NCBI RefSeq assembly: GCF_002608075.1
Contig: NZ_LAHA01000035.1
Coordinates: 14,453 to 77,333 of the forward strand
Direction: 5' to 3'
DNA length: 62,881 bases
DNA from: Nostoc linckia z4
Lineage (GTDB): Bacteria > Cyanobacteriota > Cyanobacteriia > Cyanobacteriales > Nostocaceae
Shown here: positions 1-62,881 of the stretch, piece after piece
Position numbering within the stretch: position 1 is the first letter of the stretch
Layout of the letters: every line of letters begins with the position of its first letter
The notes under the pieces: model-generated
Told to the model about the DNA's origin: nothing
The model's database searches: none
What the model saw: the letters and a program-made list of their open reading frames with translations, nothing else
Translations under genes and position numbers: made by a program

Positions 1-130
1 CCTCTCAATTTCTGGCGTTGCAGAATCAAAATATGAATCATGCGATCGTTTCAAGCTTGCGGATCTGACTTAATTCGCACCTTGGGCATTTTATAGCGAT
101 CGCTCTCATTCATATTTCTATTCTCAAAAC

Positions 131-703
131 ATGGTGACGTTCCTCAATGACTTAAACAATAACGTCAAAGGTTTTGACAACTCCAATGATGTCATTAATG
201 GTCAAGGCGGTAATGACACAATTGATGGTTTAAGTGGCAATGACTATCTGCGTGGTGGAGCAGGCAATGATATCCTCATCGGTGGTGCAGGCAATGATAC
301 TCTAGCTGGCGGTGCTGGTAACGATGTGCTTACGGGTGGCAATAATGCCGATTCTTTTATTTTCAACACCAATGCCACTTTCACTAACTCTGCTGTTGGT
401 ATCGACCAAATCACTGACTTCACACGTTCTCAAGGTGACAAAATAGTTTTAGATAAAACCACCTTCAGTCAAATTACCTCTGCTGCTGGAAATGGTTTTA
501 GTAATGTGGCTGATTTTGTGGTTGTCAATTCCACCCAAATTCAACAAGGCATCACCAGCGCTGCAATTGTTTATGATGCTGTCAGTGGGGGGTTATTCTA
601 CAACGAAAATGGTAGTGCCCCTGGTTTTGGCAATGGCGGTCAATTTGCAACTCTGGCTGGTCTGCCAAATCTGTCGGCATCTGATTTTGTTATCCAAGCC
701 TAA
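131..703 (+). CDS. Hemolysin-type (RTX) calcium-binding repeat protein; the N-terminus may extend upstream
   Basis: Tandem GGxGNDxL nonapeptide beta-roll repeats ([29 protein letters not shown]) read directly from the translation. Confidence 0.6.
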
Positions 704-1204
704 GACACCCAATACTCACAGCAGGGTGCAAACAGCGTTAGATCTTCATTAAGCTAAAAAACATCTAAATTGCATAATCAAAATCTAATCATCATTAGAC
801 TTCTAAGAGAAGTGGGGAAAAGGGTAAGGGGTAAAGGGGAAAGCGGCTCATAAAAACCCTTTTCCCTTTAACCGAAACGTATTGAGGGAGAGGCTGTTGG
901 CGGCAGTCTCTCCTTTCCTCTGGGAATGACGATGGTTCAAAGAATTTGTATATTTTATTTTTTTGGAACTTCCTTAATTGAAGTGAGAAACAGCAAAGTG
1001 CTGCGGGAGCAGTGTGATACTAAATCCCAGAATTGTCCCACAATTAGGTCAAACCTCTGTAGCTGCGTTGTTGCTTGATACTCGATGCAACATTCCGCAA
1101 CAAATAAACCCTAATTAAGCAACCCTTATCAATGAAAAACCCGCCCTCGAACGCGAGAAAGCGGGTTTTAAGCAGAATGGATTTGTTTTGCTTATATCAA
1201 AGAA

Positions 1205-1651
1205 TCATTCAAGACTATTTGGGAAGAAAGCAGCAGGTGAAATATGAAAAAATTTCGCTAGTTCTTCAATGTGTCTAGTTGTTAGTTTACGCTGCTTTTT
1301 CAATATGGCCGATATAATAGATTCTGTTTTGAAAATGGGTAGTAAATCTTTTTGACGTAATCCATTTTCTTCTATCAAAACCTGAAGTAAATCTATTCCA
1401 TAAATATCAGGTATAGGCTCTTGTGCTTGTTCATACTCGTAAACCAGAGTGCCTAAAATATTAAGATAATCTTTTTCATCTAATGTTAATGGGGCACTAT
1501 CTATCAAAGAATTAATAACTTCTTGAGTAGCAAATAACTCCTCCTCAGTCTTGATAGGACGAGGAGGGAATGCTTGCAACAGTTCAATGTATGTAGGGCG
1601 TTTATTTAAACCAAGGGTCATTTTTCCATTTATTTGTATCGTACTCTGCAT
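1205..1651 (-). CDS. higA: HigA-like antitoxin, HTH (XRE-family) DNA-binding protein
   Basis: 148 aa with a C-terminal HTH-like segment (TTRHIEELAKFFHISPAAFF). It overlaps the upstream toxin ORF in the toxin-first arrangement typical of higBA. Confidence 0.55.
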   Translation of the reverse strand: MQSTIQINGKMTLGLNKRPTYIELLQAFPPRPIKTEEELFATQEVINSLIDSAPLTLDEKDYLNILGTLVYEYEQAQEPIPDIYGIDLLQVLIEENGLRQKDLLPIFKTESIISAILKKQRKLTTRHIEELAKFFHISPAAFFPNSLE

Positions 1652-1904
1652 GAGTTAATACGTTGCGAATAAATACTTTTTGACTTTGATAGTCAATAAA
1701 AGTAATAAGCCGATATTTATTTCCTTGAATATTAAAAACCGTAAGTTCACCTACTGAATCGGCAGAGTTGAAAGTTTCACGAACTTCAAGTATATTTTGC
1801 CACTTGGCTGATTTTACGGCTTTGTTCCAACCACGTAAACTAGATTCAGCATCAGGATACTTTTGATAAAAAAGTTTTAATGCTGTATTGGAAATTACAT
1901 GCAT
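1602..1904 (-). CDS. higB: HigB/RelE-family type II toxin (mRNA interferase)
   Basis: 100-aa protein. It sits upstream of an HTH antitoxin gene and overlaps it by about 50 nt on the same strand. Size and context fit a HigB-like toxin. Confidence 0.55.
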   Translation of the reverse strand: MHVISNTALKLFYQKYPDAESSLRGWNKAVKSAKWQNILEVRETFNSADSVGELTVFNIQGNKYRLITFIDYQSQKVFIRNVLTHAEYDTNKWKNDPWFK

Positions 1905-2650
1905 AGTAGATGTATTTTTTCAGAATAAATTTCATGATTTGACTTCCTTTGCAGTAGTTGAAACGACTCATAATTAATTACAACTTAGCAAATTGCTAAG
2001 TGAATGTCAACAGTTTAATGATTGGCTTTCGCTTTACCCTTATACTTCAATTAAACTCGTATACATGTTTAATGAAACAGAGAGTAGCTTTAAACCTGTA
2101 TACAGGTTTCTAGACTTCATTTAAAGGATAAAGTAATTCGTAATGGTCTACGGTTTTATCGACTTCTTGACCTTAAAACCATTCAATCCAGTCCTCTATA
2201 TCATCAGTTTCTACTACTCTCATTTTTACTTCATCAAAATCCTCTATTGTATAAAAAACTTTATATTTTCGGTTTATATCTAATGTGCTATCGCTCATAC
2301 ATTTATAAAATCTAAAACTATAAACCTGTATACAAGTATTTAATTACGCTTTTCATAATTTTATTTTTATACAAAAGTCAGTAAACTACCCTGTTTTTGA
2401 AAAAAGCAGGGGAAGCAGGGGAGGCAGGGGGAGAAGAAAGAGGGGTTATAAAAACGGATTTGGTATGAGGTAAGAAAATTAAAGTAATTTTGTCTAAATA
2501 GCTAAAACCTTCACCAGACAAGGAATCTAACCAAAATGCCAGTATGAGTGCGCCCTATTGGCGCTTGGCTGTGAGTAAATTCCAAAATTGCTTGATGTCA
2601 AAGGTTTTCAAGCATTTTGATGCAACTGAACTATTCTTCACATCTCAAGG

Positions 2651-3745
2651 TTGCATATTTTGATTTCAGTTCTCCCAAGAAGTAATACAGAAGGCAGTCA
2701 AACGATTACCTCAAACCAAATCAAACATCATTCTCATCTAAATCTAAAGTATATGCCTAACCCAAATTTGACAGACATTGCAAACAATCCAATTGTATAT
2801 GCACCTACGCAGACTGAGCCAGCAAACAAATATGCAAATTACTCACAAGCGAGTTCAGCGTTTGATATTTCTGAGGTAGATAACTTTCCCTTGGACAGCG
2901 ATTACGACCTCACAACCGAGCAAATCCATAACTTTCAGCACGATGGACATTTGCTGGTGCGCGGTGTAGTTTCTCCCAAAGAAATAGCTATCTACAAACC
3001 TGCGTTAGTAGAAACAGTTGACCGCTATGACCGAGAACAGCAAGCGATGGAAAAGACTGTTAGCGGTCAAAGTCAAGGATGGCAGTTTGTTGAAAACCTT
3101 TACCAACTCGATTTAGTTGCCCAACGCTTTGTTTTAGCTCGTCGGTTTGGCAAGATTGCTGCCGATTTATTAGGAGTTGATACTGTCCGCTTATTCCGCG
3201 ACCAATCTTATTTCAAAAAACCAGGAGGCGGTAATACACCGTGGCATCAAGATGGTTACTTTATGCCCCTAGATACAACTCAAATAGTCACAATGTGGAT
3301 TGCTTTGTCGGAGGTTTCCCCAGAAATGGCACCGATGACTTTTGCTAGCGGTTCCCACAAACAGGGCTATATCGGGGCTTCAATGCCGCTGGATGAGTCA
3401 ATGGATGAGTTTGAGCAATCCATTATTAAATCGGGGTTTCAACTCAAAAATTATGGAGCAATGGCAGCCGGAGATGCAAGTTTCCATTCTGGCTGGACGC
3501 TGCACAGTTCGCGCAAAAACACAAGCGATCGCACCCGCGAAGCCTTAGTGATTGTTTTTTACGCCGATGGAGCCAGGGTAACGATGCCCCCTGTACCCGC
3601 CAATGCTCTACCGCAGGAGCAGTTTGCCGCTGTAATTCGCCAACGCAACTTATCTACCTGTTTGCCAGGATTGAAACCGGGAGACTTGGCTGAAACTTCC
3701 ATGAATCCAATCGTTTACCGAAGAACTCTGACTTCTGAATTCTGA
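2651..3745 (+). CDS. Phytanoyl-CoA dioxygenase (PhyH)-family Fe(II)/2-oxoglutarate oxygenase; the true start may be an internal Met near 2753
   Basis: PhyH-like motifs (PWHQDGYF, HSGWTLHSS). An in-frame Met (MPNPNLTD) lies downstream of the first ATG. Confidence 0.5.
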   Translation: MHILISVLPRSNTEGSQTITSNQIKHHSHLNLKYMPNPNLTDIANNPIVYAPTQTEPANKYANYSQASSAFDISEVDNFPLDSDYDLTTEQIHNFQHDGHLLVRGVVSPKEIAIYKPALVETVDRYDREQQAMEKTVSGQSQGWQFVENLYQLDLVAQRFVLARRFGKIAADLLGVDTVRLFRDQSYFKKPGGGNTPWHQDGYFMPLDTTQIVTMWIALSEVSPEMAPMTFASGSHKQGYIGASMPLDESMDEFEQSIIKSGFQLKNYGAMAAGDASFHSGWTLHSSRKNTSDRTREALVIVFYADGARVTMPPVPANALPQEQFAAVIRQRNLSTCLPGLKPGDLAETSMNPIVYRRTLTSEF

Positions 3746-3830
3746 ATTCTTCTTCATTTTCCCATCTCAAACCTAGCGAACCAGCAACCGCCGAAATTAA
3801 TCCGATCGCTTACTCATCTTTGTTTCTGTC

Positions 3831-6068
3831 ATGGTTTACCAACGCACTCATACCTGGCTCTACTCTTTAAAAGACTCTCTGCAACCCCTCAAGCCGCATC
3901 TGACCCCCCTAGTCTGCCCGCAAGCGATAGAACAACTCGACTCTGTAAGCAGTTACTTTCCAGATGCGATCGCTTCGACTTATGGCTTTGAATATCGCCT
4001 GCAACCTTCTGCTCCAGTAGTTGACTTTGCTTTTCAAATTACCGATACCGGTCGAGACATTTTAGCAGGCTTAAACCCCCATACACGTCTGTCGGAGGAT
4101 TTTAACAAACATCCCGTTTGGCAACAAATTCAGAAGTTCTCCACCGAATGGGCAGATCCTTCTTCCTTACTCCATTACTTCATTAGCGATCTTTGGTTAG
4201 AGTTTGATTTAAAGCTGGATGGCGATACTAGTAGCTCGCCAAGTTCACTTGGCGGGGTAAAGGGGAAAGGGGAAAGGGGAAAGGTTTTAAATCCCTTACC
4301 CTTTACCCCTTCCCCCAGCCCTGACCCAGCATTTTTGGGTTGCCAGACTACTAATATCCCCATACCTGGGTTATTTTTCGGAGTGACTAGCCCACCAGAT
4401 AATTCAGGAATCTCCTTCAACTACTCTTGGATTTGGGAACAAGCTATGCCTTTATTATTAGGCACGCCTTTGCCTCCCGCCTTAGAGAAAAAATTCATCG
4501 ACTGTATCAAACGGTTGCCTCCCCGAACCAGCATTTTTCAGGTTGGGCTGATGTTTTCCCGAACCGTGGAAGCAATAAGACTCTGCCTTGTCGGTTCTCC
4601 TTCGGAATTGCTGCCATACTTGAATGAAATAGGCTGGACGGGACAGCTTGCGGAGGTAGAAAAGCTCGTCAACTCCCTTTCTGGCTGCGTTGATGGCATT
4701 ATCCTCGACCTTGATATTGGCGAACAGATTTACCCGCGAATTGGCATTGAAGGAATTTTTCTCACCCGGTACCAAGCCTGCGTAAACGGACAATGGGAAT
4801 CGCTGCTAGATTATCTAACTTCCCAAGGTTTATGTGCCAAAGAAACCAAAGATGCTTTGCTCAAATACTCTGGTTATAGCTTAGTAAAGCATCTGGGCGA
4901 TCGCATTTACGTCCGGGGGTTGAACCATATCAAACTCATTTATCAATCAGGGCAACCCCTAGCAAGCAAAATTTATTTTGGTGCAATGCATCAACCCCTG
5001 AGTAAAATACCTGGGCGTTCTGCTGAGACGGTAAGTACAGAGGACGCAACCAAGCAAGAACGTGGCGACGGGGGGAGAGTTTCCCATATCGAATCAGCCG
5101 TTACTTTTTTGCTAACTGCACGGAATTCTGAGGGGTGGTGGATTGATTTTCACCTAGCGGCTGGCTTGAGCGATGAATGGGTGACTGGTTATGTAGGAAC
5201 AATGTTAGCGAATATACCCGATTCCCGCGTTTCTAAAGCTGTTTCCACAGCTTGGAATCTGCTCAATAGTCGCCGCCATCGCGTCAATGGCAAATGGGGT
5301 TACAATCGTTTGCCCCCTGGCGATGCAGATAGTACTGGTTGGGTACTCCAGCTTGCCCGCGCTATTGGTGAGAGTAATTCAGAACGGGCGCGTCAAGCGA
5401 TGCAATCCCTAGCAGATCATAAGCGGCCGGATGGAGGTATTTGCACCTATGAGAGTGAGGAATCGATTCGGGCTTTTATTCATGCTTCTCCGGAAATCGG
5501 ATTTGCGGGTTGGTGCGGTTCCCATACTTGCGTGAGTGCGGCAATAGCAGCTTTGCCGGAATACCGCTTTCAGCTTCAAGATTATTTGCGATCGACTCAG
5601 CAAAATGATGGTAGCTGGCTGGCTTACTGGTGGCAAGATCCCGAATATGTAACAGCTCTAGCGGCTGAGGCGATCGCCGCTTGTTATCCAAATTCTGATT
5701 GTATTACCAACGCCGTGGCGTGGGGAATGAACCGCCTTAGTTCTCAGGGATTTGTCGCAACTAGCGATTGCCCCTCTGGTTCGCCATTTGCCACAGCTTG
5801 GTGCTTGCGACTGCTGATACTGAGACGGCAAGATACCGCAGTACAAGCAGCGATCGCCAAGGCAACTGATTGGTTATTAGCACAGCAACAGCCCAATGGT
5901 TCTTGGATTTCGTCAGCCAGGTTGCAAGTTCCATTACCGGATGACCTAAATCCCAATAAATTTAACCAGTGGATTTACCACGGCACGATTCAAGGCAGTG
6001 TAGTTTTTGACAAGTATTGTGTCTTCACCACCGCCACCGTATTACAAGCTCTACATCGTAGTTTATAA
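3831..6068 (+). CDS. Protein whose C-terminal ~400 aa carry squalene/terpene-cyclase or prenyltransferase-type alpha/alpha-toroid repeats
   Basis: Repeated QxxxGxW-like motifs (QQNDGSWLAYWW, QQPNGSWIS, GWWIDFHLAAG). Immediately upstream of the LanM-like gene and co-oriented with it. The low-complexity Gly/Lys/Pro segment is encoded by an inserted palindromic repeat. Confidence 0.5.
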   Translation: MVYQRTHTWLYSLKDSLQPLKPHLTPLVCPQAIEQLDSVSSYFPDAIASTYGFEYRLQPSAPVVDFAFQITDTGRDILAGLNPHTRLSEDFNKHPVWQQIQKFSTEWADPSSLLHYFISDLWLEFDLKLDGDTSSSPSSLGGVKGKGERGKVLNPLPFTPSPSPDPAFLGCQTTNIPIPGLFFGVTSPPDNSGISFNYSWIWEQAMPLLLGTPLPPALEKKFIDCIKRLPPRTSIFQVGLMFSRTVEAIRLCLVGSPSELLPYLNEIGWTGQLAEVEKLVNSLSGCVDGIILDLDIGEQIYPRIGIEGIFLTRYQACVNGQWESLLDYLTSQGLCAKETKDALLKYSGYSLVKHLGDRIYVRGLNHIKLIYQSGQPLASKIYFGAMHQPLSKIPGRSAETVSTEDATKQERGDGGRVSHIESAVTFLLTARNSEGWWIDFHLAAGLSDEWVTGYVGTMLANIPDSRVSKAVSTAWNLLNSRRHRVNGKWGYNRLPPGDADSTGWVLQLARAIGESNSERARQAMQSLADHKRPDGGICTYESEESIRAFIHASPEIGFAGWCGSHTCVSAAIAALPEYRFQLQDYLRSTQQNDGSWLAYWWQDPEYVTALAAEAIAACYPNSDCITNAVAWGMNRLSSQGFVATSDCPSGSPFATAWCLRLLILRRQDTAVQAAIAKATDWLLAQQQPNGSWISSARLQVPLPDDLNPNKFNQWIYHGTIQGSVVFDKYCVFTTATVLQALHRSL
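4254..4316. repeat. Palindromic small dispersed repeat (GGGGAAAGG-type) inserted in-frame in the 3831..6068 CDS
   Basis: ggggtaaaggggaaaggggaaaggggaaagg ... cccttaccctttaccccttccccc inverted repeat. A related element occurs at about 822..882 and about 2401..2450 in intergenic DNA. Confidence 0.7.
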
Positions 6069-6079
6069 GGAAAATTAAG

Positions 6080-9000
6080 ATGAACCCAGTTATTTCTAGT
6101 ATCTCTACACAGCAGTTGCCCGCGATCGCCAACCCCGTTATTTCTACAACTCAGTTGCAAAGCATCGTTAGCCGCGCTAGCAATCTGTTTGAACGACTCG
6201 ATCGCCAGATTTTCTCACCCTCCCCCGAAACTGATGAAAAACTCTTGCAATCGCGTCTTGAGACTTGGTGTCAGACAGTAGCAAAAGGAAATTTCGAGCA
6301 TTTTCAACAATACTTGCAATGGGATGGGCTGAATTTAGAAACAGCAAAAAGCGCGATCGCACCTGTATGTTTGCGCCACGATGCTCCCCTACCCAACTGG
6401 GCAAAGACACTCTCATCTGTTCTCAATCTTGCCTTTTCTCAGGCAGCAACAAATCTTGATGCAAAGACCTCACATCGCTTTTTGATTCCCCAGTCTCCCC
6501 TTCCCTTTGAAGAGATTCTCGCTCCATTTGTTTTATTTGCTCAACAAGAACTAATTGCTAGAACTGGCGAGTCTTACCAGAGATTAACCGATGAGGTTCA
6601 TGGTGTATTTGAACGCAGTTTGCTAGGTCAGTTAATTGACATCGCCACACAACCTTTACAGATAGCTTTTACCAGTTGGCGAGTCGCTCAACAATCCTCT
6701 TTTACTCGTCTACTGACACAGACACAAGAACTGCAAAGCCGCAACCTCTATATCCGCTTTGTTCGGGAAATGTTGCAGGGCAAACTAACTTCTTTTTTTG
6801 TAGAATATGCTGCTTTAGCAAGGTTACTGGCTACGGCAACCGAACTTTGGGTAGAATCGCAGTTAGAATTTCTGCATCACTTGGACGCAGACTGGTCAGA
6901 AATTGCAGAGAAATTTAACAACGGTTTACCTCTCGGTCAGGTGACAGCGGTGCAGCCTCTCCGATCTGACCCCCATCGCGGCAGACGCTCTGTAATTACA
7001 CTGAAAATCGAGCCAAATCTGCACTTAGTATACAAACCCAAGCATTTAGGCATTGAACAGGCGTACAATCAGTTTTTGGCTTGGTTAAACGAACAGGGTT
7101 CTCCTCTGCCTCTAAAAACCTTGCAAGTAATTAACCGCGATACTCACGGCTGGGTAGAGTTTGTCACCTCCCAAGCCTGTGAAGATACAGCCCAAATAGA
7201 ACGCCATTACCAACGGGCAGGGATGTTATTATGTTTGGTTTACGTGCTAGATGCTACCGATTGTCACTACGAAAATATCATTGCCTCTGGAGAATATCCA
7301 GTTCTAATTGATACCGAAGCTGTGATGCAGCATCGACCGAAAAACGAGTCATCAGCAAACCTACAGACTGCTCAACAACTCGCATTCCATCGCGTAGATA
7401 ATTCCGTGATGCGTACTGCCTTATTACCTGTCTGGCATCCAGCAGCCAATGGTAACTCCGGCTTTGATTTCAGTGGCTTGGGCAGCCACAATCAAGAGAC
7501 TAGGCATTATAAAGGACTCCAGTGGTCTGGCGTAAATACAGACCAGATGGCTTTAAATCAAAAGCTGCTGGCGATCGATCCATTTTTAGCTCACGTGCCA
7601 ACCTTAAATGGACAACCTGCCAATTTATCAGACTGGATAGAGGCAGTGGTGGAAGGATTTGAGCAGATGTATCGCTTCCTGCAAGAGAAACAAGACGTGT
7701 TACTCTCCCCAGATAGCCCGCTGCGGACAATGGCAAAACAGCTTGTGCGCTTTGTGTTTCGCCCCACAAACACTTATTTGAGAATTTTAAGCAAGCTCCG
7801 TAGTTCAGAGTACTTGCGGGATGGAGTTGACCGCAGTATTGGACTGGAAATCCTCAAGTTAACAGCAGCAGGCGCAACTGAAAAACCAAAATTCTGGTCT
7901 CTTCTCCAGTCTGAACGCCAACAAATGGAGCAGTTGGATGTTCCTTTTTTCTCAATTTATCCTGATACAGATGTGTTGGAGTTATCCCCAGATAGTCGCG
8001 TTGAGGGATTTTTCCAAGGTTCTAGCTTTGAATTAGTACTAGAGCGCATCAACAACCTGAGCAAATCTGATTTGGCGATACAAGTTGATTTTATCCGCAG
8101 CACTCTATATTTAAGAATGGTTCCCGGTCAAGAGATAGCTGCACCGGAAAAACCTGCCAATCAAACTTCTCTAAGCGTGCAGCAATCATCTGAGGCGATG
8201 CTGGATGAGTCAGATTTGGTTGCTGAGGTCATGGCAATTGCCCGCAGATTAAAAGAGCGAGCGATTTGCGCTCCTGATGGATCTGTAACTTGGCTTGCTC
8301 CTCAGTTTATCGCTCAACAACAGCGATTCCAATTTCAACCCACAGAACTGAGCCTTTTTGATGGCAAATTAGGAATTGCATTATTTCTGGCAGCGGTAGA
8401 GCATATTAAAAAAGATGGAGAGTTTCGAGAACTGTGTTTGGGAGCGTTGCAGGAGTTTCGTCAGGCGGTAGCCAAAATTGAACAGCCAAAAGGTGAATTC
8501 TCAAACCTGAATCTTGGCTTATCAACTGGACTAGGAGGATGGATTTACAGCCTGACTAAAATCGGTCAGTTTCTCAATGACGATCGCTTGCTTGCAGATG
8601 CTCTAAATTTGGCATACTCGATAGTACCAGAGGCAATTACTAGCGATCGCAGTTTGGATATCGCCGGCGGTACAGCAGGTACGCTTTTGAGTTTATTGGC
8701 ATTGTACCAGGTTGTTCGCGACCCAATTGTGCTAGAACGTGCCTGCCTGATTGGTCGTCATTTATTAGCCGAAAGTGTAATAACTTCTAAAGGCAGAGCT
8801 TGGAAAACGCTGGATGGTCGATTGTTAACGGGCTTTTCCCACGGAGCAGGCGGAATTGCCTACGCCCTGCTGAAACTGGCACAGGTGACGAATGATGCTG
8901 AGTTTCGGGCGGCTGCCGCAGAAGCGATCGCCTACGAACAAAGTATATTTTTACCAGAGGTAGGCAACTGGCCGGATCTCAGGGACTTTTCTAAATTTCT

Positions 9001-9448
9001 CCAAGCAAGTGCCAAATCCGAATCTTCTTCACTGATGTCTAGTTGGTGTCACGGTGCAACCGGTATCGGTTTAGCCCGCCTTGGCGGACTGCCAATGTTA
9101 GAAACTGAAGCAATCGATCGGGATATCCAAGTGGCAATCAAAACTACCCAAAAGCAACTCACCCAGAAACAAGGGATAGTAAACCAACTATGCTGCGGTC
9201 AGATGGGACAGATTGAATTTCTGCTATGTGCAGCCAGCCGATTGGGAAAACCAGATTTGTTGACAAATGCCAAAATTCATGCATTACAAATTGTGCAGCA
9301 AGCAAGACACAAAGGATATTATCTCGAACCCGCCCTACACTCAAGCGTATACGTTCCTGGTTTATTCCGTGGTGAGGTTGGTATTGGTTATACTTTGCTG
9401 CGCCTAACTCATCTGGAACAACTGCCTTCAATTCTTTTATGGGAATAG
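6080..9448 (+). CDS. lanM: Class II lanthipeptide synthetase-like protein (LanM-like: N-terminal dehydratase region plus C-terminal LanC-like cyclase)
   Basis: 1122 aa. The C-terminus has LanC-type zinc-ligand motifs (GFSHGAGGIAYALL, SWCHGATGIGLARL, LCCGQMGQIEFLL). Length and a long N-terminal domain fit LanM. Confidence 0.7.
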   Translation: MNPVISSISTQQLPAIANPVISTTQLQSIVSRASNLFERLDRQIFSPSPETDEKLLQSRLETWCQTVAKGNFEHFQQYLQWDGLNLETAKSAIAPVCLRHDAPLPNWAKTLSSVLNLAFSQAATNLDAKTSHRFLIPQSPLPFEEILAPFVLFAQQELIARTGESYQRLTDEVHGVFERSLLGQLIDIATQPLQIAFTSWRVAQQSSFTRLLTQTQELQSRNLYIRFVREMLQGKLTSFFVEYAALARLLATATELWVESQLEFLHHLDADWSEIAEKFNNGLPLGQVTAVQPLRSDPHRGRRSVITLKIEPNLHLVYKPKHLGIEQAYNQFLAWLNEQGSPLPLKTLQVINRDTHGWVEFVTSQACEDTAQIERHYQRAGMLLCLVYVLDATDCHYENIIASGEYPVLIDTEAVMQHRPKNESSANLQTAQQLAFHRVDNSVMRTALLPVWHPAANGNSGFDFSGLGSHNQETRHYKGLQWSGVNTDQMALNQKLLAIDPFLAHVPTLNGQPANLSDWIEAVVEGFEQMYRFLQEKQDVLLSPDSPLRTMAKQLVRFVFRPTNTYLRILSKLRSSEYLRDGVDRSIGLEILKLTAAGATEKPKFWSLLQSERQQMEQLDVPFFSIYPDTDVLELSPDSRVEGFFQGSSFELVLERINNLSKSDLAIQVDFIRSTLYLRMVPGQEIAAPEKPANQTSLSVQQSSEAMLDESDLVAEVMAIARRLKERAICAPDGSVTWLAPQFIAQQQRFQFQPTELSLFDGKLGIALFLAAVEHIKKDGEFRELCLGALQEFRQAVAKIEQPKGEFSNLNLGLSTGLGGWIYSLTKIGQFLNDDRLLADALNLAYSIVPEAITSDRSLDIAGGTAGTLLSLLALYQVVRDPIVLERACLIGRHLLAESVITSKGRAWKTLDGRLLTGFSHGAGGIAYALLKLAQVTNDAEFRAAAAEAIAYEQSIFLPEVGNWPDLRDFSKFLQASAKSESSSLMSSWCHGATGIGLARLGGLPMLETEAIDRDIQVAIKTTQKQLTQKQGIVNQLCCGQMGQIEFLLCAASRLGKPDLLTNAKIHALQIVQQARHKGYYLEPALHSSVYVPGLFRGEVGIGYTLLRLTHLEQLPSILLWE

Positions 9449-9460
9449 CAGCTTTTGAAT

Positions 9461-9497
9461 TTACCGCGACGTGATGCGTAGAATCAAGTCGCGGTAA
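9461..9497 (+). terminator. Putative stem-loop terminator downstream of the LanM-like gene
   Basis: 10-bp inverted repeat ttaccgcgac...gtcgcggtaa followed by a T-rich stretch (gctgtttgtt). Confidence 0.35.
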
Positions 9498-9718
9498 GCT
9501 GTTTGTTATTGTCACAATTAATTTTGCAGTTGTAGTCTAACTACCAAATCCCAACTTGTATATCTATAGAATATAGTGATAGCTATTGAGCCTAACACCA
9601 ATTATCCTCTGCTTCTATCTGTAATTGAAAAGCAATGAGATGAGATTCAATTATATTTGCTACGTCAGTTTTTTTAATTTATCTAGCGATCGCACCTTTA
9701 ATATTGCAAATAGTCTGC

Positions 9719-10174
9719 TCACTCCACCAACAACCCACTCACTACCAAAACCCTCAACTCCGTCACCCGCTTAAAAGCCGCATCATTAGTCAAAAACGCC
9801 TCACAACCAGCCATTAAAGCCGCCGCCACCTGCAACGCATCGGGTAACTGAAGGTTATAACGCACCCGAATTTTCGCGGCTTCTCGCGCAATAGCAGCAT
9901 TAATTTCTACAAAAACTACTTGTTCTTGTTGCAACATATCGACAAAAGCCTGCTCTAAATCCACTAACCCCAGACGTATAGCACCCACCAAACACTCTGA
10001 TAACGTTATTCCAGATACTACTGCTGTAATGTCAGCTTCTAACCGATCAAAAATTGGATCGACTAAATCCACAAACAACGGATTCCGTTCTACAAAATAA
10101 ATTACGGGTGCTGTGTCGAGAAATAAGCGAGAAACTCCAGCTAAGGCATCACTAATCTTCATTGTTCTGTTCAC
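9719..10174 (-). CDS. vapC: PIN-domain VapC-family toxin
   Basis: 151 aa with PIN-like acidic residues in conserved positions (LFLDTAPVIYF...TNDAAF). It overlaps an upstream small antitoxin ORF by 4 nt. Confidence 0.65.
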   Translation of the reverse strand: MNRTMKISDALAGVSRLFLDTAPVIYFVERNPLFVDLVDPIFDRLEADITAVVSGITLSECLVGAIRLGLVDLEQAFVDMLQQEQVVFVEINAAIAREAAKIRVRYNLQLPDALQVAAALMAGCEAFLTNDAAFKRVTELRVLVVSGLLVE

Positions 10175-10428
10175 AACAACCGTTCTCGATGCTCATCTCC
10201 TTCCCGTCGAGTCCGCGAAACCCATTCTTGAGCATCTTCACCTAATAATGGATAGGGAGCCATACCCTTCAAATCGCTCCACTTGCGTTTTGGTTGCGCC
10301 TGAGTGATATGTTTCTTTACACGCTCCAGCAAATGCCCCATCACTGTCAATTGCTCCTCTGGAGTCAGTTGTTCAATCTCGCTTAAAACTTTTTCAAGTG
10401 ATGGACTCATCAACCTAACCCTTATCAA
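10171..10428 (-). CDS. vapB: VapB-like antitoxin (start probably at the internal Met MSPSLEK)
   Basis: Small ORF directly upstream of the PIN toxin with a 4-nt overlap. Coupled arrangement typical of vapBC. Confidence 0.45.
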   Translation of the reverse strand: MIRVRLMSPSLEKVLSEIEQLTPEEQLTVMGHLLERVKKHITQAQPKRKWSDLKGMAPYPLLGEDAQEWVSRTRREGDEHRERLL

Positions 10429-10793
10429 CAGAATTAAATTGTAGCGTCTTTACTCTTCTGCTCTGGCGTAACTTTTAGATAACGTTGCAACCTTCCCTCT
10501 TCGCTCGGATCGCTACCTATGGGGTTTTCTCAGCAAAATAGATAAAAATTTCAGTAGGTCGAAAACTTTTATTAGAGGATGTTTGAAACAGTCGAAACCA
10601 GTCAAAAATCATGCTAGTCATCCGATCGTAATACGAATCATGACAAGATAAATGAATGTCTTTGAGGTTTCAGGTAGTCTTTTATAATCCTTTATTTAGA
10701 TTAAAAACTTGGTGAATTTGACGAAATGATGGGGTTTCAGCCGATGATGTTGGAAAGAGCGATCGCTCTATTCGTTTATCCAATACTAGGTAC

Positions 10794-13700
10794 TTGAAAA
10801 TCAGATTTTACAGTAATTCAGTAATGGCTACCTACTTTGAGGGTGTGATGTCTAAAGTAAGTATGGGTGAAAACTGGTTTTTAAAGCTAGGGATGGTTGC
10901 GGTTAATGTCAGACATTTAGATTGGTTACTTACATTAGGAATGGCGATCGCATTTCACCCAAATATCGCCATTGCACAAATCACCCCAGATACAACATTA
11001 CCCAATAATAGCAATGTAAATACACTAAATAACATTACAAATATCACTGGTGGCACACAAGCAGGAACTAATCTGTTTCACAGTTTCAGCGAATTTTCTG
11101 TTCTCAAAGATACTACAGCTTACTTTAATAATCCTCCAGATATTCAAAATATTATTAGTCGAGTTACAGGTGGTTCGCAATCAAAAATAGACGGAATTTT
11201 GCGGACGAACGCTACAGCGAATTTATTTTTAATTAATCCAAACGGCATTATTTTTGGAGAAAATGCCCGCTTAGATATTGGTGGTTCATTTATTGCTAGC
11301 ACAGCAAGTAGCATCAAATTTGCTAATGGTTTTGAGTTCAGTGCTACGACTCCTGAATCTACACCTTTACTAACGATAAATACACCCATTGGCTTGCAAT
11401 ATGGAGTTAATCCAGCCACTATTGAGGTCAAAGGCGACGGTCAAGGTGTAAGGCTCACAGATGAATTGATTGATACAACAAATGCACTGCGAGTACCAGC
11501 CAATCAAACTTTAGCCTTGGTGGGTGGCGATATTTCCTTAGAGGGAGCAACGCTAAAGACAGCAGGGGGAAGAATAGAGTTAGGCAGTGTAGGGGATAAC
11601 AGTTTAGTTAGTCTCACACCGATAACTAAAGGTTTTGCCTTGAGCTACGATGGAGTGCAAAACTTTGGCAATATTCAACTATCAAAACTTTCAGCGGTAG
11701 ATGCCAGTGGCGCAGGTAGCGGTGACATCCAAATCCAGGGTCAGCGGGTTACCATAGCCGATGGTTCCCAGATAGAAGCAAGTACTCTGTTAGAAGAAAA
11801 AGGTGGGAATTTAGTAGTCAATGCTACTAATTCAGTAGAATTAATTGGTACATCTGCTGATGGTTACTTTTCCAGTGGCTTGCTTGCTTCTGCTTACTCA
11901 ACCGGGGATGCCGGAGACTTGACAATTAATACTCAAAATTTGCTTGTGCTAGATGGGGCGCAAGTAAGTACAGCCACATTTGGTACGGCTAAGGGCGCTT
12001 CTTTAACTGTCAATGCTCAAGATGTGCAACTGATTGGTACTACTGCCGATGGTCTTTTTCCCAGTGGCTTGTTTGTTTCTACTCAATCAACAGGAGATGG
12101 CGGAGACTTGACAATTAATACCCAAAATTTGCTGGCGATCGATGGGGCACAGGTAGCTGTATATACATCTGGTGCAGGTAAGGCGGGTTCTTTAACTGTC
12201 AATGCTAAAGATGTGCAAATGATTGGTACTGTCAATAGTCAGTTTCCCAGTGGCTTGTTCAATTATGCTTACTCAACCGGGGATGCCGGAGACTTGAGGA
12301 TTAATACCCAAAATTTGCTTGTGCGCGATGGAGCTAATGTTGCTACGCAGACATATAGTGCAGGTAAGACGGGTTCTATAACTGTCAATGCTGAAGATAT
12401 ACAACTAATTGGTAGGAGTCCAAATGGTGACTTTGCCAGTGACTTATCTGTTAACGCTGGTTTAGGGTCAACTGGGGATGCTGGAAATTTGACGATTAAT
12501 ACCCAACGTTTGCTCGTGCGGGATGGGGCATACGTTGATGCCAGCATATACGGTACAGGTAAGGGTGGTTCTTTAACTATCACTGCTAATGATATACAAC
12601 TGATTGGTACTTCTACTGATGGTCGCTTTAGGAGTGGCTTGTTTACTCAAGCTTATTCAGGAATAACTGGGGATGCCGGAAACTTGACAATTAATACCCA
12701 ACGTTTGCTTGTGCTAGATGGCGCACAAATAGATGCAGAGACATATGGTGCAGGTAAGGGGGGTTTTTTAACTATCACTGCTAAAGATGTACAACTGATT
12801 GGTACTTCTAGTAATGGTTACTTTCCTAGCGGCTTGTTGACTTCTACTCTCTCAACCGGAGATGCAGGAAACTTGAAAATTGATACCCAACAGTTGCTTG
12901 TGCGGGATGGGGCACTGATAAATACCAGTACATCGGGTACAGGTAAAGGAGGTTCTTTAACTGTCACTGCTAACGATGTGCAACTGATTGGTGAGTCTAT
13001 TGATGGTTATCTTAAGAGCCGTTTATTTACTACTGCTGCCGTTGGAACAACTGGCAATGCAGGAGATTTGACAATTAATACTCAATATTTGCTGGTACGG
13101 GATGGTGCATTTGTTGATGCCAGTACACAAGGTACAGGTAAAGGAGGTTCTTTAACTGTCAATGCTCAAGATGTGCAACTGATTGGTGTCTCTAGTGATG
13201 GGCGTTCTGGCAGTGGTTTGAATACATCTGCTCAGTCAGGGTCAACTGGCGATGCTGGAGACTTGACAATTAATACTCAACAGTTGCTCGTGGGCGATGG
13301 GGCACAGGTGGGTGCAACCACATCGGGCGTAGGCAAGGGAGGTTCTTTAACTGTCAATGCCAAAGATGTGCAATTGATTGGTACTACTGCTGATAGTCGC
13401 TTTCCCAGTGGCTTGTTTACTACTGCTTACACAGGAGCAACTGGGGATGCAAAATTTTTGACAATTAATACCCAACAATTGCTTGTACGTGATGGGGCAA
13501 AAATCAGCGCCGGAACACAGAGTGCAGGTAAAGGGGGTTCTTTAACTGTCAATGCTCAAGATGTGCAATTGATTGGTACGTCTGCTGATGGTAGTTCTAG
13601 TAGTGGCTTGTTTGCTTCTACTGAATCAACTGGGGATGCAGGAGATTTAAAGATTAGTAGCGATAAATTACTCGTTCAAGATGGGGCGATAATCACTGTC

Positions 13701-14528
13701 AGAAGCTCAGGTAAAGGAATTGCAGGGAATTTAAATATTGATGCTGACTTTATCCGTTTGAACAACAAGGCTTCTGTTGATGCTAATACCCAGGCTGTCA
13801 ACACTGACCCGACTCAAGAACAAGCTACTATTACTTTGCGCTCTCAAAATTTACTATTGCTTCGTAATAGTAAAATCACCACTAATGCTTCTGGAGAAAA
13901 TGTCATCGGTGGCAATATCAATATTAATACTGATTTTTTAGTTGCATCTGACAATAGTGATATCAGTGCTAATTCTGCTGACTTTCGAGGTGGTCAGGTG
14001 ATAATCAATGCCAAAGGAGTATTTGGTACTCAATTTCGTGATGCACTCACCCCAAATAGCGATATCACTGCTACAGGAGCTAATCAGCAGTTGAATGGTA
14101 CAGTGCAACTCAATACACCACAACAAGATCCCACAAATGGTTTAGAGGAATTGCCATTAGAAGTAGTGGATGCCTCACAATTAATTAACCAAAACTTCTG
14201 TGCCAAAAGAGGTAATAGTAGCTTCACCATCGTTGGACGTGGTGGTTTACCTTCTTCCCCCAACACTGTGCTTAACAATAATACAGTTTGGGAAGATTGG
14301 CGAGTCACTGCTGTGCCAACACAAGCAGCAGAGTACACCAGTAAAAGAGATATTGAGAAAACTTCAGCACTCAGTACAGAGATTGTAGAAGCTCAGGGGT
14401 GGGTTGTGAATGCTAAAGGTGAAGTGATACTGACAGCTGCTGCACCGACTCCAAGACCCCACAGCTTGAGGAATTTACTTCAAGGGGCGACAAGCGAGTT
14501 AAAGTGCTTGCTGTATAAGCAGCATTGA
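10794..14528 (+). CDS. Large exoprotein with a filamentous-hemagglutinin N-terminal (TPS) secretion domain and ~60-aa tandem repeats (TpsA-like)
   Basis: N-terminal TPS-domain signature (NLFHSFSEFSV...ANLFLINPNGIIFGENARLDIGGSFIAST). About ten repeats of GDAGDLTINTQ.LLV.DGA...GKGGSLTVNA.DVQLIGT. The start codon is uncertain; several in-frame Met/TTG candidates. Confidence 0.7.
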   Translation: MKIRFYSNSVMATYFEGVMSKVSMGENWFLKLGMVAVNVRHLDWLLTLGMAIAFHPNIAIAQITPDTTLPNNSNVNTLNNITNITGGTQAGTNLFHSFSEFSVLKDTTAYFNNPPDIQNIISRVTGGSQSKIDGILRTNATANLFLINPNGIIFGENARLDIGGSFIASTASSIKFANGFEFSATTPESTPLLTINTPIGLQYGVNPATIEVKGDGQGVRLTDELIDTTNALRVPANQTLALVGGDISLEGATLKTAGGRIELGSVGDNSLVSLTPITKGFALSYDGVQNFGNIQLSKLSAVDASGAGSGDIQIQGQRVTIADGSQIEASTLLEEKGGNLVVNATNSVELIGTSADGYFSSGLLASAYSTGDAGDLTINTQNLLVLDGAQVSTATFGTAKGASLTVNAQDVQLIGTTADGLFPSGLFVSTQSTGDGGDLTINTQNLLAIDGAQVAVYTSGAGKAGSLTVNAKDVQMIGTVNSQFPSGLFNYAYSTGDAGDLRINTQNLLVRDGANVATQTYSAGKTGSITVNAEDIQLIGRSPNGDFASDLSVNAGLGSTGDAGNLTINTQRLLVRDGAYVDASIYGTGKGGSLTITANDIQLIGTSTDGRFRSGLFTQAYSGITGDAGNLTINTQRLLVLDGAQIDAETYGAGKGGFLTITAKDVQLIGTSSNGYFPSGLLTSTLSTGDAGNLKIDTQQLLVRDGALINTSTSGTGKGGSLTVTANDVQLIGESIDGYLKSRLFTTAAVGTTGNAGDLTINTQYLLVRDGAFVDASTQGTGKGGSLTVNAQDVQLIGVSSDGRSGSGLNTSAQSGSTGDAGDLTINTQQLLVGDGAQVGATTSGVGKGGSLTVNAKDVQLIGTTADSRFPSGLFTTAYTGATGDAKFLTINTQQLLVRDGAKISAGTQSAGKGGSLTVNAQDVQLIGTSADGSSSSGLFASTESTGDAGDLKISSDKLLVQDGAIITVRSSGKGIAGNLNIDADFIRLNNKASVDANTQAVNTDPTQEQATITLRSQNLLLLRNSKITTNASGENVIGGNININTDFLVASDNSDISANSADFRGGQVIINAKGVFGTQFRDALTPNSDITATGANQQLNGTVQLNTPQQDPTNGLEELPLEVVDASQLINQNFCAKRGNSSFTIVGRGGLPSSPNTVLNNNTVWEDWRVTAVPTQAAEYTSKRDIEKTSALSTEIVEAQGWVVNAKGEVILTAAAPTPRPHSLRNLLQGATSELKCLLYKQH

Positions 14529-14593
14529 TAAGTGATATCAGGTTCGGTTAAAGACCCGTAGTTAGGACTGATATCATGTCCGCATAATTAGTT

Positions 14594-15322
14594 ATGATTC
14601 CCAGGAGCATTTTGAGAATGCAAGTTACAGTTGAACAACTCAAGCAAATACCACTGCTTTCTGGGCTGGAACTACAACAGCTTTTGGCATTACAAGCTCA
14701 TGCGATGGTGAAGCAATATTTCCCAGGAGAAATCATTTTACATGAGGGTGACCCTTTGCCTGGTCAACTTTTTGCCGTTCTAGGTGGCAGAATTGAAATC
14801 AAAAAAATAGCAGCTACGGGCAAAGAAACGATTCTGCGAACACTACCAGCCGGAGAAATATTTGCTGCAACGGCGCTGTTAGAAAATGGCTTTGCACCAG
14901 CAACGGTAGTAGCACAGCAAAACTGCAAAATTCTGATGCTGGAGCGTACTGCTTTACTAGCACTGATTCACCATACTCCAGAAGTGGCTTTGCGGATTAT
15001 TGCAGTTTTGACAGAGCGTCTCCAGCATCTACATCAAACGGTGCATGGATTAGTTTCAGAACGCGCAATTGTGCGTTTAGCGCAATACCTGAAGTTCTCA
15101 GCACTTACAGAAGGAACGGAAGTAACTGAACAGGGAGAATTGTTGCGATCGCGTTTACCATATTATCAAATTGCTCGTAGCATTGGAATTACCTATGAAG
15201 AGTGTGTAAGATTGTTCAAGCAAATCCATTCGAGCGTCCGCTATCATCGAGGCGGAAAAATTTTGGTATTAGACCGAGCGAAGTTAGATGCTCTCGCCCA
15301 AGGTGAATATACAATTATTTAA
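14594..15322 (+). CDS. Crp/Fnr-family transcriptional regulator (cNMP-binding domain plus C-terminal HTH)
   Basis: About 240 aa with a cNMP-binding fold pattern and a C-terminal HTH (YYQIARSIGITYEECVRLFKQ). Confidence 0.65.
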   Translation: MIPRSILRMQVTVEQLKQIPLLSGLELQQLLALQAHAMVKQYFPGEIILHEGDPLPGQLFAVLGGRIEIKKIAATGKETILRTLPAGEIFAATALLENGFAPATVVAQQNCKILMLERTALLALIHHTPEVALRIIAVLTERLQHLHQTVHGLVSERAIVRLAQYLKFSALTEGTEVTEQGELLRSRLPYYQIARSIGITYEECVRLFKQIHSSVRYHRGGKILVLDRAKLDALAQGEYTII

Positions 15323-15409
15323 ATAATTTTTAATTGACTATGTGTGAAAGTAATTCATACTTTCAATCAGCAACGCCTTTATTTTTCATGGTTGACTTAA
15401 TAATTTTAA

Positions 15410-16811
15410 GTTTCAATCCCTAATAGGGATTAAGAAAAATTGTAACTCTGCTTTATGTTGCCTTAACTCGCAGTAAATCAGGTTTCAATCCCTAATAGGG
15501 ATTAAGGAAAATTGTAACGCAGGCATTTATGGGGTTATCACGCCTAAATGATGTTTCAATCCCTAATAGGGATTAAGAAAAATTGTAACCTGTTGTAAAT
15601 ATTCAACGCTATTCTCCTCATAGTTTCAATCCCTAATAGGGATTAAGAAAAATTGTAACCGACTACCCTGTATCTGGAATTTTTATTGACTGGGGTTTCA
15701 ATCCCTAATAGGGATTAAGAAAAATTGTAACTCAGAAGATCCTTTACCACCGATTAATTTGAGTTGGTTTCAATCCCTAATAGGGATTAAGAAAAATTGT
15801 AACTACAACAAGTTTCTGTAAGGTGTCTTGCGTACTCTCGAAGTTTCAATCCCTAATAGGGATTAAGAAAAATTGTAACTCTAACAGTTGGTAGCACTCC
15901 ATACCATCCAGTTTCAATCCCTAATAGGGATTAAGAAAAATTGTAACCAAAGGGAAAGACGCGAGCAATCGCATGGATTCTGTTTCAATCCCTAATAGGG
16001 ATTAAGAAAAATTGTAACATTGGCGATGATTGGGAATATGCCTAGAATTCGTTTCAATCCCTAATAGGGATTAAGAAAAATTGTAACGCAAAGTCTAGCT
16101 GTTCATCTTCTGCAAAGTTTTCGTTTCAATCCCTAATAGGGATTAAGAAAAATTGTAACTTGTTAATCTAGTGGCGTCACGATACTTTTCTCTTGGTTTC
16201 AATCCCTAATAGGGATTAAGAAAAATTGTAACCCGGTCACTGCGGCACTTCCTAAAGTTGCTACACCAGTGTTTCAATCCCTAATAGGGATTAAGAAAAA
16301 TTGTAACTTAAACTACTCTGAGTGTAATAGTCAATATCTAAGTTTCAATCCCTAATAGGGATTAAGAAAAATTGTAACTCCTTGTCGGTTGCTGGGTTTT
16401 CACCTTTTCCTATGTTTCAATCCCTAATAGGGATTAAGAAAAATTGTAACTCTTAGCTGTAGACCCATGCGAGATAGATGAAGAGTTTCAATCCCTAATA
16501 GGGATTAAGAAAAATTGTAACCACCATTTAGCAGAATTTGAATCTCACGAATCACGTTTCAATCCCTAATAGGGATTAAGAAAAATTGTAACAGTTTTAT
16601 TTGGTCTTTTGATAGAGTTATGAACTCAGTTTCAATCCCTAATAGGGATTAAGAAAAATTGTAACAACTTAATTGCTTGTACTACAACTTCTTGAGGTAA
16701 CGTTTCAATCCCTAATAGGGATTAAGAAAAATTGTAACACCAGTCTGAGAAACGTAAGCTTGAGCAACTTCGATGTTTCAATCCCTAATAGGGATTAAGA
16801 AAAATTGTAAC
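15410..16811. CRISPR. CRISPR array: 20 repeats of 37 bp (GTTTCAATCCCTAATAGGGATTAAGAAAAATTGTAAC) and 19 spacers of 31-39 bp; no cas genes in the window
   Basis: Hand-counted repeats start at 15410, 15482, 15553, 15623, 15695, 15767, 15843, 15911, 15982, 16051, 16123, 16196, 16271, 16342, 16414, 16485, 16556, 16629, 16702 and 16775. Repeat 2 carries one substitution (AAGGAAAA), which suggests the low-coordinate end is distal to the leader. The reverse complement of the repeat ends in ATTGAAAC, like cyanobacterial type III / I-D repeat families, so transcription is probably on the minus strand from a leader near 16812-17040. Confidence 0.9.
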
Positions 16812-18303
16812 CGCCAAAGCCTTAGAGCTAATGTGTATTTGGTTTTCAAGGTTCAGTTGCGCGGATGGGTCAATTGTATCACTAGAAAATTTCAATTGAT
16901 TGACACTAAATCGCTGAAATGCTGTCTGGGCATGATGCGCGGGTGATTTTGATTTACTTTTGCCTGAAAGGTTTGTGCTGAGAGGAACACAGAGATTTTT
17001 GTCAAAGGTTGATTTTCTACACCTACCCATCCGCGCATTTGGATAAAAATTTTGTGGCGTTTGCTGGTCTTTTCACTTTTGACTAAGTAAGTCGGTGAAA
17101 TAAAACCAAACTATGCAAAGAAAAGTAAATAAGGCTCAAACTCTTTCTCCCCCTGCTCCCTGCTCCCTGCTCCCAGCAAGAACTGCCTTATCCCAACAAT
17201 AATTATTTACATCGGCCTACTTATAGCCGCCGATCTAACTTTACCTGAGGGTATGCAGTTACATGAAAAGCGATACAAAAGTTTGCAGCGAACAATTCAG
17301 AATATTTATTGCGATCGCCAAGTCATGTTAGATTAAATTTGATTGTTTCGTCAAAACACAAAATTCACAACAAATAACAATCAAAAAACTCCCTCATCTC
17401 CTTCATCCCTCTTATCTCTTCATCCTTGGAATGAAAAAAACGAGCTAAAAGTTAAATTTTTTGAAAAACATGTGCATCAACACACCCATTTTGACGAGGC
17501 TGTATGCCTTACCAGCTAAAAGTTAGAACCCTAATTGCATATCATTGCCAAAGTAAAAGTTAAAAAAATATGAATTGCATTTTTAGCCCAAAAAAAATGA
17601 TATGTTGGATACAGAATTGAATTTCGCACGTATCTGGAGTAGTACGACATATTCTGCTCCAGTTTTTCCCCCAAATTCCTTAGTCTTTGTTGCTTTTGAC
17701 GGGATTTGAGGAGAATTTGAGTACACATTTAAATAACTCAAACTGAGTTTCAAGTGAATTAAAATCCTTGCTGGAAGCGAGTTTTGGCTGAGTACAAAGA
17801 AATCCTGAACCCCCTTCTCTAAACACTAGAACCCCAATCCAAAAATACTAGAACCCCTACCCGAAAAAATTTTTTTTAATTCTTGTAAAGCTCAAAGAAT
17901 TAGAGTTTTTCCTATTTGAGTACAAGCTTAATAAATCCAATAAATTCTATCCTAGATAGACGCGTTCCCTGGGTCAAATACGGCTGATATAAATCTTATA
18001 TCGCCAATTACCTAACGCTCCTACACAAAAAGGCAGCGAAGAGTAAGTGGAGGGATGACATAGCACCATGCCCCAAATGAATAGAAGTCGTGGCTGCAAG
18101 CACAATTCTCCCAAGAACCGAACGTTGACACACACCAGCCCAAAATCACAGCCCAAAATCAAATATCTACCGCCTGCCCTACTTGATAACAAGTCGCCTA
18201 AACCTAAGCGTTTGCAGGCAGTGTACCAGCCACGACTTCAATTTCCGGGCATAGAGAGTAGCCACTGCATCTCCCACAGTGGCAGCCAAGTCCACCGATC
18301 CTT

Positions 18304-19749
18304 TTGCGAAATTCAATGACACCACCGTCTACACGACTCGTCACCTCCCCCGCCACGGACTCGACAACAACCCAAGCAAAATCCGGTGGTTGCGGCTGCG
18401 ATAGCAGTACCACCGTGGAAATGGACGAAAAACTCCAAGAACGCATTGCTCAACATCCCTGCTACAGCGAAGACGCCCATCACCACTACGCCCGGATGCA
18501 CGTTGCAGTTGCTCCTGCCTGTAACATTCAATGCAACTATTGTAACCGCAAATATGATTGTGCCAACGAAAGCCGTCCTGGAGTAGTTAGCGAGTTGCTG
18601 ACACCAGAAGAAGCAGCACACAAAACTCTGGTCATTGCAGGCAAGATTCCCCAAATGACAGTTTTGGGAATTGCTGGCCCTGGCGACCCACTAGCCAACC
18701 CAGAAAAGACTTTCCGCACATTTGAGTTAATTGCACAGCAAGCACCAGATATTAAACTTTGTTTATCTACTAACGGTTTAATGCTCTCGGAATACATCGA
18801 TCGCATTAAACAGTTAAATATAGATCACGTGACGATCACCATCAACATGGTAGATCCAGAAATCGGTGCTAAGATTTACCCCTGGGTTCACTACAAACGC
18901 AAACGTTACAGAGGCATCGAAGGGGCGAAACTGCTGCACGAAAAGCAGATGGAAGGATTGGAAGCCTTAAAAAAAGCTGATATCTTGTGTAAAGTCAACT
19001 CCGTAATGATTCCCGGAATTAACGACAAACACTTGATTGAAGTCAATCGCGTCATTCGTGAAAAAGGTGCATTCCTGCATAACATCATGCCCTTGATTTC
19101 TGCACCAGAACACGGCACACACTTTGGTTTAATCGGTCAACGCGGCCCCACACCCAAAGAACTTAAAGAACTCCAAGACAGCTGCTCCGGTAACATGAAA
19201 ATGATGCGTCACTGTCGCCAGTGCCGTGCCGATGCAGTGGGATTATTGGGAGAAGACCGCAGCCAGGAATTTACCAAAGATAAATTCTTGGAAATGGCCC
19301 CAGAATATAACCTAGAAATGCGCCAAGAAGTTCACGAAGGTATTGAGAAATTTAAACAAGAAATTAAAGCAGCCAAAGAAAAGGCACTAGCTGGCAAAAA
19401 AGTTGCCAACAACCCCAAAATCTTAGTTGCAGTAGCAACCAAAGGTGGCGGTTTAGTTAACCAGCACTTCGGTCACGCCAAAGAATTCCAAATTTACGAA
19501 GTAGATGGTAATGAAGTTCGCTTTATCAGTCATCGCAAAATCGATCAATATTGCCAAGGTGGATACGGCGAAGAAGCTTCCTTTGAGCATATTATGAAAG
19601 CGATCGCAGATTGCAAAGCAGTTTTAGTTTCCAAAATTGGTAACTGCCCCAAAGAAAAATTGCAAGAAGCTGGTATACAGACTGTTGAAGCTTACGACGT
19701 AATTGAGAAGGTTGCTTTAGAGTTTTACGAACAATGGAGTAAGGAATAG
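18304..19749 (+). CDS. nifB: Nitrogenase FeMo-cofactor biosynthesis radical-SAM protein NifB (with a C-terminal NifX-like domain)
   Basis: CxxxCxxC radical-SAM motif ([17 protein letters not shown]). Length 481 aa. First gene of the conserved nifB-fdxN-nifS-nifU order. Confidence 0.9.
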
Positions 19750-19810
19750 GGCATGGCGCATGGGTCATGGGGCATAGGGAGATGAGGAAGATGACGGAGT
19801 GTGGAGAGAA

Positions 19811-19850
19811 TAACTCCTAACTCCTAACTCCTAACTCTTAACTCTTAACT
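19811..19850. repeat. STRR-type heptamer tandem repeat (TAACTCC/TAACTCT)n in the nifB-fdxN spacer
   Basis: taactcctaactcctaactcttaactcttaactc read directly. It is flanked by palindromic gggcat / atgccc heptamer arrays that form a long hairpin. Confidence 0.8.
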
Positions 19851-19963
19851 CAGCACTCACCATCCCCAATGCCCAATGCCCACTTGCCCTGAGCGAAGCC
19901 GTTCGCGTAGCGTCTCGCAGAGAAGGGATGCCCAATGCCCCATCTTCAAAAAGGAGAATAATC

Positions 19964-20317
19964 ATGGCTTACAAAATCACTAGCCAATGTATTTCCTGTG
20001 ATTTGTGTCTATCTGTATGTCCTACCGGTGCAATCAAAATAGTTGATGGCGATCGCTGGATAGATCCCGAACTTTGCACCAACTGTGTTGGTAGCATTCA
20101 TACAGTGCCTCAGTGTAAAGCTGGTTGTCCCACCTGCGACGGTTGCGTGAAACAGCCTGCTGATTATTGGGAAGGCTGGTTTGCCAATTACAATCGCGTC
20201 CTTGCAAAATTAACTAATAAAGAAGATTACTGGGAACGTTGGTTTAAGTGCTATTCTCAGAAGTACTCTGAACAATTACAAAAACGTCAACCCCGCACAA
20301 TGGGAGTAGAAGCCTAA
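19964..20317 (+). CDS. fdxN: 2[4Fe-4S] ferredoxin FdxN; contiguous, not interrupted
   Basis: Two Cys clusters (CISCDLCLSVCP, CTNCVG...CKAGCPTCDGC). Strong RBS (aaggaga) before the ATG at 19964. The track ORF at 19928 is an in-frame upstream extension. Confidence 0.85.
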   Translation: MAYKITSQCISCDLCLSVCPTGAIKIVDGDRWIDPELCTNCVGSIHTVPQCKAGCPTCDGCVKQPADYWEGWFANYNRVLAKLTNKEDYWERWFKCYSQKYSEQLQKRQPRTMGVEA

Positions 20318-20486
20318 TAAGATAATTCGTAATTCGTAATGCAAAATTCAACTCAAAAATTACGAATTGTTGAAGCTTAAAAGTTAAAGGGTAACGGGTA
20401 TCAGGTTAGAGAATCAAAAGATTGGTAATTATCCCTCATTCCCTATTCCCCACATTGGTAATTATTCTGATATCAAATTACAAACA

Positions 20487-21695
20487 ATGGAAAAGAACTG
20501 CATCTATCTCGATAATAATGCTACTACCAAGGTAGATCCGCAAGTTGTAGAGGCAATGCTGCCTTACCTGACGGACTTTTACGGCAATCCCTCTAGTATG
20601 CATACTTTTGGCGGACAACTTGCCAAAGGCGTGAAAACAGCCAGAGAACAATTAGCAGCCTTATTGGGAGCCGATGAGTCAGAGATTGTCTACACCAGTT
20701 GCGGAACTGAGGGAGATAACGCCGCCATTCGCGCTGCATTGTTAGCGCAACCAGAAAAGCGACACATCATCACCACCCAAGTAGAACATCCAGCAGTACT
20801 GAATGTCTGCAAACAATTAGAAACCCAAGGTTACAACGTTACCTACCTTTCGGTGAACAATCGAGGGCAGTTGGATCTCAATGAACTAGAAGCTTCCTTG
20901 ACTGGTAACACGGCGTTGGTAACAATTATGTACGCCAACAACGAAACCGGTACGGTTTTCCCCATTGAGCAGATTGGGTTACGAGTAAAAGAGCATGGCG
21001 CTCTCTTCCACGTTGATGCGGTGCAAGCAGTGGGTAAAATTCCCATGAATATGAAGAATAGCACCGTAGATATGTTAACTCTGTCCGGTCACAAGCTACA
21101 CGCACCCAAAGGAATTGGTGCTTTGTATGTGCGACGCGGTGTGAGATTCCGTCCTTTGCTGCTTGGCGGACACCAAGAACGCGGACGCAGGGCGGGAACA
21201 GAGAATGTTCCGGGAATTATTGGCTTGGGTAAAGCTGCGGAACTAGAACTGTTACACTTGGAAGAAGCAACAAAAAGAGAAAGAAGGCTGCGCGATCGCC
21301 TAGAACAAACTTTACTCGCCACCATTCCCGATTGTGTAGTTAATGGTGACCCTACGCAGAGATTACCCAACACCACCAATATCGGCTTCAAGTACATTGA
21401 AGGTGAAGCAATTCTACTGTTATTGAACAAATTCGGTATCTGTGCCTCATCTGGTTCTGCCTGTACCTCTGGTTCGCTCGAACCTTCCCACGTCCTCCGG
21501 GCAATGGGCTTACCCTACACCACCTTGCATGGTTCCATCCGCTTCAGCCTTTCTCGCTACACCACAGAAGCTGAAATCGATAAAGTTATCGAAGTCATGC
21601 CCGGTATTGTAGAACGTCTACGCGCCCTCTCACCCTTCAAAAACGACGACGCAGGTTGGCTGCAAGGACAAGAACAAGCACTAGCGCACCGTTAG
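20487..21695 (+). CDS. nifS: Cysteine desulfurase NifS
   Basis: Class V aminotransferase / cysteine desulfurase pattern (SGHKLHAPKGIGALYV with the PLP-lysine; active-site SSGSACTSG). Position in the nif operon. Confidence 0.9.
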   Translation: MEKNCIYLDNNATTKVDPQVVEAMLPYLTDFYGNPSSMHTFGGQLAKGVKTAREQLAALLGADESEIVYTSCGTEGDNAAIRAALLAQPEKRHIITTQVEHPAVLNVCKQLETQGYNVTYLSVNNRGQLDLNELEASLTGNTALVTIMYANNETGTVFPIEQIGLRVKEHGALFHVDAVQAVGKIPMNMKNSTVDMLTLSGHKLHAPKGIGALYVRRGVRFRPLLLGGHQERGRRAGTENVPGIIGLGKAAELELLHLEEATKRERRLRDRLEQTLLATIPDCVVNGDPTQRLPNTTNIGFKYIEGEAILLLLNKFGICASSGSACTSGSLEPSHVLRAMGLPYTTLHGSIRFSLSRYTTEAEIDKVIEVMPGIVERLRALSPFKNDDAGWLQGQEQALAHR

Positions 21696-21861
21696 GGACT
21701 GGGAAGATGGGGAGATAGGGAGATGGGGAGATGAATTAATAACCAATGCCCCATACCCAATGACGGCAGTTGCTCCACTTGGGGAGACCCCAAGACCGCA
21801 CTGCCTCCCCCATACCAAATCCCTCAATCTAAAATCCAAAATCTAAAATCTAAAATTCACC

Positions 21862-22761
21862 ATGTGGGACTACACAGATAAAGTATTAGAACTGTTTTAC
21901 AATCCCCAAAACCAGGGAGAAATCGAACAAGTCAGCGAACCTGGTGTTAAGGTTGCAACGGGGGAAGTTGGTAGCATTGCTTGTGGTGATGCTCTGAGAT
22001 TGCACCTCAAGGTTGAAGTAGAATCTGATAAGATTCTGGATGCGCGCTTTCAAACCTTTGGCTGCACAAGTGCCATCGCTTCTTCTAGCGCATTAACCGA
22101 AATGGTTAAAGGTTTGACTTTAGATGAAGCTTTGAAAGTGTCCAATAAAGACATTGCAGATTACTTGGGTGGTTTACCAGAAGCTAAAATGCACTGCTCT
22201 GTCATGGGACAAGAAGCTTTAGAAGCGGCAATTTATAATTATCGTGGCATTCCTTTAGATAGCCACGATGACGATGATGAAGGCGCATTAGTTTGTAGCT
22301 GTTTTGGTATTAGCGAATCTAAGATTCGTCGCGTGATTTTAGAAAATAATCTCACTGATGCCGAACAAGTAACAAATTATGTAAAAGCTGGTGGCGGATG
22401 CGGTTCCTGTCTGGCGAATATTGATGATATTATTAAATCAGTAAGACAAGAAGCAACCGCACCGGATCTCAACAATTACGGCGTAAAAGTTGCCACAGAA
22501 ATTGTTACTTCTAAGGAGCGATCGCTAACCAACGTTCAAAAAATCGCCCTCATTCAAAAAGTTCTCGACGAAGAAGTTAGACCCGTTTTAATTGCAGACG
22601 GAGGAGATGTAGAACTGTATGATGTAGAAGGCGATCGCGTGAAAGTAATTTTACAAGGTGCTTGTGGTTCTTGCTCCAGTAGCACAGCAACCTTGAAAAT
22701 TGCGATCGAAGCCAGATTACAAGATCGTGTCAGCAAAAACCTTGTAGTTGAAGCAGTTTAA
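21862..22761 (+). CDS. nifU: Fe-S cluster scaffold NifU
   Basis: N-terminal IscU-like domain with Cys ligands, central CxxC...CxxC ferredoxin-like region, C-terminal Nfu domain with CGSC. Confidence 0.9.
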   Translation: MWDYTDKVLELFYNPQNQGEIEQVSEPGVKVATGEVGSIACGDALRLHLKVEVESDKILDARFQTFGCTSAIASSSALTEMVKGLTLDEALKVSNKDIADYLGGLPEAKMHCSVMGQEALEAAIYNYRGIPLDSHDDDDEGALVCSCFGISESKIRRVILENNLTDAEQVTNYVKAGGGCGSCLANIDDIIKSVRQEATAPDLNNYGVKVATEIVTSKERSLTNVQKIALIQKVLDEEVRPVLIADGGDVELYDVEGDRVKVILQGACGSCSSSTATLKIAIEARLQDRVSKNLVVEAV

Positions 22762-22769
22762 AAATTCCT

Positions 22770-22789
22770 GTAGAGTTTACGTACTCTAC
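22770..22789 (+). terminator. Stem-loop downstream of nifU
   Basis: Inverted repeat gtagagt-ttacgt-actctac just after the nifU stop. Confidence 0.3.
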
Positions 22790-23042
22790 AAATACGCCCG
22801 AATAAGCATCAGCTAACAACAAAAAGTAGGATTGGACTTGAATAATTGTCTCCACTCAATGTTTTATACCAATTCGTCAACAGAAAGTTCCAGATTGAAA
22901 TCAGCAAATCTAAATCAAATCTTACTTTCTTCATTACGAATTACGAATTGGTATCAGTCCTACTAACAACAGCATATAGGCGAAAATAGTCAAGCGCCTA
23001 ATTGCAAATTCCGTCATTCAACTCGCTTCAAAGGAGACAAAC

Positions 23043-23399
23043 ATGAGTACATTGTACGAAAAAATTGGCGGAAAACCTACTATTGAGAAAGTAGTAGATG
23101 AGCTTCACAAACGCATTCTTGCAGATAACAGCCTCAAGGGTTTTTTCGCTAACACAGACATGGTAAAGCAACGTAATCATCAGATTACTTTCTTTTCTCA
23201 AATATTTGAAGGGCCAAAGGAATACGGCGGCCGTGCGATGGACAAAACCCACACAGGTATGGCACTACAACAGTCACACTTCGATGCGATCGTCAAACAC
23301 CTGAGTGAATCAATGGCTGTAGCTGGAGTATCCGCAGATGATACAAAAGCTGCACTAGATAAAGTCTCGAACTTGAAACCCGCTATTTTGAACAAATAA
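23043..23399 (+). CDS. glbN: Group I truncated hemoglobin (cyanoglobin)
   Basis: 118 aa starting MSTLYEKIGG with a 2-on-2 hemoglobin pattern. It lies between nifU and nifH, as reported for Nostoc commune glbN. Confidence 0.8.
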   Translation: MSTLYEKIGGKPTIEKVVDELHKRILADNSLKGFFANTDMVKQRNHQITFFSQIFEGPKEYGGRAMDKTHTGMALQQSHFDAIVKHLSESMAVAGVSADDTKAALDKVSNLKPAILNK

Positions 23400-23744
23400 T
23401 CGGACTTAAACATCAATTGTTGACGAATATTTAGGTCAATTCCTACTAAGTTTTGGAAGCTGAGACACATGACGACGTATTTGTAAATTGCGTAATCTCT
23501 TAGTCATTAGTCAAATGACTAATGACTAGGACAAAAGACAAATTACCAATAATTATTTAAGCTTACAAGCGTCCGCATTTTTCAGTGGAATTAATCCAAA
23601 ATCCAAAATCTAAAATTGCCTGTCCAAAAGAAAACAAATTTAACGAGGAAGTATATGCAGTTACTTATTTATGTTTTTACTGTGGAGCGATCGCCACCGG
23701 CGATGTTCTACAAACCCTCACAGCCATAGCTCCGACAGGCGTGA

Positions 23745-24692
<948 letters not shown>

Positions 24693-24774
24693 ACTCTGAT
24701 GTAGGAAAAGGGAAAGGAAACAATTGCATAATTTACCTTTTACCTTGTTTCTACCGATTACCTGTATCCCCCAA

Positions 24775-24816
24775 GGGGACTGCAAGTCCCCAACCCCACA
24801 GGGGACGAAGTTCCCC
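24775..24816 (+). promoter_or_regulatory. Two stem-loops in the nifH-nifD intergenic region (ggggactgcaagtcccc; ggggacgaagttcccc)
   Basis: Inverted repeats read directly from the sequence. Intergenic nifH-nifD stem-loops are known in Anabaena, where they are implicated in transcript processing and stability. Confidence 0.4.
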
Positions 24817-24853
24817 TTCCTATCCCCGTTCCTTAGGAGCTAGAGAGGCAAAA

Positions 24854-26216
24854 ATGACTCCTCCAGAAAATCAAAACATCATCGAAGAAAGAAAAGAACT
24901 AATTAAGGAAGTACTAAGCGCTTATCCCGAAAAAGCAGCTAAAAAACGGGAAAAGCACCTAAACGTATACGAAGAAGGTAAGAGCGATTGCGGCGTTAAA
25001 TCTAACATCAAATCTCTTCCTGGTGTAATGACCGCTCGTGGTTGTGCTTACGCCGGTTCAAAAGGTGTGGTTTGGGGCCCTATTAAGGACATGATCCACA
25101 TCAGCCACGGGCCTGTAGGTTGCGGTTACTGGTCTTGGTCTGGTCGTCGTAACTACTACATTGGTACTACAGGTGTAGACACCTTTGGTACCATGCACTT
25201 CACCTCTGACTTCCAAGAACGGGATATCGTTTTCGGTGGTGACAAAAAACTCACCAAACTCATCCAAGAATTGGAAGTTCTTTTCCCTCTCAACCGTGGT
25301 GTTTCCATTCAATCTGAATGTCCCATCGGTCTAATCGGGGATGACATCGAAGCAGTAGCTCGGAACACATCCAAAGAAATTGGCAAGCCAGTTGTTCCCG
25401 TTCGTTGCGAAGGTTTCCGCGGTGTTTCTCAGTCCTTGGGTCACCACATCGCTAACGACATGGTGCGTGACTGGGTGTTCACCAGAGCCGACAAAGAGAA
25501 AAAAGAAGGCAAATTACAATTCGAGTCTACTCCTTACGACGTAGCAATCATCGGTGACTACAACATCGGTGGTGATGCTTGGGCTAGCCGGATTCTGTTA
25601 GAAGAACTGGGCTTGCGCGTAGTTGCTCAGTGGTCTGGTGATGGTACAATCAACGAAATGTTGATGACACCGAACGTGAAGATGAACTTGATTCACTGCT
25701 ACCGTTCGATGAACTACATCAGCCGTCACATGGAAGAAGCTTATGGTATACCCTGGTTGGAGTACAATTTCTTCGGCCCCACCAAGATTGCTGAATCCTT
25801 ACGGGAAATCGCTTCTAAATTTGACTCCAAGATCCAAGAAAACGCTGAGAAGATCATCGCTAAGTATCAGCCCACAATGGATGCGATCGTTAACAAGTAT
25901 CGCCCCCGTTTGGAAGGTAAGACCGTTGCGATGATGGTTGGTGGTTTGCGTCCTCGCCACGTTGTACCCGCTTTCCAAGATTTGGGTATGAAGATGGTCG
26001 GTACAGGTTATGAGTTCGCTCACAACGACGACTACAAACGTACCACCCACTACATCGAAAACGGCACCATCGTTTACGATGACGTAACTGCTTATGAATT
26101 CGAGGAATTTGTAAAAGCACTCAAGCCAGACTTAATTGCTTCTGGTGTGAAAGAGAAGTACGTCTTCCAAAAGATGGGTCTACCCTTCCGTCAAATGCAC
26201 TCCTGGGATTACTCCG
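24854..26216 (+). CDS. nifD: Nitrogenase MoFe protein alpha subunit NifD, 5' segment (interrupted by the nifD element at the GGATTACTCCG repeat)
   Basis: NifD N-terminal sequence ([21 protein letters not shown]...). After ...SWDYS the reading frame runs into element sequence and ends in an aberrant tail ([30 protein letters not shown]). The true C-terminus is encoded at 58716..58855. Confidence 0.9.
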
Positions 26217-26591
26217 AACCTAGCGATGCCTTCTCTTTCAGAGACGCTACCGCGAACGGCGGGCTTCGCCAACGCACTTACAAGTCAATTAAATCAATAT
26301 TTTTTTAGCTATCGGAGAAAAAAGAGCCTATTTCTAGCCTAAATCCAAATTACAAGCTTATTCATTAACAATCTGTTTTAATACTTCAGACAGTATAACT
26401 CTTATGTAATCTGGTTTTTAGATTTGAAAAGCATTTTGCTCCAAGAAAAACTGTTAAATAAAAGACTATTTTAGATGACGATTTTTTAGATTAAATGGCT
26501 AAATTTTTTTGTGTAGCACAAAGACGCAAATAAGAATGCAAAAATTCTGAATTTTTCTAAAGTGTAAGGTAATACTATATGCTGGTCTAAC

Positions 26592-26924
26592 TTAAACTCG
26601 CAATGCATCACGCATAAAAATCACTAATTTTGGAAGTGCCTGAAAAAATTCCTTTTCGTTATTGAATTGGTGAGTTTCAAGAAAGACATTGTTACTTGTA
26701 GATATTTCAATAATTTCCATTACACAAGCTCCTGACTCCCAAACTGTTACTCTACCAAGATGTAATAAACTCTCAAAATCAAGACACATAGCTGAATTAT
26801 CACTAGGTTGACAGTAGGTCAGCGTGTATTTCAGCTGATAAGCAGCAAAACGTGACTTTAATCCTGATTGAAATCTGTCAAAACCTCGTTCTGAGATTAG
26901 TTTTGTTAGTGGATTGATACTCAT
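26592..26924 (-). CDS. Hypothetical protein
   Basis: ORF only; no recognisable motifs. First gene inside the element's left border. Confidence 0.3.
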   Translation of the reverse strand: MSINPLTKLISERGFDRFQSGLKSRFAAYQLKYTLTYCQPSDNSAMCLDFESLLHLGRVTVWESGACVMEIIEISTSNNVFLETHQFNNEKEFFQALPKLVIFMRDALRV

Positions 26925-27014
26925 TTATGATTATAGAAGTTTTCATTTGCTGTGACTATACATTAGTAGCTTCAAGTTAGAATATGATACTTTACACCAA
27001 TTTTTACTTTATCC

Positions 27015-27677
27015 ATGACAATTTTGATCGTAGAAACTCTATGCTCCGAAGCTGCTATATTTTCAGCAACCGAGTCTTTACATCCAGAACCTTTGCTATA
27101 TGGTGTGACTGATGGTAAGGCTGTCGGGACATACTTGGAACAAAAATTTAGACTTTATCTCAAACAGCGATATGAATTTGTAGAGGGTAATTCTGCAAGC
27201 AGTATTGACTTTCCAGGGTTACTTGTAGATGTGAAGGTAACAAGCATTCGACAACCACAATCATCATGTCCTTTCAAATCTGCACGTCAAAAGATATTTG
27301 GGCTTGGGTATTCGCTGCTGATTTTCGTCTACGATAAAACAGACAATAGTACGAACCGCACAGCAACCCTAAATATTTTGCATACTATTTATGTAAGCGC
27401 CGAAAGAACCGCAGATTTTCAGATGACTCGTGCAATTCGCAATATCATAGCAAACGAAGGTAATAAAGATGATTTAATTGCCTTCATGCTCGATCGCAAT
27501 TTACCCGTTGATGAAATTGAGGCAAGCAACATTGCCGATGAAATTATGAGCAATCCACCGGTACAGGGTTTTCTGACTATTTCCAACGCTTTGCAATGGC
27601 GACTCCAGTATGGAAGAGTAATAGAACGTGCTGGTCAAGAAGATGGTATAATTCCTGTTTACAAAATTAATCAATGA
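27015..27677 (+). CDS. Putative PD-(D/E)xK restriction endonuclease
   Basis: IDFPGLLVDVKV fits a D...(D/E)xK nuclease core. Its stop overlaps the start of the downstream methyltransferase-like gene (ATGA), which indicates translational coupling. Confidence 0.4.
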   Translation: MTILIVETLCSEAAIFSATESLHPEPLLYGVTDGKAVGTYLEQKFRLYLKQRYEFVEGNSASSIDFPGLLVDVKVTSIRQPQSSCPFKSARQKIFGLGYSLLIFVYDKTDNSTNRTATLNILHTIYVSAERTADFQMTRAIRNIIANEGNKDDLIAFMLDRNLPVDEIEASNIADEIMSNPPVQGFLTISNALQWRLQYGRVIERAGQEDGIIPVYKINQ

Positions 27678-29116
27678 CTCATACTGCACATAAAACAAAG
27701 ATAGAGTACGGAGATTTCCAGACACCATTAGAATTAGCTAATAAAGTATGTAAAAAGCTAGTTGCACTCGGCATAACACCAGATATTATAGTTGAGCCAA
27801 CGTGTGGAGTTGGTAATTTTATTGAAGCAGCTTTAGATTCATTTCAATCAGTAAATAAAATTTTTGGAGTTGAAATCAATCCCGATTATTTAAATCAAGC
27901 TCAAACAAAAGCTAAATTTGTTAATCATAAAAGAATTGAAATTATATATGGAAATTTTTTTAAATTTGATTGGTCATCAATTATAGAAAAATCAAATCAT
28001 CAAATATTAGTAATTGGTAATTTACCTTGGGTAACAAACTCGCAGCAAGGTAGCATTGATGGAAAGAATTTACCAAATAAGAGTAATTTCCAAAACTATT
28101 CTGGTTTAGATGCAATTACAGGTAAGAGTAATTTTGATATATCTGAATGGATGTTAATTCAAGTTGTGCAATGGCTACAAAAGCGTGAAGGTTATCTAGC
28201 GATTTTATGTAAGAGTTCTGTTGCTAGGAAAATATTAACGTATATTAGTTCTCAAAAATTACATCTTGCTTACTGTGCAACTTACAAAATAGATACAAAA
28301 AAATATTTTGATGCTACTGTTGACGCGTGTTTACTGTTATGTAGATTTGAGTCAAATTCCAAAAATTATTTCTGTGATGTATTCAGTAGCCTTGAAACTT
28401 CTAATTATTATCGAATAGGTTATTGGAATAATGTACTTGTCAGAGATATTATTACATTTGAAAAACTACAAAATCTATACGATAAAAAATCAAAAATAAA
28501 ATGGCGCTCTGGTATTAAGCATGATTGCGCCAGTGTGATGGAGTTTCGCAAAATTAACAACACTCTGATTAATGGATTGGGAGAAGCTGTTGGTATTGAA
28601 GAAACATATCTGTTTCCTTTGCTTAAAGGTTCCTATGTTGCTCAAAATAAAACAAAGGTTACTGATAGATATGTTTTAGTAACTCAAAGATTTGTGGGTG
28701 AATCTATCGAACATATTAAAAATTACGCTCCTAAAACTTGGAACTATCTAGAAGCATATTCACAATACCTCGACAAAAGAAAAAGTAAGATTTATCAAAA
28801 TAACCCTCGATTTTCTATTTTTGGTGTAGGTTCGTATACTTTTGCACCTTGGAAAATTGCAATTTGTGGACTTTACAAAAAATTGGACTTTAGATTGATA
28901 GGTAAGATAGAAGAAAAACCTACTGTTTTTGATGATACAGTTTACTTTATTAGCTTTGATGATGAGAAAATTGCATATAAAACTTTTGAACTTTTGACTT
29001 CTTCAATAGCAAAAGAATTTTATTCGTCTCTAATTTTTTGGGATGAAAAGCGCCCAATCAAGTCTAGTATTTTAAATAAATTAAACTTGGCAGCTTTGGC
29101 AGAAGTATTAATTTGA
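27674..29116 (+). CDS. Putative DNA methyltransferase (gamma-class N6-adenine-like)
   Basis: Motif I-like EPTCGVGNFIEAA near the N-terminus, followed by a motif IV-like GNLPW where NPPY/NPPW is expected. The C-terminal half could be a target-recognition domain. Confidence 0.45.
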   Translation: MTHTAHKTKIEYGDFQTPLELANKVCKKLVALGITPDIIVEPTCGVGNFIEAALDSFQSVNKIFGVEINPDYLNQAQTKAKFVNHKRIEIIYGNFFKFDWSSIIEKSNHQILVIGNLPWVTNSQQGSIDGKNLPNKSNFQNYSGLDAITGKSNFDISEWMLIQVVQWLQKREGYLAILCKSSVARKILTYISSQKLHLAYCATYKIDTKKYFDATVDACLLLCRFESNSKNYFCDVFSSLETSNYYRIGYWNNVLVRDIITFEKLQNLYDKKSKIKWRSGIKHDCASVMEFRKINNTLINGLGEAVGIEETYLFPLLKGSYVAQNKTKVTDRYVLVTQRFVGESIEHIKNYAPKTWNYLEAYSQYLDKRKSKIYQNNPRFSIFGVGSYTFAPWKIAICGLYKKLDFRLIGKIEEKPTVFDDTVYFISFDDEKIAYKTFELLTSSIAKEFYSSLIFWDEKRPIKSSILNKLNLAALAEVLI

Positions 29117-29240
29117 TTATCTAACAAAATTAGATGAAATCATCGGGTAAGAAAGGGTGGCTTCGAGAACATAGATAAAGGCGATCGCAACTGAGAAATT
29201 GCTGCATTCTCACGGTGTACGATCGCCATCAATCGCTAAA

Positions 29241-30779
29241 TCACTGCCCGTTAATCCGAATCAAGTCTGTCAAAATATTATCCAAACTGCCGTTAACTTG
29301 AATGCGATCGATTTTCTCTGCAATGCGTTCTAAAACTTCGAGTTCCTTGAGACGCAAAGCTACAGGGTTATCTTCCATCACTTTGGCAGTGTTTAACATA
29401 CTGCGGGTGGCGGCGGTTTCTTCTCTGCGTCTGACTACGTTTGCTTGAGCAGCTTTTTCGGCTTCGACTACTTTGCTCAAGATTGTCTTAATCTCGCCGG
29501 GTAAGATAATATCTTTGACGCCTACAGAATCTACTTCGATTCCATAGTCGGCGGTTTTTTGGCGGATATATTCAGATATGCTTGTGTCAATTGCACCTTT
29601 ATCTTCTAATAAGGCATCTAAGTTGCGTTCGCCGATCGCACCACGCAATGCAAATTGTAATTCTTTGTATAAGAAGCCGGCAATATCTGACAAGCCGCTT
29701 TTTGCTCTCAAGGGATCGAGGATGCGGAAGCCAGCTGTCAAATTTAACCGCAGAGGTACTTTATCCTTAGAAAGGATATCTTGACCTGATACTTCCATGT
29801 TTTGCAGTCTCAAGTCGATGGTTTCGGTTTGAAAGGAGCGTCCAAATAACCACCAAGCGTGTATACCTGGCGATCGCTGTCCTTGAAACTCTTGATTAAT
29901 ATACAGTAGTCCGGTGTGCTGTGCGGGTACTTGGCATGTATGCAAACAGTTGCGACTGAGCAATTTCACTTCTGCCGAACCTTCAACCAACTCAGCAACT
30001 AAGCGAGGCTCTAACTGAGCATCAGTGCTGATGTCGATAATTTCCACCTCAACACCTTGCCAAAACAGCTTGCGACTTGTGGGTGGTAAAATAGAAATCG
30101 CTTTACCTCGATACCGCACAATTGCAACTTGCCAATTCAGTAATTGTACTGTTTGGCAGTAAGCAGCAATAAAATCTGGATGTTTTTCAATTAGAACATC
30201 TTCTAGAGGAAAGTCTGGGTTAGGAACAATTCGGCTAAGAGTCCGTACTGTAACATCCCGATCCACTGACCAAAAAGCATATTCTCCAGGTTCTAGAGGT
30301 CGCACAAAATCATTTTGTACATACAGTAAACCAATCTCATACTCCGAAATTTGGAACTTTTTCACTCCATTCAAGCTGATTTTACGTAGTTGCTGCACAA
30401 AAGAACTAGGCAATTCTAAACTTTCTTCTAAGTTGAAGACATAAGATTCTACCTCAATAAAACCACGCCAAAAAGCTACCAATTGATTTGGTGCAACGCT
30501 TACCCAATTCTGGCCGTAGCGTACTAAAGCGGCTTGGTTGTATGCGGTTCTGATAATCAGTAAATGTTGTTGCAGTTCAGTCTGATGATTTCGCAACAAC
30601 AGCTCCAGGTTTTCAATTTGAGCTTGTGGCTGGTTGAGGTCATAAGTTTTTACTTGCCAATGACGACCAAAATAAGTATGTGTACCAGGCTGTAAAATTT
30701 TCTGGAAGTCGCTGCGGTGATATAAAATACCGATTTCGTTAGGTTTTATATAAAATGTTTTCCACATAGTAATTTGCAT
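29241..30779 (-). CDS. SPFH/band-7 (stomatin/prohibitin-like) domain protein with three degenerate N-terminal partial repeats
   Basis: C-terminal 170 aa have the SPFH pattern followed by a coiled coil. The N-terminus has three about 110-aa repeats of IG(I/L)LY...DF...L.PG.H.(F/W). Confidence 0.55.
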   Translation of the reverse strand: MQITMWKTFYIKPNEIGILYHRSDFQKILQPGTHTYFGRHWQVKTYDLNQPQAQIENLELLLRNHQTELQQHLLIIRTAYNQAALVRYGQNWVSVAPNQLVAFWRGFIEVESYVFNLEESLELPSSFVQQLRKISLNGVKKFQISEYEIGLLYVQNDFVRPLEPGEYAFWSVDRDVTVRTLSRIVPNPDFPLEDVLIEKHPDFIAAYCQTVQLLNWQVAIVRYRGKAISILPPTSRKLFWQGVEVEIIDISTDAQLEPRLVAELVEGSAEVKLLSRNCLHTCQVPAQHTGLLYINQEFQGQRSPGIHAWWLFGRSFQTETIDLRLQNMEVSGQDILSKDKVPLRLNLTAGFRILDPLRAKSGLSDIAGFLYKELQFALRGAIGERNLDALLEDKGAIDTSISEYIRQKTADYGIEVDSVGVKDIILPGEIKTILSKVVEAEKAAQANVVRRREETAATRSMLNTAKVMEDNPVALRLKELEVLERIAEKIDRIQVNGSLDNILTDLIRINGQ

Positions 30780-31287
30780 AGATAATTTGACCAGATTTAA
30801 TCAAAACATTTATAACCTCGCTGGAAACTAAATACCACCTATAATTCTGGAGTTGACAAACCTATAAATAAAGGTTGAAGGATTTGTTTGAGGTTTTGTA
30901 GTATTATATTACATTTTACTCTGCCGGCGCAGGTGTTTATAGTTTGGGATGCGGGCAAAAGCTTCTCCAGAACTGGATTAAGATTGCTGTTAGTTTTAAT
31001 AGACGGCTCAAAGGCAATCTAGAAAAACAGAACCGCGCTCAAATATGCCGATCGCTTTGCCAATCTAGAATTTCCGAAGTCAAAGCAGATATAGGAAAAC
31101 GAAGGTACATACTCAAGTTGGGGAGAGATTACAGTTGCGCTGGCTCCTTTACTGTTACGAACACCTGCATGACAGAGTACAAAAAACAAAAAGTTTTTTC
31201 ACTGGGTTTTTTTGAATCGCCCAATACATCTAGCTGTGACACTGCCTTGTCCCTAACAAGGTGCCCGTACCCAGGGCAGGGGTTTTT

Positions 31288-31363
31288 TGGCTGAAAGTAT
31301 AGGAATCGAACCTATAATGAATCGGCGATACACCGATCGCTCTACCAAATGAGCTAACTTTCA
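31288..31363 (-). tRNA. tRNA-like element (76 nt, encoded CCA) with a non-canonical anticodon loop (UGUAUCG); probably a pseudo-tRNA
   Basis: Folds by eye into a cloverleaf: acceptor TGAAAGT/ACTTTCA, D arm GCTC-ATTTGGTA-GAGC, T arm ATAGG-TTCGATT-CCTAT. It lacks U33 and a purine at position 37. Confidence 0.35.
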
Positions 31364-31533
31364 TGGTGAAATAGTTGGAAGCATTAAGCGGTATACGCTA
31401 TTACCAGAGGTTGGCGCACCAGTCGGGTATACAGAACCCAAACTATAGCTTTGTGGCTTTGTCGCTATCTCGCTTCAAATTTAGCACAGGAAAAAAATAT
31501 TACAAGGGAACGGGGAAATCGAGGAATTATCGG

Positions 31534-32586
31534 CTATTCTTGCGATTCATATTTTTCTTTGATGCGTTCCACACGCGATCGCAGTTCTGCACCTTTGTTG
31601 GGGTTAATCATTGCTACATAATTTGCAAACCCAGTAATTGCAGCAATTATATTAGGTGAATTGCCCCAATGTTTGCCTGACAAGCCTTCTTGTTCGATTT
31701 GATATAAAGTTGCACGAAAAGCTTTTAATGTCTTTTTAGATATATTTAATTGTGTATTTACAACAACACCTGTTACTTGTTGTTGCACAGATTTACCTAA
31801 AATATTGGTTTTATGAGAATTAACAGTAAAACCTTCACTATTAATAATTAATTTCGCATTTTTAATTAACTTATATCTTCTCTCCGATGCCTGTCCAGAA
31901 GCAGAAAATGTTAAATCATCAGCATAGCGTGTATAGGAAAATTCCAGATTTTCAGCCATTTTTACCATCCGCCGATCGAGATGATAGCAAATTAAATTTG
32001 AAATAACAGGACTGGTAGGCGAACCTTGAGGTAAGTGACGATTTTCTATACTAATATTGTGAGCTTGTTCATGTATTTCTATTTCCGAAGTAGTACAGAT
32101 CAGTGCAAAAATATTCGCTGCAATTCCTGAATAACCACACCCAGAAAATAATTCTTTGACACGTTTGTAGGTAATTGATTGAAAAAAGTTTTGTAAATCA
32201 ATGTGAACTATGACATCAGCACCAACATGAGGTTGAGCGTTGGTGACTATGGAACGATTTTTACAAAAACCATGTGCTGCATGATGAACTTCTAATTTTT
32301 CTAAAATATTTTCTAAAATCCACCTTTGAGCAGCCTTAAGATGGGGTTTGGGTGCAGAAATTAGTCTTTCTCCACCAGTCTTTTTTGAAATTTTGAAATG
32401 GACGTAATGTTTAACTTCAGAACCAGGAAAACTAGATGTCAAAAAACGCAGTTGTCCTGGGTTTATCCCCATTGCACAGGCTATTTCTGCGGCAGAATGA
32501 TATTCAGCTAAACCATGCGATCGCAATACTGCTGAATTACCCTCAATTGCTAGCGGGGTGGTGGTTAAATTTGTGGCGTACATCAT
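31534..32586 (-). CDS. Retron-type reverse transcriptase
   Basis: RT motifs hIDLqnFFqSI, LPQGSPTSP and YADDLTF. The retron-characteristic NAxxH (TNAQPHV) and VTG (QQQVTGVVV) motifs are present. 350 aa with no maturase or endonuclease domain. Confidence 0.65.
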   Translation of the reverse strand: MMYATNLTTTPLAIEGNSAVLRSHGLAEYHSAAEIACAMGINPGQLRFLTSSFPGSEVKHYVHFKISKKTGGERLISAPKPHLKAAQRWILENILEKLEVHHAAHGFCKNRSIVTNAQPHVGADVIVHIDLQNFFQSITYKRVKELFSGCGYSGIAANIFALICTTSEIEIHEQAHNISIENRHLPQGSPTSPVISNLICYHLDRRMVKMAENLEFSYTRYADDLTFSASGQASERRYKLIKNAKLIINSEGFTVNSHKTNILGKSVQQQVTGVVVNTQLNISKKTLKAFRATLYQIEQEGLSGKHWGNSPNIIAAITGFANYVAMINPNKGAELRSRVERIKEKYESQE

Positions 32587-32968
32587 AGCAAAAGATTTTT
32601 GGACTCTGCTAATGCAAGTGTTTACAGTTGAGGTGCGGGCAAAAGTTTCTCCAGAACTGGATTAAGATTGCTGTCACTTTCCCCTGGTGGAAAAAGATAA
32701 CTGCGCTCAAATACACCGTTCTATTTGCCAATTCAAAATCTCCTTAGAGAAATCGATTGTGGAAAACGAAGGGACATACTCAAGTTAAGGAGAAATACAA
32801 TTGCGCTGGCTCCTTGACTGTAGCCATCAAACATCACCTTGGGAGTGATGAGCGACAGCAAAACACTTGCACCGCAGAGTTGAGAAAATGAGAGTCTCGA
32901 ATCTTTTGGGATTCGTACCATATTGGCTACCTTAAAAGGGTAGTGTCTTTTAACCCGGACAGGGTTTT

Positions 32969-33044
32969 TGGCAGAAAGTGTAAGAATCGAACCTACAACA
33001 AATCGATTATGAGTCGATCGCTCTTCCAATTGAGCTAACTTCCT
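32969..33044 (-). tRNA. tRNA(CAU)-like gene (76 nt, encoded CCA); second copy in tandem with the canonical tRNA-Met
   Basis: Cloverleaf by eye: acceptor AGGAAGT/ACTTTCT (one G-U pair); anticodon arm ATCGA-CUCAUAA-TCGAT, identical to the neighbouring tRNA; T arm GTAGG-TTCGATT-CTTAC. Confidence 0.5.
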
Positions 33045-33045
33045 T

Positions 33046-33121
33046 TGGTGTTTGATACAGGACTCGAACCTGCGACACATCGATTATGAGTCGATCGCTC
33101 TGCCAACTGAGCTAATCAAAC
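33046..33121 (-). tRNA. tRNA-Met (anticodon CAU; elongator-type, or tRNA-Ile2 if modified to lysidine), encoded CCA
   Basis: GTTTGAT-TA-GCTC-AGTTGGCA-GAGC-G-ATCGA-CTCATAA-TCGAT-GTGTC-GCAGG-TTCGAGT-CCTGT-ATCAAAC-A-CCA. G1-C72 pair, so not an initiator tRNA. Confidence 0.75.
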
Positions 33122-33540
33122 GATGGTATAGTTTCAAGTACTCGGCGACATACGCCCATACCATAGGTAGGCGCACCAGTCAGGCACACAGAACCCGAAC
33201 CATAGCTTTGTAACTTTCTTACTATTCCGCTTCAAATTTAGCACAATCAGATTGGGGTATGGAGATTAAGTACCAGTCACAGGACTTATATCATTTTGTA
33301 GTGAGTACTTAAGTCCTCAGAGACCATTTATAAAGTAAATCTTAAGTAGTAGCATGGCAAGCCCTAAATATTGCAATAGATTTTATTGTGGGATGGGTGT
33401 CCTCACCCGTCCGGGCGGGCAGGATGCCCACCCCACAAGAGTTTACTAATGCTCGATTTTAGTCTTGTCACGGCACTACATTAATTTTATTTTCGCTTTA
33501 TGAATAACCTCTCAGTCAATTACGAATTACTTTAAAAACT

Positions 33541-34233
33541 TCAGTCCGGAAAAGCTAAACCAGTCATAGGGTCGCGAATATACAACCCTAGTGTGAGACT
33601 ACGGATTGCTTCATCCCAAACGGGTATTAATTGTTCTGCTTGATCTGCCCAAAAATCGAATGTAATCAAGCACTGAACATTTGACCCCAAACCAATGCAA
33701 ATCCGCGAAAAAGCTTCCCGTGGTTCTTCTTGTGTGTCAATAAACTTAATTTCTGTCCAAACAATTTTAGCGGTTTGGCGCTTAACGGTGATAATTTCTC
33801 CCTTTTCAATGGGATTGCGACTGTCGTCTTCTACAATTTTCCTCAAGGTAGATTTAAGTGGAAACTGACTCCAATCGTGGGGAGGTAATTGATTAAAAGA
33901 TACTTCTAGACAGCAATCATCGTTGGGTGGTTTTTTATCGACGAATTTGAAAGATTTTTCTTGTGGCTCAAAAACCCAATCTTGAGGGACATTGAAGCGA
34001 ACAGCCCCACGATTAGCAACAAATATTTTGTAGCCCGATGGAGATTCCCAGCGATGATCGGGTTTTAATTCAAGCGTTTCTTTAATCCACTGGAGATTGC
34101 TTTTTTTACGCTTTGCCATAAATAGTGTTTTTGGGATCTTTGGTGAAGAGGGCATCACCGAACAGTCTGTCACAGGGAAAAGTTGTTTTAGTAACAGCTT
34201 ACGCCGCAGATGCTTTGGGTTTACCGCAGGCAT
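33541..34233 (-). CDS. Hypothetical protein (start probably at the internal MAKRKKSNLQWIK)
   Basis: ORF only. Flanked on both sides by copies of a small GC-rich repeat (33390..33440 and 34437..34480). Confidence 0.35.
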   Translation of the reverse strand: MPAVNPKHLRRKLLLKQLFPVTDCSVMPSSPKIPKTLFMAKRKKSNLQWIKETLELKPDHRWESPSGYKIFVANRGAVRFNVPQDWVFEPQEKSFKFVDKKPPNDDCCLEVSFNQLPPHDWSQFPLKSTLRKIVEDDSRNPIEKGEIITVKRQTAKIVWTEIKFIDTQEEPREAFSRICIGLGSNVQCLITFDFWADQAEQLIPVWDEAIRSLTLGLYIRDPMTGLAFPD

Positions 34234-34875
34234 CTAAACTCTTAAAGACAGACATCGCCCTTTTTGTTAATGTTATCAAATTGCTACGGAAATCTGGTTT
34301 TATTTAAAAAATTTATTTGCCTGCTGTCCTTGGCGCAGCACAAGCATTATAGGGGTTTCTCAAACCCTCAAATTCCTACACAGCCGTAACACACTCTACT
34401 GGCGTGGCAAGGCTAAAGTTATGCATTAGCTTGATTCTTGTGGGATGGGCGTCTCGCCCGTCCGGGGCGGGTTAAAGAATTTATCCATAAGAAATTTTAT
34501 CAAACAGAATTCAGGAGTCAGTCGTCAGAATTCAGTTAGGTATTCTGTATGACTGGCGTCTGAATAATCGGGTTTAAGACCCCCACCAAATTTTCAATTT
34601 GGTGGTCTTTAATCAGTCGCAAGTCTGAATCCCCGACTGATTTATTCTGACTCCTGAATTCTGACTCCTGAATTCTGACTTCTGAATTCTTCTTCAATAC
34701 AATATTTAAGGCTTGCTACGCCACTACACATACTTAGATTTTTTCATCAATCAAATCGAATTCCTATATAAATAGTTTTCCCAAAAGAAATTTCCGAGGA
34801 ATTGGAATAACTATTATATTAAAGAAAGAATCTTTGAGAGATTTGATATTCCCAAATTAAGGAAATCTCAGTGTT

Positions 34876-35526
34876 GTGATTAAATTTTCAGCTTTCAGGA
34901 TTAAAATTTTAGCAGCAGTATTCATGGTTATGGATCATGTGTGTTATTTGCTAATACCACAGTTGATAATTTTGCATTTAATTGGGCGATTGAGTTTTCC
35001 TCTTTTTGCATGGTTGTTGGCTGAAGGCGAAAAACACACCCAAAATATCTACCGCTATGGAAGTAGACTATTAATCACAGCAATTATATCTCAACCAATC
35101 TACACTTTTGTTTTTCGGAGCTTCTCACTTAATATTCTTTTTACGCTTCTGCTTGGGCTGGGGATGTTGCGTTTAGTCAATCGTTGTTCTCAATTATGGC
35201 AGAAATTAATAATTATTGGATTGTGTGCAGTGGTGAGTGAAATCTGGGATTTTGAGTATGGAGCCTATGGAATTGGGGTAATTTTATTAATGTCTTTAAC
35301 AGACAAACTAAAGCCGAAAGTATGGTTGCTTTACTGGTGTATATTTAACTTCATTTTAGTAGTGATATCTAGAGGATATTTATATCAAAGTTTTGCAGTT
35401 TTTTCAGGATTGATTGTGTTTCAATTCAATGGTAAACAAGGTTCGCGAGCTAGATGGTTTTATTTATTTTACCCGGCTCATTTAATAATTTTAGGTATAA
35501 TTTATTATTTAATACAATCCAGGTAG
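34876..35526 (+). CDS. Polytopic membrane protein, possibly TraX-family
   Basis: Multiple hydrophobic helices. The N-terminal KILAAVFMVMDHVCYLL resembles the TraX-family signature (IDHIG). Weak. Confidence 0.4.
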   Translation: MIKFSAFRIKILAAVFMVMDHVCYLLIPQLIILHLIGRLSFPLFAWLLAEGEKHTQNIYRYGSRLLITAIISQPIYTFVFRSFSLNILFTLLLGLGMLRLVNRCSQLWQKLIIIGLCAVVSEIWDFEYGAYGIGVILLMSLTDKLKPKVWLLYWCIFNFILVVISRGYLYQSFAVFSGLIVFQFNGKQGSRARWFYLFYPAHLIILGIIYYLIQSR

Positions 35527-35713
35527 ATTGAGGATTTGATTGGTGCGATCGCCTAAATTAAATCATGTCCTTTGAAATACTTATCATTTAGGGTGACGCG
35601 GGGATACGGAGACAAGGAGACGCCAAGAGATTTTAATCATTCTCAAATTTGTAATATTATTAACCTGCGTTGCACCCTTTTGAGAACCTCATACACTTAT
35701 TTTTGATGCCACA

Positions 35714-36223
35714 TCAATAAAGCCAGCTTTGATATTCTTGATTTACATCTTTCATATCGTTGTAAAGCCAGACCATGCGATCGATGAACCAAAGTTTACC
35801 GAGTGTAACTAAAGTATAACCCAATAGAGTAATCCAGCTGTTGAGTTCGATTAAGCCCCAAATGACTAAAATTCCACCAAAAGCAGAGATACCATTGAGA
35901 ATATTAGGCACGTGATGGTGGTGGTGGGGAACAGGAATTCGATCGCGATTTAACCAAACTCGTTCGCCAAGAACACCTCTAGAAATCCAATGGTCGGTTG
36001 ATTGTGGCTTAGGAAAGATGCGCGGGTTCAACCATATCCAAACAATGGCGATGGTAACAGGAATGAGTGACCACCAACCGAACCAAACACGGCTCCATGC
36101 TGCAAAAATTAGCAGTGGTAAGACAGTAATAAAACGCGTCCATCCACTCCAAGGGTTAGCATGACGTAACCAAGCATCATCGCTCATGCTAAAGGCTGCT
36201 GCTATCTTTTTTTCAAGAGTCAT
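35714..36223 (-). CDS. Hypothetical membrane protein with a His-rich motif (VPHHHHHVP)
   Basis: Three predicted TM helices and a conserved-looking W-rich segment. No assignable family. Confidence 0.4.
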   Translation of the reverse strand: MTLEKKIAAAFSMSDDAWLRHANPWSGWTRFITVLPLLIFAAWSRVWFGWWSLIPVTIAIVWIWLNPRIFPKPQSTDHWISRGVLGERVWLNRDRIPVPHHHHHVPNILNGISAFGGILVIWGLIELNSWITLLGYTLVTLGKLWFIDRMVWLYNDMKDVNQEYQSWLY

Positions 36224-36333
36224 AGAATTAATCTTAATTTGAATTCAAAGCTTACGATCGCCTACCTCACGACTATCGTAACTGGTCATTACATTGCAAG
36301 AATATAGATAAACCTAAATTTAGTTAGCAAAAG

Positions 36334-36556
36334 CAGCTTTGACTTTCTCAAACCCCAGTTTACTTTCTCATTTTGGTGTTTTCCGCAAGCAAAATCAGCT
36401 TTGACTTTCTCAAACCCCAGTTTACTTTCTCATTTTGGTGTTTTCCGCAAGTAAAATCAGCTTTGACTTTCTCAAACCCCAGTTTGCTTTCTCATTTTGG
36501 TGTTTTCCGCAAGTAAAATCAACTTTGACTTTCTCAAACCCCAGTTTGCTTTCTTT
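36334..36556. repeat. Tandem direct repeat, 62-bp unit, about 3.6 copies, immediately upstream of the 36699 gene
   Basis: Unit cagctttgactttctcaaaccccagtttactttctcattttggtgttttccgcaag[ct]aaaat starts at 36334, 36396, 36458 and 36520. Each unit contains a TTGACT -35-like hexamer. Confidence 0.85.
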
Positions 36557-36698
36557 TTTCAGTAGTTCGCGCATTCATGACAAATATCGCCCTTGTAGCA
36601 AAAGTTATTGCAGATTTGCCGGAATTCTCTCAAGCCGATCTATACGGAATTTTTTAAGGTAAAGAATATTAACCGTACTTAATTACAAGGTGTAGATT

Positions 36699-37124
36699 AT
36701 GGCTCGTAGAAAAAGAACTTCCGTAGTCTTAGAAAAAGCAGTGCGTCGTGCAGCTGGTATAAACTCAATTGCTTCAAATTTAGATTTAGGCAATGGACTC
36801 ACCTTACCTGCTTTCTCAAGCCTGATTGAAAAGATGCGGACTAGAGAAAATGCCTATAACAGTGCGCTTTCTAGCTTGGATAAATTGTACCGTGAAATGC
36901 TGGAAACAGAAAACGAGTTGGGAGATATGACAGAACACATGCTGATGGCAGTTGGGACTCGATATGGCAAAAGCAGTGTAGAGTACGGGATGGCGGGAGG
37001 AGTTCCTAAAAACCAGCGTCGTAAGGGACTCCGAGGCGAGTCGCCAACTTTCAAGGCTGATGAATCGTCATTTGTTGCTAGCGTACAGAGCAAGAATGGA
37101 AAAGAAACAGCAACAACAAGTTAG
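36699..37124 (+). CDS. Hypothetical protein; paralog of the 51556..51924 gene
   Basis: Shares about 40% identity with the 51556 product by eye (R.R.SV.L.KA.RR...I...LD.GNGL...EHML..V..RYGK.S.EYGMAGG). Confidence 0.5.
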   Translation: MARRKRTSVVLEKAVRRAAGINSIASNLDLGNGLTLPAFSSLIEKMRTRENAYNSALSSLDKLYREMLETENELGDMTEHMLMAVGTRYGKSSVEYGMAGGVPKNQRRKGLRGESPTFKADESSFVASVQSKNGKETATTS

Positions 37125-37197
37125 GATGTGGGCTATTAGCTGTATGAATCTAGATGTAGAGAGGTTGCAATGCAACGTCTCTACAAGGATTTTGATA

Positions 37198-38385
37198 TTA
37201 CACCAAATCCACTGAACCTGTGTATCCTTTGAGAATTCCCAAAGAAGCACCACATGAATTAATTAGTGTGTCATTGCCGATGTGGGTGAAGCTGGCGTTT
37301 AAGCCACTGACATTTAAGCGATCGCTGCAAGTAAAATTATAGATAATAGCAAAACCACTGCTTCCCAAAATTACTGTATCTGTTCCTTCACCCAAATAAA
37401 CGTTATCATTCCCCCCGCCTTTTACCTCTACAGATGAATCAAACAGCTTTGTATCTTGACTTAAAGGTTGCGGTAAACAAACCGTTCCGCCTTTGAGATT
37501 GATGACATTATTACCACTTCCCACTCGGATAGTATCATCACCGGAACCGGCAAAAATTAAATTATCACCAGAACCAGATTGAATCATGCTATTAGTATCA
37601 TTGGTAATAATTGTATCGTTGCCATCACCTGCATAAATTTTGGTAGAACTTAAGCCGGGAATACCAACAGCAACAATAAAATCTTGACCATCGCCTGTTC
37701 TAATTGTAGTTTCACCATAGGGAACAACAGCAATTTGATTGTCACCATCTCCAGCGATAATGCTTTGATCGTAAGATGGCGAACCGCTATCAAATATATA
37801 AGTCAATATTGAAACTTCACTGGTGATTACGTCATTTCCTGAGCCTGTTCTAATTCTGGCATCTCCGGCTCCTAAAAAAATTAAGTTGTTGCCTTTTCCA
37901 GCATCAATTGTTCGGTTGGCAAATCCACTTAAAGAAAAAACATCGTCTCCCGCTCCTGCCGAGGCAACTAATTTAGGAATTGCTGCTAAGCCAATGATAT
38001 GATTATCAGCATCGAGCAGATAATTTCCACCATAATCATCTAAAAAGTTGTTTCCACTGCCTAAACGAATTCTGTGATTACCTGCTCCTAAACTGACGTA
38101 ATCATCTCCTGCGCCAGTATAAACAATTGCCTCAAAATCATTGGTTTGGCAAGGTAAGGAGCTAGTTTGTAAAATCTCACCACTAAAAATGCTACTTTCA
38201 AAATTCAATGTTAAGTCTACTTTTCTGCTTAATAAAATAACATCATTGCCATCTCGCGTACTCAGGATATTATTGTTACCTTCAACAACAAACCAGTCTG
38301 AATTGTTAGTGCCGTTAATTCTTTGATTAGTATCTTGAATCAATTGTTGAGCATAGGTAATACCGCGAAAAATTTGGTTTGTCAT
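37198..38385 (-). CDS. RTX/hemolysin-type calcium-binding beta-roll repeat protein
   Basis: Many GxGxDxI/L nonapeptide repeats (GSGNDVITS, GAGDDVFSL, GDGNDTIIT, GSGDDTIRVGSGNNVI). Confidence 0.6.
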   Translation of the reverse strand: MTNQIFRGITYAQQLIQDTNQRINGTNNSDWFVVEGNNNILSTRDGNDVILLSRKVDLTLNFESSIFSGEILQTSSLPCQTNDFEAIVYTGAGDDYVSLGAGNHRIRLGSGNNFLDDYGGNYLLDADNHIIGLAAIPKLVASAGAGDDVFSLSGFANRTIDAGKGNNLIFLGAGDARIRTGSGNDVITSEVSILTYIFDSGSPSYDQSIIAGDGDNQIAVVPYGETTIRTGDGQDFIVAVGIPGLSSTKIYAGDGNDTIITNDTNSMIQSGSGDNLIFAGSGDDTIRVGSGNNVINLKGGTVCLPQPLSQDTKLFDSSVEVKGGGNDNVYLGEGTDTVILGSSGFAIIYNFTCSDRLNVSGLNASFTHIGNDTLINSCGASLGILKGYTGSVDLV

Positions 38386-38695
38386 ACAAAATACAGATTA
38401 ATGAAGCGCAAATTTATGTAGATGAGCCATTATTCTCAATAATTAGATAAAATCCGGTAAATTTACCAGAATTTTTCTGATACCGTTTGTTGATCGGGCT
38501 GCGCTAAATATCAGATTTTTCAGGAAATTTCCCTATTCCCTGTTCACTTTTAATCTTTTATAACCCTATTGCCTCTTGCCTGCCTATACAGATCGGTTCA
38601 TTAATCAAATCGGACTGCTATGGAACCAAAATTTTAACTCAAGGTGACTATCTAGACATTTTGGGAACTATATAAAAGTAAATCTGATTAGCAAC

Positions 38696-40909
38696 TTGCA
38701 ATTCCCACCAATGAAGACTCGCTACTTTAGCAAAAACAAGGCGCTACCATTACAAATTTTTCTTGTTGTTCCCTTCGCAATCCAAATTTTTGCCGCAGTG
38801 AGTTTAGTGGGTTATTTGTCCTTTAAAAATGGACAAAGGGCTGTTAATGATTTAGCAGAACAGTTGATAGATCGTACTAGTGGCGTAGTGGATGAACACC
38901 TCAAGTCTTATCTTGCCATTCCCCAAACCCTGAATCAGATTAATGCAGATGTTATTCGCAGAGGAATATTAGATGTGCGCGATCGCCAAACTGTTGGTAA
39001 GTATTTCTGGGATCAAATCCAAGCCTATGACCTGACTTATATTGGTATTGGATTAACAACGGGTGAAGGAGTAGGTGCTGCTCGTTATGATGGCAAAACC
39101 ATTACCATTGATGATTGGACAGCTAAGCCTCCTAACAATGTTTACACTTATGCTACTGACAATCAAGGCAATCGAACTCAAGTAAATGCCCGTTGGAATT
39201 GGAAAAATTCCCAGCAATCTTGGTACACTCAACCAATAGCCGCCGGTAAACCCATTTGGACAAAGATTTTAGTTGAAAACTTTCCCACAGGCCCCTACAT
39301 CGTCACCTCTGCAAGTCGTCCAATTTATGATTCGCAAAATCGCTTGCTAGGGATGATTGGCTGCGATATTCATCTGCTGAAACTCAGCGATTTTTTACGT
39401 AGTTTGGATATTAGTCAATCTGGACGGGTGTTCCTTTTGGAACGAGATGGTAGATTAATCGCCACTTCTGGCACAGAAAAGCCTTTTACTTTGATTAATC
39501 AAAAGGCTGAGAGATTGCGGGCCGTGGACAGCACTGACCCAATAATACAGACTGTTGCTAAACACTTACAAACTTCTAATGGGTTTCAGTCCATTACCAA
39601 AGACACAGATTATAGGCTGGAGTTACAAGGAAAAAATTATTTTGTAGATATTACACCTTGGCGTGACGAGTATGGTTTAGATTGGCTATTGGTGGTGAGT
39701 GTGCCAGAAAACGCATTTATGGCGCAAATTAACGCCAACACCCAAACCGCCATCACCCTTTGTTTTGCTGCATTAATCGTTGCTTCAATTATCGGTATCT
39801 TTACCTCCCATTGGATTGTACGCCCGATTCTACGTCTAAATCGGGCAAGTAAGGCAATGGCTTCTGGTAATTTAGCTCAAACAGTAGAAACTAGCCCCAT
39901 TCATGAACTCAATACCCTGTCTAACTCATTTAATTACATGGCAGGGCAATTGCATGAATCGTTTACAGCTTTAGAAAAAACCAAAGACGAACTAGAAGAC
40001 AGGGTACAAGAACGTACTACTGAACTCAAAAATACATTACAGGAATTACAGCGCACTCAATCTCAAATAATTCAAACTGAAAAAATGTCCAGTCTGGGAC
40101 AACTAGTTGCTGGAGTCGCACACGAAATCAATAATCCAGTGAATTTTATTCATGGCAACCTCATCCATGTGGAACAATATACCCAGGATTTATTAGCAAT
40201 TTTGCAATTGTATCAGCAGCACAATTCTAATGCTGCTCCAGAAATTCAAATTGCTGCCGAAGAAATGGATTTGGAGTTTTTGCTACAAGACTTACCCAAA
40301 GTCTTATCTTCCATGAAAGTAGGCACAGATCGCATTCGCCAAATTGTACTTTCTCTGCGAAACTTTTCCCGCATGGACGAAGCGGAATTTAAACGCGTCG
40401 ATATTCATGAAGGTATTGACAGTACTTTGATGATTCTGCAACATCGCCTCAAAGGTAAACCACAACAACCTGAAATTGAAGTCATCAAAGACTACGGCAA
40501 TTTACCTTTAGTAGAATGCTATGCCGGACAACTAAATCAGGTGTTTATGAATATTTTAGTGAATGCCATTGATGCCTTAGAAGAAAATCATTTTCAAAGG
40601 AATCATCAGCAAAGCCAGGATAATTCTCATCAAATTATCATTCGTACATCAGTGATGAATTCAACGTGGATAAAAATAGCGATCGCTGATAACGGAGTTG
40701 GTATTTCTCAAGAATTGCAGCAACGAATATTCGATCCCTTTTTCACTACTAAACCCATTGGCAAAGGAACCGGAATGGGTATGTCTATTAGCTACCAAAT
40801 TATTACAGAACAACATGGCGGCAAACTAGAGTGTTGCTCAACTTTAGGAAAAGGAACTGAGTTTATCATTCAAATCCCTGTACGCAGAAAACCTCAAACA
40901 GCAAGTTGA
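38696..40909 (+). CDS. Sensor histidine kinase with periplasmic Cache/CHASE-like, HAMP, HisKA and HATPase_c domains
   Basis: Two TM segments flank an about 300-aa extracytoplasmic domain. H-box AGVAHEINNPVNFIHGNL. N, G1 and G2 boxes (NAIDAL, DNGVGI, GKGTGMGMS). Confidence 0.8.
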   Translation: MQFPPMKTRYFSKNKALPLQIFLVVPFAIQIFAAVSLVGYLSFKNGQRAVNDLAEQLIDRTSGVVDEHLKSYLAIPQTLNQINADVIRRGILDVRDRQTVGKYFWDQIQAYDLTYIGIGLTTGEGVGAARYDGKTITIDDWTAKPPNNVYTYATDNQGNRTQVNARWNWKNSQQSWYTQPIAAGKPIWTKILVENFPTGPYIVTSASRPIYDSQNRLLGMIGCDIHLLKLSDFLRSLDISQSGRVFLLERDGRLIATSGTEKPFTLINQKAERLRAVDSTDPIIQTVAKHLQTSNGFQSITKDTDYRLELQGKNYFVDITPWRDEYGLDWLLVVSVPENAFMAQINANTQTAITLCFAALIVASIIGIFTSHWIVRPILRLNRASKAMASGNLAQTVETSPIHELNTLSNSFNYMAGQLHESFTALEKTKDELEDRVQERTTELKNTLQELQRTQSQIIQTEKMSSLGQLVAGVAHEINNPVNFIHGNLIHVEQYTQDLLAILQLYQQHNSNAAPEIQIAAEEMDLEFLLQDLPKVLSSMKVGTDRIRQIVLSLRNFSRMDEAEFKRVDIHEGIDSTLMILQHRLKGKPQQPEIEVIKDYGNLPLVECYAGQLNQVFMNILVNAIDALEENHFQRNHQQSQDNSHQIIIRTSVMNSTWIKIAIADNGVGISQELQQRIFDPFFTTKPIGKGTGMGMSISYQIITEQHGGKLECCSTLGKGTEFIIQIPVRRKPQTAS

Positions 40910-41519
40910 ATTGGTAATTCATATTCGTAAAAGCTACTTAAAATTTTCTTTTGTCATCAGCAATATCTCCTTCAAAAGGTTGAACCCCGCTAGCTGGATA
41001 ATCATCATCCTTGGGTGCAAAAATTCTGCTAACAGCAGTTAATATGTAGTTGATGATTTTTCCGAAAAATTCTTGAATTGAGTTGATAAATTGCCGTATT
41101 TTTGTAGAAATTTTCATAAAATAATTCCTTGCTCAGACGTTTTCCATTTAACTTTCCCGTCAACAGTCAACAATCAACACTCAACAACCACCACAATTGA
41201 TTATGCTTTTTTAGCGTCCATTATTTTATACTTGCAAGCATCATATAGTAATCCGATTTGATTCCTGAAATTATCTGCGTAGGTAGGGAACAGGGAATAG
41301 GGAACAGGGAACAGAAAAGAAGGGTATAGATGTGTAATGAATCTTGTTCAAAAATCAAATAGGAGTCCTATACTTTATATACAATCAAAATAAATTATCT
41401 CTACTCCAAGAGTGAGTTTTGTGAGTAATTTAGTCAAAAGTATTAGTAATAATTTCCCTCCAAAGAAAGAATAAACTACCAAGGATGATAGCCAGAATTA
41501 GGTAGTTTAATCTAATGAT

Positions 41520-43979
41520 TTGACAATAGTCAGTACTCTATCTGCCTCCGTTTGTGATGTGCGGGGGTCTTTTGCTATGAACAAGCAGGCTGCGAAAATT
41601 TTTTATCACCATAAATCACAGGCATCAGTAGCAAGTTTTTTTACTTTTACTGCCGTGTCTGCTCCCTTGGCAATCTCTTTGATTGCTAATCCAGTGTTGG
41701 CTCAATCATCGAATGCTAATGTTAATACTTCTTTTCCGGTTCCGCAATCCATTCCTAGTGGAACACAAGTGCGGATTAATGGTACAACCAGCATGGAAAA
41801 GATTAATCAAGCATTAGCGCAGGAGTTTCAAAGCAAGTATCCTAATACAAATGTCACCACTGGATATGATGGAACAGATGCGTCTTTGAAAGCATTGCCA
41901 AATGGACAGATTGATTTAGCGGCCATTGGTCGTTCGTTAACTGACTCGGAGAAAGCCCAAGGGCTTGCAAGTATTCCCATTACTCGGAATAAAATTGCGG
42001 TAATTGTCGGCAAGGATAATCCATATATCAACAATCTGACTTCTGAACAATTTGCTCAAATCTTTCGGGGTGATGTTAATGACTGGTCACAAGTAGGGGG
42101 TTCTGCCCACAGAATTCGCTTGATCGATCGCCCAGAAAATAGCGACTTGCGGCAAGCATTCCAGAATTATCCTGTTTTTCAAAAAGCTCCTTTTAAAACA
42201 GGTAAAAATGCGATTCAAGTTTCCGCAGACAGTACAGAAGCGGTAGTCAAAGAATTAGGGACAGATGGTATTGGATATGCGATCGCCGACGGGGTAATCA
42301 ATAACCCCAATGTAAAAATTGTGGCACTACATAATGTTCTGCCCACCGATACCCGTTATCCCTTTTCTCAACCTTTGGCTTATGCCTACGATAAATTTAA
42401 TCCAAGTCCTGCTGCCACGGCATTTTTAGGCTTTGCTACTGCACCGGCTAATGGGGGAATCATTGAACAAGCCAGGGTGAACAATGCCAACCAAACAGCA
42501 TCCACGCCTACAGGAGCAATTCCTCCCACCACTCGGACTGTAACACAACCCCAACGTGAATCTTCATGGTGGTGGTTATTGCTGATTCCTTTACTAGGTG
42601 GATTATTATGGTGGTTAAGTCGGCGCAACGCAACTTTAACCCCCACTGGAGTTGCTACACCTGTTTTAGGGAGCGGCCAAACCTCAGAGAATCGTATCGT
42701 CCTCACACCTCGAAGTTGCAGAGATGCCTATGTTTACTGGGAAGTTTCCAATCAAGTAAAAGAAGATTTGCAACGGCAAGGTGGACGTGGTTTGAAGTTG
42801 CGTCTTTATGATGTCACTGATATTGACGACATAGACCGGCAAACACCACATAGCATGAAGGAATTTGATGTAGATGGACAAGCGCGAGATATTCACCTGC
42901 CCATCGAGCTAGATAACCGGGATTATGTTGTTGAGCTTGGTTGTTTGAGCAACAATAATCGCTGGTTAAACATCGCTCGTTCGGCGAAAGTGCGAGTTCC
43001 TGCTTGCCAACCGGTTGGCGTTATCCCTACAGTGGCAAGTGGTGTTGCGGCTGCTTCTTTAGGGGACAATAACTCCATAACTACAAAAGATGAAGGTCGT
43101 GTAATTTTAGTACCTCGTAACTCCCAAGATGTCTATGCTTATTGGGAAATTCCCGAAGCACGCAAGGCAGAACTGCAACGCCAGGGGGGAAGACAGTTGG
43201 CGCTTCGTCTTTATGACAGTACAGGCATGGATTTGGAACGGCGGAGTGCCCAAAGTTTTCGGCAGTTTGAGTGTGACGAATCAACACAAGATTTACACAT
43301 TCCCATTGCCCAAAGCGATCGCGACTATGTGGCAGAATTAGGATACATTACTGCCAATGGGCATTGGCTAAAAGTGGCTGAGTCAGCACCGATAAAAGTT
43401 TCATCCACTGTTAAAGAAGGTAGTGCCGTCACATCCTCTGATGGGGCAACTAACTTGCCACAGTTGCAACGGAGCGATCGCACATCTAACCCAATTGTTG
43501 ATGTCAGAAATAGAGTTAACGAAACCATTGCAGAAACTACACCTATGGTAGGAGGCTTGGGAGCCACTGCTCACTCACTTTTAGGCAGAAAACAAGGTGA
43601 TGGCTTACAAACACCTTTAAGCGATCGCTCGACCATCAAAAGAGATTGCCGGATTATCCTAGTACCTCGCAACACGAAGGATGCTTATGCCTACTGGGAA
43701 ATTGCAGATGAGTACAAAGCAGCTGCCCGCATACAAGGCGGACGCAGATTTATCCTGCGAATTCACGATGTCACAAATTTAGACATTGAACATCAGTCGC
43801 CCCATAGTACTCAAGAATATCCATGCAATGAACGCGAACAAGACAAACACGTGGCCATTCCAGCAAGCGATCGCGATTATCTTGCAGAAATAGGTTATTA
43901 CACAGATGATGGCCGCTGGCTGAGTATTATTCGCTCCTTTGACGTTCACATACCATCCAATAAGCTGTTGAGCATTTAA
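41520..43979 (+). CDS. Membrane-anchored protein: PstS-like periplasmic phosphate-binding domain plus three about 150-aa DUF4912-like repeats
   Basis: N-terminal PBP type-2 pattern (GTTSMEKINQ...IDLAAIGRSLTDSEK). W-rich TM segment (WWWLLLIPLLGGLLWWL). Three repeats of ILVPRN..DAYAYWEI...QGGR.L.LR.YDVT...DYVAELGY...W. Confidence 0.55.
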   Translation: MTIVSTLSASVCDVRGSFAMNKQAAKIFYHHKSQASVASFFTFTAVSAPLAISLIANPVLAQSSNANVNTSFPVPQSIPSGTQVRINGTTSMEKINQALAQEFQSKYPNTNVTTGYDGTDASLKALPNGQIDLAAIGRSLTDSEKAQGLASIPITRNKIAVIVGKDNPYINNLTSEQFAQIFRGDVNDWSQVGGSAHRIRLIDRPENSDLRQAFQNYPVFQKAPFKTGKNAIQVSADSTEAVVKELGTDGIGYAIADGVINNPNVKIVALHNVLPTDTRYPFSQPLAYAYDKFNPSPAATAFLGFATAPANGGIIEQARVNNANQTASTPTGAIPPTTRTVTQPQRESSWWWLLLIPLLGGLLWWLSRRNATLTPTGVATPVLGSGQTSENRIVLTPRSCRDAYVYWEVSNQVKEDLQRQGGRGLKLRLYDVTDIDDIDRQTPHSMKEFDVDGQARDIHLPIELDNRDYVVELGCLSNNNRWLNIARSAKVRVPACQPVGVIPTVASGVAAASLGDNNSITTKDEGRVILVPRNSQDVYAYWEIPEARKAELQRQGGRQLALRLYDSTGMDLERRSAQSFRQFECDESTQDLHIPIAQSDRDYVAELGYITANGHWLKVAESAPIKVSSTVKEGSAVTSSDGATNLPQLQRSDRTSNPIVDVRNRVNETIAETTPMVGGLGATAHSLLGRKQGDGLQTPLSDRSTIKRDCRIILVPRNTKDAYAYWEIADEYKAAARIQGGRRFILRIHDVTNLDIEHQSPHSTQEYPCNEREQDKHVAIPASDRDYLAEIGYYTDDGRWLSIIRSFDVHIPSNKLLSI

Positions 43980-44020
43980 TCAGCAGTCATCCGCCGATTA
44001 TATCAAGTCATGAATTTTAA

Positions 44021-44560
44021 ATGAGAGAGGAATTAATCATGGGACTTTTTTTTGAGGTTCTCAGTGCCATTAATAATCCCAATCAACGCGGAAATGTTAC
44101 TCAGTTAGAGTCAATTATCAACTCAATTCAACAAGTGGCAACTAGTCGAGGCATTCAACCATCTCAAATGCAAAATATTATGTCAGTTGTGGGTAATATG
44201 CTTCGTCCAGTACTTAGGCAGCAGCAGTCATTACCGGATGGAAATCAGTTACAAAATCTGATTAGTCAAGCTGGTAGTACTAGCACCAGTGGAGTGGGAA
44301 TGCAATCTTTACTCTCACCTCAGTTGCAGCAGCAAATTGTTCAAACAGTTTCCCAAACAACAAGAATCAGCCCGAATGTAATTGACGCTATTTTGCCCAC
44401 AATCATTTCAGCCGTACAAAGTATGCTCAGTATGGGTTCTACCAGTGGTGGATCTGTAAATTCAAATTCTATTTTGCATACTTTTTTAGATAGCGATCGC
44501 GATGGCGACACCGACTTAAGTGACGTTCTGAGATTTGGCGATCGTTTTCTTCATCCATAA
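44021..44560 (+). CDS. Hypothetical Gln-rich protein with a C-terminal Asp-rich (DSDRDGDTDLSD) motif
   Basis: ORF only. An EF-hand-like acidic loop is possible. Confidence 0.3.
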   Translation: MREELIMGLFFEVLSAINNPNQRGNVTQLESIINSIQQVATSRGIQPSQMQNIMSVVGNMLRPVLRQQQSLPDGNQLQNLISQAGSTSTSGVGMQSLLSPQLQQQIVQTVSQTTRISPNVIDAILPTIISAVQSMLSMGSTSGGSVNSNSILHTFLDSDRDGDTDLSDVLRFGDRFLHP

Positions 44561-44840
44561 TATACATACTGGGTTGCGATAGCGATGATTCCCACAGCCA
44601 TTGCACCCCACCCCTTGACAAGATGCAGCTGGTGAATAGAGGATGAGACCCCTCGTCGAGCCACAAATTGGTTTGTAGAGACGTAGCATTGCTACGTCTC
44701 TACATAGGGTGGAATGACTTCTGCAAGAAGTCAATTGTGAAGTTATTTTGCTGGTAATATAATATACGAAGTTTAATCCTTAACAGGTTATACAGTTGAA
44801 CAGATAGTTACAACTAATAATCTTATTTGTTAATAAACTT

Positions 44841-45488
44841 ATGCAGATAAATCAAGTCATTGAAACCTACGATCGCGGTGCGGTGGATTATGACGCAATC
44901 ATGAAGCGTTACTGGCACATTGAACGCGAACCGCTAATTGCTTCCTTACAGCTTCAGCCAGGACAAACCGTACTCGATGCTGCGGTGGGAACTGGTCTTA
45001 ATCTTAGTGCTTATCCCCAAGGAGTACATGTTGTCGGTGTCGATCTTTCTCATAAGATGATCGATGAAGCACGTGAAAAAACTGTATCCGCAGACATCAC
45101 CTTCAAGGTGTCGGATATCTGCAATTTAGATTTTCCTGATAATAACTTTGATGCAGCAGCATCGGGATTTACCCTGTGTGTTGTTGACGATCCCGTTCGT
45201 GCTTTGGAAGAAATTTTAAGAGTTACCAAACCTGGTGCTTTAATTGCCATTCTTGATTATTGCAAATCACGAGATCCAGAGATTGCAAAATGGCAAGAAT
45301 TAATATCTGATGCAGCCTCACAACTAGGTTTTCCCACTGACAAAATCAAGTGGAATGCATTGATGGATTATGACGAATTAATTTACAACAGTAAGCTGAA
45401 CATTGAAGTGCTGGTAGATAATCGCATAGAAAGTGCCAACCCATTTTCATGTGGTTGTCAATTACTATTGAAAAATTCCAAAGTTTAG
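44841..45488 (+). CDS. Class I SAM-dependent methyltransferase
   Basis: Motif I VLDAAVGTGLNL, post-I acidic residue and motif II-like DAAASGFTL. Confidence 0.6.
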   Translation: MQINQVIETYDRGAVDYDAIMKRYWHIEREPLIASLQLQPGQTVLDAAVGTGLNLSAYPQGVHVVGVDLSHKMIDEAREKTVSADITFKVSDICNLDFPDNNFDAAASGFTLCVVDDPVRALEEILRVTKPGALIAILDYCKSRDPEIAKWQELISDAASQLGFPTDKIKWNALMDYDELIYNSKLNIEVLVDNRIESANPFSCGCQLLLKNSKV

Positions 45489-45674
45489 AAACTATTTATA
45501 ACGTAAATCTTAACTAGATGCGTTACGGCTGAACGCCTGACACACCGCCATACAAGATGGTGTGTTAGGCGCTTAGTTCATATTTTTCTTAACGGGGAAC
45601 AGGGAACTCTTAACAGACTTTGCTGTTGCCTGTTGCCCGTTCCCTGTTCCCTCTCCCGAAGGGAGTTGACAATT

Positions 45675-46061
45675 CTATACCTGTAAAAGAATTCGTGCTG
45701 CAATACCAGTCACATGATGAAGTGCATCTAGAAGTCTAGTTTCGTTTTCAGGTTTTTCTAATTCTTTATTCAAGGAATTAATACTTGCTTTTAAATCTGA
45801 TTGAAGCCTTTCAATTTGACCAGCAATTTTTTCCAAGATAGCATTCTCTATCTTAGCTATAGCGACAATTAAATCTCCTCTAGCTTGCACAAAAGATTTT
45901 GCTAAACACAAATTGGTTTCTGATGTGCAAATTAATATAACTTCTTCAAGAGAACCAAGCTTGAATTCAACATCTCTGAGTTCTTCAAGTAGTTCTTCTC
46001 TAAGAATATCAATTGGGTTTAGGCGTTCCGGAATAAAAGTAGACATTTTTTCGATCCTCAA
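45675..46061 (-). CDS. Small coiled-coil protein; paralog of the 46214..46597 product
   Basis: Heptad-rich. C-terminal ...GIAARILLQV parallels ...GIVSRIVLLAR in its neighbour. Confidence 0.4.
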   Translation of the reverse strand: MRIEKMSTFIPERLNPIDILREELLEELRDVEFKLGSLEEVILICTSETNLCLAKSFVQARGDLIVAIAKIENAILEKIAGQIERLQSDLKASINSLNKELEKPENETRLLDALHHVTGIAARILLQV

Positions 46062-46213
46062 AAATTACAATTATTAATGCTTAAAGGTAAGTTGATAGTA
46101 CTTACGCATTGACCGAAAATTCCAAATGTGAATGAGTTTAAAAACCATATCTTTCGTATGGGTTTAGCATTGCTAAACCCAAACTAATTAGCTGATATAT
46201 ACCTTGAATATTC

Positions 46214-46597
46214 TTATCTAGCTAAAAGAACGATTCTTGAAACAATACCGATTACCCGCTCTATAGTTTGCAAAACTGTGATGGTATTTTCTAATTTTGC
46301 TAGCTCTTTTTTTAAGTTAGCAATGCCTGATTCTAAGTCTCCATTAAGTTTTTCAAGTCGTTCTGCAATACTGCCTATTGATGCATCTTGTAGCTTTCGT
46401 TTGCAAAGTATATAATCTTTTCTGGCTTCAAGATATCTTTTCCATTTAACTTCATCTTTATCATTTTCAAATTCTTTTTTAAATTTTAAGAATGTTCTAA
46501 CAGAATCTAAATCTACTTGTGTTTCTTCTAATTCTCTAAGCCGATTGTTTCTGATGTTATCTACATTAGTTAGACGACTAATAATTAGACTTGTCAT
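46214..46597 (-). CDS. Small coiled-coil protein (paralog of 45675..46061)
   Basis: See the paralog. The start abuts the stop of the upstream lipoprotein gene. Confidence 0.4.
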   Translation of the reverse strand: MTSLIISRLTNVDNIRNNRLRELEETQVDLDSVRTFLKFKKEFENDKDEVKWKRYLEARKDYILCKRKLQDASIGSIAERLEKLNGDLESGIANLKKELAKLENTITVLQTIERVIGIVSRIVLLAR

Positions 46598-46599
46598 AT

Positions 46600-47475
46600 T
46601 TACTCCTTGGTTTTTAATGTTTCAATTACAGATAAAAGATCTTCAATGTCTGTTAGTAATGCGTTAATCCGTCCACTACTAGACCGACCCTCTACAAAAT
46701 CTTGAAATATGTTTTGAAAATCTCCCAGTGCTTGACTTGCATTTTCAAGTTCTGCGGCAGTGAGTTCTTGAGTTAATAGTTCTCTGCGAGTAGCTATCCA
46801 TGTATCTTCATCAGCGATGGGTGTGGGTTGGAGCAATGGGTTAATGACAAGTCTTAGTTCTTGTCTATCTTGAATTCCCTTTAAATCACCTTTAATTTGA
46901 GTACTCAGAACATTGAGTAACTCTTGCTGTGTCTTTAATTCAAGCATAATAGTCTGATTGCGTTTTTGCAGTTCTTCTTTAAGAGCGCCCCGAATCTTAG
47001 AACTGACGATTAGTTTTCCTATACCTTGAAAAACCTCTTTATTTTCTATTAAGTTGCTTTCTCGTAAGGTCTGACCTATTGTATTTAAATTATCTACTAC
47101 CCCTCCAATAGCAGTTTGTGTTCGCTCAGGAGCATCAGACCCAGCTAAGTCCTGTAGTAATTTAAAATACTTACTCAGCAAGCTGTTGTGTTTTTTGAGC
47201 CGATTAATTAAGTCAATTCTATTACTATCTGAATCTGAAAATTCATTGTAATCATCAGATGTTTGATTATTTTCTCTGTCTTGTAATAAAAGTTCTTCAG
47301 AGCTTTCGTCAATTCGAGTTACAACAGCTAGATCTAATAGTTGGTTGAGAGCTTTGGAATAATTAGTTCCTGCCTGTGCTAGTTTTTTATATTCGTCAGT
47401 GGAACGACAAGCACTCAAACAAGTTGTGGCTATTGCTACAGCAATTATTATTGGAAAGTGAATTTTATTTTTCAT
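46600..47475 (-). CDS. Putative lipoprotein with coiled-coil regions
   Basis: Signal peptide followed by a lipobox-like LSAC. Helical, heptad-rich remainder. Confidence 0.45.
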   Translation of the reverse strand: MKNKIHFPIIIAVAIATTCLSACRSTDEYKKLAQAGTNYSKALNQLLDLAVVTRIDESSEELLLQDRENNQTSDDYNEFSDSDSNRIDLINRLKKHNSLLSKYFKLLQDLAGSDAPERTQTAIGGVVDNLNTIGQTLRESNLIENKEVFQGIGKLIVSSKIRGALKEELQKRNQTIMLELKTQQELLNVLSTQIKGDLKGIQDRQELRLVINPLLQPTPIADEDTWIATRRELLTQELTAAELENASQALGDFQNIFQDFVEGRSSSGRINALLTDIEDLLSVIETLKTKE

Positions 47476-47551
47476 CTATTGTTTTCAAAGTTGCCCAAAA
47501 ATTATCGCATCAAATGTAGTTTTTGATTGAAAAATAGTAAAATAGATTAAA

Positions 47552-49222
47552 TTATCCATTTTTTAAATTCAGAAAATTTTGTCGAATCCACAATCTAAAT
47601 ATGCGTTTTAAAAGCCACTTTGTTAAGGGTTTTCCAATAAATATCCGGACATTCAGCTTAATAAAACTCCATAACTTAGATAAACGAGAACCATTATTTT
47701 TCATATCAAGCGGTTCTAGCCTGTCATTGATTAGATCCACCAAAGATTCTAAACGGAAGCTTAACTGATTTACAATTTCTTGACGTGTTTCTATGTCAAC
47801 CTCTGCCATTAACCTTCGTAATTCTGCAAGTTGATCTCGTTTGATGGCGTCATTATCTTGTAGTTGTTCTCCTTCTGGTGAACGAGGTTTTGCTAATTGA
47901 CTTAACTCTTTTTTTGCTTCATCCCAAGTATTTAAATTTTTATCGTTAACCTTACAATTAACTATCCACTCAAGAGGTGGCATTTTATTAAGTTCAAGGT
48001 TGAGTAAATCTTGGAGTTGACTCTTTGCTTGAAGATTGGACAGTTCAAATTGAGTGCGTTCCCGACCAATGTTGTAATCATAAGCCCGGAATTTCTTTTC
48101 AAGAAATCCAGCAAAGGCTGAGAAGACATCGCCAATTAACTCAAAGTCATTAGCTGTAATGGAAAATACTGGAGCATCCATTTCTTCCATAATCCAATCT
48201 TGGAAGCGAGACTGGTGAAAAATTGAACTCAGCAATGCAATTCCTGTTACCAAGAGATCGTTATCTTTTTTGATAAAAGGATTTTCGGGTAATTGGCGTT
48301 GACCTGGTGCAATATAAAGGTAATATCTTTTATCAGATAAATCTTGATTTTGATCGATGCGATCCACGAGGAGTTTAGCCATACCAATAGGCTCATTTTC
48401 AAAAACTCCACCATCTGTGTACAGATACTCCTCATTACGATCGCGACGCTTACCAAATCCACCAAAACGTCGAATTTTCCGAAGTTTAAAAGCGAAGGGA
48501 AATGCACCAGATGATAGACCGGCTTCGCGTAACTCACTCCAGTTAGTATCTCTAAGTTTTTTCCATTCTATTGACTCGCGTCCTGTTCTTGGATCTCTTA
48601 TTGTCTCTCGATCTATTTCATCAAGCGTCACATTCCCAAATCCATCGCGACGAGCTAGACACACAAATTGATCCTTATAACGGGTATATGCAAACTTTAG
48701 TGTTCCTTCTTTTCGGCCTTCACGAGCGTAATCAGTTGTAAGAGGGAAAGTATAGCCAGACAAGTTGGACATAGCTATACCAACATAAATCTCAGACGCA
48801 GCAGCCGGATGCTTTTGGTTGATTTGAACACGATCTTGCAGATATTTATTCCCAATTTTTTCAACAACTGCTGTTTGTAAAAGTGAGTATTTTTGATCTT
48901 CTTTTTCAACTTTAATTAATTCCCGAATATCAACTTCATCAACCCATGCATTGTAGAGTGGATTATTATATGGTTTGCGTAAAGACTGGTCTGGACGAAA
49001 GGGTGCAGGCTGATCGCCACAAAGAAGATGTTGGACTAAAATACAAGCCGTCATCCCACCCGCCGAAGCACCTGTAATTACATCAATTTCAATGGGTTCT
49101 TCATGATTTTTTATATCTTCGTTATGTCTGGCGATCGCTTCCAAAATTTCATACATAACGCCAGCTTCATAACTGCCAAGTGATACTGCTCCACTGATAA
49201 CAACGGCAAGCTTTTTGGGCAT
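47552..49222 (-). CDS. Patatin-like phospholipase with a C-terminal about 200-aa extension
   Basis: Gly-rich oxyanion loop (VVISGAVSLGSYEAG), GxSxG nucleophile (ITGASAGGM) and a downstream catalytic DGG (YLYTDGGVFENEP). Confidence 0.7.
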   Translation of the reverse strand: MPKKLAVVISGAVSLGSYEAGVMYEILEAIARHNEDIKNHEEPIEIDVITGASAGGMTACILVQHLLCGDQPAPFRPDQSLRKPYNNPLYNAWVDEVDIRELIKVEKEDQKYSLLQTAVVEKIGNKYLQDRVQINQKHPAAASEIYVGIAMSNLSGYTFPLTTDYAREGRKEGTLKFAYTRYKDQFVCLARRDGFGNVTLDEIDRETIRDPRTGRESIEWKKLRDTNWSELREAGLSSGAFPFAFKLRKIRRFGGFGKRRDRNEEYLYTDGGVFENEPIGMAKLLVDRIDQNQDLSDKRYYLYIAPGQRQLPENPFIKKDNDLLVTGIALLSSIFHQSRFQDWIMEEMDAPVFSITANDFELIGDVFSAFAGFLEKKFRAYDYNIGRERTQFELSNLQAKSQLQDLLNLELNKMPPLEWIVNCKVNDKNLNTWDEAKKELSQLAKPRSPEGEQLQDNDAIKRDQLAELRRLMAEVDIETRQEIVNQLSFRLESLVDLINDRLEPLDMKNNGSRLSKLWSFIKLNVRIFIGKPLTKWLLKRIFRLWIRQNFLNLKNG

Positions 49223-49751
49223 TAATTTCCCTCACTTCATGTCTAAAAATTTAGAATAAACGGAATTTTTTTGTATAAATGCTTTTTTTGGGCAGTTTTT
49301 TAACACTTTTCCGTAGATTTCCTGATTGTATCAGCAATTATTTTTTTTAAAACTACAGATGTATTAAAAAATATTACACAGATGGTAATTGAATTTTAGA
49401 ATTTTTTTATATCTCTGGACATAGAAAAATAAGATGCCGCTCTGGAACTTATTTGCCAACAAGCATAGATAAATCAGGTTTAAAATATTCTCTAATGAAA
49501 TAAATAAAAAGAGTCTTGGGTTACTACATCCAAAAAAGCTGCTTTAGTAGATGTAAAATATAGCTAGAGGTAATTTAATAAAGTTAAAATAAATAAAGTT
49601 TTCTTTACACATGAATGCTTTTCAGACTAAAGCCAGTATTATTCTTAATAAAAAACAAAAAATATACATCAAAGTCATCAAAATTTTTAATTTATGAAAT
49701 TGTGGTGCGTTGCATTTGAGAACAAGACACCACAATCTACATCATTTAGTT

Positions 49752-50549
49752 TTACAAATGATTTTTAAACAATTCTAAAACATGTTGCCAAGCATCAGGA
49801 GCAGCTTCAGGATTGTAACTTGGATGTTGTTCCATAAATGGGTACTTATCTTTGAAAAATCCGGCGAAAAATCCGTGCCCGGCATCGTATCTAAATACAC
49901 GATGATTGATTTGATGTTTTTTTAATTCTGCTTCAATTTGTTCAGTTTCCTCCTGAGAAATAAATGTATCTCTTGTACCGAAAAAGGCATAAATAGTACC
50001 TTGAATTTGTGAAGTGCGATTAATAGTTGGAGTTTCTTCACCATAACTAGAAGTGGTAATTCCAGCACCGTAAAACGAAGCTGTAGCTTTGATATCCGGG
50101 AAAGTTGCAGCGATGTAAGCAACATGACCGCCAAAACAAAAACCAACGACACCAATGGCATCATGTTTAACATTGGGTAAAGTTTTTAAGTAGGCGATCG
50201 CCGCTTGAATATCACTTAAGATATCTTGATACTTTACTTGTTGATAGTATTCCAATCCCAGCCGATAGGCTTCTGGACTAAATCCAACATCTTCAGCACT
50301 AAGATCCGCTGCAAAACCAGGAGCAATCCGTTGATACATCGCGGGAGCTATTACTACATAACCTTGTTTAGCAATTAATTCAGTGATGTCTCGAATGTTA
50401 TTATTGATGCCAAAAATTTCTGGAAAAACGATAACGGCGGCAAAGGTTCCTTCATGTGCTGGTTGAGCTAAGTAAGCATCAATTTCTAAGTTATTGTTAG
50501 GTATTTTGACTTTTGCGGTGTTAATTTCGATGTTTGTGATTTCTACCAT
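49752..50549 (-). CDS. Dienelactone hydrolase-family alpha/beta hydrolase
   Basis: GFCFGG nucleophile-elbow region, plus conserved His and Asp positions (YDAGHGF). Confidence 0.65.
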   Translation of the reverse strand: MVEITNIEINTAKVKIPNNNLEIDAYLAQPAHEGTFAAVIVFPEIFGINNNIRDITELIAKQGYVVIAPAMYQRIAPGFAADLSAEDVGFSPEAYRLGLEYYQQVKYQDILSDIQAAIAYLKTLPNVKHDAIGVVGFCFGGHVAYIAATFPDIKATASFYGAGITTSSYGEETPTINRTSQIQGTIYAFFGTRDTFISQEETEQIEAELKKHQINHRVFRYDAGHGFFAGFFKDKYPFMEQHPSYNPEAAPDAWQHVLELFKNHL

Positions 50550-50948
50550 CTTTTTTCAGGTTATTTGATACCAACTTTTCTATTTTGGCTGTTTTTTGAC
50601 ACGGATGATAAACTGGCATTGCATTTAAGTCAGAAATGTTTTGGTGTTGATTGTTGACTGATGACGGTTGACTGTTGACAGTATGAGTGAGTGTATAATT
50701 TAAAAGTTTAATAATCTGCAACAAGCTAATTTTTTCCGTTTACACAGCAACCACAAGCTAGACGGTCGTATGATAAATCACACAACCAAGGCATGAAAAT
50801 ATTTATTTCTCAGTCAACAGTCAACATTGAATTTATAACTTTTGAATAGACAACATCTCGAACTTCTGGATGATACTAAGGGTTTTTGATTTGTGCGACC
50901 TTACAAAGGTAAGCATAAAGACTCAATATTAAGAAGCACAAAAAAACT

Positions 50949-51488
50949 ATGCCAGATCAAACATTTAGAGCAAACATACCAGAAGTTGACCCAACGGAGA
51001 TTGAAGATACTCGAACTGCCATCGCTGACGAACATCGTTCATTTTTAGAAAAAGTCATGGTGAAAGGTGGGTTTGCAGACATCTATGACGCCAGAGACTT
51101 TACCGAAGTTGTGTTTCGCGTCATGCGTGATTTGATGACAACAGAAGCAAGCGATCGCGTCGAGGGAGAACTGCATAAAGAAGCCGTATCTACCGATGAA
51201 AAAGCACTCCAGTTTGATATTGCCGATCTTTGGAAAGATACCAATCCAATTGTGGGATTTTTAAGCCGAGTTCGTCCACCCTGGCAAGGCCCTGGAATTT
51301 TCAAAATCGATTCCGATCGCTTTTTGTTCCGAGTTGCTAATGAAGGGGGCAAACCAGAAACAGTTGACCGAGAACAGGCAGTAAAAGCCGTATTTTCTGC
51401 CACCAAAGACGAACTTTCCCAAGAAAGAATTGAAGAAATTGCTAGTTGGCTACCTGACTATGTACGTCAGCTTTGGCAACAAGCTTAA
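50949..51488 (+). CDS. Hypothetical protein (possibly DUF2267-like)
   Basis: Weak resemblance only. Confidence 0.3.
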   Translation: MPDQTFRANIPEVDPTEIEDTRTAIADEHRSFLEKVMVKGGFADIYDARDFTEVVFRVMRDLMTTEASDRVEGELHKEAVSTDEKALQFDIADLWKDTNPIVGFLSRVRPPWQGPGIFKIDSDRFLFRVANEGGKPETVDREQAVKAVFSATKDELSQERIEEIASWLPDYVRQLWQQA

Positions 51489-51555
51489 TTACAAGTGTGA
51501 AAAAGTCAAGCCTGTTTGCAGTTGACGATAATTGCAAGCAGACTTTTTATATAAA

Positions 51556-51924
51556 TCACTCCGCAGACTTCACCGTTTGATTTGCCACCAAGCGTGGTTT
51601 CTTTCGTTCTGACTTACGCGTTCCACCAGCCATACCATATTCATCACTATTTTTGCCATAGCGAGACGCAACACTCAGCAGCATGTGTTCAGAATAATCA
51701 TTCAACACACGTTCAGCTTCTTCTAATGCATTCTGCGTTTTATCTATCATCGTTCGTGCTTGATTATGGGCGGCTAGCTTTTCTCGCAAATCCTGAATCA
51801 TAGTATTGTAACTAGTTATTGATAACCCATTACCAAAATCTAAGTCAGGCTTAATCGCCTGCATTCCTTCAACCCGTCGTTCAGCTTTCGTCAGTGCAAC
51901 TGAGTTTCGTCTGCGTTGCGGCAT
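51556..51924 (-). CDS. Hypothetical protein; paralog of the 36699..37124 gene
   Basis: See the paralog alignment. Preceded on its strand by the 20-bp tandem repeat array at 52121..52298. Confidence 0.5.
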   Translation of the reverse strand: MPQRRRNSVALTKAERRVEGMQAIKPDLDFGNGLSITSYNTMIQDLREKLAAHNQARTMIDKTQNALEEAERVLNDYSEHMLLSVASRYGKNSDEYGMAGGTRKSERKKPRLVANQTVKSAE

Positions 51925-52120
51925 AAAGTTTTCCTTTTTGGATTAATTTATAAAGAACGCTAATGTTCCTTGACACTGAGTTCTTTATATACCACTAAAT
52001 TACGCAATTAGCAGATGCACCAGCCTGAGTAAAGCTACATAATTTATAGAACATTCACAATACAGCATAAATACGGTTATATTTGCTGAAATTTTTGAAT
52101 ATTAAGGGATTTACGACTTG

Positions 52121-52298
52121 AAAACTTGATTTAGAAGTCCAAAACTTGATTTAGAAGTTCAAAACTTGATTTAGAAGTCCAAAACTTGATTTAGAAGTTC
52201 AAAACTTGATTTACAAGTCCAAAACTTGATTTACAAGTCCAAAACTTGATTTACAAGTCCAAAACTTGATTTACAAGTCCAAAACTTGATTTACCAGC
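52121..52298. repeat. Tandem direct repeat, 20-bp unit (aaaacttgattta[gc]aagt[ct]c), about 9 copies
   Basis: Units start every 20 bp from 52121 to 52281. The first four have tagaag, the next four tacaag, and the last is degenerate. Confidence 0.9.
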
Positions 52299-52349
52299 AA
52301 GCTGTTGCACAGCACAGCCTAAATTAGGGATGCGATCGCGCTTATTTTC

Positions 52350-52685
52350 TCAGGCTACGCCATATTGCGTATATTGGCGCAAGTGTGATGGCTGTAGTCC
52401 TAAAACAATATCCTCTCTGGGTACTCCCATTTCAGTCAACTCTTGGGCAATTTGGATATCAGTCATATTACGCTGAATCCATATTTTTTCATCTTTAATA
52501 TCGAGATGTATCACACAATTATAAATGCGATCGTATCCATACCAGCCAATCTCTAAAATCTGGTAATGGTCTCGCGCTGTATCGAATATCAGTTGAATTT
52601 CAACATCTTCCTCTGAAGGTTGGTAACTGCTATATTTAGTTAATAACTTTTGAATATATTCACGATATTGGTCTAGCTTTGCCAT
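52350..52685 (-). CDS. xisI: XisI (accessory factor of fdxN-element excision)
   Basis: 111 aa. The N-terminus MAKLDQYREYIQKLLTKY and the size match XisI. Overlaps xisH by 13 nt, as in Anabaena. Confidence 0.75.
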   Translation of the reverse strand: MAKLDQYREYIQKLLTKYSSYQPSEEDVEIQLIFDTARDHYQILEIGWYGYDRIYNCVIHLDIKDEKIWIQRNMTDIQIAQELTEMGVPREDIVLGLQPSHLRQYTQYGVA

Positions 52686-53089
52686 TGCACAATCACCTCA
52701 TCATTTGGATCGTAAACTATTAATTTAACTTGATATTCTTGTACTGAACTTTGGGCAAAGTCCCGGCTAAATAGCGATCTATACGTTGACAGTGGAACTG
52801 CTAGGAACAAAACTCTCTCAGGTTCTCTGAGTCGCAAAGCTAATCGATAATTGAGAAACTGCCCCAAAGCCGCATGGTAGTCAAAAAGTTCTGAATCCCC
52901 TAAAAAACTTTTGATTTCAACAGCAATTTTCTCTGTTCCTCGCTCAGCTGCTAAGATTTGTTCCGCACCTAAATCGATTGACATTTTATCTTTGCCAAAC
53001 TTAACCACTAGCGGATCGTGCGTAATAATCCACCCTTCTTTTTCTAGTCCCCGTTTAACGGCTTCATGAAAAATGTCTTTTGCAGACAC
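52673..53089 (-). CDS. xisH: XisH (accessory factor of fdxN-element excision; endonuclease-like fold)
   Basis: 138 aa. MSAKDIFHEAVKRGLEKEGWIITHDPL matches the XisH N-terminus. Paired with xisI. Confidence 0.75.
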   Translation of the reverse strand: MSAKDIFHEAVKRGLEKEGWIITHDPLVVKFGKDKMSIDLGAEQILAAERGTEKIAVEIKSFLGDSELFDYHAALGQFLNYRLALRLREPERVLFLAVPLSTYRSLFSRDFAQSSVQEYQVKLIVYDPNDEVIVQWQS

Positions 53090-53309
53090 GGACAGAACCA
53101 GAACCCAATAACCTTATGATACCGAACTATGATTATGCTGCATTGCACTTTGCGATAAATATAGGAGGAATGCGATCGCCTGCTGATACAATGAAGGTGC
53201 GTTGCCCTTTGCGACAACGCACCCTACATTAGAGATGCGATATTATAATTTGATTTCCTGTCTTATTAGAATTACCTCAAGATTCAGGATTGCTATATCG
53301 TTTACATTA

Positions 53310-54332
53310 TCATTCCAAAACTGTAGATGATGAGGATTTAGATACTTGAGTCATTTGATACTCGATCTGCGTAATTGCAGACATTATACTGTATTCATGC
53401 CCTTCTAATAGAGCATTTTTAATCTCTCTAACTTGCTCTAGGAGAGCTTTTCTAAGATATGGCTTTTGTTTAGATACGTAAGAATGATGACTCCAAATAT
53501 CAGAACCAATGATAAGAAATCCTGCTATCCAACCAGCAGCACACTTCGCTGCAAATGATGTTATTGCCTTGCCTAATCCTGCTTTAAGAGCAGTTTTACA
53601 GCCTAACTTCGCTAAAATTTTAGTGGCTTGTTTGCCGACATAAGCAATAAATTCTGTAGAAGATAATGTCATTTTCATGCCATATACTGCGCCTGTTATT
53701 GCCATGTCCTTTCCCCCCTTTTCAATCCAATATGCGATGTTACTAAACTGATAAATAATTCCCCCTTTTTCATAAGTTATCTTGCTGAGTTCCATGCTTA
53801 ATTCCTGAAACTCAACATTAGAAAGTTCATACTTGCATTGAATTTCCATAAAACCTTTTGCTAGTTCTACTGCATAAACATCAACCGTCTGTGTGAGTAT
53901 ATTCTGCATTTTTCTTTCCATCTGAGTAGGTGATAAAATATATACTTCAATCTTTTGTGCAACTTCTGTCTGTAGTGACTCTTTAGAAATAAGAGACATT
54001 AGACCTATTTTCTTTTGATAAAAATAATCAAAATATTCTTCCATGAAAACTTCTATATTTGGTTGCAGAGATTGAATCCACTCTTCTAAATGCTTATCTG
54101 CAAAGTCCTTGGCTTTAATTTTTGATTTCTCAAAAACAGCTAAAATTTCTTCAAGGAATTTCTCGCGGCTAAAATGTCTGTTAACTCTGTGCTTTTTATT
54201 TGAACCGCCAGGATTGTCTGACAAACTATATCGAGCAGTAAACAAGTAGATAAAGCACCAAAATATCAATAACATGGCTGTACCATAGCCTAGTACACTG
54301 CCGAAGGAATCAAGAAAATGGGAAAGCATCAC
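53310..54332 (-). CDS. Hypothetical membrane-associated protein
   Basis: N-terminal TM helix and a C-terminal hydrophobic region. AT-rich codon usage. Co-oriented directly downstream of the P-loop NTPase gene. Confidence 0.35.
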   Translation of the reverse strand: MMLSHFLDSFGSVLGYGTAMLLIFWCFIYLFTARYSLSDNPGGSNKKHRVNRHFSREKFLEEILAVFEKSKIKAKDFADKHLEEWIQSLQPNIEVFMEEYFDYFYQKKIGLMSLISKESLQTEVAQKIEVYILSPTQMERKMQNILTQTVDVYAVELAKGFMEIQCKYELSNVEFQELSMELSKITYEKGGIIYQFSNIAYWIEKGGKDMAITGAVYGMKMTLSSTEFIAYVGKQATKILAKLGCKTALKAGLGKAITSFAAKCAAGWIAGFLIIGSDIWSHHSYVSKQKPYLRKALLEQVREIKNALLEGHEYSIMSAITQIEYQMTQVSKSSSSTVLE

Positions 54333-54527
54333 TTACTCGTAATGAATTACGCAGATAGCTTACCAAAACACTGATTTCGGAAGTTTCGGGAGAAAGGTAG
54401 TCCGCACTCAACTACTCCTACAAGGATTTCCAGACCTCAAGAACAAAAAATCCTTAGGTTCTCATGAGGTTTTTTCGTAAATTTTTTGTAAATTTTTTAT
54501 AAATTTTTATTAAAAATGGGGGCTAGG

Positions 54528-56225
54528 TTAATCTTGAAGGAAACGTAACAAGTCTGAATTTTGTAAAAAGTAACTAAAACTAGGATGATATAACCTATAG
54601 TGCAACTTTCCGTCCACTTCTTGTTTATATAGAAACTGTTTCCACTCCTCTAGTATTAACTGAAGTTCATATTGAGATTCAAATAAAGAAACCATATCAG
54701 TGAAAGATATTAGGCTAACATGACCTGAACTAGCATTAGCTAACTTACGAAGAAGCCGCTTGTGTCTGATATCACTTTTGTGATTAATATTCATACGGCG
54801 TAAATGACTCTCGTAATACCCTCTCAAACCTTCTGGAAGATTATCAAGACTATCCAAGTTTTTATAAACGCCTCGCTCAATATCTACTAATACATTTTTT
54901 AAATACCTAAAGTTTCTTTGACTTTTAAGTGTAAGAGTTTCAATAAGTTTTTCTTCACTTTCAAAAAGTCTTTCTTCACTACATGTTTTATCATCTTGTG
55001 AAGTGCGAAGCTTTTCTCTTCTGTCTAAATACTTTTTGATATATGTTCTACAATCTTCCTTCCATGTGTCACCAATAAGGCAGCTAATATCTTCTATCAT
55101 TAAAGGCACTTCAATTTCTAAGAAAATATTTTTTGGACGCTGAGACATAAAGAAAAAAATACCTTCTGGAAGATATTCCGGCAATTTTAGTATATTTTCT
55201 GACTCGTTGCTTAAATATACTTCGTCCAAAGCATCTATGACAATAACTAACTGTGACTTGTGCTTATGTAAAACTTTTTTACTTATCTCCTCAAGTAAAC
55301 TATTAAGTAGCGAAATATCAACATTTTCTAACTTTTCTTTAAAATGTCTTAGTTGATCATAATATTTATGATATAATTGGTTACAAATACTTTCTAGAAA
55401 ATCATAAATCTGGTTAAGTCCTTGGGGTTGCTGTACAAAAAAACAGGGACATTTATTTTCTAATACATACTTAGCTAGTATTGCTGTTTTTCCAACTCCA
55501 GGATCGCCCTGCAATATAAAATATCCTTGTGAATGATCTTTTTGAAATTTTTTAAATCTCTCAATAATATCTTTTCTTTCAATAAAATCTTCTGGATCTG
55601 TATGGTACTTAATTAAAGTCTGAAATTCTAAAGGAGGTTCAAATATATTGCTATTAATAAAGGAATTTGAATTGCCAAAAAATTCATTTTCATAACGTTC
55701 TTTTAGGGATTTAATAGTTTCATCGTTACTTTCGCTGATAACAATATTGTTGACAGTAAATCTCCAATCTTTAGACCCCTGCCTTGTAGATTTATGGCGA
55801 TCATCTTTTAGAAGTTTGTGTTCATCTGCATCCTTTATTACGTCTCCAAGTGATTTAATTACAGTTTCCTTTTGAAAATCGTTGGATATATCAGGATAAT
55901 TTTTACAAAAATCCTGTGATTCTTGTGAGCATATTGAATTTTTTACATACGAATTAACTAGATTTTCTAAATTTTTTAGAGTGCAACAAACTTCAATAGT
56001 TTTATTCCTTATATCATCACTAATGTTTCCCTTGAAATCCGGATATGGTTTATTTTCATCCTCACCTTGATTGCGAATGTAGTCTTTTAATGCCATAATA
56101 AGTAAAATAGCCCGTTGCATTTTTTTGTTACTAATTTTTCTGTCTTCTTTCGATGCGTTCATATTTGATAATATATATAAATAAGAGTTTGCACATTTTT
56201 TAGGTAAGTATATATAAATATACAT
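54528..56225 (-). CDS. P-loop NTPase of the NACHT/STAND-like class with a unique about 230-aa N-terminal domain (start probably at an internal Met)
   Basis: Walker A GDPGVGKTAILAKY, Walker B LVIVIDALDEV, a helical C-terminal region. Strongly AT-rich. Confidence 0.55.
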   Translation of the reverse strand: MYIYIYLPKKCANSYLYILSNMNASKEDRKISNKKMQRAILLIMALKDYIRNQGEDENKPYPDFKGNISDDIRNKTIEVCCTLKNLENLVNSYVKNSICSQESQDFCKNYPDISNDFQKETVIKSLGDVIKDADEHKLLKDDRHKSTRQGSKDWRFTVNNIVISESNDETIKSLKERYENEFFGNSNSFINSNIFEPPLEFQTLIKYHTDPEDFIERKDIIERFKKFQKDHSQGYFILQGDPGVGKTAILAKYVLENKCPCFFVQQPQGLNQIYDFLESICNQLYHKYYDQLRHFKEKLENVDISLLNSLLEEISKKVLHKHKSQLVIVIDALDEVYLSNESENILKLPEYLPEGIFFFMSQRPKNIFLEIEVPLMIEDISCLIGDTWKEDCRTYIKKYLDRREKLRTSQDDKTCSEERLFESEEKLIETLTLKSQRNFRYLKNVLVDIERGVYKNLDSLDNLPEGLRGYYESHLRRMNINHKSDIRHKRLLRKLANASSGHVSLISFTDMVSLFESQYELQLILEEWKQFLYKQEVDGKLHYRLYHPSFSYFLQNSDLLRFLQD

Positions 56226-56381
56226 AAAAAATTATTATACATTTAGTCTTTGAATAAACTCTTTGCTTTATATTTACTTTACAAATAAAATTCAACAGGT
56301 TTATCAATGATTATTTTAGAACGAGTTTTTTACCTGACGGGGCAATAAGCACCTCAGAATCCTTATCATGTATAAATTTAA

Positions 56382-56600
56382 CTATATGAACTGATTGCGT
56401 GTTATTGTCGCATCTGTGATGCTAATACTTCCACTGCGCGATCGCCTCGTAATTGCTGCTATAATTTCCACACCAGTTATTGCAGCAATAAATACCTCAT
56501 TGTTGAGAGTTGGATCGAATAAGCCTAACACCCAAGCAGATCCAGTTTCACTTATATAACGCTTAACTAATGCGCTACTATCTATGAAGTATCTTGCCAT
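56382..56600 (-). pseudogene. vapC: Truncated PIN-domain (VapC-like) toxin gene
   Basis: PIN N-terminal signature MARYFIDSSALVKRY, but only 72 aa before a stop. Only about 150 bp remain before the start of the neighbouring AT-rich NTPase gene. Confidence 0.4.
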
Positions 56601-56873
56601 TTAACGGCGTTCCTCAATGATAGTTTCAGAGACAGGCTTTCCCTCGACCTGAATTAGTCTTCGTTCAGCTATTGGTTCGTAAGCAAAATGCTTAATTTGC
56701 TTTACTAAGCCAGAATCGATTAAAGCTTGGTGAAATGCTGTTTGCTTAAGATTTTCCTCTTTAACAGCAAGATACTTTTGAATTGTTTGGCTAAGTTGTT
56801 GAAGCTCTGTTGTTTCCAGTGTCTCAAGTTGCTTAAGTATTTGGTTTAAGGTTTCTAGTGCCATACCTTTCAA
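56601..56873 (-). CDS. Putative antitoxin partner of the truncated vapC
   Basis: 90-aa ORF. Its stop directly abuts the PIN ORF start. Confidence 0.35.
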   Translation of the reverse strand: MKGMALETLNQILKQLETLETTELQQLSQTIQKYLAVKEENLKQTAFHQALIDSGLVKQIKHFAYEPIAERRLIQVEGKPVSETIIEERR

Positions 56874-57049
56874 ATAATTATTGCTTTTATAGAGTTTTTT
56901 GCTTAACAGTTGAATTTAATAAATCTAAAATTTAGATACACTTAGCTCGAATATCTAACAAAGTGGAAACCTATACAGATGAGTTACTATAAGCTTATAT
57001 TAGTAGTAAATTTGACAATTGAACACACTACACAAAATTTTTTAACAAT

Positions 57050-58351
57050 TCAACTTCGCTTATAAACGATTTCCATTTTCAACTTCTCAACCTCTAATCT
57101 CAACTTTTCATTTTCCATTCTCAATTTAGCATTTTCTTCCCTAATTAACTCAACTTCATTCCTCTTACTCAACGCCTGATTCATTGCTAACTTTCGCATA
57201 TCTAGCGAAAACCATCGCTGATAAGTTTGCGTGTGAACTTGGACGCTATGACCTAGATTATCTGCTGCTGCTTTAATTGGAATTCCTAAAATATGCGCTC
57301 GAATTGCCCAAGCGTGGCGTAAATCATAAGGCTTAAAATCTAAGCCGATTTTACGAAACCACCAACTGACTCGTTGTGTTAATGCCGTGATTTCTGCATA
57401 ATTAGTATTATCTTTTTTACTAATTGCCGTTGCCAGCATTTCTAAATATTTGGGATTCCTTAAATCAAATTCCTCAATCCATTGTTTATATAAAGGTAAA
57501 GCTTCTCTCTCGCCAGTCTTACAATCTTTATGAACCTTCCAGGTTAAATCCAAATTTTCTTGACTTAACCACCAATCGATGTCAGGATTAATAAAAAGCT
57601 CGCGCGGTCGTAAACCGAAAACTGCTAACATTCCATAAGTCCAGCGCCAAAGCTGCCAGCTATCTTGGACATTTTGGTTAACTTGATTGCCTCTGGTATT
57701 TAAGTATTGTTCAAACTTGCCAATCCCCTCAGCTATTTCTGCATCAGTCGGTATATTGCGGGAATTATTCTCTGGCATTTTGGAGTATTTTGATAAATCG
57801 ATTTCGATTTTGAACGTCTGACAAAATACAGCGATCGCTCTTGCTGCATTATACTTAGACCATTCCTTATCGATTCTTTCAATCGCATTTATCAAATTCT
57901 CAGAAGTCGCCAAATCAGCAGGATTAGTAAATCGCTTAGTTCGGGAAATATAATAAAAAAAAGTATGTTCGCTTTTAGTCGTCCGTTTGTGAGTTTTAAA
58001 ATATTCATCTTCAAATTTTTCCAGCAATTCGCCAATTGTTTTACAATCTTTTTTAATTGCCTCATTGCCTAAATATTTTTCATTCCATGCAAAAGTTTTA
58101 CGAGCAATTAACTTTCCTAACTCATAAGCTTCTTCCTCAGCCGTTTTTAACCCATCCAAATTAGCAGGAATATTCAAGCTGAGATTGTATTGCTTTCTAC
58201 CAGTGCCATTTTTATCCTTGTCCCCAGGTTTAATCGGTAACGTAGCGCGTAATTGCAGACTTCCATTAGATTCTCGAATTGTTACCTTAGTCTTTGCAGA
58301 CTTCAAACGCAGATTTACCGTCTCTAATTCCAGTAATACTTTTGATTTCAT
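57050..58351 (-). CDS. xisA: Site-specific tyrosine recombinase XisA (nifD-element excisase)
   Basis: C-terminal catalytic region with R...HxxR...Y motifs (DLRHAWAIRAHILG; QTYQRWF). Located at the nifK-proximal end of the element. Confidence 0.85.
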   Translation of the reverse strand: MKSKVLLELETVNLRLKSAKTKVTIRESNGSLQLRATLPIKPGDKDKNGTGRKQYNLSLNIPANLDGLKTAEEEAYELGKLIARKTFAWNEKYLGNEAIKKDCKTIGELLEKFEDEYFKTHKRTTKSEHTFFYYISRTKRFTNPADLATSENLINAIERIDKEWSKYNAARAIAVFCQTFKIEIDLSKYSKMPENNSRNIPTDAEIAEGIGKFEQYLNTRGNQVNQNVQDSWQLWRWTYGMLAVFGLRPRELFINPDIDWWLSQENLDLTWKVHKDCKTGEREALPLYKQWIEEFDLRNPKYLEMLATAISKKDNTNYAEITALTQRVSWWFRKIGLDFKPYDLRHAWAIRAHILGIPIKAAADNLGHSVQVHTQTYQRWFSLDMRKLAMNQALSKRNEVELIREENAKLRMENEKLRLEVEKLKMEIVYKRS

Positions 58352-58715
58352 GTGTTCTGTTTACAGCTTTGCAGACTTGAAGCGAAATAATTCGTAATTT
58401 AAGACTCTTGATTGCGGGCATTGCTGAATTCTTACTCTCTGCGACTCTCTCTTGAAAAGTTCAGATGCCTGCGGCAAGCCCCTTCGGGTCTACGCCGGAA
58501 GCCGGCGCTCCGACTTTTCGCTGCGTCTGTGCGTGAGTAAACTCATATTTTAAATCAGCAACACATAATTACAAATTACGAACTACGAATTCTCCTTTAG
58601 CCTATATTTAGTCTAAAAATAAATGCGTTCTCAACGAACAATGTTTAATTCTGACATTGCTCATTGCAAACATTAACCCCTCTAAAAAAATAAAAGCATT
58701 AAAAGGATTACTCCG

Positions 58716-58855
58716 GCCCTTATCACGGTTATGATGGCTTTGCTATCTTCGCTCGCGATATGGATTTGGCACTCAACAGCCCAACCTGGGGATTAATTGG
58801 CGCTCCCTGGAGCAAAAAAGCTGAAGCTAAAACCAAAGCTAAAGCAACCGCCTAA
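58716..58855 (+). CDS. nifD: NifD 3' segment (C-terminal 46 codons), in frame after the right-hand GGATTACTCCG repeat
   Basis: Translation from the repeat gives [49 protein letters not shown]-stop, the conserved NifD C-terminus. Confidence 0.9.
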
Positions 58856-59137
58856 AAAAACGAGAGAGACATAAGTATCTGGGGTTAATACCCCAGGAGG
58901 GAGTCGGGAATTCAAAATTCAAAATTAAAAATTCAAAATGATGTGTTTTGCTTTTTGCATTTTGAGTTTTGAGTTACATTTCCACTCCCTACGAAGAAGT
59001 AAAAAGTAAAAAGGCAAAAGGCAAAAGAGGTTCGATTAAGTTTTTCTTCTCTTTTTACTTTTTACTTTTACCTTTTAACTTACTAGTTCTGCCGATTCCT
59101 CCATTAGTAATTAACTCAGCAAGCTTGGAGATCAGAA

Positions 59138-60673
59138 ATGCCTCAGAATCCAGATAAAATTCAAGACCACGTAGAGCTGTTTCACCAGCCGGAATACCAA
59201 CAATTATTCCAAAACAAAAAAGAATTTGAAAACGGTCACGACCCCGAAGAAGTAAAGCGGGTTGCAGAATGGACTAAGAGTTGGGATTATCGCGAAAAGA
59301 ATTTCGCTCGTGAAGCTCTAACCGTCAACCCTGCTAAAGGTTGCCAACCTCTAGGAGCAATCTTCGCTGCTGTTGGATTTGAAGGCACTCTGCCCTTTGT
59401 TCAAGGTTCCCAAGGTTGCGTTGCGTACTTCCGCACCCACTTAACCCGTCACTACAAAGAACCATTCTCTGGTGTATCTTCTTCCATGACAGAAGATGCA
59501 GCGGTGTTCGGTGGTCTGCAAAACATGATTGATGGCTTGGCGAACTCTTACCAACTTTACAAGCCCAAGATGATTGCTGTCTGCACCACCTGTATGGCAG
59601 AAGTAATTGGTGATGACTTACAAGCTTTCATCAACAACGCTAAGAAAGCTGGTTCAGTTCCTCAAGACTTCCCAGTTCCTTACGCTCACACCCCCAGCTT
59701 TGTTGGTTCCCACATCACTGGTTACGACAACATGATGAAGGGTATTCTTTCTAACTTGACCGCAGGTCAAAAGAAAGAAACCAGCAATGGCAAAATCAAC
59801 TTCGTTCCAGGTTTTGACACCTACGTTGGCAACAACCGCGAAATCAAACGCATTGCTTCTCTGTTTGGCTTTGACTACACAATTCTAGCTGACAACAGCG
59901 ACTACTTGGATTCACCCAACACTGGTGAGTTCGATATGTATCCAGGTGGTACAAAGCTGGAAGATGCAGCAGATTCAATTAATGGTAAAGCTACAGTATT
60001 CCTGCAATCACACTCCACAGTCAAGACCCGCGAGTACATCGAAAAAGAATGGAAGCAACCAACCGTTGTTTCCCGTCCTTGGGGTATTAAAGCTACTGAT
60101 GAGTTCTTGATGAAACTCAGCGAACTATCTGGTAAGCCCATTCCTGAAGAATTGGAAATCGAACGCGGTCGTGCAGTTGACGCAATGACTGACTCCCACG
60201 CATGGGTTCATGGCAAGCGCTTCGCTATCTACGGCGAACCCGATTTAGTGTACAGCGTTGTGGGCTTTATGCTGGAAATGGGTGCTGAACCAGTTCATAT
60301 TTTGGTTCACAACAGCAACGAAGAATTTGAAAAAGAAATCAAAGAATTGCTTGCTTCTAGCCCCTTCGGTCAAAATGCAAAAGTTTGGCCTGGTAAAGAC
60401 CTGTGGCACATGCGTTCTCTGTTGTTCACCGAACCCGTAGACTTGTTGATTGGTAACACCTACGGTAAGTACCTGTGGCGCGATACCAAGATTCCCTTAG
60501 TAAGAATTGGCTATCCTATTATGGATCGTCACCACTTGCACCGCTACAGCACCATCGGTTACCAAGGTGTAATCAACTTGCTCAACTGGATTGTAAATAC
60601 AATCTTCGAGGAAATCGATCGCAACACCAACATTCCTTCCAAGACCGATATTTCCTACGACTTGATTCGTTAG
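59138..60673 (+). CDS. nifK: Nitrogenase MoFe protein beta subunit NifK
   Basis: 511 aa. The NifK N-terminal extension and conserved Cys for the P-cluster. Confidence 0.95.
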
Positions 60674-60821
60674 AAATTACACGGTTACGCAAGTTATTAG
60701 GAACTAGCGGGTAGGGACTGGGGATTAAAAATTGGGGACTGGGAACTTAATTATTCCCAATCCCCAATGCCCAATGCCCCATACCCTATACCCACTCGCA
60801 AATTTAGCATTTACCTGAGGC

Positions 60822-61178
60822 ATGAAATCAATGGAAACTATTAATCACACTCACACCCATACTCATACTCATCCCCATCCTAATTACCATCCACCTAATT
60901 ATCAAAAACGTGGAATATTAAACAATATTCTTAATCCTTTACGTAATGTTGTGGATGGAATTCAGGTTAAAAATAATCGTCTTGCTCATTTAATTTGCCA
61001 AACAATTCCTTGCTGTTGTCCCTTTGAACGCCGAATAAGATTATTTGGGCGGGTTTTTGATATTCCGGCATTGTGTAAACTCAATCCTTTATATGATGAA
61101 TTTGTAGGATTGCGTTTTCGTGCTTTATCTTATCTCGCCGATGTGTGTGGGGAAGATGTCACGAAATATATTTGTTAG
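60822..61178 (+). CDS. Mo-dependent nitrogenase C-terminal domain protein with an N-terminal His-Thr repeat
   Basis: CCCPFERRIRLFGR...KLNPLYDE signature. N-terminal HTHTHTHTHPHP is encoded by a CA/CT-rich microsatellite. Located between nifK and nifE. Confidence 0.6.
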   Translation: MKSMETINHTHTHTHTHPHPNYHPPNYQKRGILNNILNPLRNVVDGIQVKNNRLAHLICQTIPCCCPFERRIRLFGRVFDIPALCKLNPLYDEFVGLRFRALSYLADVCGEDVTKYIC

Positions 61179-61462
61179 TCAATGGATTTTGGATTTTAAA
61201 TTTTGGATTGAAAGAATTCAGAATTCAGAATTCAGAATTCAGGAGTCATAATTCAGAATTCAGAATGGGCTATGCCCTGCTGCGCTAACAGGAGTCAGGA
61301 GTTAGGAGAATATTTAATGAATAAAGATATTAATCATACTAGACTCATTACAAATTCTCATTTCTGATTCCTCGCTGTTGAATTTTTGCTAAAAATCTAA
61401 AATCCAAAATCTAAAATCCAAAATTGTCTGTCGAAAAACTGCCATCCACCAAGAGAAGAGAG

Positions 61463-62881
61463 ATGAAAAGCACCCAAGGCAAAATTAACGAGCTGCTCAG
61501 TGAGTCAGGATGCGAGCATAATCAGCATAAACAATCAGAAAAGAAAAACAAGTCTTGCACCCAACAAGCACAACCTGGCGCTGCTCAAGGGGGCTGTGCT
61601 TTTGATGGGGCGATGATTGCCTTAGTACCCATTGCCGATGCGGCTCATTTAGTCCACGGGCCGATCGCTTGTGCTGGTAATTCCTGGGGCAGTCGTGGTA
61701 GTCTCTCTTCTGGGCCCCAACTCTACAAGATGGGCTTTACAACTGACTTGAGTGAAAATGATGTCATTTTTGGTGGCGAGAAAAAGCTCTACAAAGCAAT
61801 TCTAGAACTCAAGGAACGCTACCAACCAGCAGCAATTTTTGTTTACGCTACTTGCGTGACTGCTTTGATTGGCGATGATATGGATGCAGTTTGCAAAGCC
61901 GCAGCTGAAAAACTTGGCACTCCAGTTATCCCGGTGATTGCTCCGGGATTTATTGGCAGTAAAAATCTGGGCAACCGTTTTGGCGGTGAAGCTTTATTAG
62001 ATTATGTTGTCGGGACAGCAGAACCGGAATACACAACGCCTTATGATATTAACTTAATAGGCGAGTACAACATCGCCGGGGAAATGTGGGGAGTCACGCC
62101 ACTGTTAGAAAAATTAGGCATCCGCATTTTGTCGAAAATTACCGGCGACGCTCGGTACAATGAAATTCGCTATGCCCATCGCGCCAAGCTGAATGTAATG
62201 ATCTGTTCGCGGGCGCTGCTGAACATGGCGAGAAAGATGGAGGAGCGTTACGGCATTCCTTATATTGAAGAATCTTTCTACGGCATCGATGACATGAATC
62301 GCTGTCTGCGAAATATTGCTGCTAAATTAGGCGACCCGGATTTGCAAGCACGCACAGAAAAACTAATTGCTGAAGAAACTGCGGCTTTAGATTTGGCACT
62401 GGCTCCTTATCGCGCTCGACTCAAAGGTAAGCGTGTCGTATTGTATACTGGCGGTGTCAAGAGTTGGTCGATTATTTCCGCTGCAAAAGACTTGGGTATT
62501 GAAGTTGTTGCTACCAGTACTCGCAAAAGTACTGAGGAAGATAAAGCCAAAATCAAGAAGTTGCTGGGTAACGATGGCATCATGCTAGAAAAAGGCAACG
62601 CCAAGGAATTGTTACAGCTGGTGAGAGATACTCAAGCAGATATGTTGATTGCCGGAGGTCGTAACCAATACACCGCCCTAAAAGCTCGGATTCCTTTCTT
62701 GGATATCAACCAAGAACGCCACCATCCTTATGCAGGTTATGTAGGAATGATTGAGATGGCGCGGGAATTGTACGAAGCCCTTTATAGCCCGATTTGGGAG
62801 CAAGTACGCAAACCGGCTCCGTGGGAAGAGGGTGAGTTGCATTCAAATCTAGTCACTGAGGAGTGGAGGGGATGAGGGGAT
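61463..62881 (+). CDS. nifE: Nitrogenase cofactor scaffold NifE; 3' end runs off the window
   Basis: NifD/K-like fold with conserved Cys (GCAFDGA...[10 protein letters not shown]). No stop before the window end. Start assigned to the second in-frame Met; the track ORF's first Met at 61424 overlaps a conserved upstream motif. Confidence 0.85.

Follow-up and report, generated by a model that had tools for sequence, protein, structure and literature searches.

Gene content of the locus

The window, that is, the whole 62.9-kb stretch of DNA that we analyzed, begins at base 2178 of Nostoc linckia contig LAHJ01000032.1, with which it had a single mismatch over 16,068 positions. Three enzyme genes lie on its + strand: a gene for a 330-aa PhyH-family Fe(II)/2-oxoglutarate dioxygenase (2753–3745), a gene for a 745-aa protein (3831–6068) whose public annotation includes the word “hypothetical”, and a gene for an 1122-aa protein (6080–9448). 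The latter two had been described in an earlier note as a co-oriented pair separated by 12 bp; both reading frames were present as claimed, but the spacer (6069–6079) is 11 nt long.

The dioxygenase gene starts at ATG 2753, as annotated in locus L007, whereas the mechanically called reading frame begins at TTG 2651. Its product matched Pfam PhyH (PF05721; E = 1.3e-25, 91.3 bits; cut-off 22) and contains H165-Q-D167 and a downstream histidine, forming the HxD...H triad. The gene was found in most related loci and was duplicated in some, but was absent from L010 and L017. A conserved element of ~100 nt (2640–2752, + strand) precedes it and is repeated 5′ of each of the precursor genes described below. 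The copies compared (three from this genome and two from L011) had 81% mean column identity, contained 88-nt blastn repeats, and ended at the ATG; the element may be a promoter or 5′ leader that these genes share. A promoter and terminator scan of 1900–3900 was uninformative; it detected fewer promoter-like sites than shuffled sequence did.

Further upstream, positions 13–2572 are a strain-specific insertion of ~2.6 kb between the precursor genes and the enzyme genes. In blastn comparisons of L007 with the orthologous loci L011 and L012, homology was lost at L007 ~2091–2190 and resumed at 4749. The insertion has a GC content of 0.32–0.35, includes AT-rich DNA, and carries an RTX-repeat gene (131–703, + strand; Pfam HemolysinCabind), a HigA-like gene (1205–1651, − strand) and a HigB toxin gene (1602–1904, − strand; Pfam HigB_toxin).

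The lanthionine synthetase

The 1122-aa protein matched the NCBIfam LanM model TIGR03897 over its full length (894.9 bits; model cut-off 304), as well as Pfam DUF4135 (E = 3.6e-122) and LANC_like (E = 2.2e-60). Its dehydratase domain spans aa 243–626 (6806–7957, + strand), and its LanC-like cyclase domain, with a CCG-type zinc site, spans aa 754–1120 (8339–9439, + strand). Reading the sequence itself, we located DCHYEN at residue 394, IDTE at 410, GFSHG at 918, WCHG at 989 and CCG at 1038, which we take to be the kinase-like catalytic motifs and the zinc ligands, all intact. Judged by sequence, the protein is a genuine class II lanthipeptide synthetase, in line with the earlier note, which had called it LanM-like and its LanC-type zinc-ligand motifs intact.

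Two fused domains in the 745-aa protein

The C-terminal half of the 745-aa protein (aa 415–745; 5073–6068, + strand) is a class II terpene cyclase domain resembling MstE, a single alpha/alpha-toroid, with which it shared 55% identity (E = 1e-140). It keeps the DxD(S/T)T acid motif, and the predicted catalytic acid, D500 (codon 5328–5330), lies within an invariant GDADSTGW. The match to Pfam SQHop_cyclase_C, at 26.1 bits, fell exactly at the gathering score, and two QW-type motifs (Q590..G594.W596 and Q686..G690.W692) were invariant among orthologues of the fused protein, in agreement with the terpene-cyclase repeats noted earlier. Squalene-hopene and oxidosqualene cyclases share with this domain the class II protonation-initiated chemistry and the QW motifs, and its fold is that of one of their two alpha/alpha-toroid domains. 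Identity as a triterpene cyclase was rejected, however, because scores were far below the cut-offs (TIGR01787, E = 1.5e-10 and 40.4 bits against 322.7; TIGR01507, 26 bits against 431; NCBIfam cyclase matches spanned only aa ~480–694) and because the protein has one toroid of ~330 aa rather than the two-domain (beta-gamma) arrangement of ~630–730 aa. MstE itself, from merosterolic acid biosynthesis in Scytonema (PDB 6SBB–6SBG), is a stand-alone enzyme that acts on geranylgeranyl-dihydroxybenzoate. In contrast, the domain described here is fused behind a prenyltransferase, lacks the MstE segment containing R337, and has a phenylalanine (F549, invariant in the orthologues) in place of Y157.

The N-terminal half (3831–5000, + strand) had no match in Pfam, even at E ≤ 1, or in NCBIfam. 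Structure comparison, through which alone the fold was assigned, indicated an alpha-beta-beta-alpha (ABBA) barrel prenyltransferase; the AlphaFold2 models used were of moderate confidence (mean pLDDT 72–74, from alignments of 14–17 sequences). The indole and peptide ABBA prenyltransferases CymD, MpnD, DMATS/FgaPT2, PagF/PatF and MppC had 7–12% sequence identity to this domain. These enzymes are unfused, use mostly C5 or C10 donors, and have no downstream cyclization domain. Among them, MppC carries out leader-dependent prenylation of tryptophan in a LanM-cyclized, long-leader cyanobacterial peptide (PMC12715784). From its sequence and predicted structure, the 745-aa protein is best read as a bifunctional fusion of a peptide prenyltransferase and a terpene cyclase (PT-TC).

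The earlier note had allowed that this protein might instead be a fragmentary LanC-like pseudogene. A degenerate second lanthionine cyclase could have been suspected because the alpha/alpha-toroid fold is common to many families, LanC included, and because the Pfam match was only borderline. We consider it vanishingly improbable: the protein had no LANC_like match at E ≤ 0.01, its cyclase half is 55% identical to MstE with the acid motif kept and no Cys/His zinc site, and an ABBA prenyltransferase forms its N-terminal half. Identity to MstE, together with the acid motif and a distinct ABBA domain, likewise excluded both a second LanC-like cyclase and a toroid of the protein-prenyltransferase-beta kind performing Zn-dependent prenylation of cysteine.

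Precursor genes lie just outside the window

The earlier note had seen no precursor peptide in the flanking DNA, and this absence held for the entire window. A tblastn search of its 62.9 kb with 18 NHLP and Nif11 precursors from related loci gave no match, nor did a WTGC/YYLVLP regular expression, and small open reading frames rich in Cys, Ser or Thr were absent from 1850–3900 and 9400–10850. Contig LAHJ01000032.1, in contrast, has two NHLP (proteusin-type) precursor genes of 203 aa each at 255–866 and 1370–1981, on the same strand as the window, ending 1,311 nt and 197 nt before its first base and lying ~4 kb 5′ to the 745-aa gene. That is, the precursor seemed to be missing because the edge of the window cuts off the upstream NHLP genes, which the ~2.6-kb insertion has displaced. 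The earlier note had itself named a precursor gene just beyond the inspected DNA as evidence against its reading. Both products matched Pfam NHase_alpha (E = 8.7e-14 over two stretches), have a tandem double NHLP leader, and share the same core, SDTQNHSWTGCASGQSGCVATKGCDAAVATVGVTLAATAAL. A GG cleavage motif precedes this core, which contains Cys, Ser and Thr (...ELVAGG/SDTQNHSWTGCASGQSGCVATKGC...).

Comparison of 27 precursor cores from 12 loci revealed WTGC in all of them and WTGCASGxxGC(V/I) in 24; the tryptophan of WTGC is the only aromatic residue common to all 27. The near-invariant part of the core is 18 residues long, (N/S)WTGCASGQSGCVATNGC, and is kept from Nostoc to Acidimicrobiia, whereas the tails are hypervariable, 10–65 residues long, often very hydrophobic, and rich in Ala, Gly and Val. 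Leaders of the Nostoc clade carry two NHLP domains in tandem. The NHLP/proteusin-modifying LanMs (OspM of landornamide, DprM, and the ProcM-type CCG enzymes) are similar in being class II synthetases that act on peptides with a long, structured nitrile-hydratase-like leader and a GG site, and their clusters likewise hold several precursor genes. The present system differs from them in that the first ~18 core residues are near-invariant and the tail alone varies, and in the tandem NHLP domains of the Nostoc clade.

These observations bear on the suggestion, made in the earlier note, that an orphan LanM and its partner act on trans-encoded precursors, as with prochlorosins, or on a non-canonical substrate, among which we count a non-peptide one. 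The absence of precursor reading frames from the 62.9-kb window would agree with it, as would the close relative Nostoc sp. DSM 114161 (L004), in which the 10 kb to each side lack an NHLP gene. The CCG zinc-site motif of the LanM points the same way, being typical of promiscuous ProcM-type enzymes. However, two NHLP genes lie in cis on the same contig and strand, the nearer 197 nt outside the window, and in the nearest relatives the NHLP genes directly abut the PhyH gene. A near-invariant core motif is moreover the opposite of what a promiscuous, many-substrate system would have. We therefore found this suggestion unsupported and regard it as extremely unlikely; additional trans-encoded copies are possible but unnecessary. 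Membership in the prochlorosin-like class, with dispersed precursors and hypervariable cores, was rejected on the same evidence of cis precursors ~4 kb upstream, adjacent in relatives, with a near-invariant N-terminal core.

Integrity of the locus

The earlier note had also remarked on a repeat insertion that preserves the reading frame of the 745-aa protein. We placed it at 4233–4349 (+ strand), where ~117 nt, a hairpin-forming small dispersed repeat, add 39 aa without a stop codon to a surface loop of the prenyltransferase (P) domain (aa ~135–173). The insert is absent from the L011 and L012 orthologues, and L004 has a different hairpin element at the same site. Its DNA is predicted to fold at −29 kcal/mol (z = −3.6), and pLDDT fell below 50 over aa 129–173, so that the loop is predicted to be disordered. 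A related copy of the repeat lies at 806–843, and the translated insert matched unrelated Nostoc proteins. An Rfam search of 1–11000 gave no match above threshold; the microRNA hairpins that scored below it, on the inserted palindrome, we rejected as noise.

In comparisons with L011, L012 and L005, dN/dS was 0.14–0.20 for the 745-aa gene and 0.10–0.20 across all three enzyme genes, PhyH and LanM included; L001 was too distant for this purpose, its synonymous sites being saturated. By its reading frame and substitution pattern, the 745-aa gene is intact and under purifying selection.

Two strain-specific changes, the hairpin insert in the P domain and the 2.6-kb RTX/HigBA insertion, raise the possibility that in this strain mobile DNA has left a decaying, non-functional remnant of the locus. 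Loss does occur in N. linckia: of the cyclase, strain NIES-25 (L034) keeps no more than an 86-aa fragment. In addition, neither a C39-peptidase ABC transporter nor an HlyD gene (leader peptidase or exporter) was found on this contig, whereas both are present in L011, L005, L003 and L009. Yet every reading frame is intact, those of both precursors included, the P-domain insert is in frame, free of stops and confined to a loop predicted to be disordered, dN/dS is 0.10–0.20, and the PhyH gene retains its conserved upstream element. As for the transporter, only 254 nt of contig precede the first precursor gene, and the missing genes may thus be on another contig. We judged decay to be improbable.

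Conservation of gene order

The order NHLP, (PhyH), PT-TC, LanM was conserved in ~12 cyanobacterial loci (L001, L003, L005/L014, L008, L009/L016, L010, L011, L012, L013 and L015) and in one actinobacterial MAG (L017, Acidimicrobiaceae), with the LanM gene directly 3′ of the PT-TC gene in every related locus. Identity of the PT-TC protein extended down to 53% among cyanobacteria and was 43% in L017. The pairing of the LanM with a terpene-cyclase-repeat protein, whose co-occurrence across cyanobacteria the earlier note had suggested checking, is real and functionally meaningful. Fusions of this architecture are widespread: at the 50% clustering level, full-length representatives of ~700 aa number in the dozens; stand-alone MstE-like cyclases are also numerous (L018, L026 and L028–L031 among them).

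The existence of many such stand-alone cyclases is one reason to ask if the product of the 745-aa protein is a small-molecule meroterpenoid, its gene adjoining the LanM gene by coincidence or within a hybrid cluster with separate products. MstE, the closest solved homologue, cyclizes a prenylated benzoate, and small aromatics are common substrates of ABBA prenyltransferases. We consider this reading very unlikely, since loci of two phyla, with identities from 90% to as low as 43%, share the NHLP/PT-TC/LanM order, the WTGC tryptophan is the sole aromatic residue conserved in all 27 cores, and the R337-containing segment of MstE is deleted. Furthermore, the apparently homologous NctPC reportedly acts on a peptide tryptophan (PMC13290415).

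Relation to the NctPC system and proposed pathway

In the review PMC13290415, which cites Hubrich et al. (Chem 2024, 10:3224), NctPC is described as an ABBA prenyltransferase fused to an MstE-like cyclase that transfers geranylgeranyl to tryptophan and then cyclizes it. Two further papers state that macrocyclization came before lanthipeptide prenylation in the report by Hubrich et al. (PMC12715784) and that the product of the system was named steromaze (PMC13647313). The likeness to the 745-aa protein is drawn from published architecture and context as given in these citing papers, not from sequence: a bifunctional fusion of an MstE-like cyclase to a prenyltransferase of the ABBA fold whose similarity to cyanobactin prenyltransferases is low, a cyanobacterial proteusin/NHLP precursor, a co-encoded class II lanthionine synthetase, and a tryptophan acceptor, to which the invariant core tryptophan would correspond here. 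The N. linckia locus has the N-terminal ABBA domain, the C-terminal MstE-like cyclase with its aspartate, and precursor genes with a conserved core tryptophan. By analogy, it agrees with the NctPC system as published, and we regard it as an ordinary member of this known, if still young, family. Features of this copy are the 39-aa hairpin-element insert in the P domain, the tandem double NHLP leader, the accompanying PhyH enzyme, and a 2.6-kb displacement of the precursor genes.

We concluded that 2753–9448 very probably holds the enzyme genes of a lanthipeptide cluster of the proteusin type (NHLP leader), whose product is predicted to carry a cyclized geranylgeranyl (pseudosteroid) group on tryptophan. 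In the pathway that we propose, the substrates would be the two identical-core NHLP precursors just upstream of the window. The LanM would dehydrate Ser and Thr in the core and close as many as three thioether rings at Cys11, Cys18 and Cys24, in a presumptive pairing. Lanthionine formation would precede prenylation, in which the ABBA domain would move a prenyl group, most likely C20 geranylgeranyl, onto the invariant Trp8 of WTGC; D500 of the MstE-like domain would then protonate the terminal alkene and the chain would cyclize. The PhyH-family dioxygenase may perform an accessory oxidation on a presumed substrate, and a C39-peptidase ABC transporter with its HlyD partner, whose genes were seen in sister loci, would cleave after GG and export the product. 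Domain identities, folds, conservation of catalytic motifs, precursor presence, synteny and purifying selection were observed here, whereas the tryptophan acceptor, the C20 donor, the cyclization and the order of steps come from the NctPC literature as related in the citing papers. We infer that this particular PT-TC copy is active; the 39-aa P-domain insert or the 2.6 kb of foreign DNA could impair its function or co-expression.

Literature searches on the core motif, on the combination of PhyH, squalene and lanthipeptide, and on PF13243 with RiPPs returned nothing relevant. Tentatively, and with the odds against it, we suggest that the clade may be an uncharacterized variant of the polycyclic-isoprenoid RiPP family, set apart by a near-invariant core with hypervariable tails, tandem NHLP leaders and a dedicated PhyH enzyme, although Hubrich et al. 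(2024) may have described all of these features already.

The analysis corrects the annotation of the 745-aa protein to a predicted bifunctional peptide prenyltransferase/terpene cyclase, and illustrates how the placement of a window's edge, together with a small mobile insertion, can make a synthetase look orphaned. The RiPP class, first described in 2024, gains a Nostoc linckia cluster, ~12 syntenic loci and a precise core motif, and the new loci and motif may guide heterologous production of steroid-like lipidated lanthipeptides. If the tentative variant reading were true, the variable tails would form a natural library, for which the invariant lanthionine-plus-pseudosteroid module would serve as warhead or membrane anchor, and the PhyH enzyme would add an undescribed oxidation to the terpenoid or the peptide.

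Enzymes encoded by the cluster

We examined the 745-aa ORF (3831..6068, plus strand) together with the genes co-oriented with it, a PhyH-family dioxygenase gene on one side and the gene for an 1122-aa protein (6080..9448, plus strand) on the other. The earlier note had placed the 745-aa gene directly upstream of the latter, and both ORFs were present as described, but the spacer measured 11 nt and not 12 bp. In an NCBIfam search the 1122-aa protein scored 894.9 bits against TIGR03897 (cut-off 304), and it also matched Pfam DUF4135 (3.6e-122) and LANC_like (2.2e-60). The motifs DCHYEN, IDTE, GFSHG, WCHG and CCG were all intact, in keeping with the LanM-like assignment already made. Judged by its sequence, the protein is unambiguously a predicted class II lanthipeptide synthetase (LanM).

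Pfam SQHop_cyclase_C matched the 745-aa protein just at the gathering score and in the C-terminal third only. Searching PDB sequences with a profile built from 17 homologues gave a match to MstE (E ~1e-140, profile positions 364–708), a single-domain class II terpene cyclase from Scytonema that acts in merosterolic acid biosynthesis. The QW repeats previously seen in the C-terminal half were borne out by two QW-type motifs that were invariant among relatives. No Pfam or NCBIfam model matched residues 1–390, even at E ≤ 1; their predicted secondary structure followed a repeated alpha-beta-beta-alpha pattern. From this pattern and the MstE-like C-terminal domain, we concluded that the protein is a predicted fusion of an ABBA prenyltransferase (P domain) with a terpene cyclase of class II (C domain), hereafter PT-TC. 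Squalene-hopene cyclase was rejected as an identity (TIGR01787, 40 versus a cut-off of 322.7 bits; single toroid domain), as was a LanC relic.

The numbering offset of MstE was set from its Y157F and R337A mutant chains. D500 aligned with the MstE catalytic acid D109, which carries the mutation in PDB entries 6SBD and 6SBE, within the invariant motif GDAD(S/T)TGW, and is the predicted catalytic acid of the C domain. The PT-TC family differs from MstE in that Y157 is replaced by an invariant Phe (F549), and R337 falls within a six-residue segment that the family lacks. In the MstE study, R337 reportedly touches the benzoate carboxylate.

For the window genes versus their orthologues in Nostoc calcicola FACHB-3891 (L011), a Nostoc MAG (L012) and locus L005, dN/dS was 0.10–0.20 for PhyH, PT-TC and LanM; none of the three is a pseudogene. 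That the 745-aa protein might be a fragmentary LanC-like pseudogene, as the earlier note allowed, is excluded by this ratio, by the intact ORF and by the prenyltransferase-cyclase fusion, whose C-terminal domain is the MstE-like terpene cyclase.

Precursor genes beyond the window edge

No NHLP, Nif11 or other plausible precursor was found in the cluster flanks or the whole 62.9-kb window, a regex search included, which extends the earlier observation that the flanking 3 kb held none. The Nostoc linckia locus L007 (GCA_002607925.1, LAHJ01000032.1), which carries a protein identical to the 745-aa protein, contains two NHLP precursor genes outside the window, each encoding 203 aa (contig 255..866 and 1370..1981). 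L007 was identified as the window's own contig: window base 1 corresponds to contig base 2178, with one mismatch in 16,068 bases, and the second precursor gene ends 197 nt before window base 1. The ‘no precursor’ inference was thus wrong. Trans-encoded precursors or a non-canonical substrate, the explanations first proposed, are contradicted by these two genes, and a precursor just beyond the inspected regions, which the earlier note had listed as grounds for refutation, is what was found. The precursors had seemed absent because of the window edge and a strain-specific insertion.

In a contig comparison, window ~13..2572 had no counterpart in the orthologous loci L011 and L012, where the last precursor gene lies just ~350–400 nt from the PhyH gene. 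This stretch is a ~2.6-kb strain-specific insertion that lies between the precursor genes and those for the enzymes. Besides AT-rich DNA (GC ~0.32), it includes a gene with RTX calcium-binding repeats (131..703) and, on the minus strand, a HigB/HigA toxin-antitoxin pair (1205..1904). By Pfam, these left-flank genes are unrelated to the cluster. The same held on the right for a PIN-domain (VapC-like) toxin with a small antitoxin-like ORF upstream (9719–10428, minus strand) and, beyond it, a 1244-aa TPS-domain (two-partner-secretion) repeat exoprotein (10794–14528); both appear to lie outside the cluster.

A ~100-nt conserved sequence, also kept in L011, precedes each NHLP gene and the PhyH gene (window ~2640–2752; L007 136–254 and 1251–1369). 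It matched no Rfam family and could represent a promoter or 5' leader that has been duplicated. Because of this sequence, we placed the likely PhyH start at ATG 2753 within the mechanical ORF 2651..3745 (plus strand), giving 330 aa, in agreement with the public L007 gene call.

Pfam NHase_alpha matched both L007 precursors in two stretches, a tandem double leader, followed by a double-glycine site and an identical core, SDTQNHSWTGCASGQSGCVATKGCDAAVATVGVTLAATAAL. In L007, 254 nt of contig precede the first of the two genes. Two tandem NHLP domains occur in the leaders (about 160–178 aa) of Nostoc-clade precursors, and a single one in those of the more distant loci L001, L003, L008–L010 and L017. 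WTGC was present in all 27 collected cores and WTGCASGxxGC(V/I) in 24 of them, usually with ATxGC next; beyond the conserved motif the tails were hypervariable.

Conservation and spread of the gene order

The 745-aa protein has a small family of homologues, nearly all of them cyanobacterial. In each genomic context retrieved, one to eight NHLP genes immediately precede the others, and the arrangement is NHLP, PhyH, 745-aa homologue, LanM. We compared the window's four proteins and domains with all fetched loci by tblastn. The full order was kept in L001, L003, L005/L014, L008, L009/L016, L011, L012, L013 and L015; among the loci compared, only Nostoc sp. DSM 114161 (L004) had no NHLP gene within 10 kb. 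L010 and the Acidimicrobiaceae MAG L017 kept NHLP, PT-TC and LanM and were missing PhyH, which is therefore accessory. At L017 (7419–13473) the NHLP core was EWTGCASGQSGCVATNGC, with PT-TC 43% and LanM 51% identical, which points to spread of the whole cassette across phyla with the core motif intact. The pairing of the 745-aa gene with LanM is meaningful. A small-molecule meroterpenoid pathway that merely adjoins LanM is unlikely, given synteny held across two phyla, the Trp invariant in precursor cores and the lost MstE segment with R337.

Between PhyH and PT-TC, L013 (7153–7995) and L015 (7153–7980) have an additional PhyH paralogue that is divergent (36% identical). A PhyH gene (10151–10984, 33% identical) also follows the Hymenobacteraceae PT-TC gene of L036, so the association of dioxygenase and fused enzyme extends beyond cyanobacteria. 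The PhyH calls of L001 (8557–9996, 479 aa) and L008 (4659–5930, 423 aa) are N-terminally extended with a faint or weak Nif11 Pfam match, and could be leader-like domain fusions or over-extended gene calls. Sister loci encode a C39-peptidase ABC transporter and an HlyD-type protein; neither gene occurs on the L007 contig.

Clusters at 50% identity included dozens of representatives of the fused ~700-aa architecture, as well as stand-alone cyclases of ~340 aa and prenyltransferase-like proteins of ~360 aa, and fused genes were found in Acidimicrobiia, Solirubrobacteraceae, Hymenobacteraceae and Mucilaginibacter. The near-complete genome of Nostoc linckia NIES-25 (L034, AP018222.1), of the same species as the window, retains just an 86-aa cyclase-domain fragment (8001–8258; aa 531–616, 97% identical), which looks like the remnant of a deleted cluster.

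The in-frame repeat insertion noticed earlier in the 745-aa gene was confirmed as a ~117-nt palindromic element (4233..4349) within the P-domain coding region, with the frame kept. The arms consist of G-rich repeats of the GGGGAAA type and the C-rich complement of these, and its DNA fold is −29 kcal/mol (z = −3.6). L011 and L012 lack the element, which has a related copy at 806..843 and when translated matches unrelated Nostoc proteins; we take it to resemble the small dispersed repeats of Nostoc genomes. In L004 (~10400–10540) this very position, following ACTAGT, is taken by a hairpin element of a different kind, suggesting that this site is an insertion hot spot for such repeats within a coding loop. 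Decay of the locus in the window strain is possible, but we do not favour it: the ORFs are intact and under purifying selection, and the insert is predicted to lie in a disordered loop between two barrel strands (pLDDT below 50).

Relation to a characterised system and proposed pathway

Hubrich and colleagues reportedly described, in 2024, a cyanobacterial proteusin substrate and a pseudosteroid-annelated polycyclic peptide product, and are said to have predicted maturases of this kind for clusters of the proteusin, Nif11 and lasso types. The fused prenyltransferase-terpene cyclase of that system is NctPC, for which the review PMC13290415 cites Hubrich, Kandy, Chepkirui et al. (Chem 2024, 10:3224). 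According to the review, NctPC has a cyclase part resembling MstE, and this domain cyclises a C20 geranylgeranyl chain once NctPC has transferred it to tryptophan. Other papers describe macrocyclisation before lanthipeptide prenylation in this work (PMC12715784) and name the product steromaze (PMC13647313). The system matches our locus in every architectural feature compared: the ABBA P domain, the MstE-like C domain, an NHLP precursor whose core has a conserved Trp, and a LanM encoded alongside. By architecture and context, with NctPC compared by description and not alignment, the locus very probably belongs to the NctPC-type family.

By analogy, LanM would bind the NHLP leader, dehydrate Ser/Thr and form up to three thioether rings at Cys11, Cys18 and Cys24; Thr9–Cys11, Ser13 or Ser16–Cys18 and Thr21–Cys24 are plausible pairs. 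The P domain would alkylate the Trp8 indole with GGPP, which cyanobacteria make for pigments, so a dedicated synthase would be unnecessary. D500 of the C domain would then protonate the distal double bond and start a cation-olefin cascade. Gene content suggests that PhyH may oxidise the product and that a PCAT-type transporter may cleave after Gly-Gly and export it.

It seems doubtful that the reaction of PhyH, the leader with its tandem NHLP domains and a constant core joined to variable tails make this a variant worth reporting. The kind of locus is already known, that of the recently characterised proteusin lanthipeptides modified with polycyclic isoprenoids. The LanM, P and C steps are modelled on the published homologous system, and we are fairly confident that the cluster would make a lipidated proteusin lanthipeptide modified by PT-TC and LanM.

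What the first reader, a model, noticed from the sequence alone, without database searches (positions are those of the whole stretch)
4254..4316. Hairpin-forming small dispersed repeat inserted in-frame into a protein-coding gene
A GGGGAAAGG-type palindromic element (ggggtaaaggggaaaggggaaaggggaaagg ... cccttaccctttaccccttccccc) sits inside the 3831..6068 ORF. It encodes the low-complexity peptide SSLGGVKGKGERGKVLNPLPFTPSPSPDP without breaking the frame. Relatives of the same element occur intergenically at about 822..882 and about 2401..2450. SDR-like insertions into ORFs are a known Nostoc peculiarity. They may mark the gene as tolerant of, or inactivated by, the insertion.
Basis: seen in the sequence. 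Interest (0 to 1): 0.5.

Follow-up and report, generated by a model that had tools for sequence, protein, structure and literature searches.

The report
In-frame MITE inside a Nostoc gene
A 126-base non-autonomous transposon (a MITE related to IS630-family insertion sequences) sits in frame inside a biosynthetic gene of a Nostoc genome and adds a 41-residue floppy loop without breaking the gene; this is a known kind of event in cyanobacteria, shown here unusually clearly.

Summary
The hairpin at 4254-4316 is real, but it is only the core of a larger element at 4228-4353 (126 nt). The element has terminal inverted repeats (CTAGTAGYYCGCCAA / TTGSCAGACTACTAG), and the family is bounded by CTAG at both ends.

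Orthologues from other Nostoc strains have an empty site with one CTAG (GATACTAGTACAAAT). So this is an insertion, not native sequence.

A capped scan found at least 116 loci, all Nostoc, with 90 full-length copies. Ten of the 90 lie inside long ORFs, all in the one frame that is stop-free in all five copies compared. They encode the same peptide (SSSPSELGGVKGKGEGGKVLNPLP..PAFLGWQTT) in kinases, a GT39 glycosyltransferase, TrbI and polyketide synthases.

Both ends resemble the inverted repeats of an IS630-family IS (HTH + DDE_3) on Nostoc plasmids. It is therefore a MITE, not a 21-27 nt SDR.

The insert falls in a disordered loop. The ORF is intact. Alleles that share this insertion diverge with dN/dS of 0.12-0.21. 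The insertion is tolerated rather than inactivating.

The same CTAG was hit at least three times in orthologues: forward, reverse, and by a second family.

Of the two "relatives", 793-874 shares only the heptamer core, and 2401-2450 is just a heptamer array.

This is an ordinary, well-documented case.

The parts
4228..4353 (+). Complete MITE copy (126 nt; family consensus 133 nt counted CTAG to CTAG)
   Evidence: nhmmer full-length hit, profile positions 1-132. 84-90% identical to copies in other Nostoc genomes. Absent from orthologues.
4228..4242 (+). Left terminal inverted repeat CTAGTAGCTCGCCAA; its first four bases are the CTAG target
   Evidence: Terminal positions conserved in 80-90 of 90 copies. 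Aligns with IS630-family IS ends.
4238..4253 (+). Left subterminal small palindrome GCCAAGTTCACTTGGC
   Evidence: Paired in the predicted fold. Conserved across copies.
4254..4316 (+).
   Evidence: The left arm is expanded by 42 nt in the allele of locus L131.
4317..4339 (+). Right subterminal segment AGCCCTGACCCAGCATTTTTGGG, homologous to the inner part of the IS inverted repeat
   Evidence: Alignment A4.
4340..4353 (+). Right terminal inverted repeat TTGCCAGACTACTA. The final G of the expected CTAG and the next 8 nt of host sequence are missing (9-nt junction deletion, still in frame).
   Evidence: Compare 2RC, L125 and DSM 114161 (...GACTACTAGTACAAATAATATC) with the window (...GACTACTAATATC). 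The same deletion is shared by L130 and L131.
3831..6068 (+). Host gene, 745 aa, intact. The C-terminal half is a type II terpene cyclase (MstE-like). The insert is residues 133-173.
793..874 (+). Separate intergenic hairpin repeat that shares only the GGGGAAA/TTTCCCC core; not a copy of the MITE

Best explanation
The sequence at 4228-4353 is a non-autonomous DNA transposon (MITE) derived from, or mobilised by, an IS630-family insertion sequence of Nostoc. It integrated at a CTAG tetranucleotide in codons 132-134 (ACT AGT ACA) of a prenyltransferase/terpene-cyclase-like gene. The modal element adds 129 nt (43 codons) and has one frame that is stop-free in the five copies compared. An insertion at a CTAG whose C is codon position 2 is therefore read through. 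It adds a Gly/Lys-rich then Pro-rich peptide encoded by the two arms of the heptamer hairpin. Here the peptide (41 residues after a 9-nt junction deletion) lies in a disordered loop between two beta strands, and the protein has remained under purifying selection. Shown: the insertion, its ends, the family, the frame filter, the loop position, the similarity to IS ends, and constraint after insertion. Inferred: mobilisation in trans by the IS630-type transposase, a TA rather than CTAG duplication, and retained protein activity.
For: Empty versus filled sites: FACHB-252, a Logan assembly and FACHB-389 have GATACTAGTACAAAT, while the window and six other alleles carry an element exactly there. 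FACHB-389 (empty) and 2RC (filled) are 97-98% identical in the gene, so at least one insertion is recent. Family: a capped scan gave at least 116 loci, all Nostoc, with 90 full-length copies. They are bounded by CTAG...CTAG, and the outer flanks are unrelated. There are 228 places in 49 plasmid records. IS link: an IS on N. flagelliforme pNFSY03 and Nostoc C052 pC052_A encodes HTH and DDE_3 domains and is annotated IS630 family. Its inverted repeat CTAGTAGTCYGTCAAGYCAACTTTGCTGGGTGAG matches both MITE ends (my count from the sequences: 28 of 34 with the right end; alignment). Frame filter: one of six frames is stop-free in all five copies compared. All 10 of the 90 copies that lie in long ORFs use it. 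The same peptide occurs in an APH kinase, a HAMP histidine kinase, GT39, TrbI/VirB10 and PKS interdomain linkers. Tolerance: residues 129-173 have pLDDT below 50 and lie between strands 118-126 and 180-185. All eight full-length alleles whose DNA was translated whole have intact ORFs, and the empty FACHB-389 allele reads without a stop through its N-terminal half. The window, L131 and L130 share the same junction deletion, hence one event, and differ with dN/dS of 0.12, 0.17 and 0.21. L131 gained exactly 6 heptamers (42 nt), which keeps the frame. No terminator-like site lies in the element.
Against: No transposase of this kind is in the 62.9-kb window, and none was found next to the sampled copies apart from one distant IS630 relative in L068. 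Mobilisation in trans is therefore inferred. Sequence alone cannot separate a TA from a CTAG duplication, because every target is CTAG. Pairwise dN/dS assumes the shared junction deletion marks a single event without later recombination, yet the NJ tree places L130 away from the window and L131, which hints at recombination. A -61 kcal/mol hairpin inside the mRNA could lower expression. No transcript or protein data exist.
Confidence: 0.85

Rival explanations
1. The insertion has inactivated the gene, or silences it through the strong mRNA hairpin, and the ORF is a young pseudogene that has not yet decayed.
For: The insert is a -61 kcal/mol structure in the coding region. It interrupts a beta hairpin of the N-terminal domain. 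MITE inactivation of cyanobacterial toxin genes is documented (PMC10969869, read).
Against: There are no stops or frameshifts in any of the five filled allele types. dN/dS is 0.12-0.21 between alleles that inherited the same insertion. Later length changes (9-nt deletion, 42-nt expansion, internal deletion in 2RC) are all multiples of three. The GT39 gene keeps its copy across several Nostoc species. The flanking PhyH and LanM genes are intact.
Confidence: 0.1
2. It is a REPIN-like doublet of GTAG-tagged REP hairpins moved by a RAYT (Y1) transposase, not a DDE-transposon MITE.
For: Each end reads CTA-GTAG followed by a short hairpin (GCCAAGTNNACTTGGC on the left). GTAG-tagged REP families are reported in Anabaena and Nostoc (PMC3733652).
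Against: Both ends align over about 34 nt with the inverted repeats of a DDE_3/IS630-family IS. Copies are always bounded by a duplicated CTAG, and the empty site holds a single CTAG. That is the target behaviour known for IS630. From my own knowledge, REPINs are not expected to show it.
Confidence: 0.04
3. The segment is native low-complexity linker sequence of the protein family, lost in some orthologues.
For: The loop is variable in length among distant orthologues.
Against: 14 of the 16 orthologues in alignment A1 lack it, and one of the two exceptions carries a different insert. The DNA is a dispersed repeat with inverted termini found mostly between genes (80 of 90 copies). The same site carries it in reverse orientation in L125 and carries a different element in DSM 114161.
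Confidence: 0.01

Closest known systems
Cyanobacterial MITEs (Nezha of Anabaena variabilis / Nostoc PCC 7120, which shares its TIR with ISNpu3; MITEs a-e of Anabaena PCC 7120)
   Same: Size class (Nezha 130-170 bp), host group, inverted termini matching an IS, direct repeats, stable hairpin, empty and filled sites between relatives. ORF fusions with host genes are reported for the Anabaena MITEs (PMC3184786; PMC10969869).
   Different: This family has a tandem-heptamer hairpin core and a CTAG target. The Zhou 2008, Wolk 2010 and Elhai 2008 papers are not held.
Rickettsia palindromic elements (RPE)
   Same: Palindromic repeats of about 100-150 bp inserted in frame into unrelated protein genes, each family encoding a conserved peptide and apparently compatible with protein function (PMC10969869 and PMC3733652).
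   Different: Different phylum and unrelated sequence. Here an IS partner and a defined target (CTAG) are evident, and most sampled copies (80 of 90) are not inside long ORFs.
IS630 / Tc1-mariner superfamily insertion sequences
   Same: The partner IS has HTH + DDE_3 domains in two frames and is annotated IS630 family. Insertion is at CTAG. From my own knowledge (Tenzen et al. 1990), IS630 targets CTAG and duplicates TA.
   Different: The element itself encodes no transposase. A TA duplication could not be told apart from a CTAG duplication.
Nostoc small dispersed repeats (SDR, Elhai et al. 2008) and STRR heptamer repeats
   Same: Nostoc-specific dispersed short repeats, some inside genes. The core is made of tandem heptamers like STRR, and similar heptamer hairpins fill the nif intergenic spacers of this window.
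   Different: From memory, SDRs are 21-27 nt and lack inverted termini and a target duplication. This unit is 126-133 nt with both. From memory, the canonical STRR units (CCCCAGT, TTGGTCA, CAACAGT) differ from GGGGAAA.

Membership tests
MITE | Short (under about 300 bp) with no transposase gene | tested here: met
   126 nt here; the modal length is 133 nt in 39 of 90 copies. The one frame without stops encodes only the low-complexity peptide.
MITE | Terminal inverted repeats | tested here: met
   CTAGTAGTTCGCCAA / TTGGCAGACTACTAG, conserved in 76-90 of 90 copies per position.
MITE | Target-site duplication, with empty sites in relatives | tested here: met
   The empty site GATACTAGTACAAAT has one CTAG. 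Filled sites have CTAG at both ends. The window copy has lost the right-hand G plus 8 nt.
MITE | Many dispersed copies in a genome | tested here: met
   At least 116 loci in Nostoc genomes (capped scan). Up to 38 places on one 805-kb plasmid. Only one full copy in this window.
MITE | Termini match those of an autonomous IS that can supply transposase | tested here: met
   The IS on pNFSY03 and pC052_A; alignment A4.
MITE | Mobilised in trans by that transposase | not testable with these tools
   Needs a transposition assay. Indirect support: 2RC (filled) and FACHB-389 (empty) are 97-98% identical in the gene.
IS630-family derivative | Partner transposase has an HTH N-terminus and a DDE_3 catalytic domain | tested here: met
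   Pfam HTH_32/HTH_23/HTH_29 and DDE_3, E 4e-26.
IS630-family derivative | Insertion at TA (CTAG for IS630) with TA duplication | tested here: inconclusive
   The target is CTAG in the great majority of the 90 full-length copies (first four positions conserved in 80-86 of 90). Whether 2 or 4 bases are duplicated cannot be resolved from sequence.
Nezha MITE | Shares its TIR and direct repeat with ISNpu3; 130-170 bp; Anabaena/Nostoc | not testable with these tools
   Size and host fit. The Nezha and ISNpu3 sequences are not held.
SDR (Nostoc small dispersed repeats) | Unit of 21-27 nt (my recollection of Elhai 2008) | tested here: not met
   The mobile unit defined by empty versus filled sites is 117-150 nt.
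SDR (Nostoc small dispersed repeats) | Sequence match to SDR1-8 | not testable with these tools
   The paper is not held.
REP / REPIN (GTAG-tagged) | GTAG next to a short hairpin; inverted doublet | tested here: inconclusive
   The motif is present at both ends, but the same bases are part of the IS630-type inverted repeat.
REP / REPIN (GTAG-tagged) | Association with a RAYT transposase | not tested
   No RAYT search was made. Genome scans were exhausted.
Rickettsia palindromic elements | Sequence membership in the RPE families | not tested
   Only the behaviour (in-frame palindromic insert) is shared.

The most novel reading that the evidence does not exclude
This MITE family may be pre-adapted to coding DNA. 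Its net gain is 3n (129 nt). It keeps one stop-free frame that encodes a flexible Gly/Lys then Pro-rich peptide. Its heptamer arms can grow or shrink. It would then act in Nostoc as a recurrent source of disordered loops and interdomain linkers, including in PKS and RiPP-tailoring enzymes. Heptamer slippage in steps that are not multiples of three units could also switch such genes off and on.
Probability: 0.12. Interest if true: 0.55.

Novelty: new member of a known kind. Interest (0 to 1): 0.3.

Why it matters
For annotation, the 41-residue low-complexity stretch in this protein and in other Nostoc proteins is transposon-derived. It should be masked in homology searches, because it produced spurious hits between unrelated proteins. 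For biology, this is a clean natural example of a MITE being tolerated inside an enzyme under selection. The data explain why one site is hit repeatedly. Of the 10 CTAG sites in the empty allele, only 3 are in the permissive phase, and only this one lies in a disordered loop. The phenomenon is already known from Rickettsia RPEs and Anabaena MITEs, so it adds a well-resolved case rather than a new principle.

Tried and rejected
1. I looked among the 116 fetched loci for an autonomous IS carrying the MITE termini, using pairs of ends 250-4000 nt apart. All such pairs were separate MITE copies, and the two candidates (L086, L110) contain ordinary genes.

2. tblastn of the IS630-type transposase found nothing in the window, and only a distant relative in L068.

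3. Rfam at a permissive threshold gave only sub-threshold matches, almost all to eukaryotic miRNA precursors. These are generic hairpin matches with no meaning.

4. The promoter and terminator scan found nothing in the element.

5. I tested whether the 343-aa gene call in N. calcicola FACHB-389 (P0029) reflects a MITE-caused frameshift. It does not: that allele is empty, its N-terminal half reads without a stop, and the short product is a gene-calling artefact.

6. I considered a single ancient insertion with in-situ inversion or core replacement to explain the reverse copy (L125) and the second family (DSM 114161). This is judged less likely, because the reverse copy differs from the forward ones at many positions along its whole length (my comparison of the sequences). 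It is not excluded.

7. The papers of Elhai 2008, Wolk 2010 and Zhou 2008 could not be read.

8. The exhaustive peptide search of 50%-identity representatives gave only 20 hits at E<=0.001. A 42-residue query is weak against 1.8 billion sequences, so this undercounts carriers.

Full report
OBSERVATION

The region 4254-4316 is an imperfect palindrome. Tandem GGGGAAA-type heptamers face TTTCCCC-type heptamers across an 8-nt loop. It is found as inverted repeat I12. With short flanks it folds at -44.8 kcal/mol, better than all 200 dinucleotide shuffles (z -3.3).

THE INSERT IS LARGER THAN REPORTED

A homologue search and the alignment of 17 orthologues show that 14 of the 16 orthologues lack about 41 residues, SSSPSSLGGVKGKGERGKVLNPLPFTPSPSPDPAFLGCQTT. 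These lie between two conserved blocks (LWLEFD... and ...IPIPGLFF).

At DNA level, the empty allele of Nostoc punctiforme FACHB-252 reads GATACTAGTACAAATAATATC. The window has 126 extra-looking bases starting at that CTAG.

A profile built from five copies (the window copy and four from other genomes) matches the window at 4228-4353 over its full length. The independent copies match the window copy at 84-90% identity. The whole unit folds at -60.9 kcal/mol (z -4.65).

WHAT THE UNIT IS

The same peptide turned up in five unrelated Nostoc proteins: an APH-type kinase, a HAMP histidine kinase, two GT39 glycosyltransferases and a TrbI/VirB10 protein. Their DNA gave this consensus:

CTAGTAGTTCGCCAAGTGAACTTGGCGGGG-(heptamers)-loop-(heptamers)-CCCAGCCCTCACCCAGCATTTTTGGGTTGGCAGACTACTAG

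Ninety of these are full-length copies, with a modal length of 133 nt.

The termini CTAGTAGTTCGCCAA and TTGGCAGACTACTAG are inverted repeats, conserved in 76-90 of 90 copies per position. The DNA outside the two CTAGs is unrelated from copy to copy. On plasmids there are 228 places in 49 records, 33 of them Nostoc. The architecture is that of a MITE.

THE PARTNER IS

One plasmid copy abuts a gene annotated as an IS630-family transposase. That IS is about 1.2 kb and has two ORFs in different frames. They carry HTH_32/23/29 domains and a DDE_3 domain. A 93%-identical copy exists on a Nostoc sp. C052 plasmid.

The IS is itself bounded by CTAG. Its inverted repeats, CTAGTAGTCYGTCAAGYCAACTTTGCTGGGTGAG, align with both ends of the MITE. 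By my count from the sequences, 28 of 34 positions match the right end.

From my own knowledge, IS630 inserts at CTAG and duplicates the central TA. That fits the single CTAG in empty sites and the CTAG at both ends of filled sites. Sequence alone cannot show whether 2 or 4 bases are duplicated.

No such transposase is present in the window. Any mobilisation would be in trans. This step is inferred.

WHY IT IS IN FRAME

- Of the six frames, only one is free of stops in all five copies compared.
- The modal element adds 129 nt, or 43 codons.
- Of the 90 full-length copies, 10 lie within ORFs that extend at least 50 codons on each side, and all 10 use that frame and orientation. The other 80 are not inside long ORFs.
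- An exhaustive peptide search also found the peptide in large proteins. Two of these are type I polyketide synthases, where it falls between annotated domains.

The empty allele of the host gene has 10 CTAG sites. Only 3 have the C at codon position 2, which the open frame requires.

CONSEQUENCE FOR THE HOST PROTEIN

An AlphaFold2 model (mean pLDDT 74) places residues 129-173 in a stretch with pLDDT below 50. This stretch lies between strand 118-126 and strand 180-185. The insert (133-173) is therefore an extension of a loop.

The window, L131 and Nostoc sp. ZfuVER08 (L130) share the same odd right junction, GACTACTAATATC. It lacks 9 nt compared with GACTACTAGTACAAATAATATC in the other filled alleles. 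They therefore descend from one insertion event.

Between these three alleles dN/dS is 0.12, 0.17 and 0.21 (39, 59 and 60 synonymous against 16, 35 and 44 non-synonymous changes). The gene has thus stayed under purifying selection after the insertion.

Every later length change keeps the frame:
- the 9-nt junction deletion;
- a 42-nt (six-heptamer) expansion of the left arm in L131;
- an internal deletion in strain 2RC, which leaves a net gain of 117 nt.

No terminator-like signal lies in the element.

Caveat: the neighbour-joining tree does not group ZfuVER08 with the window and L131. Recombination may therefore blur the "after insertion" argument.

RECURRENT USE OF THE SAME SITE

Members of the two 90%-identity clusters around the window protein show five states at this one CTAG:
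- empty;
- forward copy with the junction deletion (window, L131, ZfuVER08);
- forward copy with intact junctions (2RC);
- a copy of the same family in reverse orientation, read in another frame that happens to be open in that copy (L125);
- a different MITE with related ends but a GGGGAGCA-type core (Nostoc sp. DSM 114161).

N. calcicola FACHB-389 is empty yet 97-98% identical to 2RC across the gene, so the 2RC insertion is recent.

I infer at least three, and probably four, independent insertions. The likely reason is survivorship. This is the only CTAG in the gene that is both in the right phase and in a tolerant loop.

THE CLAIMED RELATIVES

- Region 812-873 matches only the heptamer core of the profile (E 5e-7) and lacks the termini. 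It belongs to a separate hairpin repeat of about 80 nt, also found on N. flagelliforme plasmids.
- Region 2401-2450 is not detected by the profile, does not form a hairpin, and matches elsewhere only as a 35-nt heptamer array.

COMPARISON WITH WHAT IS KNOWN

In-frame palindromic inserts are classic for Rickettsia RPEs. MITE-ORF fusions are reported for Anabaena PCC 7120 (PMC10969869; PMC3184786). Nezha is a 130-170 bp MITE of Anabaena and Nostoc that shares its ends with ISNpu3. I could not obtain either sequence, so whether this family is Nezha remains open.

The SDR label does not fit the size or the architecture. A REPIN reading is suggested by the GTAG next to a hairpin at each end. It is disfavoured because those bases are part of the IS630-type inverted repeat and because of the CTAG target.

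VERDICT

This is a real, well-defined and mechanistically ordinary feature. A Nostoc IS630-type MITE has inserted in frame and been tolerated. It is a new, or at least not verifiably described, member of a known kind.

Noticed in passing
window 2651-9448: The host gene sits in a conserved three-gene cassette: a PhyH dioxygenase, this gene, then a class II lanthipeptide synthetase (LanM). The cassette recurs in many Nostoc. The C-terminal ~340 residues of the model match MstE, the type II terpene cyclase of Scytonema (55% identity, TM 0.88). The whole model has weak hits (E about 1e-3, TM about 0.5) to ABBA aromatic prenyltransferases; these may reflect the Pfam-less N-terminal 410 residues, but which part aligns was not checked. 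This may be a terpenoid-modifying enzyme of a lanthipeptide pathway.
   Followed up: partly
window 19749-19870, 20365-20464, 21675-21779, 24684-24765, 45587-45670, 58997-59074, 60698-60813: Heptamer-repeat hairpins of several sequence types sit directly after gene ends. The first three fill the nifB-fdxN, fdxN-nifS and nifS-nifU spacers, and the fourth follows the next ORF downstream, which was not annotated. None has the MITE termini.
   Followed up: partly
L127 1741-1790 and 3001-3134; L128 280-305: Both IS630-family IS copies examined are inserted at the terminal CTAG of a MITE copy, so MITE ends themselves serve as targets for the IS.
   Followed up: no
L086 1163-3196 (also P0022, P0023, L025, L122): A GT39 glycosyltransferase carries the MITE peptide at the same position in several Nostoc species. 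One variant is extended (…GKGEDGAPFGDKGEGGK…). The in-frame copy has therefore been retained and has evolved over speciation.
   Followed up: partly
L131 gene positions about 400-590: Only the left (GGGGAAA) arm of the hairpin has expanded, from 4 to 10 heptamers, which makes the palindrome asymmetric. This looks like replication slippage inside a coding region.
   Followed up: no
window 1205-1904 and 9719-10174: A HigB/HigA-like toxin-antitoxin pair and a PIN-domain gene flank the lanthipeptide cassette. A 1244-aa protein with a TPS secretion domain follows at 10794-14528.
   Followed up: no
one search hits P0020-P0024: The MITE-encoded peptide creates significant (E 1e-7 to 1e-10) but meaningless protein-protein hits between unrelated Nostoc proteins. 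This is a trap for automated homology annotation.
   Followed up: yes

What the first reader, a model, noticed from the sequence alone, without database searches (positions are those of the whole stretch)
15410..17040. CRISPR array with no cas genes in the window, between a Crp-family regulator and nifB
Twenty 37-bp repeats and nineteen unique spacers. The sequence-variant repeat lies at the low-coordinate end. The reverse complement of the repeat ends in ATTGAAAC, an 8-nt 5'-handle-like tag seen in cyanobacterial type III / I-D repeat families. Together these suggest minus-strand transcription from a leader around 16812-17040, where a 12-bp inverted repeat gcgcggatgggt / acccatccgcgc brackets about 170 bp. 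No cas gene lies within at least 9 kb upstream or any distance downstream in this window, so the array must be serviced in trans, probably by a type III system, or be a remnant.
Basis: partly seen in the sequence, partly recalled or inferred. Interest (0 to 1): 0.5.

Follow-up and report, generated by a model that had tools for sequence, protein, structure and literature searches.

The report
Stand-alone type I-D CRISPR array
This is a real 20-repeat CRISPR array with its own complete leader, sitting alone beside the nitrogen-fixation genes of a Nostoc cyanobacterium; it is most likely run by a type I-D Cas system encoded elsewhere in the genome, an arrangement that is common and already described in these bacteria.

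Summary
There are 20 copies of a 37-bp repeat at 15410-16811, 19 unique spacers and no cas gene anywhere in the 62.9-kb window.

Transcription is on the minus strand and the leader is 16812-17040.

The type assignment is not. Across 72 arrays that share the repeat's hairpin and handle, the only recurrent neighbouring cas genes are type I-D. They always lie on the leader side and read towards the array. The window's roughly 228-nt leader is homologous along its whole length to leaders that follow cas2 in bona fide I-D loci.

Sister Nostoc linckia assemblies carry a complete I-D operon on another contig. Its own array has the same hairpin core and the same ATTGAAAC handle.

The array is not a remnant. 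Two close relatives hold the same Crp-array-leader-nifB locus, with flanks 99% identical, yet share none of its spacers.

Type III is not supported. The type III-B array on a Nostoc plasmid uses a different repeat.

Stand-alone I-D arrays are already documented in Anabaena PCC 7120, so this is an ordinary new member of a known kind.

The parts
15410..16811 (-). CRISPR array: 20 repeats of 37 bp and 19 unique spacers of 31-39 nt. The crRNA-sense repeat is GTTACAATTTTTCTTAATCCCTATTAGGGATTGAAAC.
   Evidence: Rfam CRISPR-DR5 matches all 20 copies on the minus strand. The minus-sense RNA folds into a 9-bp hairpin that ends 3 nt before the 3' end, -10 kcal/mol.
15482..15518 (-). The only variant repeat (+ strand position 26, A to G). 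It is the second copy from the trailer end.
15447..15481 (-). Spacer 1, at the trailer end. It matches a UvrD-like helicase gene on Nostoc plasmids: 33/35 in UHCC 0926 pn2 and 32/35 in NIES-3756 pNOS3756_1. The crRNA would be antisense to the helicase mRNA. The 5' flank is ATT or ACT, not GTN.
16160..16195 (-). Spacer 11. It overlaps by 17 nt, on the opposite strand, a spacer of the cas-adjacent I-D array in GCA_006365015.1 (L084 9264-9295). The joined sequence places 5'-GTC next to both protospacers.
16812..17040 (-). Leader, about 228 nt. It is homologous over its whole length to the leaders of type I-D loci and of other stand-alone arrays of this repeat family.
16841..16870 (-). Proximal conserved leader block. 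On the minus strand it reads ACCCATCCGCGCAACTGAACCTTGAAAACC. It contains one arm of the 13-bp inverted repeat (16858-16870).
   Evidence: GAACCTTGAAAAC is at 90% or more in the alignment of 57 leaders. Its position is fixed at 43 and 56 nt from the first repeat.
16873..16881 (-). Extended -10-like motif TGATACAAT (minus strand), a candidate array promoter. The inferred transcription start is near 16866, about 55 nt before the first repeat.
   Evidence: TGnTAnnAT starts exactly 70 nt from the first repeat in 39 of 57 leaders (conservation). The promoter function is an inference. The consensus scan did not report it.
16936..16945 (-). Middle leader block, a degenerate third copy of the motif: + strand TGCGCGGGTG, minus strand CACCCGCGCA.
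   Evidence: CCGCGC lies about 131 nt from the first repeat in 43 of 57 leaders.
17023..17040 (-). Distal leader block AATGCGCGGATGGGTAG (minus strand), the second arm of the inverted repeat. It corresponds to the last codons and stop codon of cas2 (..ECADG*) in cas-adjacent I-D loci, so it is a cas2 3'-end relic and/or the distal leader motif.

Best explanation
This is a stand-alone ('orphan') leader-plus-array module of the Nostocales type I-D CRISPR family.

Proposed mechanism, with each step marked:
- The array is transcribed on the minus strand from a promoter inside its own leader. The direction is shown by homology. The promoter position is inferred.
- The pre-crRNA folds one hairpin per repeat. 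A type I-D Cas6 encoded elsewhere in the genome cuts at the 3' base of the stem. This would give crRNAs with an 8-nt AUUGAAAC 5' handle (inferred).
- These crRNAs load into the I-D Cascade (Cas10d, Csc2, Csc1) and direct Cas3' against DNA of plasmids and phages (inferred).
- New spacers are inserted at the leader-proximal repeat (16775-16811) by the same system's Cas1-Cas2-Cas4, which recognises the conserved leader. This is inferred from complete spacer turnover at the orthologous locus in close relatives.
- The module originated from a cas2-leader-array unit broken inside the 3' end of cas2 (inferred from the cas2 relic).
For: 1. Repeat family. All 20 repeats match Rfam CRISPR-DR5 on the minus strand. 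The repeat is 29/37 identical to the cyanophage N-1 repeat. Reimann et al. (bioRxiv 10.1101/2020.04.14.041012) showed that repeat is cut preferentially by the Anabaena I-D Cas6, Alr1566.

2. Gene neighbourhood of the family. A scan with the 25-nt core found 72 loci. The only gene clusters recurring beside them that are cas genes are Cas1d (TIGR04093, 429 bits), Cas4, Cas6, Csc1 and Csc2. Twelve of the 14 cas1d copies, and all cas4, cas6, csc1 and csc2 copies, lie on the high-coordinate side on the opposite strand; this is the I-D operon order, with the operon's last gene next to the leader (cas2 lies there in the annotated loci L002 and L083). L002 shows a fully annotated I-D operon in that arrangement.

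3. Leader. Window 16812-17040 aligns end to end with the leaders that follow cas2 in the I-D loci of N. linckia z, UHCC 0302, DedSLP01 and Dolichospermum NIES-80. It carries every conserved block of a 57-leader alignment at the canonical distances.

4. A I-D system in the same lineage. Window 13799-34692 is 100% identical to LAHG01000027.1 of GCA_002608345.1. An identical Cas6 (P0121, named Nostoc linckia z18) was read on 16 contigs (14 in the cluster table). In L083 it sits in cas3'-cas10d-csc2-csc1-cas6-cas4-cas1-cas2-leader-array. That array's repeat shares the last 20 nt with the window's, which covers the 5-bp hairpin core, the loop and the 8-nt handle, and is 29/37 identical overall. Assembly GCA_006365015.1 holds both this operon (L084) and the orthologous stand-alone array (L089).

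5. Activity. L088 and L089 carry the same Crp-array-leader(-nifB) locus. Their trailer flanks are 396/400 and 398/400 identical and the L088 leader is 220/229 identical. None of their 27 and 5 spacers matches any of the window's 19.

6. PAM. Spacer 11 and an overlapping spacer from a I-D array each imply 5'-GTC, which fits the I-D GTN PAM. One of three plasmid matches to an L088 spacer also has GTC.

7. Precedent. Stand-alone arrays are the majority in this family, 25 of 34 leader ends with at least 2 kb of flank. In Anabaena 7120 they are documented as transcribed and processed in trans.
Against: - No cas gene could be examined on the same contig as the window, and the complete source genome was not available. 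Co-occurrence with the I-D operon is shown for sister assemblies and for GCA_006365015.1, not for the exact source record.
- The cas-adjacent I-D repeat in the lineage differs from the window's repeat at 8 of 37 positions. One of these weakens an outer stem pair, and three of the first five nucleotides differ at the leader-proximal end. Cross-recognition is therefore inferred from the Anabaena experiments, not shown here.
- The plasmid matches to spacer 1 are flanked by ATT or ACT rather than GTN. Two of three matches to an L088 spacer have CTC. All of these matches are imperfect.
- Expression, processing and interference were not tested.
- The 8-nt handle ATTGAAAC is also typical of type III systems. 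In Anabaena the III-D Cas6 cleaves I-D-type repeats weakly.
Confidence: 0.8

Rival explanations
1. The array is serviced by a type III system (III-B or III-D) elsewhere in the genome. Its crRNAs would guide RNA-activated interference and need no PAM.
For: - The ATTGAAAC handle is shared with many type III repeats (general knowledge).
- The plasmid matches to spacer 1 have no GTN flank, and the crRNA would be antisense to the helicase mRNA.
- In Anabaena 7120 the III-D Cas6 Alr1482 can cleave I-D-type repeats, though less well.
- Nostoc plasmids do carry type III-B systems.
Against: - No type III gene recurs next to any of the 72 arrays with this core. A PADLOC census of 135 flanking ORFs showed no cas family among the recurrent hits.
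- The type III-B array on the PCC 7524 plasmid has an unrelated repeat with a different stem and an ATGGAAAC handle.
- The same plasmid carries a window-like array as a separate stand-alone unit.
- The window's leader is a I-D leader that includes a cas2 relic.
- Anabaena III-D repeats have a C:A mismatch in the stem. The window's stem is perfect.
Confidence: 0.1
2. The array is an inert remnant. It was left behind when a cas operon was lost or rearranged, and it no longer acquires spacers or is used.
For: - No cas gene lies within 15 kb on one side or 46 kb on the other.
- Only 8 codons of cas2 remain at the leader end.
- One of the 20 repeats carries a substitution.
Against: - Nineteen of the 20 repeats are identical, and the leader keeps all conserved blocks at the canonical spacing.
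- The orthologous locus in relatives with 99% identical flanks has completely different spacers. Decay cannot produce that.
- The lineage retains a complete I-D operon with a dynamic array of its own. L083 and L084 share none of their 6 and 26 spacers.
Confidence: 0.05
3. The spacer differences between strains come from wholesale replacement of the array, by recombination or gene conversion with another array or with incoming DNA. They would then not reflect step-by-step acquisition at this locus, so the array need not be a target of trans-adaptation.
For: - Even the trailer-end spacers differ between the window, L088 and L089.
- The leader is slightly more diverged than the flanks, 220/229 against 396/400 and 398/400.
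- Genomes in this family hold many arrays with near-identical repeats and leaders that could recombine.
Against: - No donor array with matching spacers was found among 1152 spacers from the fetched loci.
- Replacement would still leave a functional leader-array unit.
- Polarised acquisition combined with internal deletions gives the same pattern over time.
Confidence: 0.15

Closest known systems
Cas-gene-free arrays CR_4, CR_6/7, CR_8 and CR_11 of Anabaena sp. PCC 7120 ('group 2', type I-D; Hou et al. 2019; Reimann et al. 2020, bioRxiv 10.1101/2020.04.14.041012)
   Same: - Nostocales chromosome, with stand-alone repeat-spacer arrays far from the cas genes.
- Repeat with one short perfect hairpin near the 3' end.
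- Assigned to a single remote I-D cassette through Cas6.
[quoted passage not shown]
   Different: The assignment here rests on comparative genomics only, with no cleavage assay, mutant or RNA data. The repeat sequences of the Anabaena arrays were not available to me, so identity to them was not measured. The link goes through the phage N-1 repeat.
CRISPR array of cyanophage N-1 (Chenard et al. 2016, PMC4916379)
   Same: A cas-less array of the same repeat family. GTTTCAATCCCTGATAGGGATTATTTAGCGTTGTAAG is 29/37 identical to the window's repeat, and the hairpin and handle differ by one loop base. It is cleaved preferentially by the I-D Cas6 Alr1566.
   Different: It is carried by a phage, has 5 repeats, and diverges in the 5' half of the crRNA-sense repeat.
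Type I-D leader of Synechocystis sp. PCC 6803 CRISPR1 and relatives (Kieper et al. 2019, PMC6607411)
   Same: - A long leader (202-220 bp there, about 228 bp here) that starts directly after cas2.
- Conserved blocks about 50 bp from the first repeat, in the middle, and at the repeat-distal end.
- The proximal and distal motifs are reverse complements of each other in both cases: GCCAAA and TTGGC there, ACCCATCCGCGCA and TGCGCGGATGGGT here.
   Different: The motif sequences differ. Their effect on spacer acquisition was measured in Synechocystis and is untested here. Here the distal motif overlaps the cas2 stop codon.
Stand-alone array on Nostoc sp. PCC 7524 plasmid pNOS7524.01 (NC_019677.1, 11.0-13.9 kb)
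   Same: The leader is among the most similar found: 75% identity over positions 7-245, with both arms of the inverted repeat at the same distances. The first 25 nt of the repeat are identical. No cas gene is adjacent.
   Different: It is plasmid-borne, has 38 repeats, and differs at 5 of the last 12 repeat positions. The plasmid's own cas genes are type III-B with a different repeat.

Membership tests
CRISPR array (generic) | Three or more near-identical direct repeats of 23-50 bp, regularly interspaced by unique spacers of similar length | tested here: met
   20 repeats of 37 bp and 19 unique spacers of 31-39 nt. There are 20 matches against 0 expected by chance.
CRISPR array (generic) | A conserved non-coding leader on one side only, shared with other arrays of the same repeat family | tested here: met
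   16812-17040 aligns with the leaders of about 50 other arrays. The trailer side (15323-15409) has no such homology outside the orthologous loci.
Rfam CRISPR-DR5 (RF01318) | Score at or above the curated gathering threshold | tested here: met
   48.0-49.6 bits against a gathering score of 40, for all 20 copies, on the minus strand.
Type I-D-associated repeat and leader family of Nostocales | Homologous arrays lie directly downstream of cas2 in I-D operons (cas10d-csc2-csc1-cas6-cas4-cas1-cas2) | tested here: met
   9 of 34 leader ends with at least 2 kb of flank carry cas1d (plus cas4, cas6, csc1 and csc2 where the flank reaches). They always lie on the leader side and read towards the array. 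L002 and L083 are annotated I-D operons.
Type I-D-associated repeat and leader family of Nostocales | I-D cas genes adjacent to this particular array | tested here: not met
   There is no cas gene in the 62.9-kb window. The array is therefore a stand-alone member serviced in trans, not a complete I-D locus.
Type I-D-associated repeat and leader family of Nostocales | Leader homologous to the leaders that follow cas2 in I-D loci | tested here: met
   The end-to-end alignment has all conserved blocks at 225, 131, 70, 56 and 43 nt from the first repeat. A cas2 3'-end relic is present.
Type I-D-associated repeat and leader family of Nostocales | 5'-GTN PAM next to protospacers | tested here: inconclusive
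   GTC is inferred for spacer 11 and for the overlapping I-D spacer. GTC appears in 1 of 3 plasmid matches to an L088 spacer, with CTC in the other two. The imperfect plasmid matches to spacer 1 have ATT or ACT.
Type I-D-associated repeat and leader family of Nostocales | Repeat RNA cleaved by the I-D Cas6, giving an 8-nt 5' handle | not testable with these tools
   Only indirect evidence exists. The hairpin core, loop and handle are identical to those of the cognate I-D array in the lineage. The related N-1 repeat is cleaved by Alr1566.
Type III-associated array | Homologous arrays adjacent to cas10, csm or cmr genes, or repeat similarity to a type III array | tested here: not met
   No recurrent type III gene lies in the flanks of the 72 loci. 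The PCC 7524 type III-B array has an unrelated repeat.
Orphan (cas-less) array | No cas genes within the same locus, while a compatible cas cassette exists elsewhere in the genome | tested here: met
   The window has no cas genes. A I-D cassette occurs on a separate 134-kb contig in a sister assembly (L083), and in the same assembly as the orthologous array in GCA_006365015.1 (L084 and L089). Same-record proof for the window's own genome was not obtainable.

The most novel reading that the evidence does not exclude
The unit that disperses in Nostocales genomes may be a defined 'cas2-tail + leader + array' module. Its distal boundary motif, TGCGCGGATGGGTAG, doubles as the last Cas2 codons and stop. 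Together with its inverted copy about 170 bp away it would form a bipartite DNA signal. That signal would let one Cas1-Cas2-Cas4 complex, or a host factor, find and load many scattered arrays in trans. The complete spacer turnover at this cas-less locus between strains with 99% identical flanks would then be direct natural evidence for efficient trans-adaptation at detached arrays.
Probability: 0.3. Interest if true: 0.4.

Novelty: new member of a known kind. Interest (0 to 1): 0.2.

Why it matters
For genome annotation, it corrects the type call from III to I-D and fixes the strand and the leader. It also shows that this cas-less array should be counted as part of the strain's active immune repertoire.

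More generally, the locus is a clean natural example of an array that keeps turning over its spacers far from any cas gene. The comparison also shows that the 'inverted repeat' in these leaders is a conserved pair of motifs, and that the outer one is the fossil end of cas2. That gives a concrete hypothesis for how arrays fragment and stay functional in multicellular cyanobacteria, a question Reimann et al. left open.

None of this changes the picture of CRISPR biology. The position next to nifB appears incidental.

Tried and rejected
- The exact repeat was scanned against 185,579 species-representative genomes and gave 0 hits. The source species' representative either lacks the array or did not assemble it. 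L006 shows a sister assembly whose contig starts just after the array.
- Exact-protein look-ups for the Crp-like and LanM-like proteins found nothing, probably because the gene callers chose different starts. NifH did work.
- The first Cas6 look-up, P0014, led to an unrelated FACHB Nostoc.
- The 19 window spacers, and then 83 spacers from the orthologous and cognate arrays, were searched against phage genomes. No spacer-level match was found. The phage hits are similarity to the repeat, not the spacers.
- A 23-nt junction pattern from the joined spacer-11 target gave 0 hits in IMG/VR.
- The sigma-70 consensus scan found no promoter in the leader above background. The extended -10 candidate comes from conservation only.
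- I considered that the Crp-family gene might be a CRISPR-linked regulator. No Crp-like gene recurs next to the other 72 arrays, so the adjacency looks incidental.
- I considered a link to nifB regulation. The relative L005 has xisH/xisI instead of the array upstream of nifB, and homology with the window starts only at 17248. The array is therefore not part of the conserved nif upstream region.
- I considered a CAST or type V-K array. The repeat, the leader and the neighbours do not fit.
- The papers by Hou et al. 2019 and the published version of Reimann et al. 2020 are not held in the library. I used the bioRxiv version.
Full report

Yes. Window 15410-16811 holds 20 copies of the 37-bp repeat GTTTCAATCCCTAATAGGGATTAAGAAAAATTGTAAC (+ strand), with start-to-start spacing of 68-76 nt. 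A search allowing three mismatches returns exactly these 20 copies, and none appear in 100 shuffles. Nineteen copies are identical. The one variant (A to G at position 26) is the second copy, 15482-15518, not the terminal one.

The 19 spacers are 31-39 nt long, all different, and have no other copy in the window. The reverse complement of the repeat ends in ATTGAAAC. The inverted repeat in the flank is a perfect 13-mer: TGCGCGGATGGGT at 16858-16870 and ACCCATCCGCGCA at 17025-17037. The arms are 154 nt apart, and these are the only two copies in the window at up to 2 mismatches.

**2. Surroundings**

Upstream on the + strand lie the following genes:
- an RTX-repeat protein
- a PhyH dioxygenase
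- a cyclase-like protein
- a class II lanthipeptide synthetase (LanM type)
- a PIN toxin
- a 1244-aa TPS-domain exoprotein
- a Crp-family regulator (14594-15322)

Downstream lie nifB (18304-19749), fdxN, nifS, nifU, a globin, nifH and nifD. nifD is interrupted by a roughly 32.5-kb element. Beyond the element come nifK and a second nitrogenase component-1-type ORF (Oxidored_nitro; nifE is my guess).

No cas gene occurs anywhere in the window. Pfam scans of the large ORFs find none. tblastn with eight type I-D Cas proteins plus Csx18 and Cas1 gives nothing better than E = 0.07.

**3. Source**

Window 13799-34692 is 100% identical to contig LAHG01000027.1 of GCA_002608345.1. That assembly belongs to a group of about 13 nearly identical assemblies. 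Proteins from this group are named 'Nostoc linckia z18' and similar in NCBI. The organism name for this particular assembly is my inference.

In a sister assembly the contig begins just after the array (L006). This may explain why an exact-repeat scan of species-representative genomes found nothing.

**4. Strand and family**

All 20 repeats pass the Rfam CRISPR-DR5 gathering score on the minus strand. As minus-sense RNA the repeat forms a 9-bp hairpin that ends 3 nt before the 3' end, at -10 kcal/mol. That is the usual geometry of a Cas6 substrate leaving an 8-nt handle.

I scanned the species-representative genomes with the 25-nt core GTTTCAATCCCTAATAGGGATTAAG, which covers the hairpin and handle. 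It returned 72 loci, mostly in Nostocales, with up to ten in one genome. I then clustered the ORFs in their flanks. The only cas families that recur are Cas1d (TIGR04093), Cas4, Cas6, Csc1 and Csc2. These are all type I-D. Twelve of the 14 cas1d copies, and all cas4, cas6, csc1 and csc2 copies, lie on the high-coordinate side on the opposite strand, so the operon reads towards the array. L002 from Nostoc UHCC 0302 shows the fully annotated arrangement.

This result fixes the orientation: minus-strand transcription, with the leader on the high-coordinate side. It also fixes the type as I-D.

Of 34 leader ends with at least 2 kb of flank, only 9 have cas1d. Stand-alone arrays are therefore the rule in this family.

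**5. The leader**

The 228 nt after the last repeat (16812-17040) align end to end with the sequence between cas2 and the first repeat of genuine I-D loci. They also align with the leaders of other stand-alone arrays.

In an alignment of 57 distinct leaders the conserved blocks are, in crRNA sense:
- AATGCGCGGATGGGTAGGTGT, about 225 nt from the first repeat
- CACCCGCGCACCTTACACAG, about 131 nt from it
- a TGnTAnnAT motif, exactly 70 nt from it in 39 of 57 leaders
- CCCATCCGCGCAAC.GAACCTTGAAAAC, at 56-30 nt from it

The window carries all of these at the canonical distances.

The distal block is also the last codons and stop of cas2 (..ECADG-TAG) in cas-adjacent loci. Stand-alone leaders retain cas2 C-terminal relics of varying length, and all of them end 214-215 nt from the first repeat. 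L069 keeps residues 62-95 (E = 3e-10). The window keeps only about 8 codons, which would not be significant on their own.

This points to an origin from cas2-leader-array units broken inside cas2. I infer that the TGnTAnnAT motif (window 16873-16881, minus strand) is an extended -10 promoter. The simple consensus scan did not flag it.

The architecture parallels the Synechocystis I-D leader. That leader is 202-220 bp, has three motifs, and its proximal and distal motifs are reverse complements of each other. There the motifs raise spacer acquisition (Kieper et al. 2019, PMC6607411).

**6. A compatible Cas system in the lineage**

I searched with a I-D Cas6 from a close relative and reached P0121 ('Cas6 [Nostoc linckia z18]'), which was read on 16 contigs (14 in the cluster table).

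In L083 (GCA_002608135.1, a 134-kb contig) it sits in cas3'-(inserted genes)-cas10d-csc2-csc1-cas6-cas4-cas1-cas2-leader-array. That array has 7 repeats of ATTGAAATTTCATCTACTCCCTATTAGGGATTGAAAC. The repeat shares the last 20 nt with the window's crRNA-sense repeat, covering the hairpin core, the loop and the handle, and is 29/37 identical overall.

The operon lies at least 50 kb from either end of its contig and shares nothing with the window apart from short dispersed repeats. The array is therefore genuinely remote from the operon.

One assembly, GCA_006365015.1, contains both this operon (L084) and the ortholog of the window's array (L089).

In Anabaena 7120 the I-D Cas6 Alr1566 processes several stand-alone arrays; their repeats are 73-84% identical to the phage N-1 repeat, which it also cuts. 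The N-1 repeat is 29/37 identical to the window's. Trans-processing of this array is thus a well-founded inference, not a demonstration.

**7. Remnant or active?**

A metagenome scan with the exact repeat found the same locus in two relatives. L088 has Crp-array-leader-nifB-...-nifD with 98-99% identity outside the array. L089 has TPS-Crp-array.

The 400 nt on the trailer side are 396/400 and 398/400 identical to the window, and the L088 leader is 220/229 identical. Yet none of their 27 and 5 spacers matches any of the window's 19. The cas-adjacent arrays of L083 and L084 also share no spacers.

Such complete turnover is incompatible with an inert relic. It implies acquisition and loss at this cas-less locus. 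Less likely, it reflects wholesale replacement of the array by recombination.

**8. Targets and PAM**

- Spacer 1 matches a UvrD-like helicase gene on two Nostoc plasmids, 33/35 and 32/35. The 5' flank in crRNA sense is ATT or ACT.
- Spacer 11 overlaps by 17 nt, on the opposite strand, a spacer of the I-D array in L084. The joined sequence puts 5'-GTC next to both protospacers. That fits the GTN PAM known for I-D from the literature.
- A spacer of L088 matches a plasmid gene next to an integrase. The flank is GTC in one of three imperfect matches and CTC in the other two.
- No phage match was found.

The PAM evidence leans towards I-D but remains thin.

**9. Type III rival**

The PCC 7524 plasmid carries a stand-alone array with one of the closest leaders (75% identity). 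It also carries a csx18-cas1-cas2-array-cmr2-6 type III-B locus. The type III array there has a different repeat, ATTCCCACTCGCTGGGGATATTAATTGAATGGAAAC.

No type III gene recurs beside the 72 arrays. Weak cross-use by a type III system cannot be excluded, but nothing favours it.

**10. Verdict**

This is a genuine, intact and evolutionarily active stand-alone CRISPR array of the Nostocales type I-D family. The phenomenon of fragmented arrays serviced in trans is already described for Anabaena 7120, so this is a new member of a known kind and of low to moderate interest.

The modest new points are three: the cas2-tail relic at the leader's outer edge, the conserved inverted motif pair, and the complete spacer turnover at an orthologous cas-less locus.

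Noticed in passing
window 26206-58715: nifD (24854-26308) is interrupted by a roughly 32.5-kb element. It is bounded by identical 11-bp direct repeats GGATTACTCCG at 26206 and 58705, the sequence I recall as the XisA site of the Anabaena 7120 nifD element. A XisA-like integrase gene lies at 57050-58351 (-), and nifK follows at 59138. Relatives L004 and L005 carry different cargo after nifD.
   Followed up: partly
window 26592-33121 and 47552-56225: The cargo of the nifD element looks defence-rich. It includes TriTu (26592-26924), NspV (27015-27677), a methyltransferase-like 480-aa protein, a Band_7 protein and a 350-aa reverse transcriptase (31534-32586, -). The reverse transcriptase is flanked by tRNA-Ile(TAT) and two tRNA-Met genes. 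There is also a patatin-like phospholipase (47552-49222) and a STAND NTPase with an EAD4 effector-associated domain (54528-56225).
   Followed up: no
window 2651-9448: A possible lanthipeptide cluster: a PhyH dioxygenase, a 745-aa protein with a weak squalene-hopene-cyclase C-terminal hit, and an 1122-aa LanM-type synthetase (DUF4135 + LANC_like). I did not look for a precursor peptide.
   Followed up: no
window 10794-14528 (repeats 11844-13643): A 1244-aa TPS-domain (two-partner secretion) exoprotein. Its gene contains 9.4 tandem copies of a 195-nt unit at 73% match. The ortholog in L089 is only about 90-96% identical here and shows repeat-number or register differences.
   Followed up: no
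window 36326-36554; 52121-52294: Two intergenic tandem repeats that are not CRISPR: 3.7 copies of a 62-nt unit at 97% match, and 8.7 copies of the 20-nt unit AAAACTTGATTTACAAGTCC at 96% match. Many heptamer runs (for example 19811, 34644, 61213) resemble cyanobacterial STRR repeats.
   Followed up: no
L005 2890-3635 against window 17248: In a relative with 90-98% identical nif genes, xisH and xisI lie upstream of nifB where the window has TPS-Crp-array-leader. Homology with the window begins at 17248. The roughly 200 nt between the leader's end (17040) and 17248 are unassigned.
   Followed up: partly
L083 2061-4638: In the N. linckia type I-D operon, four unrelated genes sit between cas3' and cas10d: DUF433, a DUF1016/YhcG nuclease-like gene, and an NTP_transf_2/HepT toxin-antitoxin pair.
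   Followed up: no
L090 3760-8700 (NC_019677.1 about 27.7-32.7 kb): The Nostoc PCC 7524 plasmid has a type III-B locus laid out as csx18-cas1-cas2, then an array of about 65 repeats, then cmr2-cmr6. The array therefore sits between the adaptation and effector genes. Its repeat is ATTCCCACTCGCTGGGGATATTAATTGAATGGAAAC.
   Followed up: partly
L088 2403-2439 and L089 6375-6554: Repeat variants differ between the orthologous arrays. L088 has one mid-array variant repeat. In L089 the three repeats nearest the contig end carry the same A-to-G change seen in the window's second repeat. The variant's position therefore does not mark the trailer end.
   Followed up: partly
phage hits H16-H21 (Microcystis phages Ma-LMM01, MaMV): The array query also hit repeat regions in Microcystis phages, annotated as a '56 bp repeat unit' in Ma-LMM01, at about 71-74% identity. 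I did not check whether this is a CRISPR-like array or a chance resemblance.
   Followed up: no

Follow-up and report, generated by a model that had tools for sequence, protein, structure and literature searches.

That nifD elements are excised during development has been known since the 1980s. A catalogue of 34 nifD elements has been compiled (Hilton et al., 2016; PMC4874684), and for published elements inserted at nifD nucleotides (nt) 1353-1357 the sizes lie between 2.7 kb and >328 kb (Table B of that paper). The 11-kb element of Anabaena PCC 7120 (11,289 bp; XisA is alr1442) lies at nifD nt 1353 and carries a core repeat identical to the one described here, GGATTACTCCG; the same position and repeat also occur in N. 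punctiforme and others (Hilton et al., 2016, Table B). The PCC 7120 element also carries cyp110 (PMC1079853). Large elements at nt 1353/1357, as given in PMC4874684 and PMC8461463, include those of Nostoc 2RC (58,153 bp), Anabaena PCC 7108 (58.0 kb), Calothrix PCC 7103 (35.2 kb), Nostoc Moss3 (32,989 bp), N. linckia NIES-25 (31,130 bp), and Calothrix desertica (>328 kb). For Nostoc linckia z1, Table 2 and Figure 3 of Pratte and Thiel (2021; Microb Genom 7:000595, PMC8461463) list a nifD element of 32 500 bp. The fdxN element (XisF serine recombinase, with XisH/XisI) and the hupL element (XisC) of PCC 7120 are likewise developmentally excised from heterocyst-specific genes, but their target genes are different, and the recombinase of the fdxN element belongs to a different class.

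We analyzed a window (the whole stretch of DNA under study, 62,881 bp) from an N. linckia z-series strain in which nifD is split. We are highly confident that the split marks a regular XisA-type nifD-1353/1355 excision element, whose borders and recombination genes are as follows:

24854..26216, plus strand: nifD 5' segment, codons 1-454, with the left repeat copy at its end (ORF, splice, alignment)
26206..26216, plus strand: left 11-bp direct repeat GGATTACTCCG, recombination core (exact-match search)
26217..26350, plus strand: left border-internal region (alignment with 11 complete small elements)
57050..58351, minus strand: xisA, 433-aa XisA-family tyrosine recombinase (Pfam, PHROG, homologues, motifs)
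58352..58704, minus strand: xisA upstream and right border-internal region (alignments)
58705..58715, plus strand: right 11-bp direct repeat GGATTACTCCG (exact-match search)
58716..58855, plus strand: nifD 3' segment, 46 codons and stop, with nifK following at 59138 (ORF, splice, alignment)

The repeat, which is the full form of the direct repeats containing TACTCCG, occurs in exactly two copies in the window, both exact and both on the plus strand, whereas two or more copies were found in none of 100 dinucleotide-preserving shuffles (shuffle mean 0.01). The left copy starts at nifD nt 1353 (counted from the nifD start at 24854), which places the insertion within nt 1353-1357, the site of the XisA-type nifD-1353/1355 variant (Hilton et al., 2016). 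The spacing between repeat starts is 32,499 bp. These results bear out the original prediction of an element of about 32.5 kb with the same 11-bp repeat at both borders, and its further claim that splicing restores a complete NifD frame holds as well. Without splicing, the nifD frame reaches a stop at 26308 after 30 codons of element sequence; joining the two halves at the repeat by precise in-silico deletion yields an ORF of 500 aa, ending at 58855, which is full length and looks functional. Residues 10-488 of this product are collinear with the solved structure 9hbc_A, a MoFe nitrogenase subunit D (E 2e-258), with no break and with identical residues across the splice junction, and the segment at 58716..58855, on whose identity as the nifD C-terminus the prediction had turned, aligns as the C-terminal part of NifD.

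By homology to PCC 7120 (Hilton et al., 2016), the element would leave the chromosome as a circle at a late stage of heterocyst differentiation. In vegetative cells nifD would remain interrupted after codon 454; during late differentiation the element-encoded XisA would recombine the two GGATTACTCCG cores, which would free a circle of 32,499 bp and leave the nifHDK operon uninterrupted, with a NifD of 500 aa. We infer that the strain excises the element in its heterocysts, with this timing and under regulation by NtcA. A different possibility is that the insertion has become fixed and can no longer be excised, nifD being a pseudogene in a strain that uses another nitrogenase cluster or carries out no N2 fixation in heterocysts. 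Both nifD halves lack frameshifts and stops and are highly similar to functional NifD, which would be unexpected of a pseudogene, and the other genes of the nif cluster within the window are intact, with fdxN uninterrupted (19928-20317).

The recombinase gene and the borders speak to the same question. As the original prediction had it, and as in PCC 7120, xisA sits at the right, nifK-proximal border, 353 bp inside it and in the opposite orientation to nifD. The protein belongs to the XisA clade: precomputed Pfam domains are XisAC_N and XisAC_2nd, with a weak Phage_integrase match and PHROG integrase matches. It shares 86-95% identity with 80 species-level relatives (95% with the nearest), which include the xis genes of the catalogued elements of Fischerella PCC 9431 and Chlorogloeopsis PCC 6912. 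Of these relatives, 77 align over all 433 aa and three over no fewer than 431 residues, and in 79 of the 80 xisA adjoins the same nifD 3' junction. The catalytic motifs (R...HxxR...Y), read from the sequence as GLRPRE, DLRHAWAIR, and HTQTYQRW, are intact. Inside the left border, AACCTAGCGAT and ...GAGCCTATTTCTAGCCTAAAT are kept across genera in the alignment of 11 complete small elements, suggesting a putative XisA arm site in this region; a GC-rich insertion of about 50 nt (about 26228-26278) is matched over its full length only in locus L006 and by a shorter stretch in L005. At the right border, about 115 nt adjoining the junction are kept across genera, including TGTTTAATTCTGACA at 58642-58656. 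Conserved internal sequences, putatively recombinase arm or regulatory sites, are present at both junctions, as judged from the 11 complete elements and six upstream regions. Our junction finder returned 9,271 bp for Fischerella PCC 9431 and 7,899 bp for Chlorogloeopsis PCC 6912, in agreement with the sizes in the literature.

Upstream of xisA we observed a lineage-specific, GC-rich, hairpin-type insertion of about 118 bp at about 58420-58540, and the TACTCCG core has its 3' end 364 nt from the xisA ATG, compared with a modal 246 nt across species. We rejected the idea that this longer spacing truncates XisA: spacers vary by non-multiples of 3, and the 433-aa ORF aligns over its full or nearly full length with the relatives. 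Because the spacer lengths vary in this way across species, the region upstream of xisA is non-coding and tolerant of insertions. The ~118-bp insertion could in principle affect xisA expression, and as an addition to the promoter region it lends the fixed-insertion reading some encouragement. Nevertheless, with the xisA ORF and its catalytic motifs intact and 95% identical to the nearest relatives, both 11-bp cores perfect, and both border arms conserved, we consider a fixed insertion very improbable and retain the reading of an excisable XisA-type element.

In its kind and size the element is already published. The N. linckia z1 element interrupts the same gene, and its listed size is 1 to 11 bp away from that measured here (32,499 bp); the exact figure varies with the way of counting the repeats and with the identity of the z strain in the window, which may be one other than z1. 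XisA is identical among the N. linckia z strains, and for practical purposes the two elements are the same. R-M, retron-type RT, and tRNA-like content receives no discussion in the parts of PMC8461463 on which we relied. The original prediction stressed a length roughly three times that of the PCC 7120 element; the length is confirmed, but the novelty that this implied does not stand, as the published range is far wider. Our sample of element lengths consisted of 53 species loci for which 10 kb of interior was available; in 44 of them the left border was missing within about 11.3 kb, indicating elements longer than that; therefore the 11-kb element of PCC 7120 is the small one. We accordingly rejected 32.5 kb as an unusual size: with published sizes from 2.7 kb to >328 kb, the element is an ordinary example well inside the known range. 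Since excision, size variation (catalogued in 2016), and the N. linckia element (tabulated in 2021) are all on record, it carries little weight as a discovery. Its value is that of a clean, fully bounded example of growth by cargo modules on a conserved scaffold of XisA, borders, and backbone; it also points to a recurring module of retron-type RT, tRNA-like genes, and an SPFH protein.

The likeness to the PCC 7120 element extends to a nifK-proximal tyrosine recombinase gene on the opposite strand and to at least one backbone gene in the Pfam family named after alr1449, a gene that we take, from its locus-tag number, to lie inside the PCC 7120 nifD element. Unlike that element, the window contains no ORF with a Pfam match to the P450 family, and its cargo goes beyond that of PCC 7120 with an R-M pair, an RT module, a STAND NTPase, a patatin block, a histidine kinase, XisH/XisI, and others. 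XisH/XisI homologues are shared with the fdxN element; we know of no role for them on an XisA-type element. The other large nifD-1353/1357 elements agree with this one in insertion point, core repeat, and XisA clade, but their cargo is variable and different in composition, and the Nostoc 2RC element has an extra nested mobile insertion of 18.4 kb that is absent here. Overall, the element consists of a recombination module (xisA and both border-internal regions), a backbone common to other Nostocales nifD elements, and lineage-specific inserts, among them the NspV-type R-M pair, the retron-type RT module, the STAND NTPase, and the patatin block. From left to right, the cargo comprises:

26592..26924, minus strand: TriTu-family immunity protein, 110 aa (Pfam PF24689, E 8e-24)
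27015..29116, plus strand: type II R-M pair, NspV-family endonuclease (27015-27677) and methyltransferase (27674-29116) (NCBIfam, PADLOC)
29241..30779, minus strand: SPFH/Band 7 protein, 512 aa (Pfam Band_7, 5e-29)
30918..33245, minus strand: retron-type RT module (PADLOC, tRNA calls, folding, synteny)
33541..53089, no single strand assigned: central cargo of backbone genes and rarer inserts (Pfam, tblastn against 80 loci), with the backbone genes
33541-34233: Alr1449-family protein
36699-37124: hyp141
38696-40909: histidine kinase
44841-45488: methyltransferase
49752-50549: dienelactone hydrolase (DLH)
50949-51488: DUF2267
51556-51924: hyp122
52350-53089: XisI/XisH
and, among them, the inserts TraX, DUF6653, RTX protein, PBP_like_2-DUF4912, and the patatin block (45675-49222)
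53310..56225, minus strand: STAND-type NTPase with EAD4 (54528-56225) and a 340-aa protein (53310-54332) (Pfam)

The original prediction described this content as a large cargo of defense genes, a view that holds in part. The R-M pair is strongly supported: the endonuclease and methyltransferase genes are adjacent, overlap by 4 bp (27674-27677), and each match curated models (endonuclease: NCBIfam NF052465, 347 bits versus a cutoff of 290, and PADLOC REase_II, 1e-132; methyltransferase: PADLOC MTase_II, 1e-238), and homologues carry Pfam NspV. The retron-type RT is strongly supported as well. By contrast, the defense matches of the STAND NTPase and the patatin are weak; the former gave Pfam NPHP3_N (6e-13) and EAD4 (1.5e-5), and its PADLOC matches were weak only (STAND_TPR, 4.5e-11; Avs1b, 9e-5). 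Moreover, more than half of the cargo genes are a non-defense backbone common to other nifD elements. When we compared the cargo with 80 loci by tblastn, DLH was found in 45, DUF2267 in 43, hyp230 in 26, XisI in 25, and the histidine kinase, hyp141, and hyp122 in 24 each. Among these loci, only L003 and L004 carried the patatin block, and the STAND/340-aa insert had no match in any of the 80 and was found only in this lineage. PBP-DUF4912 and DUF6653 also gave 0 of 80, and PBP-DUF4912 is present in loci L082 and L086. The left half of the element is common to further Nostoc nifD elements; its left end is variable, differing in loci L082, L083, and L086, and the TriTu gene is absent from the other 80 loci.

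These observations bear on whether the element is mainly a mobile defense island or a prophage remnant, with its cargo as its raison d'être and excision triggered by phage or stress and not only by development. Carriage of the R-M pair, the retron-type RT, the STAND NTPase, the patatin-like protein, and the TriTu immunity protein would fit such an origin, as would a left end that varies between strains in the manner of a defense hot spot; elements are also noted from cyanobacteria that form no heterocysts, with phages as their possible source (Hilton et al., 2016; PMC4874684). Yet a PHROGs search detected no phage structural or replication genes, only integrase matches and one marginal transcription-regulator match in a 127-aa ORF, and the insertion site and xisA follow the host phylogeny across 80 species (compare PMC8461463). 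Together with the predominance of backbone genes and the weakness of the STAND and patatin assignments, this makes a defense island or prophage remnant extremely improbable as the main identity of the element, and we keep to a developmental XisA-type element that has acquired cargo. In a check for self-targeting, no spacer of the adjacent CRISPR array matched the window at up to 5 mismatches.

Within the RT module, the minus-strand order is a leader, two tRNA-Met(CAT) genes (33121-32969), structured RNA copy A (~32880-32604), and the RT (32586-31534), followed by a leader copy, a tRNA-like 'Ile'(TAT) gene (31363-31288), and structured RNA copy B (31155-30918). The RT belongs to the retron clade of reverse transcriptases (type XIII; Mestre 2020), matching PADLOC RT_XIII at 1e-149 and the NCBIfam retron St85 RT model at 228.7 bits, just below the cutoff of 235. 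The partners of type XIII retrons are a wH/SWIM Zn-finger protein and an ARM/HEAT-repeat protein (PMC7736814), and the ORFs neighboring the RT gave no SWIM or ARM match in Pfam; its neighbors are the tRNA-like genes, the Alr1449-family protein, and the SPFH protein. The candidate for a structured msr-msd RNA of the retron kind is a region of about 277 nt whose end lies 18 nt upstream of the RT; its fold has z = -5.4 and is closed by a stem of about 19 bp. The two RNA copies are 75-78% identical, and the stem is kept in the 75%-identical paralogue and in L007, which amounts to only three independent sequences. RNAalifold on the twin copies gave a poor 5' alignment and a covariation term near zero (+0.44 kcal/mol, slightly unfavorable), three independent sequences being too few for a test of covariation. 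An Rfam scan of the module at E <= 1 returned no retron msr family, only three tRNAs and two sub-threshold matches at chance level. One could speculate that the nifD element is a defense island confined to the vegetative-cell chromosome and that its module of two tRNA-like genes, RNA, RT, tRNA-like gene, RNA copy, and SPFH is an undescribed retron-like system, with the SPFH membrane protein as effector and the tRNA-like RNAs as a part; we regard this as quite unlikely.

Two further ORFs called in the module, hyp115 (32733-33080) and hyp116 (30944-31294), were set aside as probably spurious, as they overlap tRNA genes or the conserved RNA region. Finally, a module of retron-type RT, tRNA-like genes, and SPFH recurs in several Nostoc nifD elements and, to our knowledge, has apparently been examined by nobody. 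The same module order is found in other Nostoc nifD elements; the SPFH gene comes after the RT in loci L082-L086, and L007 has the SPFH gene but no RT.

The 11-bp sequence GGATTACTCCG occurs in two exact copies in the whole window, both on the plus strand (26206-26216 and 58705-58715) and 32,499 bp apart from start to start; in 100 dinucleotide-preserving shuffles it never appeared twice. The repeats flank an insertion in nifD within a Nostoc-type nif cluster, ordered nifB, fdxN, nifS, nifU, glbN, nifH, nifD, the element, nifK, a Mo-nitro_C gene and nifE.

Positions of nif-cluster genes
18304, nifB
19928, fdxN, uninterrupted
23043, glbN
23799, nifH
59138, nifK, beyond the element

The first base of the left repeat is nifD nt 1353. 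Read unspliced from its start at 24854, the nifD frame enters foreign sequence for 30 codons and stops at 26308 (484 aa); spliced at the repeat, it stays open to 58855 and encodes 500 aa, of which residues 10-488 match a solved MoFe-nitrogenase alpha subunit (9hbc_A, E = 2e-258) with no gap and with identical residues across the splice junction. The repeat count, spliced reading frame, alignment and spacing thus show that the original prediction was correct in its coordinates, its 11-bp repeat, the restored NifD frame and a size of about 32.5 kb; its observation is confirmed and its interpretation supported.

The recombinase gene also lies where it had been placed, at the right border: xisA (57050-58351, strand opposite to nifD) is a 433-aa ORF at the nifK-proximal end of the element. 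Its product carries the precomputed Pfam families XisAC_N and XisAC_2nd, a weak Phage_integrase match, PHROG integrase matches, and the motifs GLRPRE, DLRHAWAIR and HTQTYQRW, judged against the general tyrosine-recombinase consensus R..HxxR..Y. Thirteen public contigs from z-series strains of Nostoc linckia encode the identical protein; one of them, LAHE01000029.1 (GCA_002608225.1), is essentially the window in reverse complement. Scanning one genome per GTDB species gave 80 loci with XisA relatives of 86-95% identity, matching over all 433 residues in 77 loci and over at least 431 in the other three. In 79 of the 80, xisA lies just inside the same nifD 3' junction (TACTCCG, then GPYHGYDGF). 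Nt 1353 and the same 11-mer are shared with the elements of PCC 7120, A. variabilis, N. punctiforme, Nostoc PCC 7107, Nostoc PCC 7524, Calothrix PCC 6303, Rivularia and Fischerella PCC 9431 (Hilton 2016; PMC4874684). In every defining feature open to sequence analysis this is an XisA-type nifD element, with excision predicted by homology.

The element-internal sequence beside both junctions is conserved across genera, with AACCTAGCGAT ... GAGCCTATTTCTAGCCTAAAT at the left border and about 115 nt at the right, including TGTTTAATTCTGACA (58642-58656) and TAGCCTATAT. In PCC 7120, BifA/NtcA sites of the form TGT-N9/10-ACA are reported upstream of xisA. The gene is thought to be under NtcA regulation (Hilton 2016; PMC4874684). 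Here its upstream region is lengthened by a GC-rich hairpin-type insertion of about 118 bp (~58420-58540), so that 364 nt separate the xisA ATG from the 3' end of the TACTCCG core, where the modal distance is 246 nt. Among species the length of this spacer differs by non-multiples of 3, so it is non-coding and tolerates insertions, and we do not think that xisA is disabled. That the element might be a dead insertion, no longer excisable, appears very improbable, given an intact xisA, two perfect repeat cores, conserved border arms and undamaged nifD halves. The spliced product is in frame. A second short GC-rich hairpin-type insertion lies just inside the left border (26228-26278), with counterparts only in locus L006 and, shorter, in L005; the 58420-58540 insertion is absent from all six loci aligned. 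We take both to resemble small dispersed repeats of Nostoc genomes.

By homology with PCC 7120, XisA would recombine the two cores late in heterocyst differentiation, freeing a 32,499-bp circle and fusing nifD upstream of nifK (Hilton 2016; PMC4874684). We infer by analogy when excision occurs, that NtcA controls it and what becomes of the circle. In PCC 7120 the excised circle persists in heterocysts, so the cargo would leave the chromosome, not necessarily the cell.

The size of the element is not remarkable. Hilton 2016 (PMC4874684) catalogued 34 nifD elements. At nt 1353-1357 their lengths run from 2.7 kb in Richelia RC01 through 23.7 kb in N. punctiforme, 35.2 kb in Calothrix PCC 7103 and 58.0 kb in Anabaena PCC 7108 up to over 328 kb in Calothrix desertica; the mean of all elements surveyed there is 41.5 kb. 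Of the 53 loci in our sample for which a full 10 kb inside the element was available, only nine included the left border, so 44 of the 53 elements exceed ~11.3 kb and the 11-kb PCC 7120 element lies at the small end. Complete small elements (6.4-11.6 kb) were found in 11 loci, and our junction finder returned the published sizes exactly for Fischerella PCC 9431 (9,271 bp) and Chlorogloeopsis PCC 6912 (7,899 bp). Moreover, Pratte & Thiel 2021 (PMC8461463) list "Nostoc linckia z1 32 500 bp" in their Table 2, beside N. linckia NIES-25 (31,130 bp), Nostoc Moss3 (32,989 bp) and Nostoc 2RC (58,153 bp), with a map of the z1 element as Fig. 3. The finding, length included, was therefore already published, and the element is a known instance of a well-characterised system.

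We compared 29 element ORFs with the 80 loci by tblastn, adding the contexts of close homologues of the retron-type reverse transcriptase (RT), and so defined a backbone common to other nifD elements, among which rarer modules are interspersed.

Cargo of the element, with loci (of 80) holding each backbone gene
hyp90 (hypothetical protein), backbone, 12
XisH and XisI, backbone, 18 and 25
SAM methyltransferase, backbone, 23
hyp122 and hyp141 (hypothetical proteins), backbone, 24 each
Cache-HAMP histidine kinase, backbone, 24
Alr1449-family protein, backbone, 26
DUF2267 protein, backbone, 43
Dienelactone hydrolase, backbone, 45
53310-56225, STAND NTPase with EAD4 and a 340-aa unknown protein, rarer module, no locus
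45675-49222, patatin block, rarer module, only L003 and L004
PBP_like_2-DUF4912, RTX protein, DUF6653 and TraX, rarer modules
29241-33245, minus strand, RT module with SPFH gene, rarer module
27015-29116, complete NspV-family type II restriction-modification (R-M) pair, rarer module
Extreme left end, TriTu immunity protein, rarer module

XisH/XisI are known as helpers of the serine recombinase XisF in the fdxN element of PCC 7120; here, fdxN is uninterrupted and the homologues (52350-53089) lie within the XisA-type nifD element. Between the left junction and the R-M or SPFH genes, otherwise similar Nostoc elements differ completely, with TriTu here (26217-26924), AAA_15 and DUF3226 in L082 (15720-17903), and a pentapeptide protein with unknowns in L086 (13999-15729), which suggests that the left end is an insertion hot spot for cargo. 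GC content is 37.6% in the element against 43.1% in the flanks, in line with the general pattern (Hilton 2016; PMC4874684).

The cargo had been described as large and made up of candidate defence and accessory genes, which is only partly right, because shared backbone genes unrelated to defence account for over half of it. Support is good for the predicted R-M pair (NF052465, 347 bits where the cutoff is 290; PADLOC MTase_II, 1e-238; homologues with Pfam NspV), which has homologous pairs at the same place in L082 and L083, further Nostoc nifD elements, and also for the predicted retron-clade RT (PADLOC RT_XIII, 1e-149). The case for the STAND NTPase (PADLOC defence matches of 4.5e-11 and 9e-5) and the patatin (6e-5) as defence genes is weak. 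Since the element that carries the R-M pair is predicted to be excised during development, both genes would disappear from the heterocyst chromosome together. That the element is primarily an island driven by defence or derived from phage, and excised in response to other cues, is an unsupported reading that we consider exceedingly improbable; no phage structural genes were detected in the element.

RT module and SPFH gene, in minus-strand order (all minus strand)
Leader, ~120 nt
33121-32969, two tRNA-Met(CAT) genes
~32880-32604, structured RNA, first copy, ~277 nt, ending 18 nt upstream of RT (fold z = -5.4, closing stem ~19 bp)
32586-31534, RT gene
Second leader copy, between RT and the Ile(TAT) gene
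31363-31288, tRNA-like gene called Ile(TAT), non-canonical anticodon loop UGUAUCG
31155-30918, structured RNA, second copy, 75% identical to the first
30779-29241, SPFH/Band 7 gene, just downstream of the second RNA copy

At least three further Nostoc assemblies (L082, L084 and L086) show this order in their nifD elements, and locus L007 lacks the RT but has the tRNAs, a single copy of the RNA and the SPFH gene. Canonical type XIII retrons have SWIM/wH and ARM proteins as partners (PMC7736814), whereas both are absent from the N. linckia module. SPFH is not mentioned in the two retron surveys consulted (PMC7736814 among them) or in the 10 retron and anti-phage papers searched, and we regard the RT/tRNA-like/SPFH module as a lead.

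Elsewhere in the window, a CRISPR array (15410-16811), in which the 37-nt repeat GTTTCAATCCCTAATAGGGATTAAGAAAAATTGTAAC (Rfam CRISPR-DR5) occurs 20 times, is situated ~1.5 kb upstream of nifB, with a Crp-family regulator gene on its other side. The large ORFs screened in the window included no recognisable cas gene, and no spacer matched the window at up to 5 mismatches. The region upstream of the nif cluster (2651-14528) holds genes for a PhyH-family dioxygenase, a protein with a squalene-hopene-cyclase-like repeat, a LanM-type class II lanthipeptide synthetase (6080-9448) and a 1,244-aa exoprotein with a two-partner secretion (TPS) domain (10794-14528).
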